From Chiloscyllium plagiosum (taxonomy: Eukaryota): 64,000 nucleotides of DNA. The notes beneath the pieces were generated by a model that saw nothing but the letters and a program-made list of their open reading frames with translations, had not been told where the DNA came from and searched no databases. Shown here piece by piece: positions 1 to 64,000 of the stretch (within the stretch, counting starts at the first letter, position 1; each line of letters begins with the position of its first letter). The stretch spans positions 29,364,822 through 29,428,821 of the forward strand of contig NC_057719.1 of NCBI RefSeq assembly GCF_004010195.1. Reading direction: 5' to 3'. A program made the translations under genes and the position numbers.

Positions 1-262
1 AAAATTGAGTAGTCTTCAATTCCAAGTGTTGGTGATGAAGACAGCTATCAGTAAATGCTGTAAAATTGTATGGCTTACCAATATCATCCAGGGAAAGAAA
101 TCTGCCATTGTTTTCTAATCTGGCCTACAAGTGACTCCAGACCCACAGCAATGTGATTGATTCTGTCCTCTGAAAGATCTAGCAAGCCATTCAGTTCATG
201 GGCAATTAGGAATGGGCATCAAATGCTGGCCTAGCAGCAATGTCATTATACCAAAAAAAATA
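1..262 (+). mobile_element. 3' part of an old shark SINE (same family as 39241-39570)
   Basis: Shares tctggcctaca..tgactccagac..ggcaattagg.atgggca..aaatgctggcctagc with 39241-39570 and ends in an A-rich tail. Reverse fragments lie near 18585-18780 and 24400-24530. Confidence 0.65.
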
Positions 263-329
263 CTCATTTGTTCTCCTTAAGATCTTGAAAACGTTGATCA
301 GACATTTCATTTGAAATCTAGAATTCCAT

Positions 330-1030
330 CTAGAATATGCAATTTTCCCTTGTATACTAATAATCAGAGTCAAGTACATTTGTATTGCACTCTCCAATGG
401 CATTATATCCTATAAAGGTATGGCACCCAGACCTGCTGACAGTAATCCACATCTAACTAGAACTTTACGTCATTGAAACATAACTTGCATCTTCTTGCAT
501 TCTAGACATTTAGATAAATTCTAGAATTTGATTAGCTTCTTGGTTATTTTCTGTACCTCTTTATAACATTTCAATGACCAAGGCAACTGGATGTCCAAGT
601 CTCTTTGGACCTCTACTGTTTCTAGCATATCACCATTGGAAGTATGCTAGCTGGTTGGCCTCATTTTAGCCACATTTAAATCATATTATCATTGTTTTCT
701 ACATAGTCACCAAGAGGGATAGGGTTATAACTACAGAATAGGCCATTTAGTTCATTGCGTCTATGCCAATTCTTTGTAGAGGATTTTGTAGTGGAAAATC
801 TGCCTCAATTTTCCACCCTATCCCCAATAGGTGTTTAAACTTTTGTTCAAGTGCCCTTCCAACTTTTATTGAAATCATTGATCACCTCTGCATCCACCAT
901 CCCTAAAGGCAGAGAGCTCCAGCTCACTACCACTTAAGTGTGAAAAAGTCCTTCCTCATATCCAGTCATGATTCTCTTGATCAAAATTTTGTAACCCAAC
1001 CTTATAGTTAAAATCCCTCATCTCTGGAAC
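330..1030 (-). mobile_element. Degraded CR1-type LINE fragments
   Basis: Similar to the reverse complement of the CR1 RT and 3' segments elsewhere in the window (e.g. gtgtgaaaaagtccttcctcatatcc). Confidence 0.55.
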
Positions 1031-1033
1031 TAG

Positions 1034-1335
1034 TTTGGCTCAGTGGTTTGCACTGCTGCCTCACAGCACCAGGGTCCCAGGTTCAATTCCAGCCTTGGTC
1101 AACTGTGAGGAGTTTGCACATTCTCCGTATCTGCATGGGTTTCCTCCGGGTGCTCTGGTTTCCTCCCACGGTCCAAAGATGTGCAGGTCAGGTGAATTGG
1201 CCATGCTAAATTGCCTGTAGTGTTAGGTGCAGTAGTCAGAGGGAAATAGGTCTGGGTGGGTTACTCTTCAGAGGGTCGGTGTGGACTGGTTGGGCCAAAG
1301 GGCCTGTTTCCACACTGTAGGGAATCTAATCTAAT
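1034..1335 (+). mobile_element. HE1-like tRNA-derived V-SINE
   Basis: Pol III A box TGGCTCAGTGG (1036) and B box GGTTCAATTCC (1080), V-domain ggagtttgcacattctcc...gggtttcctccgggtgctc, and a (CTAAT)n tail. Confidence 0.9.
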
Positions 1336-1544
1336 TTCCTCTGCACCTTTTGTCATGATGTTGTAATAAACAGCTCATTAATCTTTAAATTTCATCAGCT
1401 GTTTCATACCTGAAACTTTCATTTGAAAGAAAGCACCTTTAAATGAGGCAAGACACTGTTTTGCTACACGAGCCAACTGACCTATATGATTGCCATGCTC
1501 CATGGGAAAATACAAAACAAATACTGAAACAACATTGCTCGGAA

Positions 1545-3110
1545 AAAGAAACAAATTGGTGGCAAAACTCAGCAGATCTGACATGTTTAAGATTGGTTTG
1601 GAGGGGTATGGACCGGGTGCTGGCAGGTGGGACTAGATTGGGTTGTGATAACTGGTCGGTTACTCTTCGGAGGGTCGGAAGAAGAGGTTGGACCGAAGGG
1701 TCCGTACATCTCTAAGACTATGACTATGACAGCATCTACTACTGCTAGAAATCAGAATTAACATTTCAAGTCCAGTGATTCTTCACCAGAACTGATAGTG
1801 GCTGGGAAAAGCTGATATTTATGAAGGATGGGGAGAGAGGCATTTGGACAGATGAACAGATATGTGGAGATGGAGACCACAATGAGATATGAAAATGATA
1901 GGTAGGGAATTAACATCAGGCCAGGACAGAATGGTAGGCTGTGCGGAAAGCAAACCATGGAATGTGATAACAGGCCTAAAAGTGGGTGAAAATGGGTTGG
2001 GTTGTGCTCAAAGCAATCTATGTTAATTTTGGGTATCGGGGTGGGTAAACACGAAAGAATGGAATCAGGCTCTATAGTTATTGAACCCAATGTTGAGTCC
2101 TATAAGTTGCAGGGTCCCCAAATAGAAAATGAGATGCTGTTCTTCGAGCTTGTGCTAAGGCTTGCTGGAACACTTCAGTAGGCCTGCATCAGAAATGTTG
2201 ACACAGGAACAGAAGCACCAAGTGCCAGACAACTGGAAACTCTGGTTCTTTTTCACAGACACCAGATAGGCATTCTGCAAAGCGATCTCCCCAGTGTACA
2301 GGAAACCACACTGTAAACAAATAGAATCGAGTGTGTGGTGTTGAAAAGGCATAGCATCCAAGGAGCAGGAGAGTTGACGCTTTGGGCAAAAGCCCTTTAC
2401 CAGGCAAGTCTATAAAGAGAGTAGACTAGATTGCATGAAGTGCAGGTAAATCGTTGCTTCACCTGGAAGGTATGTCTGGGGCCTTGGATAGTGAGGAGGT
2501 AAACAGGTAGATAATACACCATCTGCGATTGCATGGACAGATGCTTTGGGAATGTGGGGAAGTTTTGGGAATGCAGAGGAGTGGACCAGGGTTACCCAAT
2601 GAGTACAGTCCAAATGGATTGCTGACAAATTGAGGGGAATGTCTGGTTATGGCATCCCACTGGATACAGCGGAATTGATGGCTTACAATCCTTTGGATTT
2701 TGAGGCTGGTAAGTGAAGAGCAGGGGACCCTATTACTGTTGTGGGAGGGAAGAGAAGGGGTGAAGGCAGAAGTGTGGGCGATAGACTGGACACAGCTAAG
2801 GGCCAGACCACGGTAGTAGGCAATCTTCAATTGAGTAAAATGGTGGACATTTGAGGCCCCCTGCAGAAGGTAGCATCTTCAGATCAGATGTGACAGAGAA
2901 AAAGAAATTGAGAATGGGATGGAGTCTTTGCAGGAAGCAGGGTGCGAGGATGCATAATTGAGGTGGCTGTGGGAGTCTGAGAGTTTGGAATAGATACCAT
3001 GGCCAGCCTATTTCCAGACATGGAGACAGAGAGGTCAAGAAAGGAAAGGGAGGAGTCAGAGATGGGCCAGCTGAAGGTGAGGGCAGGCGTGGGGTTGAGA
3101 GGTTACTTGA
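1545..3110 (-). mobile_element. Degraded Penelope-like retroelement with a nested CR1 3' tail (1584-1730) and a family-A PLE arm (about 2330-2404)
   Basis: Homologous to the reverse of 36420-38075. ORF remnants SIAHTSAFTPSLPSHNSNRVP...IQRIVSHQFR. Terminal part has a decayed hammerhead-like motif at about 1757-1795. Confidence 0.75.
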
Positions 3111-3929
3111 CCCACTGTGTTGTTGCCTAGTCTCTTGAATGGGGAGCCAACTCAGCAAGTGCTCATTCTGTCACTGCTTCATGAAATGATGGGAAGCTTA
3201 CACACAAGTGTGTGTCTACTCAGAAACAAACCCTGAGACAGAGAGATGGACCAAGGCAGGCAGAGAGAGGAAATAGGAAACTTCAGAAAATTCCCAGAGA
3301 GGTATTGGATCTGTCATTCCAAACAATTATCCAAATGAAATACTGCCTATCTATCTCATTCGGATAATAAAAGGTTCCTCTGCATACCAGAGAAACCCAG
3401 CACCACCCTTGTTGACAAGCTTCATGACAAAGTCAGGACTGGATCTGACAGCGTGGAGTGCAGCCAATTCAGAGGAAAATAGGTTCAAATGGGTGGAAGA
3501 GGGAGAAATTAACGTGACTGATGCTGCTATCTTAACATTTCTCAAATGAACAAATAAAAGTTAAAAAGGCTAGAGGAGAGATTCCAGGTGGAATTCAGTT
3601 TTTTTTGTCCGTGTTGGACCGGAACTGTAATGAGGTCAGGAGCAGACTAGCCTAAATTGAACAGGCTATTTACGATTAAGAGTGGTTCAGATGACCCATT
3701 TCCAACATATTTTCTGATGATCAAAAATATTGCCATTTTATGGTTGTAATTGCTATCTTATGGGTTAATCAAATTGATTAAAGATTGACATCTGTGATGC
3801 TGGGGACCTCTGAGGTTTTCAAAATCGGCCAACTACTTAGCACTTTGAGCTGAACACTGACAAACAGATCAGGTTTGTCTTTTGCTCTAATGTGTTGGGC
3901 TCCAGCATTGTACAAGATGAGGATATTGA

Positions 3930-4270
3930 TGGAACCTCCTCTTTCTGTTACTGATTTAATTGTCCACCACCATTTATGACTGGATGCAGTAAGACTGCAA
4001 AGCTGTTGGTTGTGGGATTGCTTACCCTTGTCTACAACATGCTACTTCTGCCACTGAGCATGCAAGCAGTCTATGTTGTACCTTTACCAGGTTGACAGTT
4101 CAATTTTTATGTATGCCAAGTGCTGTTCCTGGCATTCTCTCTTATGCTGTTTTATTAATCATGATTGCATTACCTGCCAGGCAATCACCAGAGCAGGACA
4201 TATCACAGACCATGAGATTACAGGTTGTGGTTGAATACAATTCTTCTGCCGCTAATAGCCACAGCACTCC
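3930..4270 (-). mobile_element. Old LINE (L2/CR1 superfamily) fragment
   Basis: Recognisable ttaattgtccaccaccatt..tgactggatg..gactgca segment typical of shark LINE remnants. Confidence 0.45.
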
Positions 4271-4924
4271 ATTAATGTGCAGAAATAGACTTCAATCAAA
4301 AGACCATAAGACATAAGAACACAAATTAGGCCATTTGGCCCTTTCAGTCTGCTCTGCCATTCAATCATGAATGATACGTTTCTCAACCTCATTCTCCTGC
4401 CTTGTCCCTGTGACCTTTAATCCCCTTTTTCATCTCCGTTCAAGAGAGTTTTTTCCTCTTGAATGGATTTTCAAAAGCCATATGGATACCTTTTTTCCAA
4501 GACTGTAGTATTTGAAAGGAAGTTTCCTTCATTCCTTTACTAATTTCATTGAATTGGAGAAATATAAATGCAGCACACCAGTCATACATTCTACCATGGA
4601 TGTCTAGCCTTAAAGATTAACTGGCTTTTGATAATGCTTGTCATAACAATGTATACATGCAACAAATATGTTCTAGCACTTAGTTCTTATCTATAATTGA
4701 CAGGCAAATTTCAAGGCCTCAATTCACTAAGGATTTCTAAATTTCTGTTTTTGCATTGTACCCCAGAAAATCTTTCACGCCAAACTAAGACGTACTATAT
4801 TGTGGAATCGAAAGAGAGTTAGTATTGATAGAATTTTGCAGAGATCTTACCTGTGAGAGAAGTAATTTTTGATTTCTAGAAATGAGGATTTTCCTTAACT
4901 ACTGTTGATAGATAATTATGAATA

Positions 4925-6425
4925 AAAGCAAAACAGATGGAATGCTGCATTTCTGAAATAAAGAGAAACACAAGCCTGACAGCATCAGTGGAAAGACAAA
5001 TATTGCTAACAGTAAGTCTAATGACATCTTTAGAATTGATGCGGGTTGGAGAGTCATAGTTTTTATGCTGTTGCCAAAACAGGAGGAACAGCGAGGCCGT
5101 TGGTGAGACTGCCCAGAGAAAAGATAATGGGAATGTTAATGGGAGCAGAGATGCACATGAAAAATAGATGCTGATCTTACTTGTGAATAGATGGAGAGAG
5201 GTTGGCTTGCTCATAGCAAACTCATGCAAATCACACTGGGGAGAGAGGAGAGTGTAATCAAAATCAGAGGACGGTGGTCATGCTCTCAAGTTGTTGAATT
5301 CAAATGCTGAGTCTTCACGGCCATAAATTGCCTACATGGAAAATTAGGTGTGATTCCTCCAGCTTGCATTGGGCTTTGCTGGAACACTGCAGCAGGCCAA
5401 GGGGGTAAATATTCGCCTTAGAGAATGATGGTGCTTGAAATGGCAAACAGCTGGAGGGTCAGGGTCATTCTTATGGAGGGAGGGGAGACATTCTACAAAG
5501 CAGGTACCCTGCCAGTATTTGGTTTTGCCAATGCAGAGAAGATTGCATTGTGAATAGTAAATACAGTAGACTAGACTGAAAGACTTGCAAGTAAATCACT
5601 TTCACAGTGAGGAGGGAAGAAGTAAAGGATAAGTTTGACACCTTCTGCGATTCCATGGGAAGATCCATACGGTGAGGACAGATGTAGAACTGTTGGGAGT
5701 GGACCAGGGAGCAGCAAGTGTGGTCATGTAGAATTCAGACAGCGCAGATGGGAAGTGAAGATATGTTTACCATAAGTGACAAAATAGTGGAGGATGATCC
5801 TTTAAATACAGAAACTGGTGGAGTGGAAAGTGAAAGGGAAAGGGGAGGGCAGAGGTGTGGGAAATAGGCCAGACACTGCTGAGGCTCCTGTCAACTATGG
5901 TGGGGGGAGTCCTCAACTGAGTAAAAAGGACATATTGGAGGCATTCCTGTGAAAGGTGTCATCGAAACAGATGGGATAGAGATGGAGAACTGGAAAAATT
6001 GAATGAAGTCCTTACAGGAAGCAACGTGCAGGTTAGGTTGAAGGATGGCAGCAAAGAAATTACAGCCGCAAATACCATGCTCACAATTCTCAATGAAGAA
6101 ATCGAGTCTAGGCAAGAAAACAGGGGAATGGTCCATGTGAAAGGAGACTATTGGATGTATGAAAGGATCCATGGATTGTGGAGACAACTCCTGTGCATTG
6201 AGACAAACGTGAAGAACACTTCAACATATTGTCATGCCCAAAATTCACTGAAGTATGAACCAAATAATATAAAACTAAGTCCTCTGCTGAGCACAGATTG
6301 TTCAATAGGAACTGGAAGGTCAGAGGGTATAGTGAATAAACAAGAGGTGGGATTGGAAAAACAGATGAAGTCAGAGGGAAGGGAAGGGGAGGAAGAGGAG
6401 AACTGGCACTTGCATTGGAACTTGC
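4925..6425 (-). mobile_element. Degraded, internally deleted Penelope-like element
   Basis: Same terminus and ORF remnants as 1545-3110 and 34360-35140. Confidence 0.7.
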
Positions 6426-6679
6426 CTTCTTTAACACTTAAAAAGGAAGGGAAAAAGGTTTCTCATTAAGGTGCTGAACTCGACAGTTATGAAGTTTATT
6501 CTTCACATAGCAGACTTGGGATAAGAAGCACAAAAATGTTTTGTAAGCATTGGTATACAGTAGCAACCTTCTACTTTTACTGTGCACTTGGTTAAGATGC
6601 AAACTTTCACAGCGAAGGTTAAAATTAGAATTTTTCTTCACCATTTTCTAATTAACATATCTTTTGGAGTCAGCCTCGG

Positions 6680-7020
6680 CTTCCTTGTAGCACATTCATC
6701 ACAGCATTTGAAAGTCACGAGTCTAGCTTCACTTCAAACACTTGAGCACAACTTCGGCTGACACTTGAATGGAGTAGAGTGTGCTGCAATGTCAGAGGTG
6801 TTATCTTTCAGGAGACGTTAAATCAACTGGTTCCTTGGGTGAATATAAAAGAATCAATGGTTTGGATTTTGTTCTCCCGGTATCCAGGTCAACATTTTCT
6901 TTAGTTTATCTTTTATTTAATTTATTTCAATGCTGTTTATGGAACCTTGACTGTCATTTTCCTACAATTTTGATTACACCTATAATGACTTTTGTTGGCT
7001 GTGATGCACTTTAAAATAGT
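6680..7020 (+). mobile_element. Ancient Deu-domain SINE (SacSINE1/AmnSINE-like)
   Basis: acttgagcaca...ggctgacact...gtgctgcaatgtcagaggtg.tatctttcag.gagacgttaaa. Related copies at about 33790-34170 (-) and 43490-43870 (+). Confidence 0.6.
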
Positions 7021-7114
7021 GAGGGCAGGTACTTTCTTCCTTTCTGTCCATTCATTTGTATGTGCTATCTTTTGAATAGTTCATAAAATAGCTTAAGCAA
7101 AACATTTTGGTAAA

Positions 7115-10100
7115 ATGTTTTAAATTCAGTACTTTTATTCCAATTGCCATCCACATTTGAAAAAACTACCAACATCGTAGCTTATATAAAATCAAGTAGA
7201 AGCAGCTGCTGTAACCATTTATAGAGCAATACAAAGACACACACAAGGACATTCCCTACTCACCGGCTTTCCTTTCACCTGCACAAGTTGTGTTCAGTCC
7301 CTTAATGAATGTGACAATTGCAGCTGCACAATAAGAGCTAGTAATATGCACACTTTTCAATATTACTTAGGAAAAAAGTTGATTTCTTACTTAATGATGT
7401 ATTTTAATAGAAAAAGCATTCTTCTGTTCGATGATTAAATCATGTTGATCACTACAAGCAGATCCACGCAATACTGTGTTTCACTACTCGATAAAGCTGA
7501 ACAGACTTTACCTACTGAAAAATAATCTTAGTGTTATAAACATGAGATATAACATATCAAAAGTGAAATTGGTTTAAAAGCTGCAGGCTACATTTATCAT
7601 AGAAGTCAGTTCTAAAAAGAGGAAGTACAACCAATGATTATTATCAATGACAGCAGATAAACCCAAATTTAATTGGCTCATGTGTATTCCAATTATTTGC
7701 TCAAAATTATTTGTGGAACTTCAAAAATTAATTCATTTGATCTATCAAGTAAAGATTGGTCACAAGAATGTACAATAACAAAATATGCAAAACACTGATT
7801 TGGACCCTTGTATTCAAAAATTCTATTTCGAAGCATCTTGTTTCAATAACTTTACAGAAGATAGACAAAATTAAAGCAGGTTTTGATGTGTTCTGAATGT
7901 AAACGCTAAAGGTATATCATGATTTTTTGTTTTAGTAACAGACATTTGCATGGCATATCAGTAAAATGCCAAGTGTTACAGATAGAAACTTGGCATTTGA
8001 TAGTCACTGGATAAAACAATAAAATGTAAAAATCTGAGTGTTATATACCTGCCTAGTTTTCAACTCAAAAGTAAAAATAGCATTAAGTATTCCACAAAGT
8101 ATTTTGCATAATTTAATACATCCCTTTTTTAAATGTACATGCTGCTGATTGCCCATTTTTAATTCCTTCTTTGTATTTAACAATTGGGTATTGGCTACAA
8201 GTCAGTTGATTCATACCCTTTTCATGCAGCATGATCAGCTGAGTTGGGAAAATGAGATTTGAACCAGTGCACAAGTGACAACAATTTGCATGCTGATAGC
8301 CATTACAAGCAAAATGCCAACAACAGATCTTATGATTTGCATGTTAAAGTTATAATTACCTAAAAGAAATTATGCACCTTTGGTCATAAACCACTACCAA
8401 TAAAGTACAGCCAGGCCATATACACCAAAATCTATGATTGCTCTTGATTCACTAATTGAGGTGCCTCAGAACACTGCCTATTGTGACTGCAACTTTTCTT
8501 CCTTTCAAGTTGGCTTATCCTCCAGTTCCTGCACTGAGAATGGAGAGCTCATGAATAACAAAATATTATTGCATGCTGTGGTATATTGAAAACCAAAGAA
8601 CTAGTCTAAACCATACAGTTAATCTTTCCATTCATTATTTTTTTTTTAAAGTACCAAAATGTTTTGCACACTTTGCTTTAAATTCAGATGAAGAATGAGT
8701 AGATTTTCTACAGGCATAATTTAAAACTTCTGCCTAGTTTAAACAAACAGTCTTTGAAGGTTCCATACCACAAACAAAAACAATTCATCTGCACATTCAT
8801 GCAATGTTCATGATTCAATTCTGGTAAAAACACAAAAATATTATGCAATAGCCTGACACTTTAATTAATGGCATCTTCATCCATAAATGTATTTCAAAAC
8901 CACCACAGTGTGCAAACATAACAATACACAGGCATATGCAATTTGTTCAACTGACTCCAAACGAATAGAACAACCTCACAGTTAGGAACTAAATTCACAC
9001 TATTTCCTTTGGAGTTGGGATCAGTACATAATACAAAATATACAATTAACAAGCTTTCTGTAAACACAATCAATTTCCAATAACAGTTTAATTGCTCTGA
9101 ACAATAATGTACCAAATTTTGTTACATATTCTACACGTCAAACAATACATTCTAGTGTGAGATAAACTGAATATAAAATTTAAATTACTTCTCACTGATA
9201 GTGGAATTATTTCTATGCGAAATTAAAATATTTTCCAATGCCATTATTTTTGATCTGTAAAAATATATATCGATTGTAAGTGAAGTCCAGCAGTATGTAG
9301 ATGCAACCTGATAACAAACATCATAAACAATCAATATTTCTGTAGAGGATGAATATCTATGGTAATTCAAAAGGTTTTCTTCCAATATAGGCACAGCAAA
9401 TTTTAGACTAAAGCGGCATATAATCCCTTCTTTTGCAATGTGCTGGGACAAATGCTATTCTAGAACAAAGTAAGGCAAACTGGTTTGATTACAGTTACAT
9501 TTTCTGACACATAGCATAAGCAACAGTGGGTGGGAAAGTTCATTTATCTGACATCATTCCACAATGATGGGTAAAGTAAATGTGCACTTGACAATTTATA
9601 CAAAAGACAATAAATGCTTCAGATTAAATTGATGCTTGTTCACAAAACTAACATGAAGGATGAGCCAATTTTAGAACCGAATTGCCCTCTTACATTTCAC
9701 CCATTTCTCCAACACTTCTGTACTGAACTAATTATGCAATTTGGTCATTATGATAGTCCAATGGAACTTGTATTTCTAAGCAATTATCCAAAATATATTA
9801 AAATAAATTTTATTTAAAATATAACAGACATTCAATGGAAAACAGACCATGAACAGTCCAGTAATCATTTGAATATCTACATTTAAAGCTAATCAGAATT
9901 TCCATAACTCGTCATTTGCAAGTTTTCTGGTCAGCCCCACTCAAAAATTACCTAAAATATATTCTTCATTTAATGTAAATTTAAATTTGCATAAAATTTG
10001 CAGTCAACTGTCTTGAGCACAAGTATTCCTTTCAAACAATTCAAATTAGAAAATGCACTTGGGAATAATGTTCTTCATAAAATTAGTCAACATACTATTT

Positions 10101-12632
10101 TGCCAGTAATGTAAATTTCATTATGGATTGTAAAAAGCAATCTTTACTTAAAATCACAAGTACTGACTATTAAGGGCACACTTTAAATTTGTAAGTTTAT
10201 TAATCTTGTACATTAATACATAACTTAATCATTTTCCACACAAGATCCATTTGATGATATTTCAAAAACCATCTCAATATTCTAGTTTATAACTGCAGAT
10301 TTTTTTTAAAAAATGGAGAGATGGGTTAGAATTCATAATGCTACCCTGTAAAATGTCACATAATTGTGCCTGGTTCTTTTTTTCCTTAAATTATACTGGT
10401 TGTTCAAAAGGCATAGCAGTGAATTCCATGTCTCAGCCAGAGAACTGGAATATTGGAGCTCAACTTCCTGTTGAAATTCACCTTGCTCAATGATAAATTT
10501 ATTAAGTCAGGTCTGCACAACAGAATTATACTAGAGAGCAAATATGGGAGAAAATTTAAGTAAAGTTGCTCCTAAAGCAACTTCAGATTTTAAACTACAT
10601 GAAAAGTATTGTGAAGTAGCAACAAACAAGCAAACATATGTTGCTTCATTAGCTAGAACATTTTACTCTTTTTTTTGCATTTGGGTTGGGAATTATAGCT
10701 AGTGTAATTAAAAAGAACTTTTGGGCATTGTCTTCAAAATGGAATCTGTTTTGTAGCCAGATAGCACTATGCCAAAAACCATTAAAAAGCATCAATTTAT
10801 TATGACTAGATTTCCATTCTACTGAAGTTCTGTACAATGCAATTTTAAACCATGATGGAGAAAACAAAATTCTTGCTCTGATGAGATTAAAAGAAAATCC
10901 AATGTCACAAGCTACTTTTTTTATTTCAGAACATGAAACAGCTGGAAGCTCATTCAATAATCTCTTATATCAAGCTGTCTGGTCACAGTGGTATAAGGAA
11001 ACCTGATCCAGTGTCACAACCAATTCCTTTTCCATGAAACTAATCCTACTCAACATGTAGATCTAACGCTGTACCATTAATCCACATATTTTGAACATAC
11101 ATTAAATAAAACTTTCCCACCCTGCAATAGACCTCATTTTTATGTTTAATTCTCCACTGTTAACTCTAATGAATGAAATATTTAGTCCAATGAGAAAGTA
11201 ATCTTATTAGCAAATATTCAAAATTCATTTTGAAAAATTTGCACATTTGAATCACTTGGAATAAAGTGTTAGGCCAATTTAATCCTGAAATGCATTATTT
11301 ATCCTCGAAGAATACATTTAGAGGTTATTATATAATGCCACAGATTGTCGAATATCAAAAAAGAAATAAAAATTGCTAATGAATTACAATAATGCATCCA
11401 TATCTCTTATTCATGATTTTAGGAAGGAATTCTACCTATTATATCATTCACACACAGCTGAAAAGGAACAAGTAAAAGGTTTGACTGAGTACAGATCATA
11501 TGCAAAGTTTCTATATGCTATCAATGGTGGAAGTATTTTGGTGCTTCAAATCCTGACAATAATGCAACTCACCACCTATCTGTGATCACAAACTTCCATT
11601 CCAATGCTGGAAGAAGAATCTAGCATCATTCGTGGTGATTTGTTTAAGCGGAATGAGTCAGTGAAAGGTTGCCATCTTCTGGGTGGAAAAAACCTAACCT
11701 AATGGTCTTCACCATGACAGACAACACATCTACTGGATGACACAGCAATACAACTTAAATACATGTGGTCTGCTCACCTGTCTGTCCAGCTGATGATACA
11801 TAAACAAAGGTATAAACCCAGGAAGATAAATAAGGAACACTAATTTTTGGAACTGGAAAGGCAGCATTAAAATGTATAATTATAACTAGCTGTTGAGTAC
11901 AATGGCGAGAAAATCTAGAATCTGGTGGATGTTTTATTTAACAGCAAGAATACAGGGCCATTTAATAGTGTAAATCCTTAGCTAGAATTTTTCAAAATAA
12001 GAGACAGGGCATTATATAATTCCCAATAAATCACTTGCACCAGCACTGCAAAGTCAGCTTTTAAAATGCCGACAATAATGTGAATGCTATCATTCAAGTT
12101 TAATCTGTGACATACTCACATCTTGGCCTGCCAAATCCAAATTAAAATTTTACAGAGCATTCATAATCTCAGTTATTGGGACATAATTAGAAGAATAGTT
12201 TACCCAAGGCTCAATTTAAACATAGGAACAAAAATTCCATGAAGAGGATTTTACTTTTGATAAACCACTTCTACTGCAAATTCTTTACCAGGGAATATTG
12301 GTCAGTTTTTCTACCCAGTACATTTTGCAAGGAGGTCATATTCCATTAAATAGAAGGTTTTTCTTGAAATAAAACAGAATTGCACTTTTAATCAGTCAAT
12401 AAAATTAAAGTAAACAATGCCCAATTTATAGTGGAAATAATTCGATCTTCGTATTTTCAGCCACCGTAAATAAATCAGATCTTAGGTGAATCATTGCTGG
12501 TTACTGAATTCCGGTATTGTATTCACACCCTTGTTGAATTTCCTTCGCAACATCAACAATGTTTTGCAGACTTCTGATTCGCAGATATGCGATGGCCTTG
12601 ATTGTGGATATATGCAAGCTCCTGGTCAGCTG
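7115..12632 (-). other. PPM1A: Probable long PPM1A 3' UTR
   Basis: About 5.5 kb of AT-rich sequence with no recognisable TE directly after the stop codon. Minus-strand AATAAA at 7134-7139 is followed by U/GU-rich sequence just before repeats resume. The true end is not provable from DNA alone. Confidence 0.65.
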
Positions 12633-12662
12633 TTACCACATATCATCAGGAGATGAAGGTTC
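12633..12662 (-). CDS. PPM1A: PPM1A last coding exon: EPSSPDDMW*
   Basis: Poly-T tract and aacaag acceptor. The C-terminal DDMW* is characteristic of PPM1A rather than PPM1B. Joined CDS is 837+118+112+55+30 = 1152 nt with no internal stop. Confidence 0.93.
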   Translation of the reverse strand, partial: EPSSPDDMW

Positions 12663-14899
12663 CTTGTTAAAAAAAAAGAAGCATAACCCTTTAAAGTCTG
12701 GAGTGCCAAAAAGTGCAGAAATATCTAGACAACCCAGACTGTAAAGAGTTAAGAACCAAAATAACTGACTGGATTTATAGTTTTTAATAAAACAACATGC
12801 AAAGTTTCTGTGGTGGATATTTGACATAAATTAGTAGTTGGCAATACTCCATCCAGTAGCTTTGAATTTTAACAATCTCAGTCAGTCACAGTCAACCTCT
12901 CCATTCAAAATCAAGTAGCAGCCATTCTAAATTCCAGACTTCACAAACATTACTTTCTGGCAAAACAGAATTATGACTCTCGGACAGCAGAGCAGCTCTT
13001 ATCAAATAGTACTTCTCACTTCTGATGGGGCATCACACAGTAGCAAAAAACATCCTTGGAGTGACAGACAAAGGGAATGAAATTGCAAAAGAATTAAAAA
13101 TATATGGCTAACAAAATTAATATTAAAGTGTTGTAAACAAGTCAATCGCACAATGACAGAGCCCATGGTTGAGACAATCCTTCCAGTTAAAGCAGAAGAA
13201 GTCATTCACTCAGGACACAGCTATAATCACATATTAATGAAAATCAGCAGTATAATAGTGAAAAAGGACAGCGTAGGGGCTGGAGGGGAAAGTATATAAC
13301 ATGTCAGACGACCTCATATTGCATCAATTTAATTGGCAGTGAGAACTCACTACTCATAACTATGGCACTATCATCTTCATACAAATGTCTTCTTAACTTA
13401 AAACTTGAAAGAAGATTATAAACAGATAATTAATAAATAATTGTTCTCCCGTTTGTTTAAGGGTAAACAATCCCAAAAAAATCAGATGCACACTCTGATC
13501 TTCTGAAACCACCTAAAAGCAAGAGCTTGAAGTTTTATACATCCTTTATACCACATCAATCAGTTAGTTTGGAGGATGTTAAAACTACAATATTTACTCA
13601 GATCAATGAGGAAAGACCACTGGAAGTGGTCAGTGCATGCATAAAAGAACATACTGGTTTCTAGCCACTACCACCAAGGTAATTTTTGCTGATTGAAAGC
13701 ACTGTTTAAAAGAAAATTAGTTATTTCAAGTGAAATGCACCAATTCTATCCTACAGACTATTTTCCGCTATTTTTAAAAATCACAGTGTAAAACGCAGAG
13801 TATAAAGATAGTACCACTGCAGCACACAGATGCCAGGTGAGTCATGAAAATTTTTATTCACAACATCATTTGAGGCAAGTTTCTTTTTGAGAAGCTAATC
13901 AACAAGAGTAGTAACATTTATTTTCCCACCTCATTCCTTCTTTCCTCCATTCCAAATTGGAAATAACTTATGGAGTGTTTAGCTTCATTAACACAGTATG
14001 TATTTTGTACGCTAAAGTAAGGAATGATAATGCATGCCAAGCTTTGATGCAAGACCCTGTATTGGACTTATTCTGAGATTGCTAATTGTGTGCAAGAACA
14101 ACTGGAAAAGGAAAGGAGACTAAAAAATAAGAACAAGGAACTGTATTAATGGTCATGAAAGAAAAAGGCAAACCTCAGGGGCCAATACTTCTACTTGATA
14201 AATGGTTATTTGAGGAACCTAGGCTTTATTATTTAGAATTGCAAGTTTTAATGCTACTTCAAACTTTTCCGAATTTTAGGTGGCTTCAAACTCAGTTCAG
14301 GATGCAATCTGTACTTTTCCATTCCCTGAAAGAAAAGACAGCCAAACCTTAATGCTCAGATCTAAAATCAGCCCTAAATTAAGTTCACTAATCCTTTACT
14401 TTCACATTTTTACGGTGAGAACATTAAATTCATGTCATAGCTTTTATATCTTGGTTTCAAAATTAAGTTGCTTCAAACAAGAGTTTCCTCATACTACTTT
14501 ACAGTGGCTTCAATTTCTAGTTTTGCTGTTTTCAGCAGGATTTCTCTCTTTTAGCTGAGATGGGATATCAAGATCAAACGTGGGTTGAAACCTGCACTGT
14601 GGGAAACAATCACATGGCCATGATTTTCTCCAGTTTGGCCAATTATTGGCTAGACAGCAAGCCAATTAAGGATGGTGGTTAAGATCTCAATTTGGAAGTT
14701 CTCCAGATCAGAGGTGCAGAGAAGGTGAGAGAATCTCCATTTGTTCATCTTTTGTTCAACGTTTAGAAACCTGGAATTTTAAAATACATCAGCAGCTGTG
14801 TCACTATTGTGAAAGCCCCTGGCTGCTATTATAGCTAGGCAAACAGGGGTGGCCAACTCTGTCAACTGGCCTAGTTCCAATGACACAGTGAGGAACTAA

Positions 14900-15705
14900 T
14901 GTTTTATTGCTAAGTTTGCAGTAGACACCAAGATAGGTGGAGGAACAAAAAGTGTTGTGTGAGCATGGAGACTACAGAAGGACTTGAACAGGCTAGAAGG
15001 GTGGGCAAAGTAATGCCAGAGGGAGTACAATGTGGGAAACTCTGAGGTTATGCACTTTGGTAGGAAGAACAGAGACGTAGACTATTTCTAAATGGGGACA
15101 GGCTTAGGAAATCTGAAACACAAAGGGGTTTAGGAGTCTTCGTTCAGAATTCTCTCAAGGTTAACATGCAGATTCAGTTGGCAGTTCAGAAATGCAATGT
15201 TAGCATTCATTTCAAGAGGGCTAGAGTATAACAGCAGGGGCTGTTGAAATGCTGAGAGCAGTTTTGGGCCCTGTATCTAAGGATGGTATCCAGAGATGGT
15301 TTACTAGAATGATCTCAGGGATAAACGGCTTGTAGTATGAGGAGCGGGTCGATGGAGCCGAAAAGGATTGGTTGCGGAGGAGATCTCATTGAAACTTGTA
15401 GTGTACCGAGAGGCTTGGACAGAGTGGAGAAAATGTTTCCACTAACAGGAGAAACTAGAATCTCAGACTGAAGAACTGAGATCAGGAAGAATTTCTTCAG
15501 CAGAAGCGTGGTTAATCTGTGAAACTTACTGTCACAAAAGGCCAAATCACTGAGTGTACTTTGATCAGAGATTGCTAGGGGCTTGATTATTAAGGGAATC
15601 AACGGTACAGGGAGAAGGAAGGAGGATGGGGTTAAAAAACATTGCAGCCATGATCAAATGACAGAGACAACCTGATGGGCCAAGTGGTCTAATTCCACTC
15701 CCATA
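14900..15705 (+). mobile_element. 5'-truncated CR1 LINE (RT C-terminus and 3' end)
   Basis: Decayed codons for KFADDTKIGG...LQKDLNRL..WA..WQ.EYN...C.VMHFG and RKNFFSxxVVNLW. Confidence 0.85.
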
Positions 15706-15714
15706 TCGTACAGT

Positions 15715-16022
15715 TAAGAAATCCCTACAGCGCAAATAGAGGCCATTCGACCCATCGAGTCAGCATTGACCCCCTGAGAAGAATCTGAATAAGGCTCACC
15801 CCATCCCTGTAATCCTGCATTTACCATGGTTAATCCACCTAACATACACCTCCTTGCAGGGCAATTTAGCAAAGCCAATCGACCTAAACTGCATATCTTT
15901 GGACTGTGGGAGGAAACCCACACAGACACAAGGAGAACATGCAAACTCTGCACAATCACCCAAGGCTGAAACAAAACCAGGGCCCTGGTGTTGTAAGGCA
16001 GCAGTGCTAACCACTGTGCCAT
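15715..16022 (-). mobile_element. HE1-like V-SINE
   Basis: Reverse complement begins tggcacagtggttagcactgctgcc and contains the V-domain. Confidence 0.85.
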
Positions 16023-17317
16023 CCCATTTGCCCTACAAGTTTTATGGGTCTGAGAAAACCAATTGGAAAATTCTTGTCAATGGGTTTTAACAGGCTACTC
16101 GCCTGGCTGATGTTCACGCAGATGTGGTGATTCCTGTCATCCTTGGGAAGATGAACCAAGTTTGAGATGGAGCTGGTAGACTGGACTTTTTGTCCATCCT
16201 GGCTCCTGCTGCCTCCATATGGGGCAGTATTAATCAACATAATACTCCCTATAGTGGCAGGGTAGATTAAAAAACTTGAGCTGCATAACCTATTAACATA
16301 TTTTGTGTCAATTGGAGAAATTAGGCAAAACTTTGCAGTGATCAGATTGGGAGGCAGAATTCAAGTCACAATATGTCAAATTGGTCTTTTACTTGGAGGT
16401 GATAAAAGGAAGTAAAACAAGTGTTAACAAACAAATGAGGCGATTGTTCAGGGATTGAAGAATATCATTTGACAGTTGCCATTAAGACATTCAGGTTAGA
16501 TATACTGGTGTTTCAAAAAATAAATTGGCCACAATTATCAGAATTGTTACTGGTTTCTGAAAATAACAAATTAACATTACAATCTGAGTGAAATAACAGG
16601 GTAATTTCAATAGCTATATTATTTTAGAAGAATTCTTAGCATCCTGTAATTTAGCTGTTATTCTAAATCAGTCAAGCTCAGACATCAGAATAATATTTTA
16701 AGTACAATATTGCACCTAACAGAGGAGTTTATGTGGACAAATGCATTTAAGTATTTAATAGAATCATAGAAGAATCATAGAATAGCCAAGATAAAACAGA
16801 GTTCTCTAGTGTGCTTTTTTTTTCATAGAAGCATGGAAGACAGGAGGAGTAGGCGATTCGACCCTGGAGTCTGTTCCACCATTTAATATGATCATAGCTG
16901 ATCATCAAGCTGAATAGCCCATAGAAGTGGTCCTAAACAAGTATGATACTAAGCCACGTAAGGCAGTAAAAGGCAGATGTCTTTCCTACCCACCCCCAAA
17001 TCCCTTAGTCTCTTTAGGGTTAACAGCTATAACTACCTTCTTCTTTACAACAATGTTTTTGCCTCAACCATTTTCTGTGGTAGTGAAATTCCATGGGCTT
17101 AGCACACGGTGAAGAAATTTCTCATCTTGGATCAATCATTTTTCCAAAAGGTTGCTGAATGATTGAGAACAACCATGCTTCAGGAATTATTACACTAAGG
17201 GACTGTGCAGGAGAAGTGGTTTTGCTTTGACATTTCTAAGATGTTGGTCCTTTCAGTAAACTAGATTCTATTTTTAACAATCTCCACACACTGGTGACTA
17301 ATGAGACCAAAGACATT

Positions 17318-17678
17318 GTTAAAAATCACACAACACCAGGTAATAGTCCAACAGATTTAATTAGACGCACTAGCTTTCAGAGCACTGCGCCTTCATCAGG
17401 TGGTTGTGGAGTATAAGATTATAAGACATAGAATTTATAGCAAGAGTTTACAGCGTGATGTAACTGAAATTATATATTGGTAAAGACCTGGAAACCAACA
17501 TGGTCGTTCTAACAGATGAGAGTTTTAACAAACAATCCAGGTCTTTTTCAATAAAGTCTCTCACCTGTTAGAACGACCATGTTATACTCCACAACCACCT
17601 GATGAAGGAGCAGTGCTCAGAAAGCTCGTGCTTCTAATTAAACCTTTTGGACTATAACCTGGTGTTGAGATTTTTAAC
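17318..17678. mobile_element. Family-B palindromic PLE-terminus element with a hammerhead-like motif in each arm
   Basis: Inverted arms of about 95 bp (gttaaaaatcacacaacaccagg... / ...cctggtgttgagatttttaac). Motif CTGATGAAGGAGCAGTGCTCAGAAAGCTC at 17599-17627 and its inverse at about 17371-17399. Confidence 0.85.
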
Positions 17679-17799
17679 TTTGTGTGGAGCATCAGTTTCA
17701 AAGAAGAATCACTCAACTCATACCATTAACTCTGTTTCACTCTGCACAGATGTTGCAGTCCTGTTGGGTCATTTCAACAACTTATTTTGGGAAATCTAG

Positions 17800-18150
17800 G
17801 ATTCTTTATGTCACGGCAGAAAAAGGAGACTAAATACAGGTATTCAAAGTAATGAAAGGTTTTGCTGGCTCTCTCTTTCTTTGGCAAATATGTCTGTCGC
17901 TGGATATCACAGATTGGGAAAGGATTCAGAAGGGAAATGGGAATTTTTTTTGCACAGAAGGTTTTAAAGATCTGGAACACACTACCTGAAAAGTTAAACA
18001 AGTCATATTGTATCATAAGTTTCAAAAGGCAAGTACTTGAAGAATAATTTGCAAGGCTTGGGAAAAATTGCTGGGATGGGGAACTAAACTGAATTGTTAC
18101 TTCAAAGAGCAAGCACACAAAATGGCCTCCTTCTGTACTGCAATATTGTA
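17800..18150 (+). mobile_element. Old CR1 3' fragment
   Basis: ORF remnant FRREMGIFFAQKVLKIWNTLP...SFKRQ matches the CR1 ORF2 C-terminus. Confidence 0.7.
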
Positions 18151-18406
18151 TCATTTAATAGTTTCTTTTTATCGAGACAATTCGTAATGTGAAGAGGATG
18201 TGTTATAATACAAGTGTCATTGCTAATAACAGCAAGTTCTCAGCTTGAAAATAATTTTGCCTGAAGCAAAAAACATTTCTATCATAATGACATTGATTGG
18301 TTCTAATCATAGATGAAGAGGTTCACTAATACAATTACCTTATACAATCTTCTGGGATAGAAATGATGAGTATTAAGGCATTTGAATTAGATGTGTGATT
18401 ACTCAC

Positions 18407-18461
18407 TGTGTCAGCCTGGTAGGGACTCAGTCTATTGTAAACTGCTTCAACAACACTCTGC
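18407..18461 (-). CDS. PPM1A: PPM1A exon 5 (55 nt): QSVVEAVYNRLSPYQADT
   Basis: Acceptor ttcatttttag|G, donor ACA|gtgagt. EAVYNRL motif; phase consistent. Confidence 0.95.
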
Positions 18462-20083
18462 CTAAAAATGAAAACAGAAGTTAAAATGAAACATTAATTT
18501 CTCATTGCATATTCAAGTTGATATTGATATAAAATAAATACTCAAATGCTTCTGAAGTTGTAAAATGTGTCAGTCACCTTTTTAAAAAAAATTCATATAT
18601 GGATGTGAGCATCACTAGCATTTATTTGCCCAGCTCTAAATGCCCTGACAGCAGTTAAGAGTGAACCGAACTATTGTAAATTTGGAGTTACAAGAAGGCC
18701 AGACCAGATAAGAATTGCAGATATCAGTGAACCAGATGGGTTTTTATGACAATCAAATAGTTATAGGTTACTATTAGGGCAGCTTTTCTTAACATTAAAG
18801 CTTCAACAGATCATCCAGATCTCCATTTGATTCACACATTATTAAAGTAAATTGTAAGTATGCAACATTTAAGAAGTTTTAGATGGCTCTTTACTAGTAA
18901 GAGCAGTTTTTGAAAATTCACATTGCAAAGTCATTCACTAATTACAATACAATCCCAGGTGACTGAACTATCAAATGTTTGTGAAAAAACATTACAACAG
19001 CAAATGAAAATGCCACTTACTTTTGATTGGCCACGGGAGAACCGATGTGCATAGCTTCATTTTTGTTGCCTTTGTGTGGCAAACAATATCTACTTCAGAT
19101 TTTTATTGCTTTTTTAAAAACAAACCATAATAAATTGCAACAGTAAGGTGGTTGTCAATGGGATATGGCTTTTGTTTAAGTGCTCCGCAAAACTGACAAA
19201 GGAAAACTGATTTTCAGCAAAGTTCGTTCAAACAAACATCATTTGGGTTTATTGCAAAAGCTGTTTTACTAAAATCATTTTTACTTTATAACACTATTTT
19301 CCAATTTAAAAATACATCTGAATTTAAACTGAAGTATTGTTTTATTGAATATTTGCCAAATCTACATTTGTTCAACTAAGTGGGCCTACGCTTGCCTGAA
19401 TCCCTATATAGCCATAGAATCATCTGCAATGGCTTCACTTCCAACTTCTTTAACTCTAGGGTCCTTCAAAAATCTATTTCTAGCCCTGCCCATTTCTCAA
19501 TTACTTGCTGCTGATCAGAGACATCATCTGAAGTACAAAACCAGCTTGTGTGTACACAGGAAAAAAAAATCTCTACCTCATGTCCACTTCGTTTGGCTCT
19601 TCCACTGTCTCGAAATTGTAAAACTGCTTGCTCAACATATAATACTGGATGAGCAGAAATTTCAAATATTTGGAGTCCAAAGTCATTGTCTTCAGTTCCC
19701 ATCATAAACTCAATTCTCTCACAACTGACTCGACCCCTTGCCCTGGCAAACATAAAGCCGAAGCAGACCACTTGCAACCTTGCTGTTAAATTGACAAGGG
19801 TTTAAATTTCTCATGACACAGCCACTTCATCACTAAGATCACCTGCTTTGACTCCATGATACTGCCAGTTCCAGCTGAGCTGTGGCTCAGCTTCACCTAC
19901 AGCTCAGTCATGTGCTGCCAAGACTCTGATTCATGATTTTGCTCAACTATAATCGTAATTATTTAATTCTCTTTCAGCCTGGTTTCCACCTTCTACAAAT
20001 CATGACCTATATCCTAGCTGATGTTACATGAAGGAATGGAGAATAACAGTGCACAGAGCTGGGAGGAAGGGACAGAATCCTGG

Positions 20084-20103
20084 TGTGTGTGTGTGTGTGT
20101 GTG
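20084..20103. repeat. (TG)n microsatellite followed by a G-rich tract
   Basis: Directly visible. Confidence 0.9.
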
Positions 20104-21595
20104 GGGTGGTGGGCGGGGGGGGAAGGGGTGGAGTATGCATGCGACAATGTGTGTATGTGAACCTACAGAATAACAGAGAGGCAAATACACACCCAACCTT
20201 GCCTCTTTCTTTTCCAAAAATGGTGGGGGAGGAGGAAATTTCAGGCTGAAACGTCCAGCCTTCCTATGAATTCTGTGAAGGCCAATTTGAAGTGTGTACC
20301 ACAAGAGACGAACCAATTTCAGCGTTAGTTAAACCTAACTCCTTAGATCCCCCACCAAAACCACCCCACCAATCTCCACCCAATTCTTGATATCCAGGAG
20401 TTGGGGCCTAGTCTTTTTCTGTCTCTAGCTCTGCTTCTTAACCAAAAATGCAAAAACAATGTTAGTAGTTAACTCTGGTGTTTAGCAAGTTTTAATTGTC
20501 ATTTTTTAAAATCAATCACTTAATTATTGACGGATTGCTTTGAAACTTTCTTTCATAAATTTAGTTTAGTGTTGTGCTACATCTTACTTCTCTGAAATTT
20601 TTTCACTGTGAGAGAGAAAAATTAAAAAGTGATAACCTTTCACTCAAGGCCATTTCATCATCCAGCGTGGCAATGTCAGGAATTTCCTGATTGCATTAGA
20701 AATATAAATTACACAATTTTGAAAAACTTGTACAAAAAATGTACTGCTTTAGTTACGTTAAAGTATATTTACACTTTACTATTAACCAAAGGTGACAAAT
20801 ACATTTTTCAAACAGAAATGAAACTAGCAACCAACCATAACCAGGCAAAAATCTCATTTAAATACCCGCAGTATCTTTTTCATACCTTAGATTGAATTTT
20901 ATGCCATTTGAACATGAATTGTATGGTCTTGTGAACAAAATTGCACATGGAACTTAAATGCAAAAAAACCATATATTTATGAAGACAAACAATAGGTTTA
21001 ATTTAACAGCATTCAATACAATTCAAGAAGCACAAAACAAAAAAAGGACATTGCAGTTTTAAAATCATAATTCCCAATTTTAAGGGTACATCGGATCAAA
21101 ATCACCCAAGAGTCAAAATTTACGAGTTCTGCTTGGCACATTTGTGTATACTAGTCTGTTTTATTTTCACATTTTAAGTACCAACTGTTTATTTTCTATC
21201 ATCTACAAATTTCAGCATCAACACAAATAAAAGACAATTAATTTCATTTTGCACTGCAAAGGGTTAAAATGGGACTGTTAATCAGTATGTATGAAACATA
21301 ACTACTTATATCATCCAATCAACATATATTGTCTAATGCTTTCATATCACCTACAATTTATTCATCACCACTTTTCAACAAAGATGTTGTACTGAAATGC
21401 TGAGTCAAAGTTTATTCTCTTGGCTCTAGGAATAATGTCCATTCTTACTGTTAAAGAAAAGTCATTTAAAGAGCCAAGTGTCGTGCTGGAAAAAAAAAGA
21501 CATAATTGCAGGTGATTAGCAGCCCCCTTTAAGATCCTTTCAACAGTGCAATTAGATTTTTAGTTAAAGATTATTTCCACGTATTATACACTCAC

Positions 21596-21707
21596 TTGCT
21601 GGCTAGTTCACCTCCTGGTGGGAGGTTTGGGATGCTCTCCGACGACAAAGCACGCATCACCTGGACTAGACCTGGTACCCCCTCAGCACCCTGCTTCTCA
21701 AAGATTT
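21596..21707 (-). CDS. PPM1A: PPM1A exon 4 (112 nt): [38 protein letters not shown]
   Basis: Acceptor ttccccag|AA, donor AA|gtgagt. [13 protein letters not shown] motif of the PP2C C-terminal helical domain. Confidence 0.96.
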
Positions 21708-24700
21708 CTGGGGAATCAGAAGGACTTCCAGGTCAGTGGGACATGCATATCAAAGTTGTATGCATATAACAGAACTTCAGAAATGTATATACTAAAACAT
21801 AAACAGCAACTATGAAATGTGAACCCATCACACCAAAACAGAATTTTATATAGTTTTGCATGAGCTAACTATAATAGCAATATTCTTGTCTAAGAAGCAT
21901 CATCTGGATAAGTGTAACAGTGGAACATTTTGTCAGTCAGAAAAATATTTTACTTCTGTTCATATCTGTGCATAGAGAACAAATGGTTAATTAACATTTT
22001 AAAAACTGCATTGCAATTTGAATGTTTTGGATTGAAAAGTATCATTAGTCCACATTTAACATGAATAACAACATAAATAAAAAGAAAAAATATATTTGTA
22101 AGATTATAGTTTTTAATTTGGGAACAATCTGAAGACTTGAACTCTAATTGAGACTAACTGAAGCAGAACAAATTTAGTGAAATCGTCCATAAATACTTCC
22201 TAAGATTTAGCCAAATGAAAAAATCAAAGATGTCAGAATTGATTCAGTAAATAATTTTATTAGAAGCGTTCAACATATCTTCATAAATATGGCTAACATA
22301 TTATCTACATCAGTATGTTGAATTTTAATCATCCTATATATAATTTACTATACAAAAATAAAAGATTTACAGCCACTTGCTACCCATATATTATAAACCA
22401 TAACTAAACTACTCAATATTATGCATATCAGATAATTGTGACACTAGAGTTTGTGTGCAAACATTAAGCAATGACTGCATTACATTAATACCTTTTGTCA
22501 CAAAATATTTCCTTAAACACCCTTCTTACAGTTCTAATTTGACTAAAATGCAGAGATAAAAATGCCAACAAGTTGATAAACTTAGAACGTCATCCTTTCT
22601 TCTGCAATCAAGTCAAAATAAACTGCCTTTACCAGTCACAGGCAAGAGCAATCAAAAGGTACTTCCACAGAACAAAGCTCATTAATAACAGGCATGAATT
22701 TTAGTAATTAATCATCATTTAGTTTATTCCTATATGTATGTCCATTGTACCGATCTATCTGTAGGGAGCTAACCAATTGTTTGTTACAATGTTACCTGAA
22801 GTACCACTACTATGGTAAAAAATGCTTTTAAAATCACCTACTGCAAAGCTTACATAATGCCTTTCGCTGTCTTAAAATCCTAATAGTTTACTGAATACAA
22901 ATCATTCCCACTATTCTCACCCTGGGGAGGGGATGGAGGTGAAGGCAGGTTGAAAAGTAATTCACACAAAGAAAATTTCTTATTTTAAAAAAATGTAGAC
23001 AACTAGGAAGCACAGGAATGTTGGCATCAATTTTCCATTTATAAACTTTCTCTAAAATGAAGGCAAAACAAAAATGGTGTACTGTTTACATTGAACTCAT
23101 ACAAAATGAAAATGGTTTGAATTCTGTTCCTCCACACAGATTTTCAAATACTGAATTTTTGAGGCAGGAGAAGGTATAGTCAAGATAATGTGAAAACATT
23201 AAATTGCCAAATCAGGTTACAGAGGGTTATGGGGAAATAGCAGGAACATGGAGTTGAGTATTAGCAGATCAGCCATGATCTCAGTAAATTGCAGAGCAGA
23301 TTTTATGGGGTGAATAGCTTACTTCTGCTCTTACACCTTGTGGTCTTACGGTTTCTGGGGACCAGATGATTGTATAACTGTAGCATGAAACATTTAAAAA
23401 CATTTTCCAGAATATAAGAGAGATGGATTCAACATGAAATTAAGCAAAGTTAGTATTTCAAGATATAAGTCAGGCATAATGTAATAACATTAAATCAATT
23501 AAAATGAGTTATTGCTGGTGTGCAATAGTTTATCAGAAGGTAATCCAGCTATTAGCATACATTTGATATTACTTCAAATAATACATTATGTGTTGTGCAT
23601 CATTTTTCAATATACACCTTTTGTTCATTATTGCTTCACTTAAGGCCTTCACCAGGTATATTAAAAATGACAGATCCCAGCGACTCCAAATACACCAGCC
23701 TCCCATAATTCAAATAGGCTTATTTTCTATTCAATAAATAAAATAGCATTCTTCATTATATTAAGAAGGAAAATAATAGTCACTTGGAATGTAACGTATA
23801 AAATTTGGTAACAGGGATTGCAACGTAGAGATAACACTGCCAACACACTTCAAGATGAAAATAACATCTCCAAAAAATTGATGCATACATTGTAAAAACT
23901 GAATACTTACAAAAATTGAATATGGCTTGCGCATACATATGTTAATTGTATTTTCACTAAACTAGACCAACTACACACATATTAACCATTCTCAAATGTT
24001 CAGATAGTTTTATTCACTGAATGACATCTAACAACCCTGAGGCAAGTTTCAGAAATCAGATTTGGGCCTCAAACTGCGGGAAATTTGACCTTTGATGTAC
24101 TCCCTTATTAGGCTGATATGTACAACCTGAATTGATGTCAACATAATCCTAACCATAGACTTATACAGGCATCAACTGAGGGACAAATTCAGACCTGAAG
24201 CTCCATTTTTGCTACAGCACATCAGATTGTAGTGTGCTGTATTGTCATAGCTCCTATTTAGTACATAGCTGCCTTGAGATTATAAACTAAGTAGGATAAC
24301 CTCACAGACTCATGGTTGCAGATTTCATATTTAACATATTTCATATTAACCTTTATAAAAAGCTTTTAAGGGCACAATGTCTCATTTTTAAAAAAAATAT
24401 TTTAAGTTTCATTAGATATGAACATTAGTGGCAGGACTAGAATTTAATGTCCATCCCAAGATGCCTTTGAGAAGACTGAGATAAAATACATATCGCAACC
24501 ACAGCGATCTAAGTTGTGCAGGTACCTCCACACCTGCTTTGTCTCCCCTTCAATTGTGCATGTTATGCACAACCTAGTGGGAAAACAGTACAGACTAGGA
24601 TTTAAATCTAGTAATCTGAAATTTTATTGCAGCTATCAGGTAGCCTGAAATTGTACATTTTTGATTGCACTTTTAATATAGCAAATCCCTGTTATCCACA

Positions 24701-25731
24701 ATCCTGATCTACATGAATGATCACTTAATCTGCGGCAACCAGTCAATTAGGGAAGAGAGAAAAAAAACAAATTGGGTCTGAGCCAATTTGCAATTATGTG
24801 GATCTGTGGGTAGTGAATTCATGAGGTGTAAGCATAGTTAAGATTCAGTTCCAAATGGTATCATTTCAATATTCTTCATAAAGTAGTATTGGGATTATTG
24901 GCTGTGGATAAATATTGTTTACAGTCATTCCTTATTACTGTCTAACTGAACAAATTGTAGATTTGTAGATTGTAGATATTGCATATCACTTGACTTCTTG
25001 AAAACTTAAAATAGAAATATAAACCTTTTTTGAAATGACAGACTTATACCCAGGACACCTTAATGCATAAACTTCCATCACAGAGGATATTCTGTTTCAA
25101 CCTCGTACAACATTCCGCTATAGAATTATACAGTATATAGACAAACAAGTGACAATTCCATTTTTTTGGCTGGCAGAACCGAAACAGTGACATTTCCTGT
25201 GCAGAGCTACACTTTATAAAGGCTGTTTTCAAGAAAAAAACTAACAAACAACCAACAAATCATCACACTAGCAGCAATGTAGTTTTCTGTAGTTAATTTA
25301 ACAATGCACATAACCTTGCACATTAGAATTATTGGGAGTTGGTTGTCCTGCAAGTGGTGTGGTCCCCACAGCCAAAATGTCAAGAGTAAAGATTAATCTA
25401 CAATATATGCTACAAGATACGCAACTGAAAGCACAGTATTTTTTTTTCAAGAAGTTACCCCTCTAAGCTCAGACTTGTAATTATGACTACAGGAGATTTT
25501 GTTTTTATATAAAAGTACAATTTTAAAACTATACCATTGTAACAAAATCTCAGATATTAGACATCATATCCATTAAGTGTAATGAAAGACAGAATCACTT
25601 ATCTTCAGTTGCTCCTTGAAGTTAAAGATTTATAGAATTTAGTTGGCTAGTTCACGTTAATGAACTTAGAGGGTTAACACTTTAACTTAAACTATATTAC
25701 TTAGTAGCAAGTGTTTTTTTAGATGCTCCAC

Positions 25732-25849
25732 CTTCCACTTTGTTCTCCAGATAGTTGTCCAGCTCAGCCTCTCTCTTCACTGCTTCAGGTGATACCTTTG
25801 GTGCATTTGGAAAGCAAATCAACACGACACTCATGTTGTCTCGACTCCC
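25732..25849 (-). CDS. PPM1A: PPM1A exon 3 (118 nt): [39 protein letters not shown]
   Basis: Acceptor ctcaaacag|GGGAGT, donor GAAG|gtggag. Carries the GSRDN metal-binding motif and is in phase with exon 2. Confidence 0.97.
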
Positions 25850-27086
25850 CTGTTTGAGGGGGAGAAAATACTGTTAGTCATATACTTTCTTTTATAATAA
25901 CACAAATTGCAAGATTTATAGCAAGTTGCAATTCAATATCTGTGCATGAAGGGTTTTTGTCTATTTTTGCTGGAAGTTCAGGTAGAAAACAAGTTTCCCT
26001 TCAATATGTGCTTTATGCTCATAATAAAGACATTTGCTAATATTAAAATATAGAGGAACAAACATTCATAAAAAATAAGAAAATTCTGGGGAGTTTTGGG
26101 AATACAACCAGGAACCCAGTTATTCCCATTACGTTTTGCAAAAATGAAAGAGTTTTAAAAAAATAAACATACAGTCACAGACATCCTACAGTGCAGAAAG
26201 AGGACATTAGACCTATCGAGTCTGCATCAACCCTCCAAAAAGCATCCCAACTAAAACTGACCTCCAAACCTTTCCCTGTTACCACCCATTTACCATAGCT
26301 AACCCACCTAGCCTTTAGTATATCAGCTGCTGTAAAGTTAAAGAATGCCAGTCAATCTATCATGAAGTTACCTGAGCGGGTAACACTAACTGCAGCCTTC
26401 AGATGAACTTGAATTGAAGGATGCAAACTAATTGGACCACATGAATCAAACATGATGTAGTTCCATTTAAATTGATGCTTTCTATTTTTTTATTTATTAT
26501 AAACTTCTCCAGTCACATTCAGCTGTGCTACATTTGAGCAGGCAGTTTCAATTTTTAAATGTAAATATAGTAATTTATAATAGTCAGCAAATATGCAGAA
26601 GGGCAGAAATATTGATACTCAGTTTTCACAGCTTTACATGTGGACTATACACAGCACTCAAATTAGTAAAGCAAAACATTTAAAGTGATAGGATCTTTGT
26701 AAGGTAATGCTTGTTCCACTATATAGCAAGTTACCAAGTCCAAATATTTACCAGCCAAGACTAATAACTTCAACCAGCATTTGAAGACAGACTAAAAAGA
26801 ATTACAATGGATAGCTCCTTATCCTTTTCTTCCACTAATTCTAATTTCTATATTCAATTCTCATCTTTATCCTTTACTCAATCTTTTGTCAATCTACTAA
26901 TGTTGTTCACCCATATCTTATTTACTTTGCTTTAGTCTCCCCTATTACTTTAATATTACAATTGTTCAAATTCAACTTTTTTTTAAAATCAGTCTTTCCT
27001 TCTCTCAAAATTCTGGGCATTTCTGATAAGCCCTTGCTTATGGCAGTAATGAAAAAAATTCTTTGCACTAAAATGAGGAATGCAGT

Positions 27087-27141
27087 TTCACAATGTTTGA
27101 ATAGTTCACAATGTTTGAGAATAGTTCACAATGTTTGAATA
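27087..27141. repeat. Three tandem copies of an 18-20 bp unit (TTCACAATGTTTGAATAG)
   Basis: Directly visible. Confidence 0.9.
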
Positions 27142-27929
27142 AAAGTTGGCAAGTTTACTATGAATCCTAAAACTACACTAACCATATGGCACTCAGACTA
27201 TAAGCATTTAATATCGCACTGATTCAAATGTATCACTCTTGTTTAAATGACACTCCAGTATGGCTCAGTTGTCTGCATATATAATGAACAGGCAAAAGAG
27301 ACGGAGTAAACCGTTCGGTGCATCGAGCCTGTTCTGTCACGAAAAGATCATGGCTGATCAAATTGTGGTTTCAACTCCACTTACCAGCCTACCCGATATC
27401 AATTGACACCACAATTAATCAAGGAGCTAATTCTACCTTAAAGATATTAAAAACTCAAGGTCCTGATAAAATTTGAAATGGTAACTTTCCTTCAAGACAT
27501 AGTGCCTGACTCACTGGCCATTTCCATCTTCTCATTTTAATATCAAATTTCACATTTCTGCAGTATTTTCCTTAAGCACTTGCAAGTTCTTTACTTTTTT
27601 AATGTATCACTGTCTTCACTAAGTTTACACAATTTTTTTAAAAAAGATGGCTGAAATTTAGTTTATGGATTTCTAAATCAAAAATTAAAGACATAAAGAT
27701 TATGTTTGCTTTGATGATCCTGTGCCATCCCATCTGTAGCACAATCTGGTCAATCCTGGTCACTCACTGTATCCTTGCATCCTACTAGTTTATTTCTCGA
27801 GAGTATGTATCCTATCTAGTTTTAAAATTATTCATCATCTCCTCTTAAACCATGCTTGGAGGTATGTGAGTAACATCTTGATCCATTCTAAGCTGACATG
27901 AAATAACAAATAACTGCAGCTGTTTTCCA

Positions 27930-28300
27930 TTGAGCAAAGGAGGTTGAAGGAGATATGTTAAAGGTGTACAAGATTATGACAGGTTTAAGAAAGAGAGACA
28001 AAGAAAACTGTTCCTAACATATATTAAGGAACACTAGCTAAAAGTTCTGGGTAAGAGATGCTGAAGGGAATGAGAAAAACTACTATCTTTATGCAGGGTG
28101 TGGCAATAATCTTTAACAACATACCTCCAAGTATGGTTTAAGAGGAGATGATGAATAATTTTAAACTAGACTGAATACATACTCAAGGGAAATAAACTAG
28201 TAGGATGCAAGGATACAGTGAGTGACCAAGATTGACCAGATTGTGCTACAGATGGGATGGCACAGGATCTGTGTGCTGAATAGACTCCATCGAGCTTAAC
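27930..28300 (+). mobile_element. Old CR1 3' fragment
   Basis: ttgagcaaaggaggttgaagggagatatgttaaaggtgtacaagattatg (EQRRLKGDMLKVYKIM). Confidence 0.65.
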
Positions 28301-29049
28301 TGACTTTGATTCTACTACAGGTTTATTACCTCTTCAAGATCAAGTATTTGTTTAAAAGTTTTAAAGCAACACACTGGTTTACTGGCTGAAATCCTACATT
28401 AGCTACAACCAATTCCAGTTCAAATAAGATTGCAGTCTATTAGTAGGATAACTAATTAAATATTCCATTTTCAGTATGATAAGCGCAATAGGTAACAACA
28501 TTAAGTTCGAGCACAGCCCATTGAAAGTGTTGGCTATCATCCCGATGTAAATGTAACTATTTATCAACTGTAGCTTTTTGAAAGCTTATTTTATAAATAA
28601 AATCAAGTCATATGAATCTGCAGCTCTAGAAAGAAATACAATACTGAGATAGCCTTCAATGACAATTAGCATTTTCTTCCATTCCTCGAGTCAGAAATCT
28701 GCACAATATCTCCCATGAATGACCAGTCCAAGCTCCAAACTTGCTAGTTGAAAAAGAATGCCTTCACTTTCACACTCACTACACACTAACGCAAGGCACT
28801 CCAACATGTTACGCTACTAGACCCAAAATCTATATTCACTGATGTTCCTCAAAATTAATTTGAATTTTTCTGTTATTTCAAAAGAAATTATGGATCCTTT
28901 CTTAAAGACTTAGCAGTAGGCCAAGAAGTAATTTTAGCGACCTAGTCCTGATGTTACCTAGCCAGTACTCTTATTTAGCACACAACCAGACTAGGGAGAA
29001 TACAGCTACATATGAAATTGCATCCAGAACTTTGCTAGTATATACAACA

Positions 29050-29260
29050 GCTGAAAATGTGTTGCTGGAAAAGCGCAGTAGGTCAGGCAGCATCCAAGGA
29101 ACAGGAGAATCGACGTTTCGGGCATCAGCCGTTCTTCAGAAGAAGGGCTGATGCCCGAAACGTCGATTCTCCTGTTCCTTGGATGCTGTCTGACCTGCTG
29201 CACTTTTCCAGCAACACATTTTCAGCTCTGATCTACAGCAGCTGCAGCCCTCACTTTCTC
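29050..29260. mobile_element. Family-A palindromic PLE-terminus element, 15-bp target duplication
   Basis: Near-perfect palindrome. CTAGTATATACAACA at 29035-29049 and 29261-29275. Confidence 0.92.
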
Positions 29261-29646
29261 CTAGTATATACAACATAATATTAACTGGGTTACTTGCATA
29301 GAAGATGATGTAATTTAAGACTGCAGGGTAACAATATGCTTTACTTGGTGGCCCTTTGGTTTAACCAATGGATTAAAGATTAAAAATGAAAGATCAAGTT
29401 AGTTCTTCTATAATGCAATGGTTGCATTCTTGTGCAACTCCGTGATATAGAAAAATCATGCTTTAGAAACAGCACTTAAAAGTGTTGGTGCTGTAACTGC
29501 ATTACAGCCAACACACATTTTAAAGGTTCTCGCTGTAGAAACAGCATCCCCAATTTGTCAATTGTGTTACAGCAAATTCGCATCGATGAAACACACGTTA
29601 TAACAGAATGACCTATACAGTAAAATGGGAAGGACTTCAGATATAC

Positions 29647-30483
29647 CTTGTACAAGCACGTGTCAACAATCTGGTTACACACTTTCTCAAGATCATTGCT
29701 AACTTCTAGTCTGGATTTAACAAATTCACAGATCTCTTCATTCCCCATGACATCCCAAATACCATCACACGCTAGGATAATAAACTGATCATCCGCTGTT
29801 CTCTCAATTTCATAAACCTCAGGTTCTGGTGAGACAAGCTGCTCTGTTGGACCCTTCCCATGGACACACTTGTAATCAAAGTCTCCAAGAGCCCTTGAAA
29901 CAGCAAGGGAACCATTCACACGCTGAATCATGACTGAGCCACCAGCATTCTGGATCCGTTCTTTCTCCTGTGGGTTACTTGGTTTATGATCTTGCGTGAA
30001 GAAATGAACCTTGCCATTCCGACAAAGCAAACCTCGAGAGTCTCCACAGTTGATAAAGTAAATATGCTTGGGTGAAACCATGACACCCACTGCCGTTGAC
30101 CCACTTCTGTCTGAACCATGGCGCTTCTCAGAGATTGTTCGCATATGCTCATCTATCTGCAAGAAACCTGTTCGGATTCCACTTTTTACTTTCTCAACCG
30201 TAGGTTCAGTCATGCCATCAGTAACTTTGAAATCCTGGGTGTTGGTGATGTGATCTAACAAATGCTCACAGCAATATCTGGCAACTTGGGATCCAGCATG
30301 CCCATCATAGACTGCAAAGAAAGACCATGCTTCAAGTCCATGTGGTAGTCCAATGACAGCTGTATGTGCATCCTCCATCTCAATTCGCCAACCTTGCATG
30401 CTGCTCAGTCCATAATGTAGGTCATTTCCTGCACCACTGGCATTATGCTTTTCCATCTTTGGCTTATCCAGAAACGCTCCCAT
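29647..30483 (-). CDS. PPM1A: PPM1A first coding exon (exon 2): PP2C/PPM Mg2+/Mn2+-dependent phosphatase catalytic domain, aa 1-279
   Basis: Translation [14 protein letters not shown]...[12 protein letters not shown]...YDGHAG...NCGDSR...DHKP...LAVSRALGD...ACDGIWDV...VDTCLYK. Acceptor tttttcag is followed by 21 nt of UTR (exon starts 30504). Donor AAG|gtatat at 29646. Confidence 0.98.
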
Positions 30484-31004
30484 TTTCAGCCAATATGCTC
30501 AGCACTGAAAAAGTAAACAGAATTTTTTTTTTGAATGAATGTACTTACAATAGCAGAAACGTGAGCATAATCTCTCTTATAGTTGACCAGCAGCTAGTTA
30601 AAAATGGATCTCAGAAGAAATTCTTTTCAGCAAAGAAAATAAATAGATTCCCAAACAAGGTTAAAGCAAGACACACATTTGAAAGGCAGGCTCATCTTCA
30701 ATTTATCAATTAATACAGCTTATACAAATATTTGTACAGAAAAGTGATTCATTCAGACAACTGATTAGATATTAATTTGCCAGTTAATCTGCATAACCAT
30801 ATAAATCTGATGTAAAGACAATAGTCAAAATACAGTACAAACAGTGTGATGCATGCTTTCTTTATTCACAAGCATCAGTGGTGACAAAATTTAAATAACA
30901 TTTAACCTGAACTGTTCCAAAGGAACATCCCTTGAATGTTATATTTTGAAAAATCTGATATACGCTTACAGCAACTGCTTGTTTTATTTTTAAAAGCATC
31001 AAGG

Positions 31005-32185
31005 TTACCTCAGATTACAATGGGATCTTGATCAGATGAGCAAATGGGCCTAGGACTGGCAGATGGAGTTTAGTTTAGATAAATGTGAGGTGCTGCATTT
31101 TGGAAAGGCAAATTATGGCAGGACTTATATACTTAATGGTAAGGTTCTGAGGAGTGCTGCTGAACAAAGAGACCTTGCAGTGCAGGTTCCTAACTCTTTG
31201 AAAGTGGAGTAGCTGGTACATAGAACGGTGAAGGCAGTGTTTGGTATGCTTGCTTTTATTGGTCAGTGATTAAGTAGAAGAGTTGGGAAGTCCTGTTGTG
31301 GCTGCACAGGACATTGGTAAGGCCACTTTTGGAATACTTTGGCGCAATTACAGTCTCCTTGCTATAGGAAAGATGTTGTGAAACTTGCAAGGGTTCAGAA
31401 AAGATTTACAAGCAGGTTGCCAGGGTTGGAGGATTTCAGCTATAGGGAGAGACTGAATAGGCTGGGGCTGTTTTCTGTGGAGCGTTGGAGGCATAAAAGG
31501 ATGAGAGGTGACCTTATAGAGGTTTATAAAATAATGAGCGGTATGGATAGGGTAAATTGACAAGGTATTTTCCCTGGCGGTGGGGGAGGGGGAGAGCAGG
31601 AGAGTCCAAAATGAGATGGCACAGATTTAAAGATGAGAGGGGAAAGATTTAAAAGGGACTTAAGGGGCAACTTTTTCACACAGAGGGTGGTACATGTATG
31701 GAATGAGCTGCCAGAGGAAGTGGAGGAGGCTGGTACAATTACAGCATTTAAAAAGCATCTGGATGGGTATATGAATAAGACAATAGACAATAGGTGCAGG
31801 AGTAGGCCATTCTCCCCTTCGAGCCTGCACCACCATTCAATATGGAGAAAGTGAGGTCTGCAGATGCTGGAGATCAGAGCTGAAAATGTGTTGCTGGAGA
31901 AGCGCAGCAGGTCAGGCAGCATCCAGGGAACAGGAGAATCGACGAGGAAGGGCTTATGCCCGAAACATCGATTCTCCTGTTCCCTGGATGCTGCCTGACC
32001 TGCTGCGCTTCTCCAGCAACACATTTTCAGCACCATTCAATATGATCATGGCTGCCCAGAGTTTAGAGAGATATAGGCCAAATACTGGCAAATGGGACTA
32101 GGTTAGGTTAAGTTAGGATATCTGTTCAGCACAGACAAGTTAGACTGAAGGGTCCGTTTCTTTGCTGTGCATCTCTATGACTCTA
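31005..32185 (+). mobile_element. 5'-truncated CR1 (HER1-like) LINE with nested insertions
   Basis: ORF remnants YRKDVVKLARVQKRFT..LPGLEDFSYRERLNRLGLFS..RGDLIEVYKIM and RGNFFTQRVVHVWNELPEEV. 3' tail ctctatgactctat. Confidence 0.92.
31845..32030. mobile_element. Family-A palindromic PLE-terminus element, 14-bp target duplication
   Basis: CACCATTCAATATG at 31831-31844 and 32031-32044; inverted arms with a deleted centre. Confidence 0.92.
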
Positions 32186-32559
32186 TCATCCACTGAAGTG
32201 AGCAAAAAGCATTCTACACAGGATGTGGTACAAAATAACTTGATTGTTAAAGGTCAATATAACTTTTCTCAAGCATCTTTAAAAAGCTGTTCTCTGCTGG
32301 GTTTTTTTTAACCCTTTTCCTTACTAGTAACTGTTGAAATATATCTTCACTGGACAAATGCAAAGACTTGGGAGTTATTTTTGGATCTGCATTTCTACGG
32401 TCATTTCTTAAACATGTGCATTCACTGCTCCATACAAATGTGGGTGGATTTGCAGTATTTATTTAATTTGGATTCAGAAATGCCTTGGACTTATCCATAC
32501 TCATTGTAAGAAAAGAACTGCTGAAAAAATAAATTTTTGACTACTCAATACAATAAAAA

Positions 32560-32762
32560 GGTAGAGTCACCTTGGTCCTAATGGACCAGTAGGGCTGCTC
32601 TCTCAAAGAGAGATAAGTGGTGATGGTTTAACCTCAAAGTCACCATGACTCAGGCAACGGGAGGGTTTGAGAAGCAAAGGCGCTCATGGAAATCTCAGTC
32701 AGTGTTAGCAATATTCTATATTGTAAACAGGCGATCCAGTCAACTGAACTAACCAACCTCCC
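32560..32762 (-). mobile_element. tRNA-derived SINE, second family (also 38180-38335 on +)
   Basis: The two copies are reverse-homologous (ggtgaccctca.gttaaacaccacca versus tggtgatggtttaacctcaaagtcacca). B-box-like GGGTTCAATTGC in the 38.2 kb copy. Confidence 0.55.
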
Positions 32763-33166
32763 CCTGCCTCACTCTTGATCCTCCCCATGGTAATAACCAT
32801 TGGCACTTTACACAGGCAATAGAACTATGCAATTTATTGCACAATAAGTGTTATCTTGATCAGATAGTCCTTTAACAAGACAGTTTTGGTAATCTTACAC
32901 AAAAACAGAAAATGCAATAGGTCTGACAGCATCTGTGGAGAGAAAAACATTAAGTGACCTTTGTCAGAATGGTCATTTTCAGAATGTTTTTTGCTCAACA
33001 GATGATGGCAGAGCTATTAAGTTTAACAGCACTTTCTATCTTTGTTTCAGACCTTCAACATTCACAGTTCTTTGAGTTATTTCGTTAATCTTAGCTTTAC
33101 TTGCATGGAATAAATGATTCATAGGAAGTTGGAACTTACTGCCATGCCGGGAACTGATGAAGAGAA

Positions 33167-33196
<30 letters not shown>
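33167..33196 (+). repeat. G30 homopolymer
   Basis: 30 consecutive G. Confidence 0.95.
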
Positions 33197-33197
<1 letters not shown>

Positions 33198-34359
33198 AGA
33201 AATAGGAAAGGGACAACCATCTCCAAAAAAGCATACTCTCTTAACCGATATACACAGACAGATTATCTAATATCACTGTAATGTTCCAAATAAGAAGCTA
33301 ATCTGAAAGTTTTAAAACAATGAATTTCAGCAATCTGGTCCTGATATTACTTGTACCAAGCACTGCCTGGGAAACTAGAAGGTCAACACTGCATTAATTT
33401 AAGGTGAAGTAGAGGAAATCTATTTGTATTTTTAAAAGCTCACCCTAATTTAAACAAACATTTGTTAAGGAATTTTAGGATTAGGAATACTTCAAAGCAT
33501 TTAAGATTAGTCACAAAGTTTATGTCTTGGCACTGGCTGTCATAGATTCTAAACTACAATCTAAATAGCTCTTAGCCAGGTCACATGGTATGAAAGCTTG
33601 TGGACTCGAGATTACTAGTCCAAAGACATTACCACCATCCCACCACTGCCCCAGTTTATTTTTAGAATATGACGACTCAGCCAGAAAGGAGAACTGCAAA
33701 GAGATAATTAGTACGCAAGTACAGGAAGGAGAGGGTTTGATCAACAAATGCACAAATGTTTAATTTGCATTTTTTTTATCATCTTGCATATATAGGCTTT
33801 GTTTAGAATATCAGGGTATCCAAAAGCACTTAGTCAACTAATTATTTTTGATAAGTTAGTGTTGTAATGTCAGAGAAAATAGCCAATTTATACACAGAAG
33901 GCCTCACATATAGCAAAAAAGTGATTAACCAACTAATTTGTTTTTAGCAATGTTGATTAAGGAATAAATATTGGCCAGGATGCCAGAAGAGCTATCCTAT
34001 ACTTCAAATATGGCCATGAGATTTTAATGCTCATTGACAATACAAACAGAAACCTCAGAGCACAGTATTTCCTCAGTATTACATTTAATTATCAGGATAG
34101 ATTATGCATTCATGTCTCTAAAGTAGAATTTGAACCCGATTACCTTTGAATCAATTGATGAATAGTACCAGTACCAGGCTCTACTCATCCATGGAATTTG
34201 ACTAGGTAATTTCCAAAGTAGTTCAGAACAGTAAACATAAGTTAACTAAAACCTAAATTACCCAGTACCAACAGTAACATACTGTCTTTTCAGACATAAT
34301 ATATACATTTGAAATATAGATGTTAATATTGTTCCTCTTCAAAAACAATATCATACTTG

Positions 34360-35140
34360 GTAATAAATAATCACAGAAATTGCTGGAAACTCTGTAGGTC
34401 CAGCAGCATCTGTAGCGAGAAAACATATTTCACATCCTGTGAACCTCCTTAAGAATGAGAAACAATTCCAAAAAAAGGTATTTATGCTGAGGAACAAATG
34501 GGCATTGAGCAGACAGGTGGAGAGGGAGTCCAGAATGACAGAAAAAGCAGTAGGCAGACAAAGAGATTGTTGATAGCCAACCAGAGAAGCAGAAGCCAGA
34601 TAGATGATAATGGGGACAATGAATAGTTGAAAATGAATTGGCTGTACTAAAAGCGTCCCATCTCATGATAGAACGTTGGGTAGTGGGAAAGGTTAACAAA
34701 CAAGGAAGGGGGTCATCACGCACTAAAAATCGTTAAACCTGATGTTGAGTCCTGAGGGCTCAAGCAGCAGATGAGGTGTTATTCCTCCAGCTTGCATTGA
34801 GCTTCACTGGACTACTGTAATAAGTTTGAGACAGAAATGCTGTAACGAGAAAACAGTTGTGTCCAGAAGTGGCAAGGAGTTCAGGGTCATTTTTACAGAC
34901 ACATCATTGCTGTTCTGAAAAGCAATCATCCAGACTGTATTTCGTCTCCCTTATGTAGAAAAACCATTGTGAATAGCAAATAAAGTAGACTAAATTAAAT
35001 GAAACGCAGGTAAATTGCTACTTCAACTGAAAGATGTGTCTGTGGCGTTAGTGGGAGGTGGCAAAAAACAAGTATTGCTCCTTCTGCGATTGCATAGTGA
35101 AGTGCCTTGGGGGTGTGGTGAGGTGAGGTGTTGGGAGCAA
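34360..35140 (-). mobile_element. Degraded Penelope-like element 3' part
   Basis: Homologous to 1545-2600 and 4925-5700. Confidence 0.7.
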
Positions 35141-35979
35141 TTAACGTGGTCTCCTCTACATTAGGGAGACAAAACACAGCTCGGATGAGTGTTTTACAGA
35201 ACATCTACGTTCTGTCATAAAAGCGATCCCAAGCTTCTTCCCCCCCTTCACTGAGATTAAATTCAGGACAATCTTTGATCACAATGACTCACTGCTCCAT
35301 TAATTGAAACAAGTACATTTCAAAGCCAGAATAGAAAGTTAAATAATTGACAAAATGAAAATATGAAAAAAGGCAAAAAAAAGGAAATGATCAATTAACA
35401 TCTTTGCAATAAGCATAGAGAATTGAAATCTGTCCATCCAGCACGTATAATGATGCTGAGGAAAACAAAAATGTACATTATACTTATCCCCATTTTTATA
35501 TTTTCTGACCCCTTTCAGATTTTTTCCAACAATGAACTACGACGTAAGGACTATTTTAAATTCTTTAGCAGCTGAAAATGGTAACAATGTATGAATGCAT
35601 CTTCCCAACATCTAAAGATATTGTTATATCACTAACTTTTATCACCATTTTTAAACGAACTTAAAATAATCTTCAGTAGCTTTAAAAAAAATCCAACAAT
35701 GACATTCATAATCATACACAACTAGAATTTTGTTTACCCAGTAAATATTAAAACATTTAAAGAAGGTCATCCTACAAATGGTAGGATAATAAATATGCGA
35801 TTGCCAGGAGAGTTCAAGGGGCAAAGCATTTTCGCTCAGGAAAAAAACGCAGTTACATAACACTAAACACACACCCAGGAAACACCTCCTCTTTCCTAAT
35901 CCAATAATTATCAAAGATCAATGCATAGGCACAAACCATCTTTAAAAACAAAAACATTGTGAATAAAGAATAAAGTTAG

Positions 35980-36400
35980 AGGAACCGCAAACATCCTGGG
36001 TGTCTGGGATCAGCGTGGGAGAGAGAAACCATGAAAATGACAGCCTCAACAATAAATTTCAGAGCTGAGGCCTATGGTTGGACATGGCGCCCTCTTCTGC
36101 CTCCTGCAGCTCTGCGATAATCACGGCGTGTGTGGCGCAGACATGGACACTCACCAACCCTCAGCCAGACAACACAACGGCCTTCACCGTGAACACATTC
36201 ACCACGAAGCAGAGTCCCTCTCTATAACAACAAGATGCCGACGCATCGCCCGCCTGACCGACCTAATCACGGTAACATACTCCCAGATCACAACTGCGAC
36301 TGCGTTGATCTGCCGGCTTCCTGGCTGCAACTGCGGCTGCGTGGGATGGCCGGCGATCTGAGCAAAAGTGCGGTTGCGTGGAATGGTCAGCGATTTGAGC
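35980..36400 (-). promoter_or_regulatory. PPM1A: CpG-rich PPM1A promoter and non-coding exon 1 (3' end at 36155)
   Basis: Sharp local CpG enrichment in non-repetitive sequence. Consensus donor TTG|gtgagt at 36154-36149 on the minus strand. YY1-like ACATGGCG near 36082. Exon 2 begins with an acceptor, so an upstream exon is needed. Confidence 0.7.
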
Positions 36401-36419
36401 AAAACTGGTCCTGAATTTT

Positions 36420-38075
36420 TCCTTTAATTCATCTAATTTTCTTCACGTCAGAGGTATGGCCATGGGTCCCACAAGGGCCCTAATTATGCATTTCCTTCTT
36501 GGGGTATGTGGAACATTCTTTGTCCAATCCTAGTCTAGTCTTAACCTACAACTCTTTCTTCATATGTCAACGACATCATTGGTGTTGCTTCCCTCTCTCA
36601 TTTGGAACTGGAAAACTGTAAAATTTCTACCTTGTTCTCACCTTGCCGGATCTCCTCCCTTCCTTGACTGGCCACCAATATTCTCTACAAACGCACTGAC
36701 TCCCACAGTTACCTGGCTATTCATCATCAAACCCTGCTTCCTGTAAAGACTATGTTTCTAGTTCCTTTATCTCTGACTCATGTTCCAATGATGCTAACTT
36801 TGACGAGGGGCCTCCAAAATATTCACCTTATTCCTCAACAGAGGATTCCTCACCATCGTGGTTGGCAGGGCCCTCAGCCATGTCTGACCCTTCTCTTGCA
36901 CTTTGGCCCTCACACTCTGTCTTGCCTCCCACACAGCGATAGAGCCCCCTTTGTCCTCACCTACCATCCCAGCAGCATCCATATCCATTGGATCATTAAC
37001 CACCATTTTCGCCAACTACAGTGGATGCCATCTCCAGAATCACATTTAGCTGCTGTCCTTTGTCAGCTTTCCGCAGACATTGTTCCACCGGTAACACCTT
37101 GGTCTACTCGTCCTCCACTCCCAACACCTCACTACAGTCCCATGGCACCTTCCCTTGCAATTGCAGAAGATGTAACACCTGTCTGTTTACTTCCTGACTC
37201 CTCACTATCCAAGACCCCAGACACACCTAGCATGTGAAGCAGCAATTTACCTGCACTTGACTCAATCTAGTCTTCTATATCTGCTGCTCACATTGTGTTC
37301 TCCCTTACATTGGGGAGATGAAGTGCAGACTAGGTGACTACTTTGCATAACACCTGAATTCTGTTTGCAAAAATGAACCTGAGTTTCCTGTTGCATGCCA
37401 CTATAACATACCACCATGCTCCCTGGCCAACATCTCTGTCTCGGCTTGCTGCAGTGGTCCAACGAAGTTCAGCACTAGCAGGAAGAACAGCACTTCATTT
37501 TCCTTTTGGGAATCCTGAAGCATTCTGGTCTCAATATCAAGTTCAACAATTTTAGGGCTTGAGCATCTTCTCCCATGTCCTTGCCCTTACCTGAACATGT
37601 ACACAGCCAGGCCTTATCATCACGTGGGCTACCAGCACAAACAACACATTACCAACCATGAATGGTCCCCATTAGCAGCAGTAGGTTCTTCCAGGCTGAC
37701 CTTTAACCATTCTTTTATCTGCTTAATTGTTTTTCTCTTTCTCTGTCTGGACTCCACATTTTTGAGGAAAAAGTGAGGACTGTAGATGCTGGAGATCAGA
37801 GCTGAAAATGTGTTGCTGGAAAAGCGCAGCAGGTCAGGCAGCATCCAAGGAGCAGGAGAATCGACGTTTCGGGCAGAAGCCCTTCTTCAGGAATTCCACA
37901 TTTACCTATCGTTGACTCCTCCCACCTCCCCACACTTCATCTTTATCACATAAACCAACCTTTTCCTAGCTAAAATCAGTTCTGAAGCAGGGTCACTGTA
38001 CCAGAAATGTAAACTCTGCTTTCTCTCTATAAATGCTGCCAGACCTGCAAGAGATTTTCCAGAAATTTCTGTTTT
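36420..38075 (+). mobile_element. Degraded Penelope-like retroelement (RT, GIY-YIG remnant, terminus) abutting the PPM1A promoter
   Basis: ggtatggccatgggtcccacaagggccctaattatgca = G.AMG...GPNYA (PLE RT motif). ORF remnant DRAPFVLTYHPSSIHIHWIINHHFRQLQ. Decayed terminal hammerhead-like agttctgaagcagggtcactgtaccagaaatgtaaact at about 37978-38015. Confidence 0.8.
37762..37894 (-). mobile_element. Single family-A PLE arm with an intact hammerhead core, 9-bp target duplication
   Basis: TCCACATTT at 37753-37761 and 37895-37903. Minus strand reads CTGAAGA-A-GGGC-TTCT-GCCC-GAAA-CGTC at 37890-37863. Confidence 0.85.
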
Positions 38076-39050
38076 TGTCTCTGCTGAGCACCTAGTGACC
38101 TGAGTATAACTATGGCACAAGGATTAAGTTCCTGGATGGTAGTTCACAGATATTTGCAGGAGTGGAGTTTTTATTGTTATTATAGTTCATTTGGCTGAAC
38201 AGTGGTGTGTGATGCAGACTAATGCCAATTGCATGGGTTCAATTGCCAGACTAGCTGAGGTTACCATGAAGGACTCTCTTTCTGAACTTTTCCCTTTACC
38301 TGTGGTGTGGTGACCCTCATGTTAAACACCACCAGTGCATTTACACTGCATTTTGCCCCCATCTCAAAGATTTTATTATTTTTCTGCAATTTTACATCAC
38401 TTAGCAATTTTAGAAAACATAATCAAAAACTATATTTAAAAGTTAAGATTGCATTAGTTGATTACATCCTACATTGAGGTATCTTGTGAGGACCATTCAA
38501 GACTAATGCAGTGCGGAAATACGAGAATAAGAAGGAAGATTGTCAACCTGAAATGTTAACCCTGAACTGAATCTTGCGCTGCAGGACGTGGTGAGCTTGA
38601 CTAAACAAGCATAGTTGGGATAGGATACGGGTAACAACATTTCAATATATAAAATTCAAGGTTAAGAGGATAGTATAGATACAGAGAGCTGGGTATAATC
38701 TGAAGTAATTAATTCGTGCAAATATATGGAATGAATAGGAAAAGTTAGATGGATTTTCAGTAAATTGTGCTTAGCTACCTTTAGGAGATAAGAAATTTTT
38801 TAAACATATCCTCAAGATTAAATGAGTTCAGTGAACAGGATTCATGAAAAATGATTTCCATGCTTCTATAATTGCCCTATTTAAGTTGACAATATTGGTT
38901 TGAGATTTGCTGTCGCTCAAACTGAAATTTAGATTCTACCATGACAACCACCCCCCAACCTGGAGAATCATTAAGTATGGGACTGCTTATTAATCCTACA
39001 TCATTACAAAGTACTAGATCTAAAATAGCCTGATCCTGGTTATTGGTCTG

Positions 39051-40317
39051 TGTTGCCAAGTTTGGTAAAACAATTGTAGGTTGGGAGGCAGGACATTAGA
39101 ATTTGGTGTTTGTAAAATTTTAAATTGTAAAATGGGCAAAGCATTGCATGGTCCTTTAAAATATGGTGTTTTTCTGTGCTTAGAGATGTCTATGAGAGGC
39201 AGCTTGCGTTTGCCAGTACACAGACAGCCTGAAGTGAAACACTGTGGGAGGCGATGGCTGAGTGTTAATTCAGAGACTCATGTTTTGGGGACCCATGTTC
39301 AAATTCCACCATAGCAGAAAGCAGAATTTGAATTCAATAAAAAATAATTCTGGAATTAGGAGTCGCATGATGATATTGGATCCATTGTCAATTGTTGCAA
39401 AAACCCAATTGATTCACTAATGTCCTTTAGGTAAGAAACCTGTCATCCTTATCTGGTCTGGTCTACATATGACTTCAGACTTCAATATGGTTGACTCTTA
39501 ACTGCCTTCTTGGCAAATTAGGGATGGGAAATAAATGCTGCCTAGCCAACGACGCCCACAGAAAACAATTTGTACCGAAAGGCTGTACTGTTAGCAGGTC
39601 AAGCAACAGTTTTTTTTACTAAGATAACAGGTTTTTGAATTTAGCCAGTCAATTTGAACCAGGCATTTAGATACCAAAAACCTATTAAATTTAAATCTAA
39701 TGGTTCTGACAACATAGTATATCAATATTTCTTCAATACAATTGGTCCTATCAAGAACATAAAAGAAAGGGGGCAATTGGACAAAGACCCCAGAGCTAAT
39801 ATCTCTCAGCTCTCAAGAGAGAAATTAGTTCTCTCAGTCATCTATGTATTAGAGAAAACACTATCTAAATAATATCGGTACCAATGATGAAGAAGACATT
39901 CCTGACGGAAGAAACAATGGAAGAAGGCAGTAAACATACCAGAAGACATGTTACCTGGCTGTAATTCTGAGTGACTAAATTATATTTTTTGTTATATGAG
40001 TGGGATTTATATTTATTGGAACATTAAACCATTAGAATATTGTTTTATTCAGTAATAGTTAGTAGTTATAAGGGCTTTATTCAGTTTGTTAATAGTTTAG
40101 TTAATTTGTTCACTGTTAGAGTTAGATAAATAAATTGTTACTTGTTGATTTTTGAAGTGAGTGTCAGGGATTTGTTTTATTTAATTACTAGTAGGTTCTG
40201 AAAAGTAGATTACACCATTGTTCACACTCTTTACAAATGATAGGGTGTGGTGTTCCTCTTTGGGTATTTAAATGTTAGGTCTTAGAAGGCGGGGGGGTCA
40301 ACCTCCACTTTATAACA
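39051..40317. mobile_element. Probable solo LTR (TGTT...AACA, 4-bp TSD TCTG) inserted in a CR1 remnant and containing a SINE at 39241-39570
   Basis: TCTG at 39047-39050 and 40318-40321. The flanking CR1 endonuclease-region remnant (ORF track AILDLVLCND.GLI) appears to resume across the insertion. Confidence 0.6.
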
Positions 40318-40519
40318 TCTGCAACATACTTTTGTAACAAATAATCCCCGATACACTCTAGAAATTCTTCATGCTTCATATTACCCATACCCATGTCCAG
40401 TCGATATGCTGCTTAAAATCACCCATGACAGTTGTAATACTCTTCTTATACCACTCAATTATTTCTCGATTAAAGTTTGACCTAGAGAGAAGCAATTCTT
40501 TGAGGGCCTGAATAAAATT

Positions 40520-42365
40520 GCGAGCTCAGTACAGAGTTTAAAGGTAACTAAATGGAAAATGATATCCAACAAGGATTGGTGCTGGGACTGCTATTGTTTA
40601 CTATCTACGCTACTTAACTATGTGGTCTGCCTGTATTGCTCGCAAGACAAAGCATTTCACTTCGGTACACATGACAATAAATTCAATTCAATTGTTCACA
40701 ATTTACTTAAAAGATTTGGACTCTAGAATTAGAAGCACAATTTCAGGATATGCAGATAAACCAAATTGGGAGGTGAGTACAGAGGAAGACTGTGACAAAA
40801 TGCAGGAAACATGCAATTGGCAAATTCAGTTAAAAATAGATTGGTGTGTGTAGGACTTTTTGATAGGAAGAATAATTTGGCTGTGTCTCTATATAAACAA
40901 TTAATTTCAAAAGAGTAAAAGGAATAGAGTAATTTGGGAATGCAAACAGACACACAAATCAGAAAGAGTAGTCTAGATTAATTATCCCATAAAAATGGAA
41001 AACAGAGAATTATAGTTCATTCAATGAGAAATAAATTTGAAAAACAGAAAATTCATGTTAAACTCATCCTAAAATCTGAGGCATGCAGCTTCATTAAAAT
41101 AGATAAATGATCACCTCACATCAGGTGACAAGGTTGTTTCCTACATAACTGAACTAAATGTCTTGTCAATTTCTTGAATCAATTTGAATTAATTATATCA
41201 ATCTGTTATGCTATTTGATGCTGTCAACATTAGTAGTCATTCTGATTTTCAGCCTGCTGAAACAGCGGTGGGGAAGGAGCAGTAGGCAAGCTTTGGCTTC
41301 TGTATCTTTTCTGTAGGAGGTTATGGATTGTGAAAATTGATAGGAGGAGGGAATGTAGTTTGAAAAAATATAAATAAGAGATTGGGCAGAAGAGTGGCAA
41401 ATAAAGTATAATGCTGAGAAAAATGAAATTATCCACTTTGATAGGAAGAGCAAAATAGGCATATTTTTTAAATGATGAAAGACTGGCTGTTGATTTGCAG
41501 TGGAAATTGAGAAACTTCCAGAAAGCTATCATGGGTACAGTAAGCAGAAGGAAGGCAGCTGTTAATGTCTTTAATGTAATGGTTTTAAATATGACAGTAC
41601 ACTAAGGAAATTTACTGCAATCTTTATAGGATTTTGTGAGAACACATTTGAAATAGTTTTGGATTTTGTACCTAAGGAAGGATGCGTTTGCTTTAGAGGG
41701 GGTGTAACAAAGACTCACTAGAGTGATTCCTGGGATGATATTGTTGTCCCATGAGGAGAGATTGAGTAGAATGATTTTATCATCTCTGGAATTTGAAAGG
41801 GTAAGAAGTTATCTCATTGAAACATACATAAATATTTTAGAAGCAAAGACAGGCTAGATGCTGAGGGTCAGTTTTTGCTTTCTGGCTGAAGACTCTAGAG
41901 AACTAGGGGATCATTGTCTCAGGATAAGAGTAATAGTCAATTAGGACTAAAATTTATGAAAAATCTCACCATAAAGACAGTTTTCAAAAAATCCTTGTGT
42001 GGGATTGGGCACTGCTGGCAAATCCTGTCCTTGTTAAACTTGAGAAGATCTTCTTGTGACTCCTTTAAATTTAAACTCTGTGTGGCTTGAAGAACTTACC
42101 CCTGAGAACAGATTTGTATAAAAACAATTCATCACTTGGATTATTTCTTCAGCAACCTCTGGACTTGAAGGAGGTCAGAGGGCAGTGGATGTTCGGTAAG
42201 TGAGTATATTGAAGGATGAGATTGTAGACTTTCAGCTGTAAAGGAAATAATGGATATAGGCATAGGTTAGAAAATAGAGTACAGATTAAAGATCAGCCAT
42301 GACCTGATAGAACAGAGCAGCACACCTAAAGTCTTAGATGGCCTTCTACTCCAAATTCTTATGTG
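40520..42365 (+). mobile_element. Cluster of old CR1 RT and 3' fragments
   Basis: Remnants PQGLVLGL.LF.IY, LFTIYLKDLDS.IRSTISGYAD, and later EERLSR. Confidence 0.65.
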
Positions 42366-42910
42366 TCAAATTGCAGGCAAGATAATGATGTTGTTTTTCC
42401 TTTAGTTTGCAAGATTTTAATTTGAAGTAATTGGAAAAGTTCACATTTGAATTATTAATTAACTTAATGAAGTATACCCAGTTAAGAAAAGTATCAGAAA
42501 AATATCGTAGGTGATTTCTGTCTCAAGACCTTAAACTGTTTCAGGTGAGACTTTTGTTCTCAAAGATCTTATTCTCTTTCATTCTGTCATAACACTTACT
42601 AATGAAGAAAAATAAATTTTACTCACCAAAGTCATGTCCTACTTTAAATTAAATGTTGCAACTGCCACTCAGTTGGTTACCAAATGGTTGAAGTGGAGGT
42701 GACAGTCTTGATTCAAGTATAAAAATGATCTGTTCCAATATATCTGATTGTGCTGTTGACAATTGCATTTTAATTTAACAAGAAATTAAGTAATTAGTTC
42801 CTTATGTCTGGTTACTATTGTAGGATTATTTATTGTCCCTGACTTTTCAAATCACAAATTTCGCTTTTAAGTCTTTGAAGAAAGGCTACTTGACTAATAT
42901 CTTTAAAGAG

Positions 42911-43097
42911 TGGCACTGGAAAAGCACAGCTGGTCAGGCAGCATCCGAGGAGGAGGAAAATCAACATTTTAGGCATAAGTCCTTCATCAGGAATGACAAT
43001 CCTGATGAAGGGCTTATGCCCGAAATGTTGATTCTCTACTTTTCCAGTGCCACACTTTTCAACTCTGATCTCCAGCATCTGCAGTCCTCACTTTCTC
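42911..43097. mobile_element. Older family-A palindromic element, 17-bp target duplication with 2 mismatches
   Basis: CTAATATCTTTAAAGAG (42894-42910) versus CTAATACCTGTAAAGAG (43098-43114). Core CTGATGAAGGGCTTATGCCCGAAATGTT at 43002-43029. Confidence 0.85.
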
Positions 43098-45409
43098 CTA
43101 ATACCTGTAAAGAGGAAAATCTAACATAGACAACTTTTTATAATTGATGAAGAAAGTGTTTCAAGAGCAATTGCATAAAAACAGAACTTAATTATGACCA
43201 TCAGTTATGAACATTTTTTTTTCTTCCCTACTTAGTTGCTTTAATGCAAAATTACCGCAAGTGCTATTTCCTGTTATTAAATTTTTGTTTACTTTTTTAG
43301 TAAACTTGCTTGGCATATAAAGTGTACATTATATTTCAGAGTAAAAGTTTCTTTACTATATCTCAAAGATAAGGAGGATTCTTTATGTGCATCCAGTAAA
43401 ATCTGTGGCTGAAGTAATCTACAAAACATGATTCATTATCTTAGATGATCTAGATATCATGGTGTGTAATAATCACTTGACTACTCAGAGGCAAAAAAAA
43501 CGAGAGATTTCCTGGAGTCCTGGTAAACATTTATCTTCTAGCCAATCCATGTAAAATAATTTAATTGGTTTGACACTGACAGTGAACTAAGACTCATTTT
43601 ATGTTTTGAATGACCAGAAAATTTAAACAGTAAATGTACAAGTGAATTAAAGTAGAAAATAACATATTTGAGTTTTAAATCAAACTAGCTGTATGCTTAA
43701 TAGGGAATACATTTCTCATAACTTTGAAGCTCAAACAGTTTATTTGGCCATTCACTGTTTGTGAATCCTTGCTGTGCACAAATTTCACTACATTTCATCA
43801 GGGACTACATTTCAGAGGTACTACAGTATATTAGTTGTCAAAGGCATTATTTTAAATGCAAGATATTTTCTTTCTTAATTTTCCTATATCCTTTCATTAA
43901 CTACTTAATTTCTACCTCTACAACATGAGTCAGCTTTGCTCCTAGCTCAAACTTGCCACCATTGAAATCCTCAAGTACGCCTGTTATCTTTAGAACCAAT
44001 TATTCCAAAGATTCTCTTTTTGTATCCCGTCTCCTATCTGCTGTGAATTCTAGCCTGGCTGAAAAGCAACCATCTCTAACTCATCCTACATTTGGTCCCA
44101 TACACCATTCCATTTGTCCCTACTGACTTACATGAGCTCCTTATCTCCCAAAATGAAAAGTTTCCATGTTAAAATATCTTTACGGCATTGAAAGCTGTAA
44201 GTTGAACTGAATAACAAAAAATTATTTCTGTTGCAGATTTCTTACTGTATGTGTAAAGTTTACTGTATGTGTAAACTTGCAACAAAAACTCCAAATTTTA
44301 ATCCAATCTGAGAATGGAACTTTACTGCTCTATTGCCTTTGAGAGTTATTATCTATCTTCATATTATTAAAGATACATTGATTTATGAAAATAAAAACTA
44401 CATTTCTTGTGCTGAATAAAAAGACAAAGAGGGATATGTCACTGTGTTCTTTTATAAAATTTCCTTCTTGGGATTTGAGCATTATTGCCAAGGCCAACCT
44501 ATCCCTAATAAAACTTACATGTTAGTATTATATATTATATTATTACTGATTTATTTTATTATGTTTAGTTTACAGTATATAAAGATAAACTATTTCATCT
44601 AACGAATGAATACAGGACAAGTCATAATGTTACATATAGGAGTGAAATCAGGCAGTGATATCAACATCAAGAAGTTCAGTATAATGGTAAGCAGCTGGAT
44701 TTGATCAGCCATCATCTACTTGAATGGTGCCAAAGGCTCAAGACACTGAATAATTTACTTCCATACCTCCAAGGCAGAGACATGGATGTTACAGAGTCTC
44801 CAAGTGTGCACAACTAGTGATGAGAGCCAGTGGCAACAAAAGTCATCTTAAACTACTTGTTTAAAATGAAGCAGATAAGAGCACTACCGTGTTCTGTATA
44901 CTAGACCTTAGTTAATTCCTATGTGGAATACGGTGTCCATTCTCTCACATGCTTGAAGATGCTGGAAAAGATTCTTAGGAATTCACTAATAACTAACTTG
45001 AAAATCCTAAGCTATCACAATACGTTCAGGGTCTTAGTTTGTTTTATTCTAGAAGAATGTTCATCTGGATGGGTTATTTGAATTAGATAAGTCAGGTAGA
45101 AATAAAGAGTGCGTGCATACAAATTACGTAAATATAGCTTTACATCAGATGTCAGGAGATTCTTCTTTTCCCAGAGGGTTATTCGCCTTTTGGAAAATGC
45201 TGCTGGCATTAGCAGGTGCTACTGGTTTATAATAAATGCTCATAAGGGAACTGGACATGTTTCTGGAAGAAGCCGATGAAGCTGTATTCAGAAGGTAGGA
45301 TGTTGGGTTATTTTTATCTTCTGAAAATAGCTTTTGATTGCCTTGGGGATAGAAGAAGAATATTCAAAGGCTATTTTCCTTGAAATAAAAGCAAAATACA
45401 GGAAGTGAA

Positions 45410-46150
45410 CACATGGACATATGAACAAGGAGCAGGTGTTCAGCTTTTCAAGACTGCTCTGTCATTTAATAAGATCATGGCTGATCTAATTGTAAGCTCA
45501 AATCTACAAGCCGTCTACCCTGTTATATAATAGAATAGAACATTCTTTTATTGTCACATGTACTCCATTGTAGAAGTACAGTGAAAAGCTTTTACAATGT
45601 CTTATGGCATCATCTTAGGTACAAGTACCTAAGTACAAATCTTGGACAAAAGAGAAATAAAAAGTAGTTGCATTACTTTAAAATATAAGTTAGAAATAGT
45701 AATTAGTAATCTCACGCTATTTATTACCAAGAATATATCTTTGCTTTAAAAATATTCAAAGACTCGGTTTCAATCATTTTTCAAGAATAGATTTTCTACT
45801 AATAATAAAATTTTGCCTCATCTGTCTTAAATTGGTGATCCTTATTTTTACACAATGACCCCTAGTTCTAGATTCTCCTATAAGAGTAAACATCTCTCTA
45901 CATCTACTTTGATAAGACTCCTTAGGTTCTGATATGTTTCAATCAAGTCACTTCTTGCTCTTCACAATTCATGGTTAGTGTGTCCAACCTTTCCTGATCG
46001 ACAACCTGCTCATTTCAGGTATTAGTCCGGTAAACCTTTTGTGAAATGCTTACTATGCATTTACGGCCTTCTTTAAATAAGATGATTAAGACTGTACACA
46101 ATATTCCATATGTGGTCTCACCAGTGCCTTATATAAAAGAAGCTAAATAA
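45410..46150 (-). mobile_element. Old CR1 3' fragment
   Basis: Reverse 3' tail (catatgaacaaggagcagg...aagatcatggctgatct) and RT C-terminal remnant. Confidence 0.65.
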
Positions 46151-47374
46151 CCTTATTGAAACTGTGGAACAGATAGCCATGTTTTTTCCTAACCTCTACC
46201 AGATGGCTTGACCATAAAAGCCGTCCGGCAGATTTTTTTTATTCTCATGAACAGCTTAAGTTTTTTTTCAAGTTTAAAGAGTATGGAAGTTTTAAAAGAT
46301 CATAACACTTCAGCTTATTTCATCTGCCCATCAAAAGCATCAAGTTCACTACATCAAATAATTACACATATGCTGGATTAAGGTTCTTGGAACAACCAAA
46401 ATTGTTTGTTTGAACTCAGCATGAAGTTCAAATGGCTTTGATGAAGTTTAACTAAAATTTGACGGAATGAAATAGGGGCAGGACCTCTTCATCTGGTTCC
46501 TACATCACATTTTTAAATGTATCCAGAACTTTCTATTCCCCAGCCCAACATTCCAGGTCAATGGATTTTCAGCAGAATTGGGAAAAGTCTGAAAATATTA
46601 CAGCTTTTGAATGAGACAATGCGTGGGGATAGGGAGGCCGAGAAAAATAAGCAAAAGGAAGGTCCTTGGTAGGGTGAAAAATGGATTTTCCTTGAATAGG
46701 TTTAATATTTTTCCTCTTTTGTCTTGGAGATTTCATGACTGCTGGTGGTTGGTGATGTCAGAATGATATCTAATTTCAAAGTAGTTGAAAACCTGCTGTT
46801 TTATTTTCTGTCCATTTTTGTCATATGTTCGTATCTACTCTTTATATGCATTTTTTCCTGAAATTATTAACTTATGATAAGGTAGACAATGTCACATATC
46901 CACAGCATTTTCAGTAACAAACTATTTTTCACACTCAGTCATGGAAAACAGTGTTTGATTATATAAGGTATCTCAACTGAGCTAGGTCTTGTTACATTGC
47001 ACTCCTAGATGTTAGAGAGAACTGGCTGAGATAACCAGAGCCCTGATCCATTCTTTTCCCTTCCTCCCTTTAGTTTAGGCTTTTAAAGGCAAATCTTGGC
47101 ACTTCATCACCAATCTAGTTATATTCAGCACATTCTAGAAACTAACCCAATTCGACAATGTATCACGTAATGTGCACTTAATCATCATTGTTTAAAATGA
47201 CTGGAACCTTTGTGGTTTCAAAAAGCAGACAAGCTAATTTGCCATCAACAGCAGTCTACTCTCTCAGACCACTTTGTATTGATTTCTTCCACTCACTTCC
47301 TTAACTCTCAGATCACATGAACAATGCTATATTCGATGCTCTCATGGTACCGGTGCTCAAGATTTTTTTTGTTT

Positions 47375-47667
47375 TAGATTTAGATTAGATTAGATTAGAT
47401 TCCCTACAGTGTGGAAACAGGCCCTTCAGCCCAACAAGTCCACACCGACCCTCCGAAGAGTAACCCACCCCCCTCTGACTAATGCATCCCAGCACAATCG
47501 ACAATCAATTCACCTGACCTGCACATCTTTTTGGATTGTGGGAGGAAACCCACGCAGACATGGGGAGAATGTGCAAGCTCCGCACAGACAGTTGCCCGAG
47601 GCTGGAATCGAACTTGGGACCCTGGTGCTGTGAGGCAGCAGTGCTAACCACTGAGCCACCATGCCGC
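47375..47667 (-). mobile_element. HE1-like V-SINE with (TAGAT)n tail
   Basis: Reverse complement of the 1034-1335 family: ggcatggtggctcagtggttagcactgctgcctcacagcaccagggtcccaagttcgattcc. Confidence 0.92.
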
Positions 47668-49852
47668 TTTTTTTTTGTTCTGTAAGCAAAGTTGTTTGTG
47701 ATCAAATAATAATGAAAACTGGTTACTACTATACTTCATTGTATTAATATAAATATGTTTCGATTATATAAAACAAAAACCCTGTGTTTTAGAAATTTCT
47801 CTTTGTTAATAAATGCTTGTTACTAATGAGATCTGTCAAGAGAAATTCAGTATGAGTATATCTTATTTGGAGCTGTTTTTCCACTGTTAGCAATTTTTAA
47901 AATCATATCTCACTTTAGTGTCTGCATTAAAGTAAGGTTTATTTTCAAGACTTGTTAAATCATGGCCATTTCTAGCAGTTTGGAATGATATAAAATCCCA
48001 TATTTCAAAGTAATTAATTTTATCTGAAGCACATTTGATATGTTTAAAGAAGCACCTAAGACAAAGCTTGTCCTTCAATTTTCTCCCCTTTGCTGACTCA
48101 TGTTGAAAAACCAGTTCTGCAGACACAAGTCACTCACTTTTCCTTTACTTTTGTTGCCAATTGAAAGTTTAAAATGAGAGTTTCTGCCAATTATTCAATC
48201 ACGTATGTCTGAAATGAATCCAGCCCTGCATTACACTATGCCTCTTTATCCTACTCATTTGACTTTAAATGTTTTGCTTATTTTTATGTATACTTAACCA
48301 TGCATTAGCTATTCACACTTCTTTTCGGACTGAAAAGGCCACAGTTATCACTTGTTTTTCCTTATAACTCAAACCTTTTACACTAGAAGTCAGCCTCTTA
48401 GTTGCATTGCCTCTATAATGCTTGACTATCTCTTTTGTTTCTGGACATGTAATTCCAGTTGTAATAAAAACAGAAAATGGTGGAGAAACTCAACAGGTCT
48501 GTGGAGAGAAAAACAGAGTTAATGTTTTAAATCTGAAACTATTCAGTTGTAATCTGGCCATAGTACAGCTTAACCATAACATTCTCTGCTGTTAAATGTT
48601 ACTGTTTAGTTATTTCAATAAGCATCCTATTGACATAGTCCTAATTGCTGCTCTTCATCAATTGGACTTATTTTGTGTTGAATCTAATGCTTAAAGTCCT
48701 CTGGGCTTGATGGGATGCATCCTACAATATTAAAGAAAGTAGCCACAGAGATAGTTGATGCATCGGTAGTAAACTTCCTGGAATTGTTATATTCTGGAAA
48801 AGTCCGAGAGGATTAGAAAACTACCAATGTAACACCTTTTGTTTCAGAAATAAAGAAGGAGATGGAAAACACAGGTAACATTAGGCCAGTTAGTTAACGT
48901 CAGTTATTGGGATAATGTTAAGGATATTATAAACATAAAAACATAGAAAATCGATACAGGAGTAGGCCATCTTAGTATCCTGTTCCCGCTTTTTCACCAT
49001 ATGCTTTGATCCCTTTAGCCGCAAGAGCAACATCGTCTCTTCAATATATCTTAATGAACTGGCCCCAACACAGAACTGACATGTGAGTTATTCTGAAAGC
49101 AGCTTTGATGATACGATGTTTTGGCACTGCCCACTTGTATGGAAGAAGGATGGAAGAGTGTGGTGCTGGAAGAGCAGAGCAGGTCAGGTAGCATGCAAGG
49201 AGCAGTAGAGTCAACATCTCGGGCATAAAACATAACAGCACAGTACAGGCCCTTTGGCCCATGATGTTGTGCCAAGCATTTATCTTAATCTAAGATCAAC
49301 CTAACCGACACACACTTCAATTTACTGCCGTCCATGTGCTTGTCCAGCAGTCACTTAAATGTCCCTAATGTCTCTGACTCTATTACCACTACAGCAGTGT
49401 ATTCCACGCACCTACCACTCTCTGTGTAAAGAACCTACCTCTGACATCTCCCTTGTACTTTCCTCCAATCACCTTAAAATTATGACCCCTCGTGACAGCC
49501 ATTTCTGCTCTGGGGAAAAGTCTCTCGCTATCTCCTCTATGTATGCATCTTATTACCTTGTACACCTCTATCAAGTCACCTCCCTTCGTTTCTCCAGTGT
49601 GAAAAGCCCTAGTTCACTCAACCTCTGTTCATAAGACAAGCCCACCAATCCAGGCAGCATCCTGGTAAATCTCCTCAGCACTCTCGCTAAAGCATCTACA
49701 TCCTTCGTATAATGAGGCAACTAGAACTGGATGCAATATTCCAAATGTGGTCTAACCAGGGATTTATAGAGCTGCAGCAAAAGCTCGTGGCTCTTAAGCT
49801 CAATCCCCCTGTTAATGAAAGCCAAAACACTATATGACTTCTTAACAGCCCT

Positions 49853-50281
49853 GAGAAAGTGAGGACTACAGATGCTGGAGATCAGAGCTGAAAAATGTGT
49901 TGCTGGAAAAGCGCAGCAGCTCAGGCAGCATCCAAGGAGCAGGAGAATCGACGTTTTGGGCAAAAGCCTTTCTTCCTGAAGAAGGGCTTATGCCCGAAAC
50001 GTCGATTCTCCTGCTCCTTGGATGCTGCCTGACCTGCTGCACTTTTCCAGCAACACATTTTTCAGCTCTGATCTCCAGCATCTGCAGTCCTCACTTTCTC
50101 AGGGCTGTTAAGAAGTCATATAATGCTGGAAATCAGAGCTGAAAAATGTGTTGCTGGAAAAGCGCAGCAGGTCAGGCAGCATCCAAGGAGCAGGAAGAAG
50201 GGCTTATGCCCGAAACGTCGATTCTCCTGCTCCTTCGATGCTGCCTGACCTGCTGCGCTTTTCCAGCAACACATTTTTCAG
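49853..50281. mobile_element. Tandem pair of family-A palindromes (49853-50100 and 50123-50281)
   Basis: Two inverted-repeat units separated by an inverted copy of flanking CR1 DNA. Intact hammerhead core at 49976-50003. Confidence 0.92.
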
Positions 50282-50872
50282 TTCTTAACAACCCTATCAA
50301 CTTGGGTGGCAACTTTGAGGGATCTATGTACATAGACCCAAGATCCCACTGTTCCTCATCACTGCCAAGAATCCTGTCTTTAACCCTGTATTCAGCATTC
50401 AAATTCGACCTTCCAAAAATGAATCACTTTGCGTTTATCCAGGTTGTACTCCATCTGCCACTTCTCAGTCCACCTCTGCATCCTGTCAATGTCTTGTTGT
50501 CGCCTGTAACAGACCTTGACACTATCTACAGCACCACTGACCTTTGTGTCATCGGCAAAATTACTAACGCACCCTTACACTTCTTCATTCAAGTCATTTT
50601 TAAAAACTACAAAGAGCAAAGGCCCAAGAACAGATCCCTGCGGGACATCACTGGTCAACTACCGCCAGGTGGAATATTTTCCATCCACTATCACTTGCTG
50701 CCTTCTTTTGGCTAGTTAATTCTGTATCCAGACAGCCAAATTTTCCTGTATCCCATACCTCCTAACTTTCCGAATGAGCCTACCATGGGGAATCTTATCA
50801 AATGCCTTACTGAAATCCATATACTTCACATCCACTGCTAGACCTTCGTCAACTTATCTTATCACATCCTCA

Positions 50873-51840
50873 CAGGCATAAAGTTCACCAAGGAGGAAGA
50901 AACCGACAACAAACTCGCATTCCTGGACGTCACAATCGAAAGAACGGACAACAGAGAACTACAAACCTGCATATACAGAAAACCGACAAACACTGACCAA
51001 ATACTTAACTACACCAGCAACCATCTCAACCCACACAAACGAAGTTGTATCAGAACACTATTCCAATGAGCACCTCACACTGCAGCACAGACGAACTTCG
51101 GAAAACAGAGGAGAACCACCTATACAACATATTCAAGAAGAACGAATACTCAAAACATACAGTCCGCAGATTCCTCAAGAACAAACCAGGACAAGCAAAC
51201 CAAACAGCCAGAAACCCTAACCACCTTACCATACATCAAAGAAGTTTCAGAAATGACAGCCAGACTAATAAGACCCCTCGGAATCCTAGTAGCACACAAA
51301 CCCACCAACACTCTCAAACAAAAACTAACAAACTTAAAAGACCCAGTACAACCCATGGACAAAACCAATGTCGTCTACAAAATTCCATGCAAGGACTGCC
51401 ACAAACACTACGTAGGACAAATAGGAAGAAGGTTAGCCACCAGGATACACGAACACCAGCGAGCCACAAAAAGACATGACCCTCTCTCCCTCGTAGCCCT
51501 ACACACGGAGGAAAAAAACCATTTTGACTGGGACAACACATCTATCCTGGGACAGGCTAAGCAAAGACATGCCAGAGAATTCCTAGAGGCCTGGCACACC
51601 AACCACAACACCACAAGCAAACACATAGATCTAGATGCTATCTATCAACACCTCAGAAAACGAACAGGAAATGACATTACCACAAACCCCAGGAACCCCA
51701 TCCAGGACAAACATATAAATAGAAAGCAGGAGACAACAGCTTCGCTTCACTTGGAGGTCGCCACTGATGATGTTATCTAGCCAGGTAATGAAACGTCTGG
51801 ATATCAAACCTACAGCTCAGCAAGCAAATCTACACCCTAA
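50873..51840 (+). mobile_element. 5'-truncated Penelope-like retroelement: RT thumb, GIY-YIG endonuclease and 3' hammerhead
   Basis: IKFTKEEETDNKLAFLDV...IYRKPTNTDQILNYTSNH, then VVYKIPCKDCHKHYVGQIGRRLATRIHEH...REFLEAWH. ATCCTCA is duplicated at 50866-50872 and 51841-51847. Confidence 0.95.
51761..51800 (+). ncRNA. Minimal type I hammerhead ribozyme motif at the PLE 3' end
   Basis: CCA-CTGATGA-T-GTTATCT-AGCC-AGGTAAT-GAAA-CGTC-TGG: stem I CCA/TGG, 7-bp stem II with G-U pairs, palindromic ACGT stem III, GUC triplet. Confidence 0.8.
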
Positions 51841-53029
51841 ATCCTCAAAGAACTCAATCAGGCTTGTGAGGCATGACCTGCCTCTCACAAAACCATGCTT
51901 ACTATCTTTAATCAAACTATATTTTCCCAAATAGTCATGAATCCTATCTCTCAGAATCCTTTTCTGTACCTTGCTTACCACAGACATAAAACTGACTGGT
52001 CTGTAATTCCCAGGGATTTCCCTATTCCCTTTCTTGAACAGAGGGACAATATTCGCCTCCCTCCACTCTTTTGATACTGCTGCCGTGTAGAGTGAGGGTG
52101 CAAAGATCATTGTCAGAGGCGCAGCAATCTCATTCCTTGTTTCCCATAGTAACCTTAGATATATCTGGTCCGACCCTGGGGACTTTTATGTCATGATGCT
52201 TCCCAGGATTTCCAGCACATCCACTTCCTCAATATCTGTTCAAGCCTATTAACCTGGTCCATGGTGTTCTCACTATCAACAAGGTCCCTCTCTCTCTATT
52301 GAATACTGAAGCAAAAAACTCATTTAGGGTGTCCCTTACCTCTTCAGACTCCATGCACAAGTTCTCTCCATTGTCCCTGCTTGGCCCTACTCTCTCTGTG
52401 ATCATTCTCTTATTCCTCACATAAGTGTAGAATGGTTTTGAGTTTTCCCTCATCCTTCCTGCCAAGGCTTTCTCATGACCCCTCCTACCTCTCCTCAGTC
52501 CATTTTTGAGTTCTTTCCTATCTACCCTGTAATCCTCTAAAGCTAGTCAGATCCTTGCTTCCTCAACCTTAAGTAAGCCTCCTTCTTCCTCTTGACGAGA
52601 AGCTCCTCTTCTCTTGTTATTCCAGGCCTCCTTTACCTTACATCCTTGCCTGTTTCAGTGAGACAGTTATCCAACACTCACAGTAAGTGCTCCTTAAATA
52701 GCCTCCACATTTGTGTTGTGCATTCCCCGTAAAACAATTGTTCCCAGTTTATACTCCACAGCTCCTGTTTAATAGCAGTGTAATTTCCTCTCCTTCAATT
52801 AAATACGTTCACATACTATCTGTTCCTATCTCTCTCCATGGCCATGGTAAAGGCGAGACTGTCACTGAAATGCTCTTCAACTGAGAGGTCTGTACATTCT
52901 CAAGTCACGTTTTAAGTCAGATTCTCAAAATAACTTCAGGGTTTCTAACAAAAAGGGAGTTCTTGGATTTACATATTAAGGAACTGAAACTAGCAAAACA
53001 ATTCTAAAAGACGAAAAACCTGAAAAACA

Positions 53030-53196
53030 ATCTAAGTTTGTTTAATATGTTTCAGCCGCGTGACATTGTAACCTTTGCGATAAATTCTGTCTTATGGTCC
53101 CGCTCCACAACCACCTGATGAAGAAGCAGCTTTTCGAAAGCTAGTGCTTCCAAATAAACCTGTTGGACTCTAACCTGGTGTCGTGTGATTTTTAAC
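53030..53196 (+). mobile_element. Family-B PLE terminus with hammerhead motif at 53112-53146
   Basis: CAC-CTGATGA-A-GAAG-CAGCT-TTTC-GAAA-GCTA-GTG, followed by the family-B end cctggtgtcgtgtgatttttaac. Confidence 0.8.
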
Positions 53197-53199
53197 GAT

Positions 53200-53930
53200 A
53201 TGGAATGTGAAAGTAACGCCACCGTGTTTGTGGTGCGATTGGCAAGATCACGACGAGAGAAATTATGTTTTCGCCGTAGCGAATGTTTGGCATTTGGAAT
53301 GCTGATTATATGCCGGACGGTGTGACGGAGACAGAAAGCGCTTCAGGGGGTTGGTACAGGGTTTGCACGTTCCCCTCCCCGGCAGAGATTAGACCCTGCA
53401 GGATGGGTCGAACGGGCACGTGCTGTCATCATCGCAGCCTCGAGCTTCCCGCAAGGTTTGAATTTCGCGGGCTGGAACCGGTGGATCAGGTCCCGGATGT
53501 AATGTTGATCGAACTGAAGGTGGGTCATTCCTGAGGCTCAGATATTAAAAATTGTTTACTCTCAGGTAGACAAAGACCGACAGCCTGAGTTTCGGAATTT
53601 CACGACTGAGAAAAATGCAAAGGCGACTTTCTTACTGAGACGAAAGCTTCATAAAAATTAGATAACAACTCGGTCGATAAAATTAGTTTGATTAGCTTCC
53701 AATCTGCCTATGATATTGGTGACCTTACCGCATTGGATTCTTAAACTTTCGTGCGCTTGCTCTAAACCCCACCTACTTTCAACACCCTCCTGACAAGCTA
53801 AACGTTTGGATAGGTATTTTAACATCTTGTTTTCTGCCTTGCTGTCAGATTTTGTTCGTTGACGTTGCCGTGAAGCGCCGAGGGACCTTCTGATAAGTTG
53901 AATGTATGATCTCAGCGTAAGTTGTTCTTT
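53200..53930 (+). promoter_or_regulatory. DHRS7: CpG-rich DHRS7 promoter region with probable non-coding first exon ending at 53916
   Basis: CpG-dense unique sequence with several CCAAT/ATTGG boxes (about 53238, 53699, 53715, 53732), a CACGTG near 53418, and a donor CAGC|gtaagt at 53917. Confidence 0.6.
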
Positions 53931-54344
53931 ATTTGAAATTTCTAGCGTTGTCGTACTTCAGGTTTTTTTTCTGTTGAATTGGCACATTCGTATAGAAAAC
54001 GATTGTACAAATTCATTACACGGTTTACTGCATTTTAAAAGCGCCAATTTGGAAACGATTGGATAAAGTTAGTAAACCACGTAACTCAATATTAACATTG
54101 GAAAACTTGATATTCAATTTAAGAATGTTGTCGCAAGCGTAATTATAATTCACAAATAGCAATCCGAACAGAGCAAAATATGTATAATACATAATATGTT
54201 TTGACTTCTGGCTTAAACTTAATTTGCTGAGGCGTGTTTATGCTTTATAGGTCACTAGTGAAGAAATGGGAATTAAGTTTACATGTTACGTTTTGATTAG
54301 TTCAATTCACATGGCTTTTCTTTATTTTATCAAACACTAGGACA

Positions 54345-54468
54345 ATGGATCTCTTATCATTACTGTATTACTGTCTAGTGATTTACGTGATCGTGCAGTT
54401 TATTCGGTTCTTGAGAGCTGATGGAGATTTGACATTGTTATGGTGTGAATGTTTTGGAAACAAGCCAG
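54345..54468 (+). CDS. DHRS7: DHRS7 coding exon 1: MDLLSLLYYCLVIYVIVQFIRFLRADGDLTLLWCECFGNKP (N-terminal membrane anchor)
   Basis: The RFLRADGDLTLLW motif is characteristic of DHRS7 (SDR34C1). Donor CCAG|gtacag. Confidence 0.93.
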
Positions 54469-54991
54469 GTACAGAGATTGTAATTTTACTTCTATGTTCA
54501 GTAATTAATCTACTTCAAATAATGTTGTAAAAATTAATCATTGCACCAATACAAACTCACTTCAGATTTCACTGAACTCTACCTTTATTGACAAATTAAA
54601 CTTTCTACCTTAAACTATGTCCCCAGCCTGAAAAAAAACTCTAAGTAACCATGCCCGTCATAATTCTGTAAACTTCTATCATTTCCCCATATTCTTTGAT
54701 GTTCAAGTGACATAATGAAAACATCCAAATCTAATACGTGGTTTATATTAATTGGCAAATTTCAGCTTAATAGCATTAGGAATTTTACAATGAACTCCGT
54801 TATCCTGGATTAAGTAGTTTGAAAATCCAGGAACGTTCCTGATACCATCTGGAGGGAAATCTAGTAACTGCAGTAACTCTCCATAGTTTCAACCCATATA
54901 AGGCACAATCTGTGAAGAAAAATCAAGTTCATCTGGCAATTCATAACATTAACATCAATTTTCATGTCATTCACAATCTTGGCATTTATAG

Positions 54992-55340
54992 CGTCATAGA
55001 GTCATAGAGATGTACAGCATGGAAACAGACCCTTCGGTCCAACCCATCCATGCCGACCAGATATCCCAGCCCAATGTAGTCCCACCTGCCAGCACCCAGC
55101 CCATATCCCTCCAAACCCTTCCTATTCATATACCAGGGAAAAAAGCCCCAGCCTGTTCAGCCTCTCCCTATAGCTCAAATCCTCCAACCCTGGCAACATC
55201 CTTGTAAATCTTTTCTGAACCCTTTCACAACATCTTTCAGATAGGAAGGAGACCAGAATTGCATGCAATATTCCAAAAGTGGCCTAACCAATGTCCTGTA
55301 CAGCTGCAACATGACCTCCCAACTCCTGTACTCAATACTT
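54992..55340 (-). mobile_element. CR1 (HER1-like) 3' end with internal deletion
   Basis: gtcatagagtcatagagatgtacagcatggaaacagacccttcggtccaac is the reverse of the 3' tail at 32140-32185. Confidence 0.88.
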
Positions 55341-56427
55341 ATATTGTCATTGTGCCCAACTCTCTGCTTTCAATCAAATAGTCCACTAACAATTACTGTC
55401 AAGTTTATTATGGCCCATGGCTAAGTTATCGGCTAAAGTTTGCCAGTCATCAAGCACCTATCTATTCTAATCCATTTTCTAGCACTTGGCCTGTAGCCTT
55501 GTATGCTATGATGTTTCACGTGCTTAACTAAATACCACTAAAATGCCTTGAGTGTTCCTACCACTCTTTTTAGGCAGAGTTTCCTGTATAAACCTGCAGC
55601 TCCTTACCTTAAGGCTATGTCTCCTGGTTGCTGACCCTTCTACTAAGGGTACATGAGGTTAACCATCCCCATGTTGTCCCTCATAGCTTTGTAAATCTCT
55701 CTTAAGTCTCCCTATATTATATTATATTCTATTCTTCATTCGCTATTCTAAGGAAAACCACCCCAGGCTATCTCGTCTCTTTCTTGGGCTGAATCTCTCC
55801 AGCTCAGTCTACATGTTGGTAAATAAAAATCGAAAGAACTGCAGATGCTGAAACTCTGAAACAAAGACAGAAATTGCTGGATAAGCTTCGCAAGACTGGC
55901 AGCAAATGTGGAGAGAAAGCAGAGTTAATATTTTGGATCTAGTGATCTTTTTTCAGAATAATTCATCCAGTGTATTCAAATCCCACAAGAGTCCCAAATC
56001 CTAGTTAATGCTATTATTGGCTAGTCACATTTCAAACTGAAATCTGGCTTGATAGATTTTTTAAAAATAAGTTAAGATGGTCTTTCACTGACACATAAGC
56101 CTGCAATAATGTAGATCTGGTTTTAACAAACAAACAGAAGTTTGTAAAAGAAAGGTTGACCAAGCTATTTACATATAACACAATTTGAAAGATTTTGAAT
56201 TACACAAAAATACAATCCCTTCTATCTCAGTATGGTAGAAAATCTCATTTTGTGCTAATGACATCTATAGCTTTTAACATGGCTGTTTCTTTTCAATTCC
56301 CAATTTAGCAATTTCTTTTCCTTGGTTAGTTCCACAACTAACTTACTTGACTTCAAGTAACCATTTCAGGATTTAACCAAAGACTTTTGATCTGGAACTT
56401 CCACACTGATTTTTTTTAACAGTGAAG

Positions 56428-56621
56428 TAAACCATTTCTTAACAATTCTAAACCATCTTCCTTTTTCAGGTTTGTGTGTGTTTCTTACATGTCTGTGCTG
56501 TTCCAGCAATAAAGTTTCAACTTTGATCTCCAGCATCTGCAGACCTCACTTTCTCCTAAACCATTTCTTAACAATTCTAAACCATCTTCCTTTTTCAGGT
56601 TTGTGTGTGTTTCTTACATGT
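56428..56621. repeat. 65-bp perfect direct duplication flanking a 64-bp family-A end fragment
   Basis: 56428-56492 is identical to 56557-56621. The insert ends gatctccagcatctgcagacctcactttctcc. Confidence 0.92.
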
Positions 56622-57408
56622 AACTTCCTTCAAGATATCTGTGAACTGAAAACAAAAACTTCCCCAGCAATGAGTTTACCCCTTAAGCCAAAAACAAATC
56701 CCTTACATTTCCAAACTGAAAACAAGCTCATGCACCTCTACTATTTTACTTTGTCTGCTTGTAAAACTGTCCCTATGCAAACAAATTACCATTATCACCC
56801 CTTTTACATTGGCTTTTAAATCTTCATAGCTCCCAAAGTACTGACAAGTTGTTCATTACACTACTCTTGTATATGCAGACCAAACCCCATGTGCCACTAG
56901 TTCAAAATCCAAATTCTCAAATAAATGATTGTTTATATTTATGTAAATGTGACACATTGCATCAAGGTAGTGGGATACTATTGCATGGAGGTGGATTTGG
57001 AAGGTGCTGCAGAAGGAGCCTTGGTGAGTTATTGCAGTGCATCTTGGAGATGGCACACGTTATTGCCATTATACATTGATGAAGGAAGTAAATGTAAATG
57101 GGTGGTGTGTCAATTGACCACACAGCTTTTTTTTCTGGATAGTGTTGAGCTTCTTGATTGGAGCTGCACTCCTCTAAGAAGCTCATCTTAGGTATGCAGA
57201 GATCTGTTGTGGTAGATGCCTACACAATTTTCCAATCTTGAGCATTTGTTTTACATCAACAAAAATGCAAGATCTAGGGGTCTTTATTTGAAATATTTCT
57301 GCTATCATTAAGACTCAACTTATTCATGAATGGAAATTAATAGTTTGTAAAGGTATTTTTGATAGTCAAGGAATAACATTTACAAGCTAGGTATTTAATA
57401 TTCAATAG

Positions 57409-57561
57409 AAGACAAACTCTACAAGAAAGTGGTATGGATAACGGGGGCCTCTTCTGGAATTGGAGAGGAGCTGGCATATCAACTAGCAAAATTAGGAGCT
57501 TTTTTGGTGCTATCTGCTAGGAGAGTTGCTGAACTGGAACGAGTTAAACAAAACTGCCTTG
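57409..57561 (+). CDS. DHRS7: DHRS7 coding exon 2 (153 nt): [51 protein letters not shown]
   Basis: Classical SDR Rossmann TGxxxGIG motif and SARR. Splice sites tag|AA and G|gtaagt. Confidence 0.96.
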
Positions 57562-57819
57562 GTAAGTAAAATATTTTTAATGATCGTATAGATTACTGGA
57601 AAAGTAAATTTAGTATGTAACTAAAGGAAATTAATTAGTTGTGCTGTTCACTATCCTTGGAGATTGAAACAGAGTTGAAGAGTTGTGAAATAATTTTAGC
57701 ACTATCAGCGTTTGTAACGGATGTAAGTAAAGTTTCTTCTTGTGAACTGCCTGAAATTATCTTTCTTTGCCTCAGTTGAAACGCTAGACTTTTTTTTTCA
57801 TTTTTCCTCTATTCATCAG

Positions 57820-57949
57820 TTCCTGATGAAGGGCTTATGCCCGACACGTCGACTCTCCTGCTCCTCAGATGCTGCCTGACCTGCTATGCTTTTCCAGCGC
57901 CATAGATTTCAATTCTGATCTCCAGCATCTGCAGTCCTCAGTTTCTCCT
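57820..57949 (+). mobile_element. Single family-A arm with a mutated hammerhead (GAAA to GACA)
   Basis: CTGATGAAGGGCTTATGCCCGACACGTC at 57823-57850. Confidence 0.85.
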
Positions 57950-59069
57950 TAAATCTTTCATGCCCAGGCGTCATTTACATGAAGAAAGCTGTCACCATCC
58001 TCTTGATCCAATTGTTAAGAAATAAAGAGCAGTATCACCCTTATCCAATTATCTCTGTCTGCATGGCTTCCAATGAGTATTATAGGTAATGTGCACTTCC
58101 CAGCAGTGATTTTGTTAGCAGCAATGCTGAGATCATCACTGTCAGTCTGCATGTAATTGGAGTTTCCTGCAGTGTGTTGCTCACCACTGTGCTCAGTGAT
58201 AAATGGCGTATGATAACCCATCAGTCGAGAAAGGGGTCAAAGTGACAGTATAGGTTTTCAGTTAGATGTACTTTCAACTACAAGATGGTTATATGATTGA
58301 ATAACATAATCATATGTATTAGTTTGAATATGATTGGATCATGCTGTTATGCGTACCACAATGGTATGTAGACTATTATTATTGTTAAGATAGATATTTG
58401 TATAAGTAAAAATGTAATGTTTTGGAAATTATCTGTAGAAATAGTTGGTCGGAAGCCTTATATGTAAAAATATAAGAGTTTTGGTTTTGTAATAAAGATT
58501 TTCAGCAATATGCCACTTTTTGATTTATTCATCTCTGATGCATGCGTGAATAAACTTTTAAGCAACCCGAGTCTTGTCTGGCCTAAGTGGGGAAAAAAGG
58601 TTTAATATCTCACTTACTAGGCTGATGTGGCTCAGATTAGCCATTACCTTTTGGGGTGGCTTGACATCAGGTGGGGATCTTAGACGAATGAGACCAATAA
58701 GATCTGAATTGGGGTCACTGAGCCAGGTTGGGGACCTGAAGTTTTACAAAGTTGGAGTTTGGCAGAACATGGGTGTGTATTAGAGGGACTTGGAAAAATC
58801 GAGTCTTCAGTCTGAGTAGGTCGCAAAAAGGCAGTCAATTCAGGTCATGAGCGTCCCAGAACAGGACGTTCCTTAGATAAAGTTAAACAGCCCCACAAAG
58901 AAGCAGATCATTCTCTGTTGAAATCTAGGATATTGGAATTAAAAGGGCAATTCTTCAAACAACAGGTATTGGTCATACTCCAGATGAGTGGAGACAAACA
59001 TCTGTATCATTACTATGTACTATAGCTGGTGTTTCTGGAATTTAGAATAATTTGTGTATCTCGCTCCTA

Positions 59070-60130
59070 TAAAGGAGTTGGGAGGTCATGTAGCTGCACA
59101 GGACATTGGTTAGGCCGCTTCTGGAATATTTTGTGAAATTCTGGTCTGCCTGCTTTAGGAGGGATGTTGTGAAACTTGAAAGGATTCAGAAAAGATTTAC
59201 AAGGACGTTGCCAGAGTTGGAGGGTTTGAGCTAAAGGGAGAGGCTGAATAGGCTGGGGCTATTTCCCTGGATCGTCGGAGGCTGAGGGGTGACCTTATAG
59301 AAGTTTATACAATCATGAAGGGCATGGATAGGATAAATAGACAAGGTCTTTTCCCTGGGGTGGGGGAGTCCAGAAAATTAGAGGGCATAGGTTTGGGGTG
59401 AGTGGGGAAAGATTTAAAAGGGACTTAAGGGACAACTTTTTCATATATGGAATGGTGCGTGTATGGAATTCTCCTGCTCTTTGGATGCTGCCTGACCTGC
59501 TGCACTTTTCCAGCAACACATTTTCAGCTTTATTTCAAGGGGGTTAGAGTATGAAAAATTGGGTTTTACTGCAACCGTACAAGTTGCTGGTGAGATACCG
59601 GTGTCCCGTGAACAGTATGTGTCCCCTTGTTCAGAAAATATATCATTTCATTGGCGGCCGTTTGGAGAATGTTCACCGAGGTTGATCCCCAATATGGGAG
59701 GGATTGTCTTTTGAGCAATAGTTATTAAAATTTAGAAGAATGAGAGCAAATTTCATTGAAACAAAGTTAAAAATCACACAACAAAGATGATAATCCAGCA
59801 CGTTTATTTGGAAGCACTAGCTTTAGGAGCGCTGCTCCTTCATCAGATACCTGATGAGGAGCAGCGCTCTGAAAGATAGTGCTTTCAAAGAAACCTGCTG
59901 GACTATAACCTAGTGTAGTATGATTTTTAACTTTGTTCACCTTCGTCCAACACCGGCTCCTCCACTTCATTGAAACAAGTAGGATTATTAAAGGGCTTGA
60001 CAGTATAAATGCTGAGAGGATCCATGGGAGATTCTAAGACAAGAGGATATCATCTCATAATTAAGGAGTGCCAATTTAAGACTGAGATGAGGACGAATTT
60101 CTTGAAGAATATGAGTCTTTGGAATCCCTT
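59070..60130 (+). mobile_element. Two CR1 3' fragments with a nested family-A piece (about 59468-59529) and a family-B palindrome
   Basis: RDVVKLERIQKRFTR.LP.LEGLS..ERLNRLGL remnants. Confidence 0.8.
59765..59965. mobile_element. Family-B palindromic PLE-terminus element, 13-bp target duplication
   Basis: TTCATTGAAACAA at 59752-59764 and 59966-59978. Back-to-back hammerhead-like motifs around 59848. Confidence 0.88.
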
Positions 60131-60659
60131 GCAACTGAGAACTGTGGGATCGGGTTAAGGTCTTAAGCCAACATAGAGCTTGCAAATGCAAGATAAAAAT
60201 ATTGGGAATTTAGAATTGCAGCTGTAAGACTGAGAATGTTTGTTTTGTTTCAAATCCAGACTTCCATTGTCAAATAAGAGATGATAAACTTTCGAGCTTG
60301 TCAGTTCTGATCAATGAGTTATAATCTGTTAATTGATTAAATGTAACTCTTTTCTTTTAGAATTGATGTAATCAACCTTATTATAAATTGTAGAAATTAA
60401 TGTGCTTCATGTTTTGGGCAAGGTATAAGAAACGTTAAACTGTTTTTAAGATTTCATGCAACATAATCAATCCAGAGAAAAACAAACTGTTAATGATGAA
60501 GTATCTGATTTTTTGCAGGAACTTTATCAATTAAGTGCTGGGATTAAGACATGAGTTCAAGACATCGACATCATTGAGTCCAGATTACATAAGCTTCCCT
60601 TTTCCTTTAACAAAGAAGCAAAGAATATTTATTTTTTCTTAAAAACTGTAATGCTAGAA

Positions 60660-60855
60660 GTCAGAAACAAAAAAAAATTGCTGGAAAAACTGCTGATCTG
60701 GCAACATCTGTAAAGAGAAAGCAGAGTTAAATCTTAGTGTCCAAATCTTCAGATTAGCTTTGAAGGGTCACTGGACCTGAAATAAATCTGCTTTCTCTCC
60801 ACATGTGCAGTCAGACTTGCTGACGTTTTTCCAGCAATTTCTGCTTTAGTTTTTG
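60660..60855. mobile_element. Old degenerate palindromic PLE terminus (third family; similar relics near 32900-33070 and 55825-55960)
   Basis: aattgctggaaaaac...gagaaagcagagtt versus tctgctttctc...gtttttccagcaatt. Confidence 0.6.
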
Positions 60856-62114
60856 AGCAAAGAATAGTTATTTTAGCAAACTAATAACACACCTGATGAA
60901 GAGAATGGACTCCTCAGTGACAATGTCAGCCAGTCAGACCTTAGTGGGTAGTGACTTTGGTCAGTGTCCATCACCCTGAAGAGCTAATTAGCGATGAATC
61001 ATGCAGTGCTTAAACTAATCAGTGTCATACTTGGTTTGGTCAATCAGAATGACTTATATAATTGATTATGCTATATGGAGCTTGGAAAGAATTAATAAAC
61101 AATGGCTTTTGGTGACTAAGCCCGTGGTGAGAGTTTGTGATCCTGCTTCTGCCTCAGAATGCGGGCCCCATTATTTGGCCTACTTGGATGTTTGCCAAGA
61201 GCCAATAGGCGGGACTGAAAGGGAAGGGGTAGGGGACGAAATTATAGGTTGTTTGGTATTTGTCAGTATGTGCCAAAAGACTAGGGTTTCTAAAATTTAC
61301 TAAAGGGTTAAATTCACCTTTCAAGTGTGAACAAGATCACCAAAAAGAAGTTGTAAGAGGGTACAAACTTCTGAGATACCACATTCCAGTGCTGCACTCA
61401 ATGGAACAATTAACCAGTGTCACAAAAACTATGGTCGACTGGTATGTGAGCTTTTGCAAGGAGTATAAATGAAACACTATACACTGTTGGAGCACTTTCA
61501 TTTTGTTATATTTTTACTTTTTGTTTCCATTTCCAATATTTTACTGTAAGATCCTCCAAATATTTAGATCTTAGAAATTCTTCATCTAGTAGGGGAATAT
61601 TCCAAGTATCATAAATTAATCAAACATCACTAAGACTGAAGATTTTAGATTGGAATTGCCCTCTTAGGTACACCACCCTCTTCTTGATCTGTGCTTTGCA
61701 AAGGACATTTTTTAAAATGTACAGTTTTACTTTGTAAATTAAGAAAATATTTAAATATAAATGCTCTACAGGAATGTTAAAAATGATTTCACGTGGATAT
61801 TGTTGTCAGTAAGGACTTAAATATTATCAAGTTGGCTGACCTTTGGAAACTGCTATCATGTTGTATATTTTACCATGAATATGGACTCTCTTATTTGGCT
61901 TTTGTGTCAATCATCAACAGTACTGTTCAATGTTCTACCCTTTGAACTTTCCAAATTTAGACTTGTTTCATGGCAATCCTGCAAATTTTGAATGAGACAA
62001 AGAGAAAAACCTATTTGACTATTGTGCCTGTCAGTGTTGCCTAATTAGTCACTTTCTTTTACTCCAGCTTATTTCTCATAGCTCTCTAAAACCCAGTTTT
62101 AGAAAAGTTTAGTA

Positions 62115-62336
62115 TCCTAACTCATATATTCAATGTTCTGACCAATGAAGGCAAGCTTGCCAAATGCCGTCTTCATTGCCCTGTTTATCTGCAACTCCAC
62201 TTTTGAGAAACTATATATCAGCACCCCTAGGTCTCTTTGTTCGACAACACTCCCCAGGGGCCTACCATTAACTGTAAATGTCCTGCCCTGGTTTGCCTTA
62301 CGTATGACCTCACATTTATCTAAATTAAACTCCATG
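62115..62336 (-). mobile_element. CR1 RT fragment
   Basis: ORF MEFNLDKCEV...NQGRTFTVNGRPLGSVVEQRDLGV. Confidence 0.85.
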
Positions 62337-62395
62337 GCCTACTCTTTACCAACTCGCCTGTCCTGCTGCTTTCAGAGGATTTGCATGCATGCACT

Positions 62396-62626
62396 CATAG
62401 TGATTGGAACGAGGTCAGCCAGATGGACCTCATAGAATCCAAAGTTCCCTATTTGGGGCTGTTAATCTGGACCAGTCAGGGAGTCCTGGCTGACCAGAAT
62501 CTCAGGAGTTCTGTTCACTCTAGGAGCCAGCTCTGAGCTGGCTGGATTAATGTCATGTACTATGCATGTGTGAAAAAAGAAAGGATGACTTGGTGATGGG
62601 ATACTAGATTTTGTGGAATTATTTCA
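62396..62626 (+). mobile_element. Possible short solo LTR (Gypsy-like)
   Basis: Resembles a shark LTR family as I recall it (agtgattggaacgaggtcagcc...ggaattatttca). Imperfect 5-bp flank GCACT/ACACT. Confidence 0.45.
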
Positions 62627-62953
62627 ACACTGTCTGGGTGTCCTAGGTTCTGACATCCCAAGGTATGACAGGAAAAATAATTTCACTGCAGAAATGCAAA
62701 ATATTCAAAACGATTACCTGCTAACTCTCCGGATAAGACTTTAAAATGGGGTAGAGTGTTTTGTGTCTCAAGTTTCAAGTTCAAATTTGTTATGTTTCAA
62801 ATTTTAATCATGGTATGATTTTTAGTTTAACTATTTATTAATAGCTATATTTTAGGCAAGGCTTTAAAAATGAAAACCAAAAGAATGAAATGATTTAGCA
62901 TAAAATATTCATTTGTTTTAGTATTCACTCAGTGAATATGACTTGTTTTGTAG

Positions 62954-63060
62954 ATCATAGCAAGCTACGAGTAAAGGACATTCTTGTTCTGCTACTTGAC
63001 CTGAATGTAAGCAGTTCCCACAAGGATGCGACAAAAAGTGTTATCCAGTACTTTGGTAAA
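62954..63060 (+). CDS. DHRS7: DHRS7 coding exon 3 (107 nt): DHSKLRVKDILVLLLDLNVSSSHKDATKSVIQYFGK; gene continues beyond the window
   Basis: Acceptor ttgttttgtag|AT, donor AAA|gtacgt. KDILVLxLDL...SH..AT..V...FG matches DHRS7; phase consistent. Confidence 0.94.
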
Positions 63061-63092
63061 GTACGTTTCCTCATGATTTTCCATTTATTATA

Positions 63093-64000
63093 AGACCATA
63101 AGACAGAAGTAGAAGTAGGCAATTTGGCCTATCAAGTTTGTTTTGTTATTTGTTGTGACGGATATGTTTCTCTATCCCACTTTCCCACCTTCTCCGTGTA
63201 ACCCTCAATCCCCCTAACAATCAAGAACCTATCTATCTCTGTCTTGAACAGACTCAGTGTCTTCACCTCCATAACCTTCACTGGCAAGTGAGTTCCATAG
63301 GCTCACTACCCTCTGACTGAAGAAATTCCTCCTCCGCTCAGTTCTAAAGGGTTGTCCCTTCATTCTGTGGCTATGCCCTCAGGTCCCAGTCTCCTCGACT
63401 AGTGAAAAACTCTTACCCACTTTCACTCAATCCAGACCTTTCTGTAGGTTTAATAAAAATCTCTTCCCTCTCCCTCTCTATTGTCTCTATGTCTCTCCCT
63501 GTCTGTTTCTTCTCTCACCCTGTCCACCCTTGACACCCCAAAAAAATCCTTTTTAAACTGAGTACAGATCGAGAATCCTCAGACAGTACTCATGATAAAC
63601 CCTTTATCCCCAGCATCATTCTTGGAAACAATTTCTGGATCTCCAAGGCCATCTTTCCATAGATACTGGGCCTAAAACTACTCTCAATATTCCAAATGCA
63701 TCTGACCAGAGACATAAACAGCTAAGCAGCATATTTCTGCTCTTGTATTCTGGCCCTCTTGAACTAAATGCTAATATTTCATTTGCTTTCCTAAATGTCA
63801 ACTGAATGCATGTTAATCATAAGAGAATTCTGTAGTGGGGCTTCAAGGCTCTTTGTGCTTCAGATTTCTGAAGCCTTTCCTTGTTTAGTAAATAATCTAT
63901 CTTCTTCCTACCAAAGTGCATAACCCCACACTTACCAATGTGATATTCTTTGTCCACTCTCCTAGTCTGCCCAAGTCTTTCTGCAGCCTCGCTACTCCCC
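63093..64000 (-). mobile_element. CR1 3' portion
   Basis: Reverse 3' tail agaccataagacagaagtagaagtaggc and ORF remnant RKANEILAFSSRGPEYKSR. Homologous to 14900-15705. Confidence 0.85.

Follow-up and report, generated by a model that had tools for sequence, protein, structure and literature searches.

The copies of a roughly 130-bp unit found in a 64-kb window of DNA (the whole stretch analysed) are, with a probability of about 0.6, shortened products of a Neptune-type Penelope-like element (PLE): they derive from its terminal repeat, which includes a hammerhead, and reverse transcription would start in the front repeat and leave the RNA at its 5' end, immediately before the hammerhead. Ribozyme cleavage does not set the ends of these insertions.

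Results

Judged by its sequence, the unit is the pseudo-LTR (pLTR) of a Neptune-type PLE, and the PLE origin assumed in an earlier note on this DNA is borne out: the unit terminates ORF-bearing PLE copies at their 3' end and also forms their 5' leader into the ORF's beginning. Upstream of the unit the parent copies contain a 3' UTR and an ORF encoding a reverse transcriptase (RT) with DKG and YIDD motifs, a CX4CxxC linker and GIY-YIG. As in endonuclease-bearing (EN+) PLEs, the L045 frame combines in a single ORF the RT (RVT_1, E 2.5e-7, passing the cutoff) and, C-terminally, a GIY-YIG (E 3e-4; 21.4 bits, marginally below the cutoff of 22.6). The linker joining RT to EN reads CNRRRCNTC, and this motif points to the Neptune clade, defined by a CX2-5CxxC linker of the type that, according to the accessible part of PMC8557442, Nematis has too. 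The pLTR occurs at both ends, with partial tandems; it lies at the end of L224/L222 and ahead of the ORF in L283, L285, L290 and L293. Among 20 loci fetched at the 5' part of the ORF, the unit continues into an ATG-led frame in eight (L279, L280, L281, L283, L285, L289, L290 and L293/L297, the last two being one). The ATG is located ~35 nt past the tail, and the region it leads matches the N-terminus of a relative, P0007 (best E 6e-21). That PLEs possess hammerheads, tails and pLTRs in inverted orientation has already been published, as the available portions of PMC4209133, PMC3846280 and PMC8557442 document.

All seven copies listed in the earlier note were found in the window, and its statement that they carry their own target-site duplications (TSDs) was confirmed for five of six insertions. 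Positions within the unit are counted from the C of CUGA (0). A head-to-head pair of pLTR stubs at 29049..29262 consists of a tail-less arm on the minus strand (outer end ~+91) and a tailed arm on the plus strand (outer end +125), alike at 85/89 positions and flanked by a TSD of 14/14 nt (29035-29048 = 29261-29274). The pair at 31845..32031 has a tailed minus-strand arm with its 5' end at ~+24, a tail-less plus-strand arm with its 5' end at +2, and a 14/14 TSD (31831-31844 = 32031-32044). The solo stub at 37765..37894 (minus strand) starts at -4 and sits in a remnant of an older PLE family, with a TSD of 9/9 nt (37753-37761 = 37895-37903), and an older-subfamily pair at 42911..43099, having a short central spacer and an internal deletion in its right arm, is bounded by a TSD of 15/17 nt (42894-42910 / 43098-43114). 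The region 49853..50285 is a single compound insertion in which two tailed arms are followed by 22 nt (50101-50122) that repeat the left flank in inverted orientation, and then by a second head-to-head pair; the arms with flank are complementary at 141/148 positions, and the TSD is 13/14 nt (49839-49852 / 50282-50295). The solo stub at 57820..57949 (plus strand) starts at -3, and no TSD was found around it. Old unit fragments lie at 2353..2397 and 49153..49228 (both minus strand), a 3' fragment from the tail region at 56498..56557 (plus) and a tail-less fragment lacking the core at 59468..59529 (plus).

Beyond the window, the insertions were surveyed in 160 evenly spaced 10-kb pieces, which represent 0.04% of the genome and from which assembly gaps probably remove long copies. 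The architecture of the fold-backs differed in all 36 pairs sampled, so that they are made afresh each time. As in EN+ PLEs, which have an inverted 5' copy, an optional 30-40 bp tail and a TSD, a tailed arm was joined to a tail-less arm in 33/36 pairs, usually within a short target duplication, and 30/36 were surrounded by a direct repeat of 12-20 nt; two-tailed pairs were absent (0/36). The 3' ends of copies fall at two sites, ~+85-92 and ~+123-126. In 13 of the 33 pairs of tailed and tail-less arms the latter extends at least 10 nt further 5', and therefore neither arm can be obtained by copying the other. Loop II was the same in both arms for 14/16 pairs (chance 0.21), and many junctions were near-symmetric. 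The pattern agrees with a mechanism in which each target strand primes synthesis and the RT has two internal starting points.

The minimal hammerhead with palindromic ACGU proposed in the earlier note stands as a motif. Its cores are intact exactly where they had been placed, at 37863..37890 on the minus strand (CUGAAGA, a bulged A, a 4-bp stem II, GAAA and CGUC) and at 49976..50003 on the plus strand, where the fold-back junction leaves a 2-bp helix I. A third core, at 43002..43029 (plus), is nearly intact; it reads AUGU instead of ACGU, its triplet is GUU and not GUC, and its helix I has 4 bp. The remaining cores of the window are broken or cut: stem II is mismatched at 29116, GACA replaces GAAA at 57823 and leaves that core dead, and the arms at 29139, 31944 and 50194 lack C3/U4. 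The pattern of core plus stem II gave 163 matches in sample and window against 5-14 in five shuffles. An Rfam scan returned no hammerhead family, only sub-threshold matches to miRNA-like hairpins. Strict cores, with all core boxes, helix II, a NUH triplet and the palindromic helix III stub, numbered 55 in 1.54 Mb, which extrapolates to ~10^5 genome-wide.

Helix I covaries: 26/30 inner pairs are retained across 10 hand-labelled PLE groups (related to one another, some with 1-3 copies) against a shuffled mean of 15, and 0/20,000 shuffles reached 26. The search had not filtered for helix I. The covariation of stem II expected among family-A subfamilies was not seen, as the majority sequence is constant and shows no compensatory pair; the stems differ between families only. 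A U-U mismatch interrupts helix I of the main subfamily, and in predicted folds of parent copies this helix is weak (pair probability <=0.11). Dimeric cleavage, which the palindromic stem was earlier said to imply, cannot follow from the fold-backs, since their two cores lie on opposite strands and the transcript would fold into one long duplex. Cofolding of two cores predicts a dimer-like helix for the A2 subfamily only, which is weak evidence. No selection on inserted cores was detected: 29/1834 core sites had changed versus 135/8626 control sites (odds ratio 1.01).

The breakpoints are not random along the unit. The 5' ends of 54 out of 101 young arms lie at -12..+10, with a maximum at -4/-3, where 25/105 uncensored ends fall; the ends are BLAST-defined, with a few nt of error. 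Per nucleotide at risk this amounts to 0.044 (54 ends over 1225 nt), compared with 0.0031 elsewhere (22 over 7117 nt), or 14-fold above background. The probability of the hot spot by chance is ~2e-42 over all arms, paired arms not being independent, and 1e-12 for solos alone. Since it is present in solos and in arms from either 3' start, it is set by position and not by length. About 30% of the arms that reach +10 run past it. The earlier claim that truncation and inversion occur right at the ribozyme is thus correct as to a strong hot spot there, which nevertheless lies at the front edge, with the scissile bond ~31 nt further downstream; at the predicted cleavage site (+25..+30) one end was observed against 1.6 expected. 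Position -4 corresponds to the A in TCATTC, a sequence resembling an initiator; in family A helix I has its 5' edge at this same position. A second PLE family, its ends mapped against 15 parent-type references, also shows a front-edge pile-up (44/75 at risk, 0.033/nt versus 0.005-0.011), with a broader peak (-9..-3) beside its helix I, background level at the cleavage site and no clean initiator match. Five independent ORF-leading loci reach the core: three start at 0..+3 (L283, L289, L293/L297) and in two the sequence goes on upstream in the form of partial tandems (L285, L290). In L293/L297 an inverted remnant extends to -12.

The hot spot appears to be new, no earlier description having been found in the literature searched, outside which lie closed journals and Repbase; the same literature contained no paper on shark PLE hammerheads. 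The text of the anole PAc paper (PMC11167929) mentions no 5' hot spot, its Fig. S2 possibly bearing on novelty.

Discussion

In the model that best accounts for the insertions, the endonuclease would make a staggered cut of the target ~12-15 nt apart, and each cut strand would prime its own cDNA, one per internal start, the RT running off the 5' end of the RNA. Joining of the two cDNA ends, often through microhomology, would give a fold-back, and one priming event alone a solo stub. For the anole PAc element, the accessible part of PMC11167929 reports in vitro a tail delimited by two internal sites where the RT starts, cutting and extension of both strands, and insertion retained by hammerhead mutants. 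The weakest step is that -4 may be the start of the element RNA. Neither read comparison revealed such a start as a site where many molecules begin, reads being mostly host read-through; in line with the hot spot, 154 loose ends in run X21 fall at -4, and their flanks are mixed. A G of the kind that a cap would leave precedes an ATTCC start in 7/20 junctions with a non-parent base, which is about chance, TSD-anchored cases being few. The dispersion of ends over -12..+10 and the reach of the L293/L297 remnant to -12 count against run-off, and so do the broader peak and missing initiator match of the second family and the intron of D. virilis, which begins 46 nt past the start site (PMC2377424) and, according to the portion of PMC4209133 at hand, ends at helix I; the start there is therefore upstream of helix I, which speaks against a start at -4. 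The X21 reads and contig sets mirror genomic copies inside host transcripts and are uninformative on start or cleavage. A splice acceptor at -4 was considered and rejected, as the sequence has no AG there.

Some speculation may be allowed about a fuller scheme, possible but rather doubtful, in which the hammerhead's front edge is where the RNA begins and synthesis primed in the front repeat yields a cDNA of 90-130 nt that resembles strong-stop DNA. This would either integrate as a stub or transfer to the rear repeat and be extended, regenerating the partial tandem required by PLEs; the fold would act mainly as a protein-bound 5' structure, and complete stubs of -4..+125 could themselves undergo transcription and renewed copying, behaving as minimal elements with a ribozyme.

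It is unlikely, though worth serious consideration, that the end at -4 is instead a processed boundary, left where a protein-bound hammerhead shields the RNA from 5'→3' decay or where the endonuclease cuts at the ATT at -4. The exact coincidence with the 5' helix I edge of family A, the peak of the second family beside its own helix I and the absence of a cap G from the junctions would agree with this, as would the anole hammerhead, which cleaves only with protein, and its endonuclease, which prefers ATT near the ORF-pLTR junction (both from the part of PMC11167929 consulted). However, a second ATT at +29 in the main subfamily has no pile-up, and the arms that pass the site fit two templates, the front and rear repeats, at least as well. 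That hammerhead cleavage or stalling of the RT at the fold sets the breakpoints is scarcely credible and largely refuted by the end histogram. Conservation of the motif between families, where helix I covaries, and the overlap of hot spot and core would speak for it, but neither family has an excess at the cleavage site, helix I is weak in the predicted parent folds, and the RT moves 3'→5' on the RNA, so that a stall should leave ends on the 3' side of the helices; they pile up on the 5' side instead.

According to the earlier note the insertions act as a MITE-like retroelement class, non-coding and ribozyme-bearing; that such a class propagates itself now seems very unlikely. Most insertions are indeed short and have their own TSDs, there are ~56 young ones per Mb (~2x10^5 genome-wide by extrapolation), non-autonomous retrozymes derived from PLEs have been proposed (10.64898/2026.07.22.740005, as far as available), and a solo -4..+125 stub recopying itself would resemble a run-off product. 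Yet all 36 architectures differ, unlike fixed termini copied as a unit, no terminal inverted repeat is fixed, and no tandem arrays of the unit occur among the matches listed. In both directions the unit is continuous with the parent ORF, and none of the four commonest loop-II variants is confined to short or to long copies, which also share, in a sample of 0.04% of the genome, the main young haplotypes; alleles confined to short copies belong to older subfamilies, whose long copies exist, though missed by the references. Highly improbable, too, is an origin of the fold-backs by self-priming, in which one strand folds back and is copied, as proposed for an antisense template in the accessible text of PMC3846280. 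The insertion at 49853, with its two tailed arms and inverted flank copy, looks like true self-copying, and near-symmetric junctions are common, but in the 13 pairs mentioned each arm has sequence missing from the other, at opposite ends, no sampled pair is two-tailed, and self-priming alone leaves the hot spot of the solos unexplained.

No obvious mechanism is known for regeneration of PLE pLTRs (PMC2377424), and the function of the hammerhead was called unclear in PMC8557442, in the portion seen. The ~10^5 fossil insertions provide a base-level record bearing on both, which argues against cleaved RNA as the template, favours two independent priming events and predicts one exact RNA start. 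For annotation, these hairpins should be treated as PLE debris, and not as MITEs or miRNA genes.

Comparison with known systems

Strong-stop DNA of LTR elements arises by run-off to the RNA 5' end, and L1 twin priming yields two cDNAs from two target strands; here, in contrast, the primer would be target DNA, acting at sites inside the RNA, and one stretch is copied in both arms. Non-LTR retrozymes (10.64898/2026.07.22.740005, available in part) are likewise non-coding, hammerhead-bearing and pLTR-derived. They are by definition head-to-tail tandems, each unit with a hammerhead, whereas the window copies are solo or head-to-head and no array is among the sample matches listed.

With the minimal hammerheads of metazoan PLEs, as the accessible part of PMC4209133 describes them, the motif shares CUGANGA/GAAA, a bulged base before helix II, G10.1-C11.1, palindromic 15.2-16.2, a short helix I and the occurrence mostly as single dispersed motifs with some opposite-strand pairs. 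It differs in a helix II of just 4 bp and in the U-U mismatch in helix I of the main subfamily; ~10^5 strict cores by extrapolation compare with up to ~9,000 in that paper, obtained with a different descriptor, and sharks are not mentioned in the part consulted. From what is available of PMC11167929, the Anolis Poseidon PAc element shares in vitro the two tail-bounding internal RT starts, extension of both strands and nothing that points to ends at the cleavage site. It belongs to another clade, and its ORF starts in stem II, unlike the ATG past the tail found here.

The insertions also resemble those of EN+ PLEs, which, in the sections of PMC3846280 and PMC8557442 consulted, share head-to-head arms, a one-sided 30-40 bp tail, a TSD, an inverted 5'-truncated pLTR, partial tandems and a pLTR continuing into the ORF start. 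Their truncation is described there as variable, whereas the insertions described here consist mostly of the pLTR alone, in ~2x10^5 copies by extrapolation, with 5' ends at one site.

Insertions in the window and their parent element

The insertions are real and very abundant. All copies cited in the earlier note were present in the window (G000:C10:29364822-29428821; genome 3.56 Gb), both hammerhead cores it named were found intact, and the target duplications it ascribed to the insertions were recovered as direct duplications flanking five of six. The insertions at 29049 and 31845 sit on either side of a large PP2C phosphatase coding exon (29476-30498, minus strand; Pfam PF00481, E 1.7e-83) and are probably intronic. 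Decayed RT/EN remnants of older Penelope-like element (PLE) families lie at 1984-3087 and 36464-38083, the latter containing the inserted stub at 37765, and a 65-nt exact direct duplication stands on both sides of a fragment of the unit's tail (56428-56621).

Among the 30 loci giving the best genome matches, several carried a common 3' UTR and a GIY-YIG frame upstream of the unit, and walking further upstream reached frames, the longest of 684 aa, that include an RT and a CX4CxxC linker. Linkers of this type mark Neptune-type PLEs in the available text of PMC8557442, and by this mark the parent would be such an element. Further walking reached the ORF start: at +125 (0 being the C of CUGA) the unit passes directly into a short leader followed by an ATG-led frame, a region that matched the N-terminus of a full-length relative (best E 6e-21). 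Since the unit lies downstream of the ORF and also leads into its start, with the classic partial-tandem arrangement at loci L285 and L290, it is the pseudo-LTR (pLTR) of the element. Many long copies (L034, L039, L050, L053, L056) have lost stretches of varying extent from the region that separates the endonuclease frame from the pLTR, perhaps through template jumps. Tandem arrays of ORF-internal pieces were observed at G000:C1:136150183-136153037 (213-bp spacing, at least 13 units) and at L225 (120-bp units).

Hammerhead motifs

A scan for core plus stem II gave 163 hits in sample and window, compared with 5-14 in five shuffles. No matching hammerhead model for the core was found in Rfam; the family A motif satisfies the minimal-hammerhead description in the accessible part of PMC4209133. 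Inner helix I pairs held in 26 of 30 cases across 10 hand-labelled groups (shuffled mean 15), which comprised 137 of the 163 hits, the 26 unassigned ones being excluded. Within family A, stem II has a constant majority sequence and a variable loop, and helix I has 4 bp in one subfamily and a U-U mismatch in the commonest. Inserted cores mutate at a neutral rate, and constraint therefore acts on the source elements. Minimal motifs are described, in the excerpts available, as showing no activity as monomers and little as dimers; the anole hammerhead is described as protein-dependent and dispensable for insertion in vitro (PMC11167929, in part). For transcripts of fold-backs, the predicted structure is a long duplex that traps the core.

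A second hammerhead family, with a 5-bp stem II, an AGCU palindrome and a GUA/CUA-type triplet region, occurs at 17375-17399 (minus strand), 17599-17623, 53115-53139 and 59851-59874 (plus strand). A third type with a longer stem II (51764-51797) forms the end of a GIY-YIG-like frame (51070-51797, plus strand), which matched the family A ORF by tblastn (E 8e-7) and had no match in Pfam.

Breakpoint census

The sample comprised 160 evenly spaced 10-kb stretches of large contigs (1.54 Mb excluding N), in which BLAST with five natural copies as queries found 292 arms, that is, single copies of the unit; 115 were young (at least 90% identical and at least 30 nt), 10 of these being censored by gaps or edges. 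The 3' ends fell in two groups, at about +85-92 (tail-less arms) and +123-126 (tailed arms), and 25 of the 105 uncensored 5' ends lay at -4/-3. Among the 101 arms whose 3' end reaches at least +80, stops occurred at a rate of 0.044/nt in the interval -12..+10 (54 ends) against a background of 0.0031/nt (22 ends); with BLAST-defined ends and non-independent paired arms, the excess has P ~2e-42 for all arms and P ~1e-12 for solos (lone copies) alone. The earlier claim of breakpoints at the ribozyme stands as a non-random pile-up at its front edge; around the predicted scissile bond (+27/+28) the same 101 arms showed no excess (1 end at +25..+30, 1.6 expected).

Arms of both 3' groups had the same 5' peak. 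Three of five independent ORF-leading loci reaching the core start at 0..+3, and the -4 junction recurs in reads of run X21, which is listed under organism B, as loose ends with mixed flanks. Assembly gaps probably hide long copies. A predicted long stem (+44..+52 with +98..+109; L224, L285) contains the first 3' group in its loop, the second lying directly beyond it, and may define two RT starts. An unrelated-looking PLE family, that of the second hammerhead, also makes fold-backs, and its 5' ends likewise pile up at the front edge of the motif (44 of 75 arms at risk), again with two 3' groups.

The simplest reading of the -4/-3 stop is run-off from the RNA 5' end: RT primed inside the front pLTR would copy 90-130 nt and run off, and priming in the rear pLTR would give ordinary random truncation. 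The base at -4 is the A of TCATTC, which resembles the initiator consensus. Counting against run-off, no cap-derived G was found at the 5' junctions, the RNA start was not seen in the reads examined, the 5' peak is broader in the second PLE family, and the D. virilis PLE differs in layout (PMC2377424 and PMC4209133, as far as their available text goes). The main rival holds that the boundary at helix I is protein-protected or nuclease-made rather than a transcription start.

Fold-back insertions

A tailed and a tail-less arm were joined head to head in 33 of 36 sampled fold-back pairs and two tails in none, all 36 architectures being different. Direct repeats of 12-20 nt, a length that includes 1-3 nt of end microhomology, surrounded the whole structure in 30 of the 36 by raw count. 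Loop II matched between the arms in 14 of 16 scorable pairs. In 13 of the 33 tailed and tail-less pairs the 5' end of the tail-less arm lies 10 nt or more beyond that of its partner; each arm thus has sequence absent from the other, and RNA must have been the template for both. The compound insertion at 49853-50285 (49828-50285 with flank) is an exception and looks self-copied; an inverted 22-25 nt copy of the target flank within it points to a cDNA that folded back, served as its own template as far as the flank and later returned to RNA. It had no counterpart among the 36 sampled pairs.

Comparison with known elements

The element, the ribozyme, the inverted repeat and the tail are already published. 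The sharp 5' stop ahead of the hammerhead had no counterpart in the literature searched, and it yields a clear prediction. The fold-back pairs fit the two internal RT starts with extension of both strands, described in vitro in the available part of PMC11167929, better than the self-priming proposed in that of PMC3846280. The element ORF has its nearest database proteins in sharks (81% identity for the best), which suggests a shark-like genome. A long repetitive Thr/Pro/Ala-rich stretch separates the N-terminal domain from the RT in the ORF of loci L263, L269 and L234 and in P0001, and is absent from the relatives P0007, P0011 and P0018; it is reminiscent of the Asn-rich inserts of rotifer PLEs.
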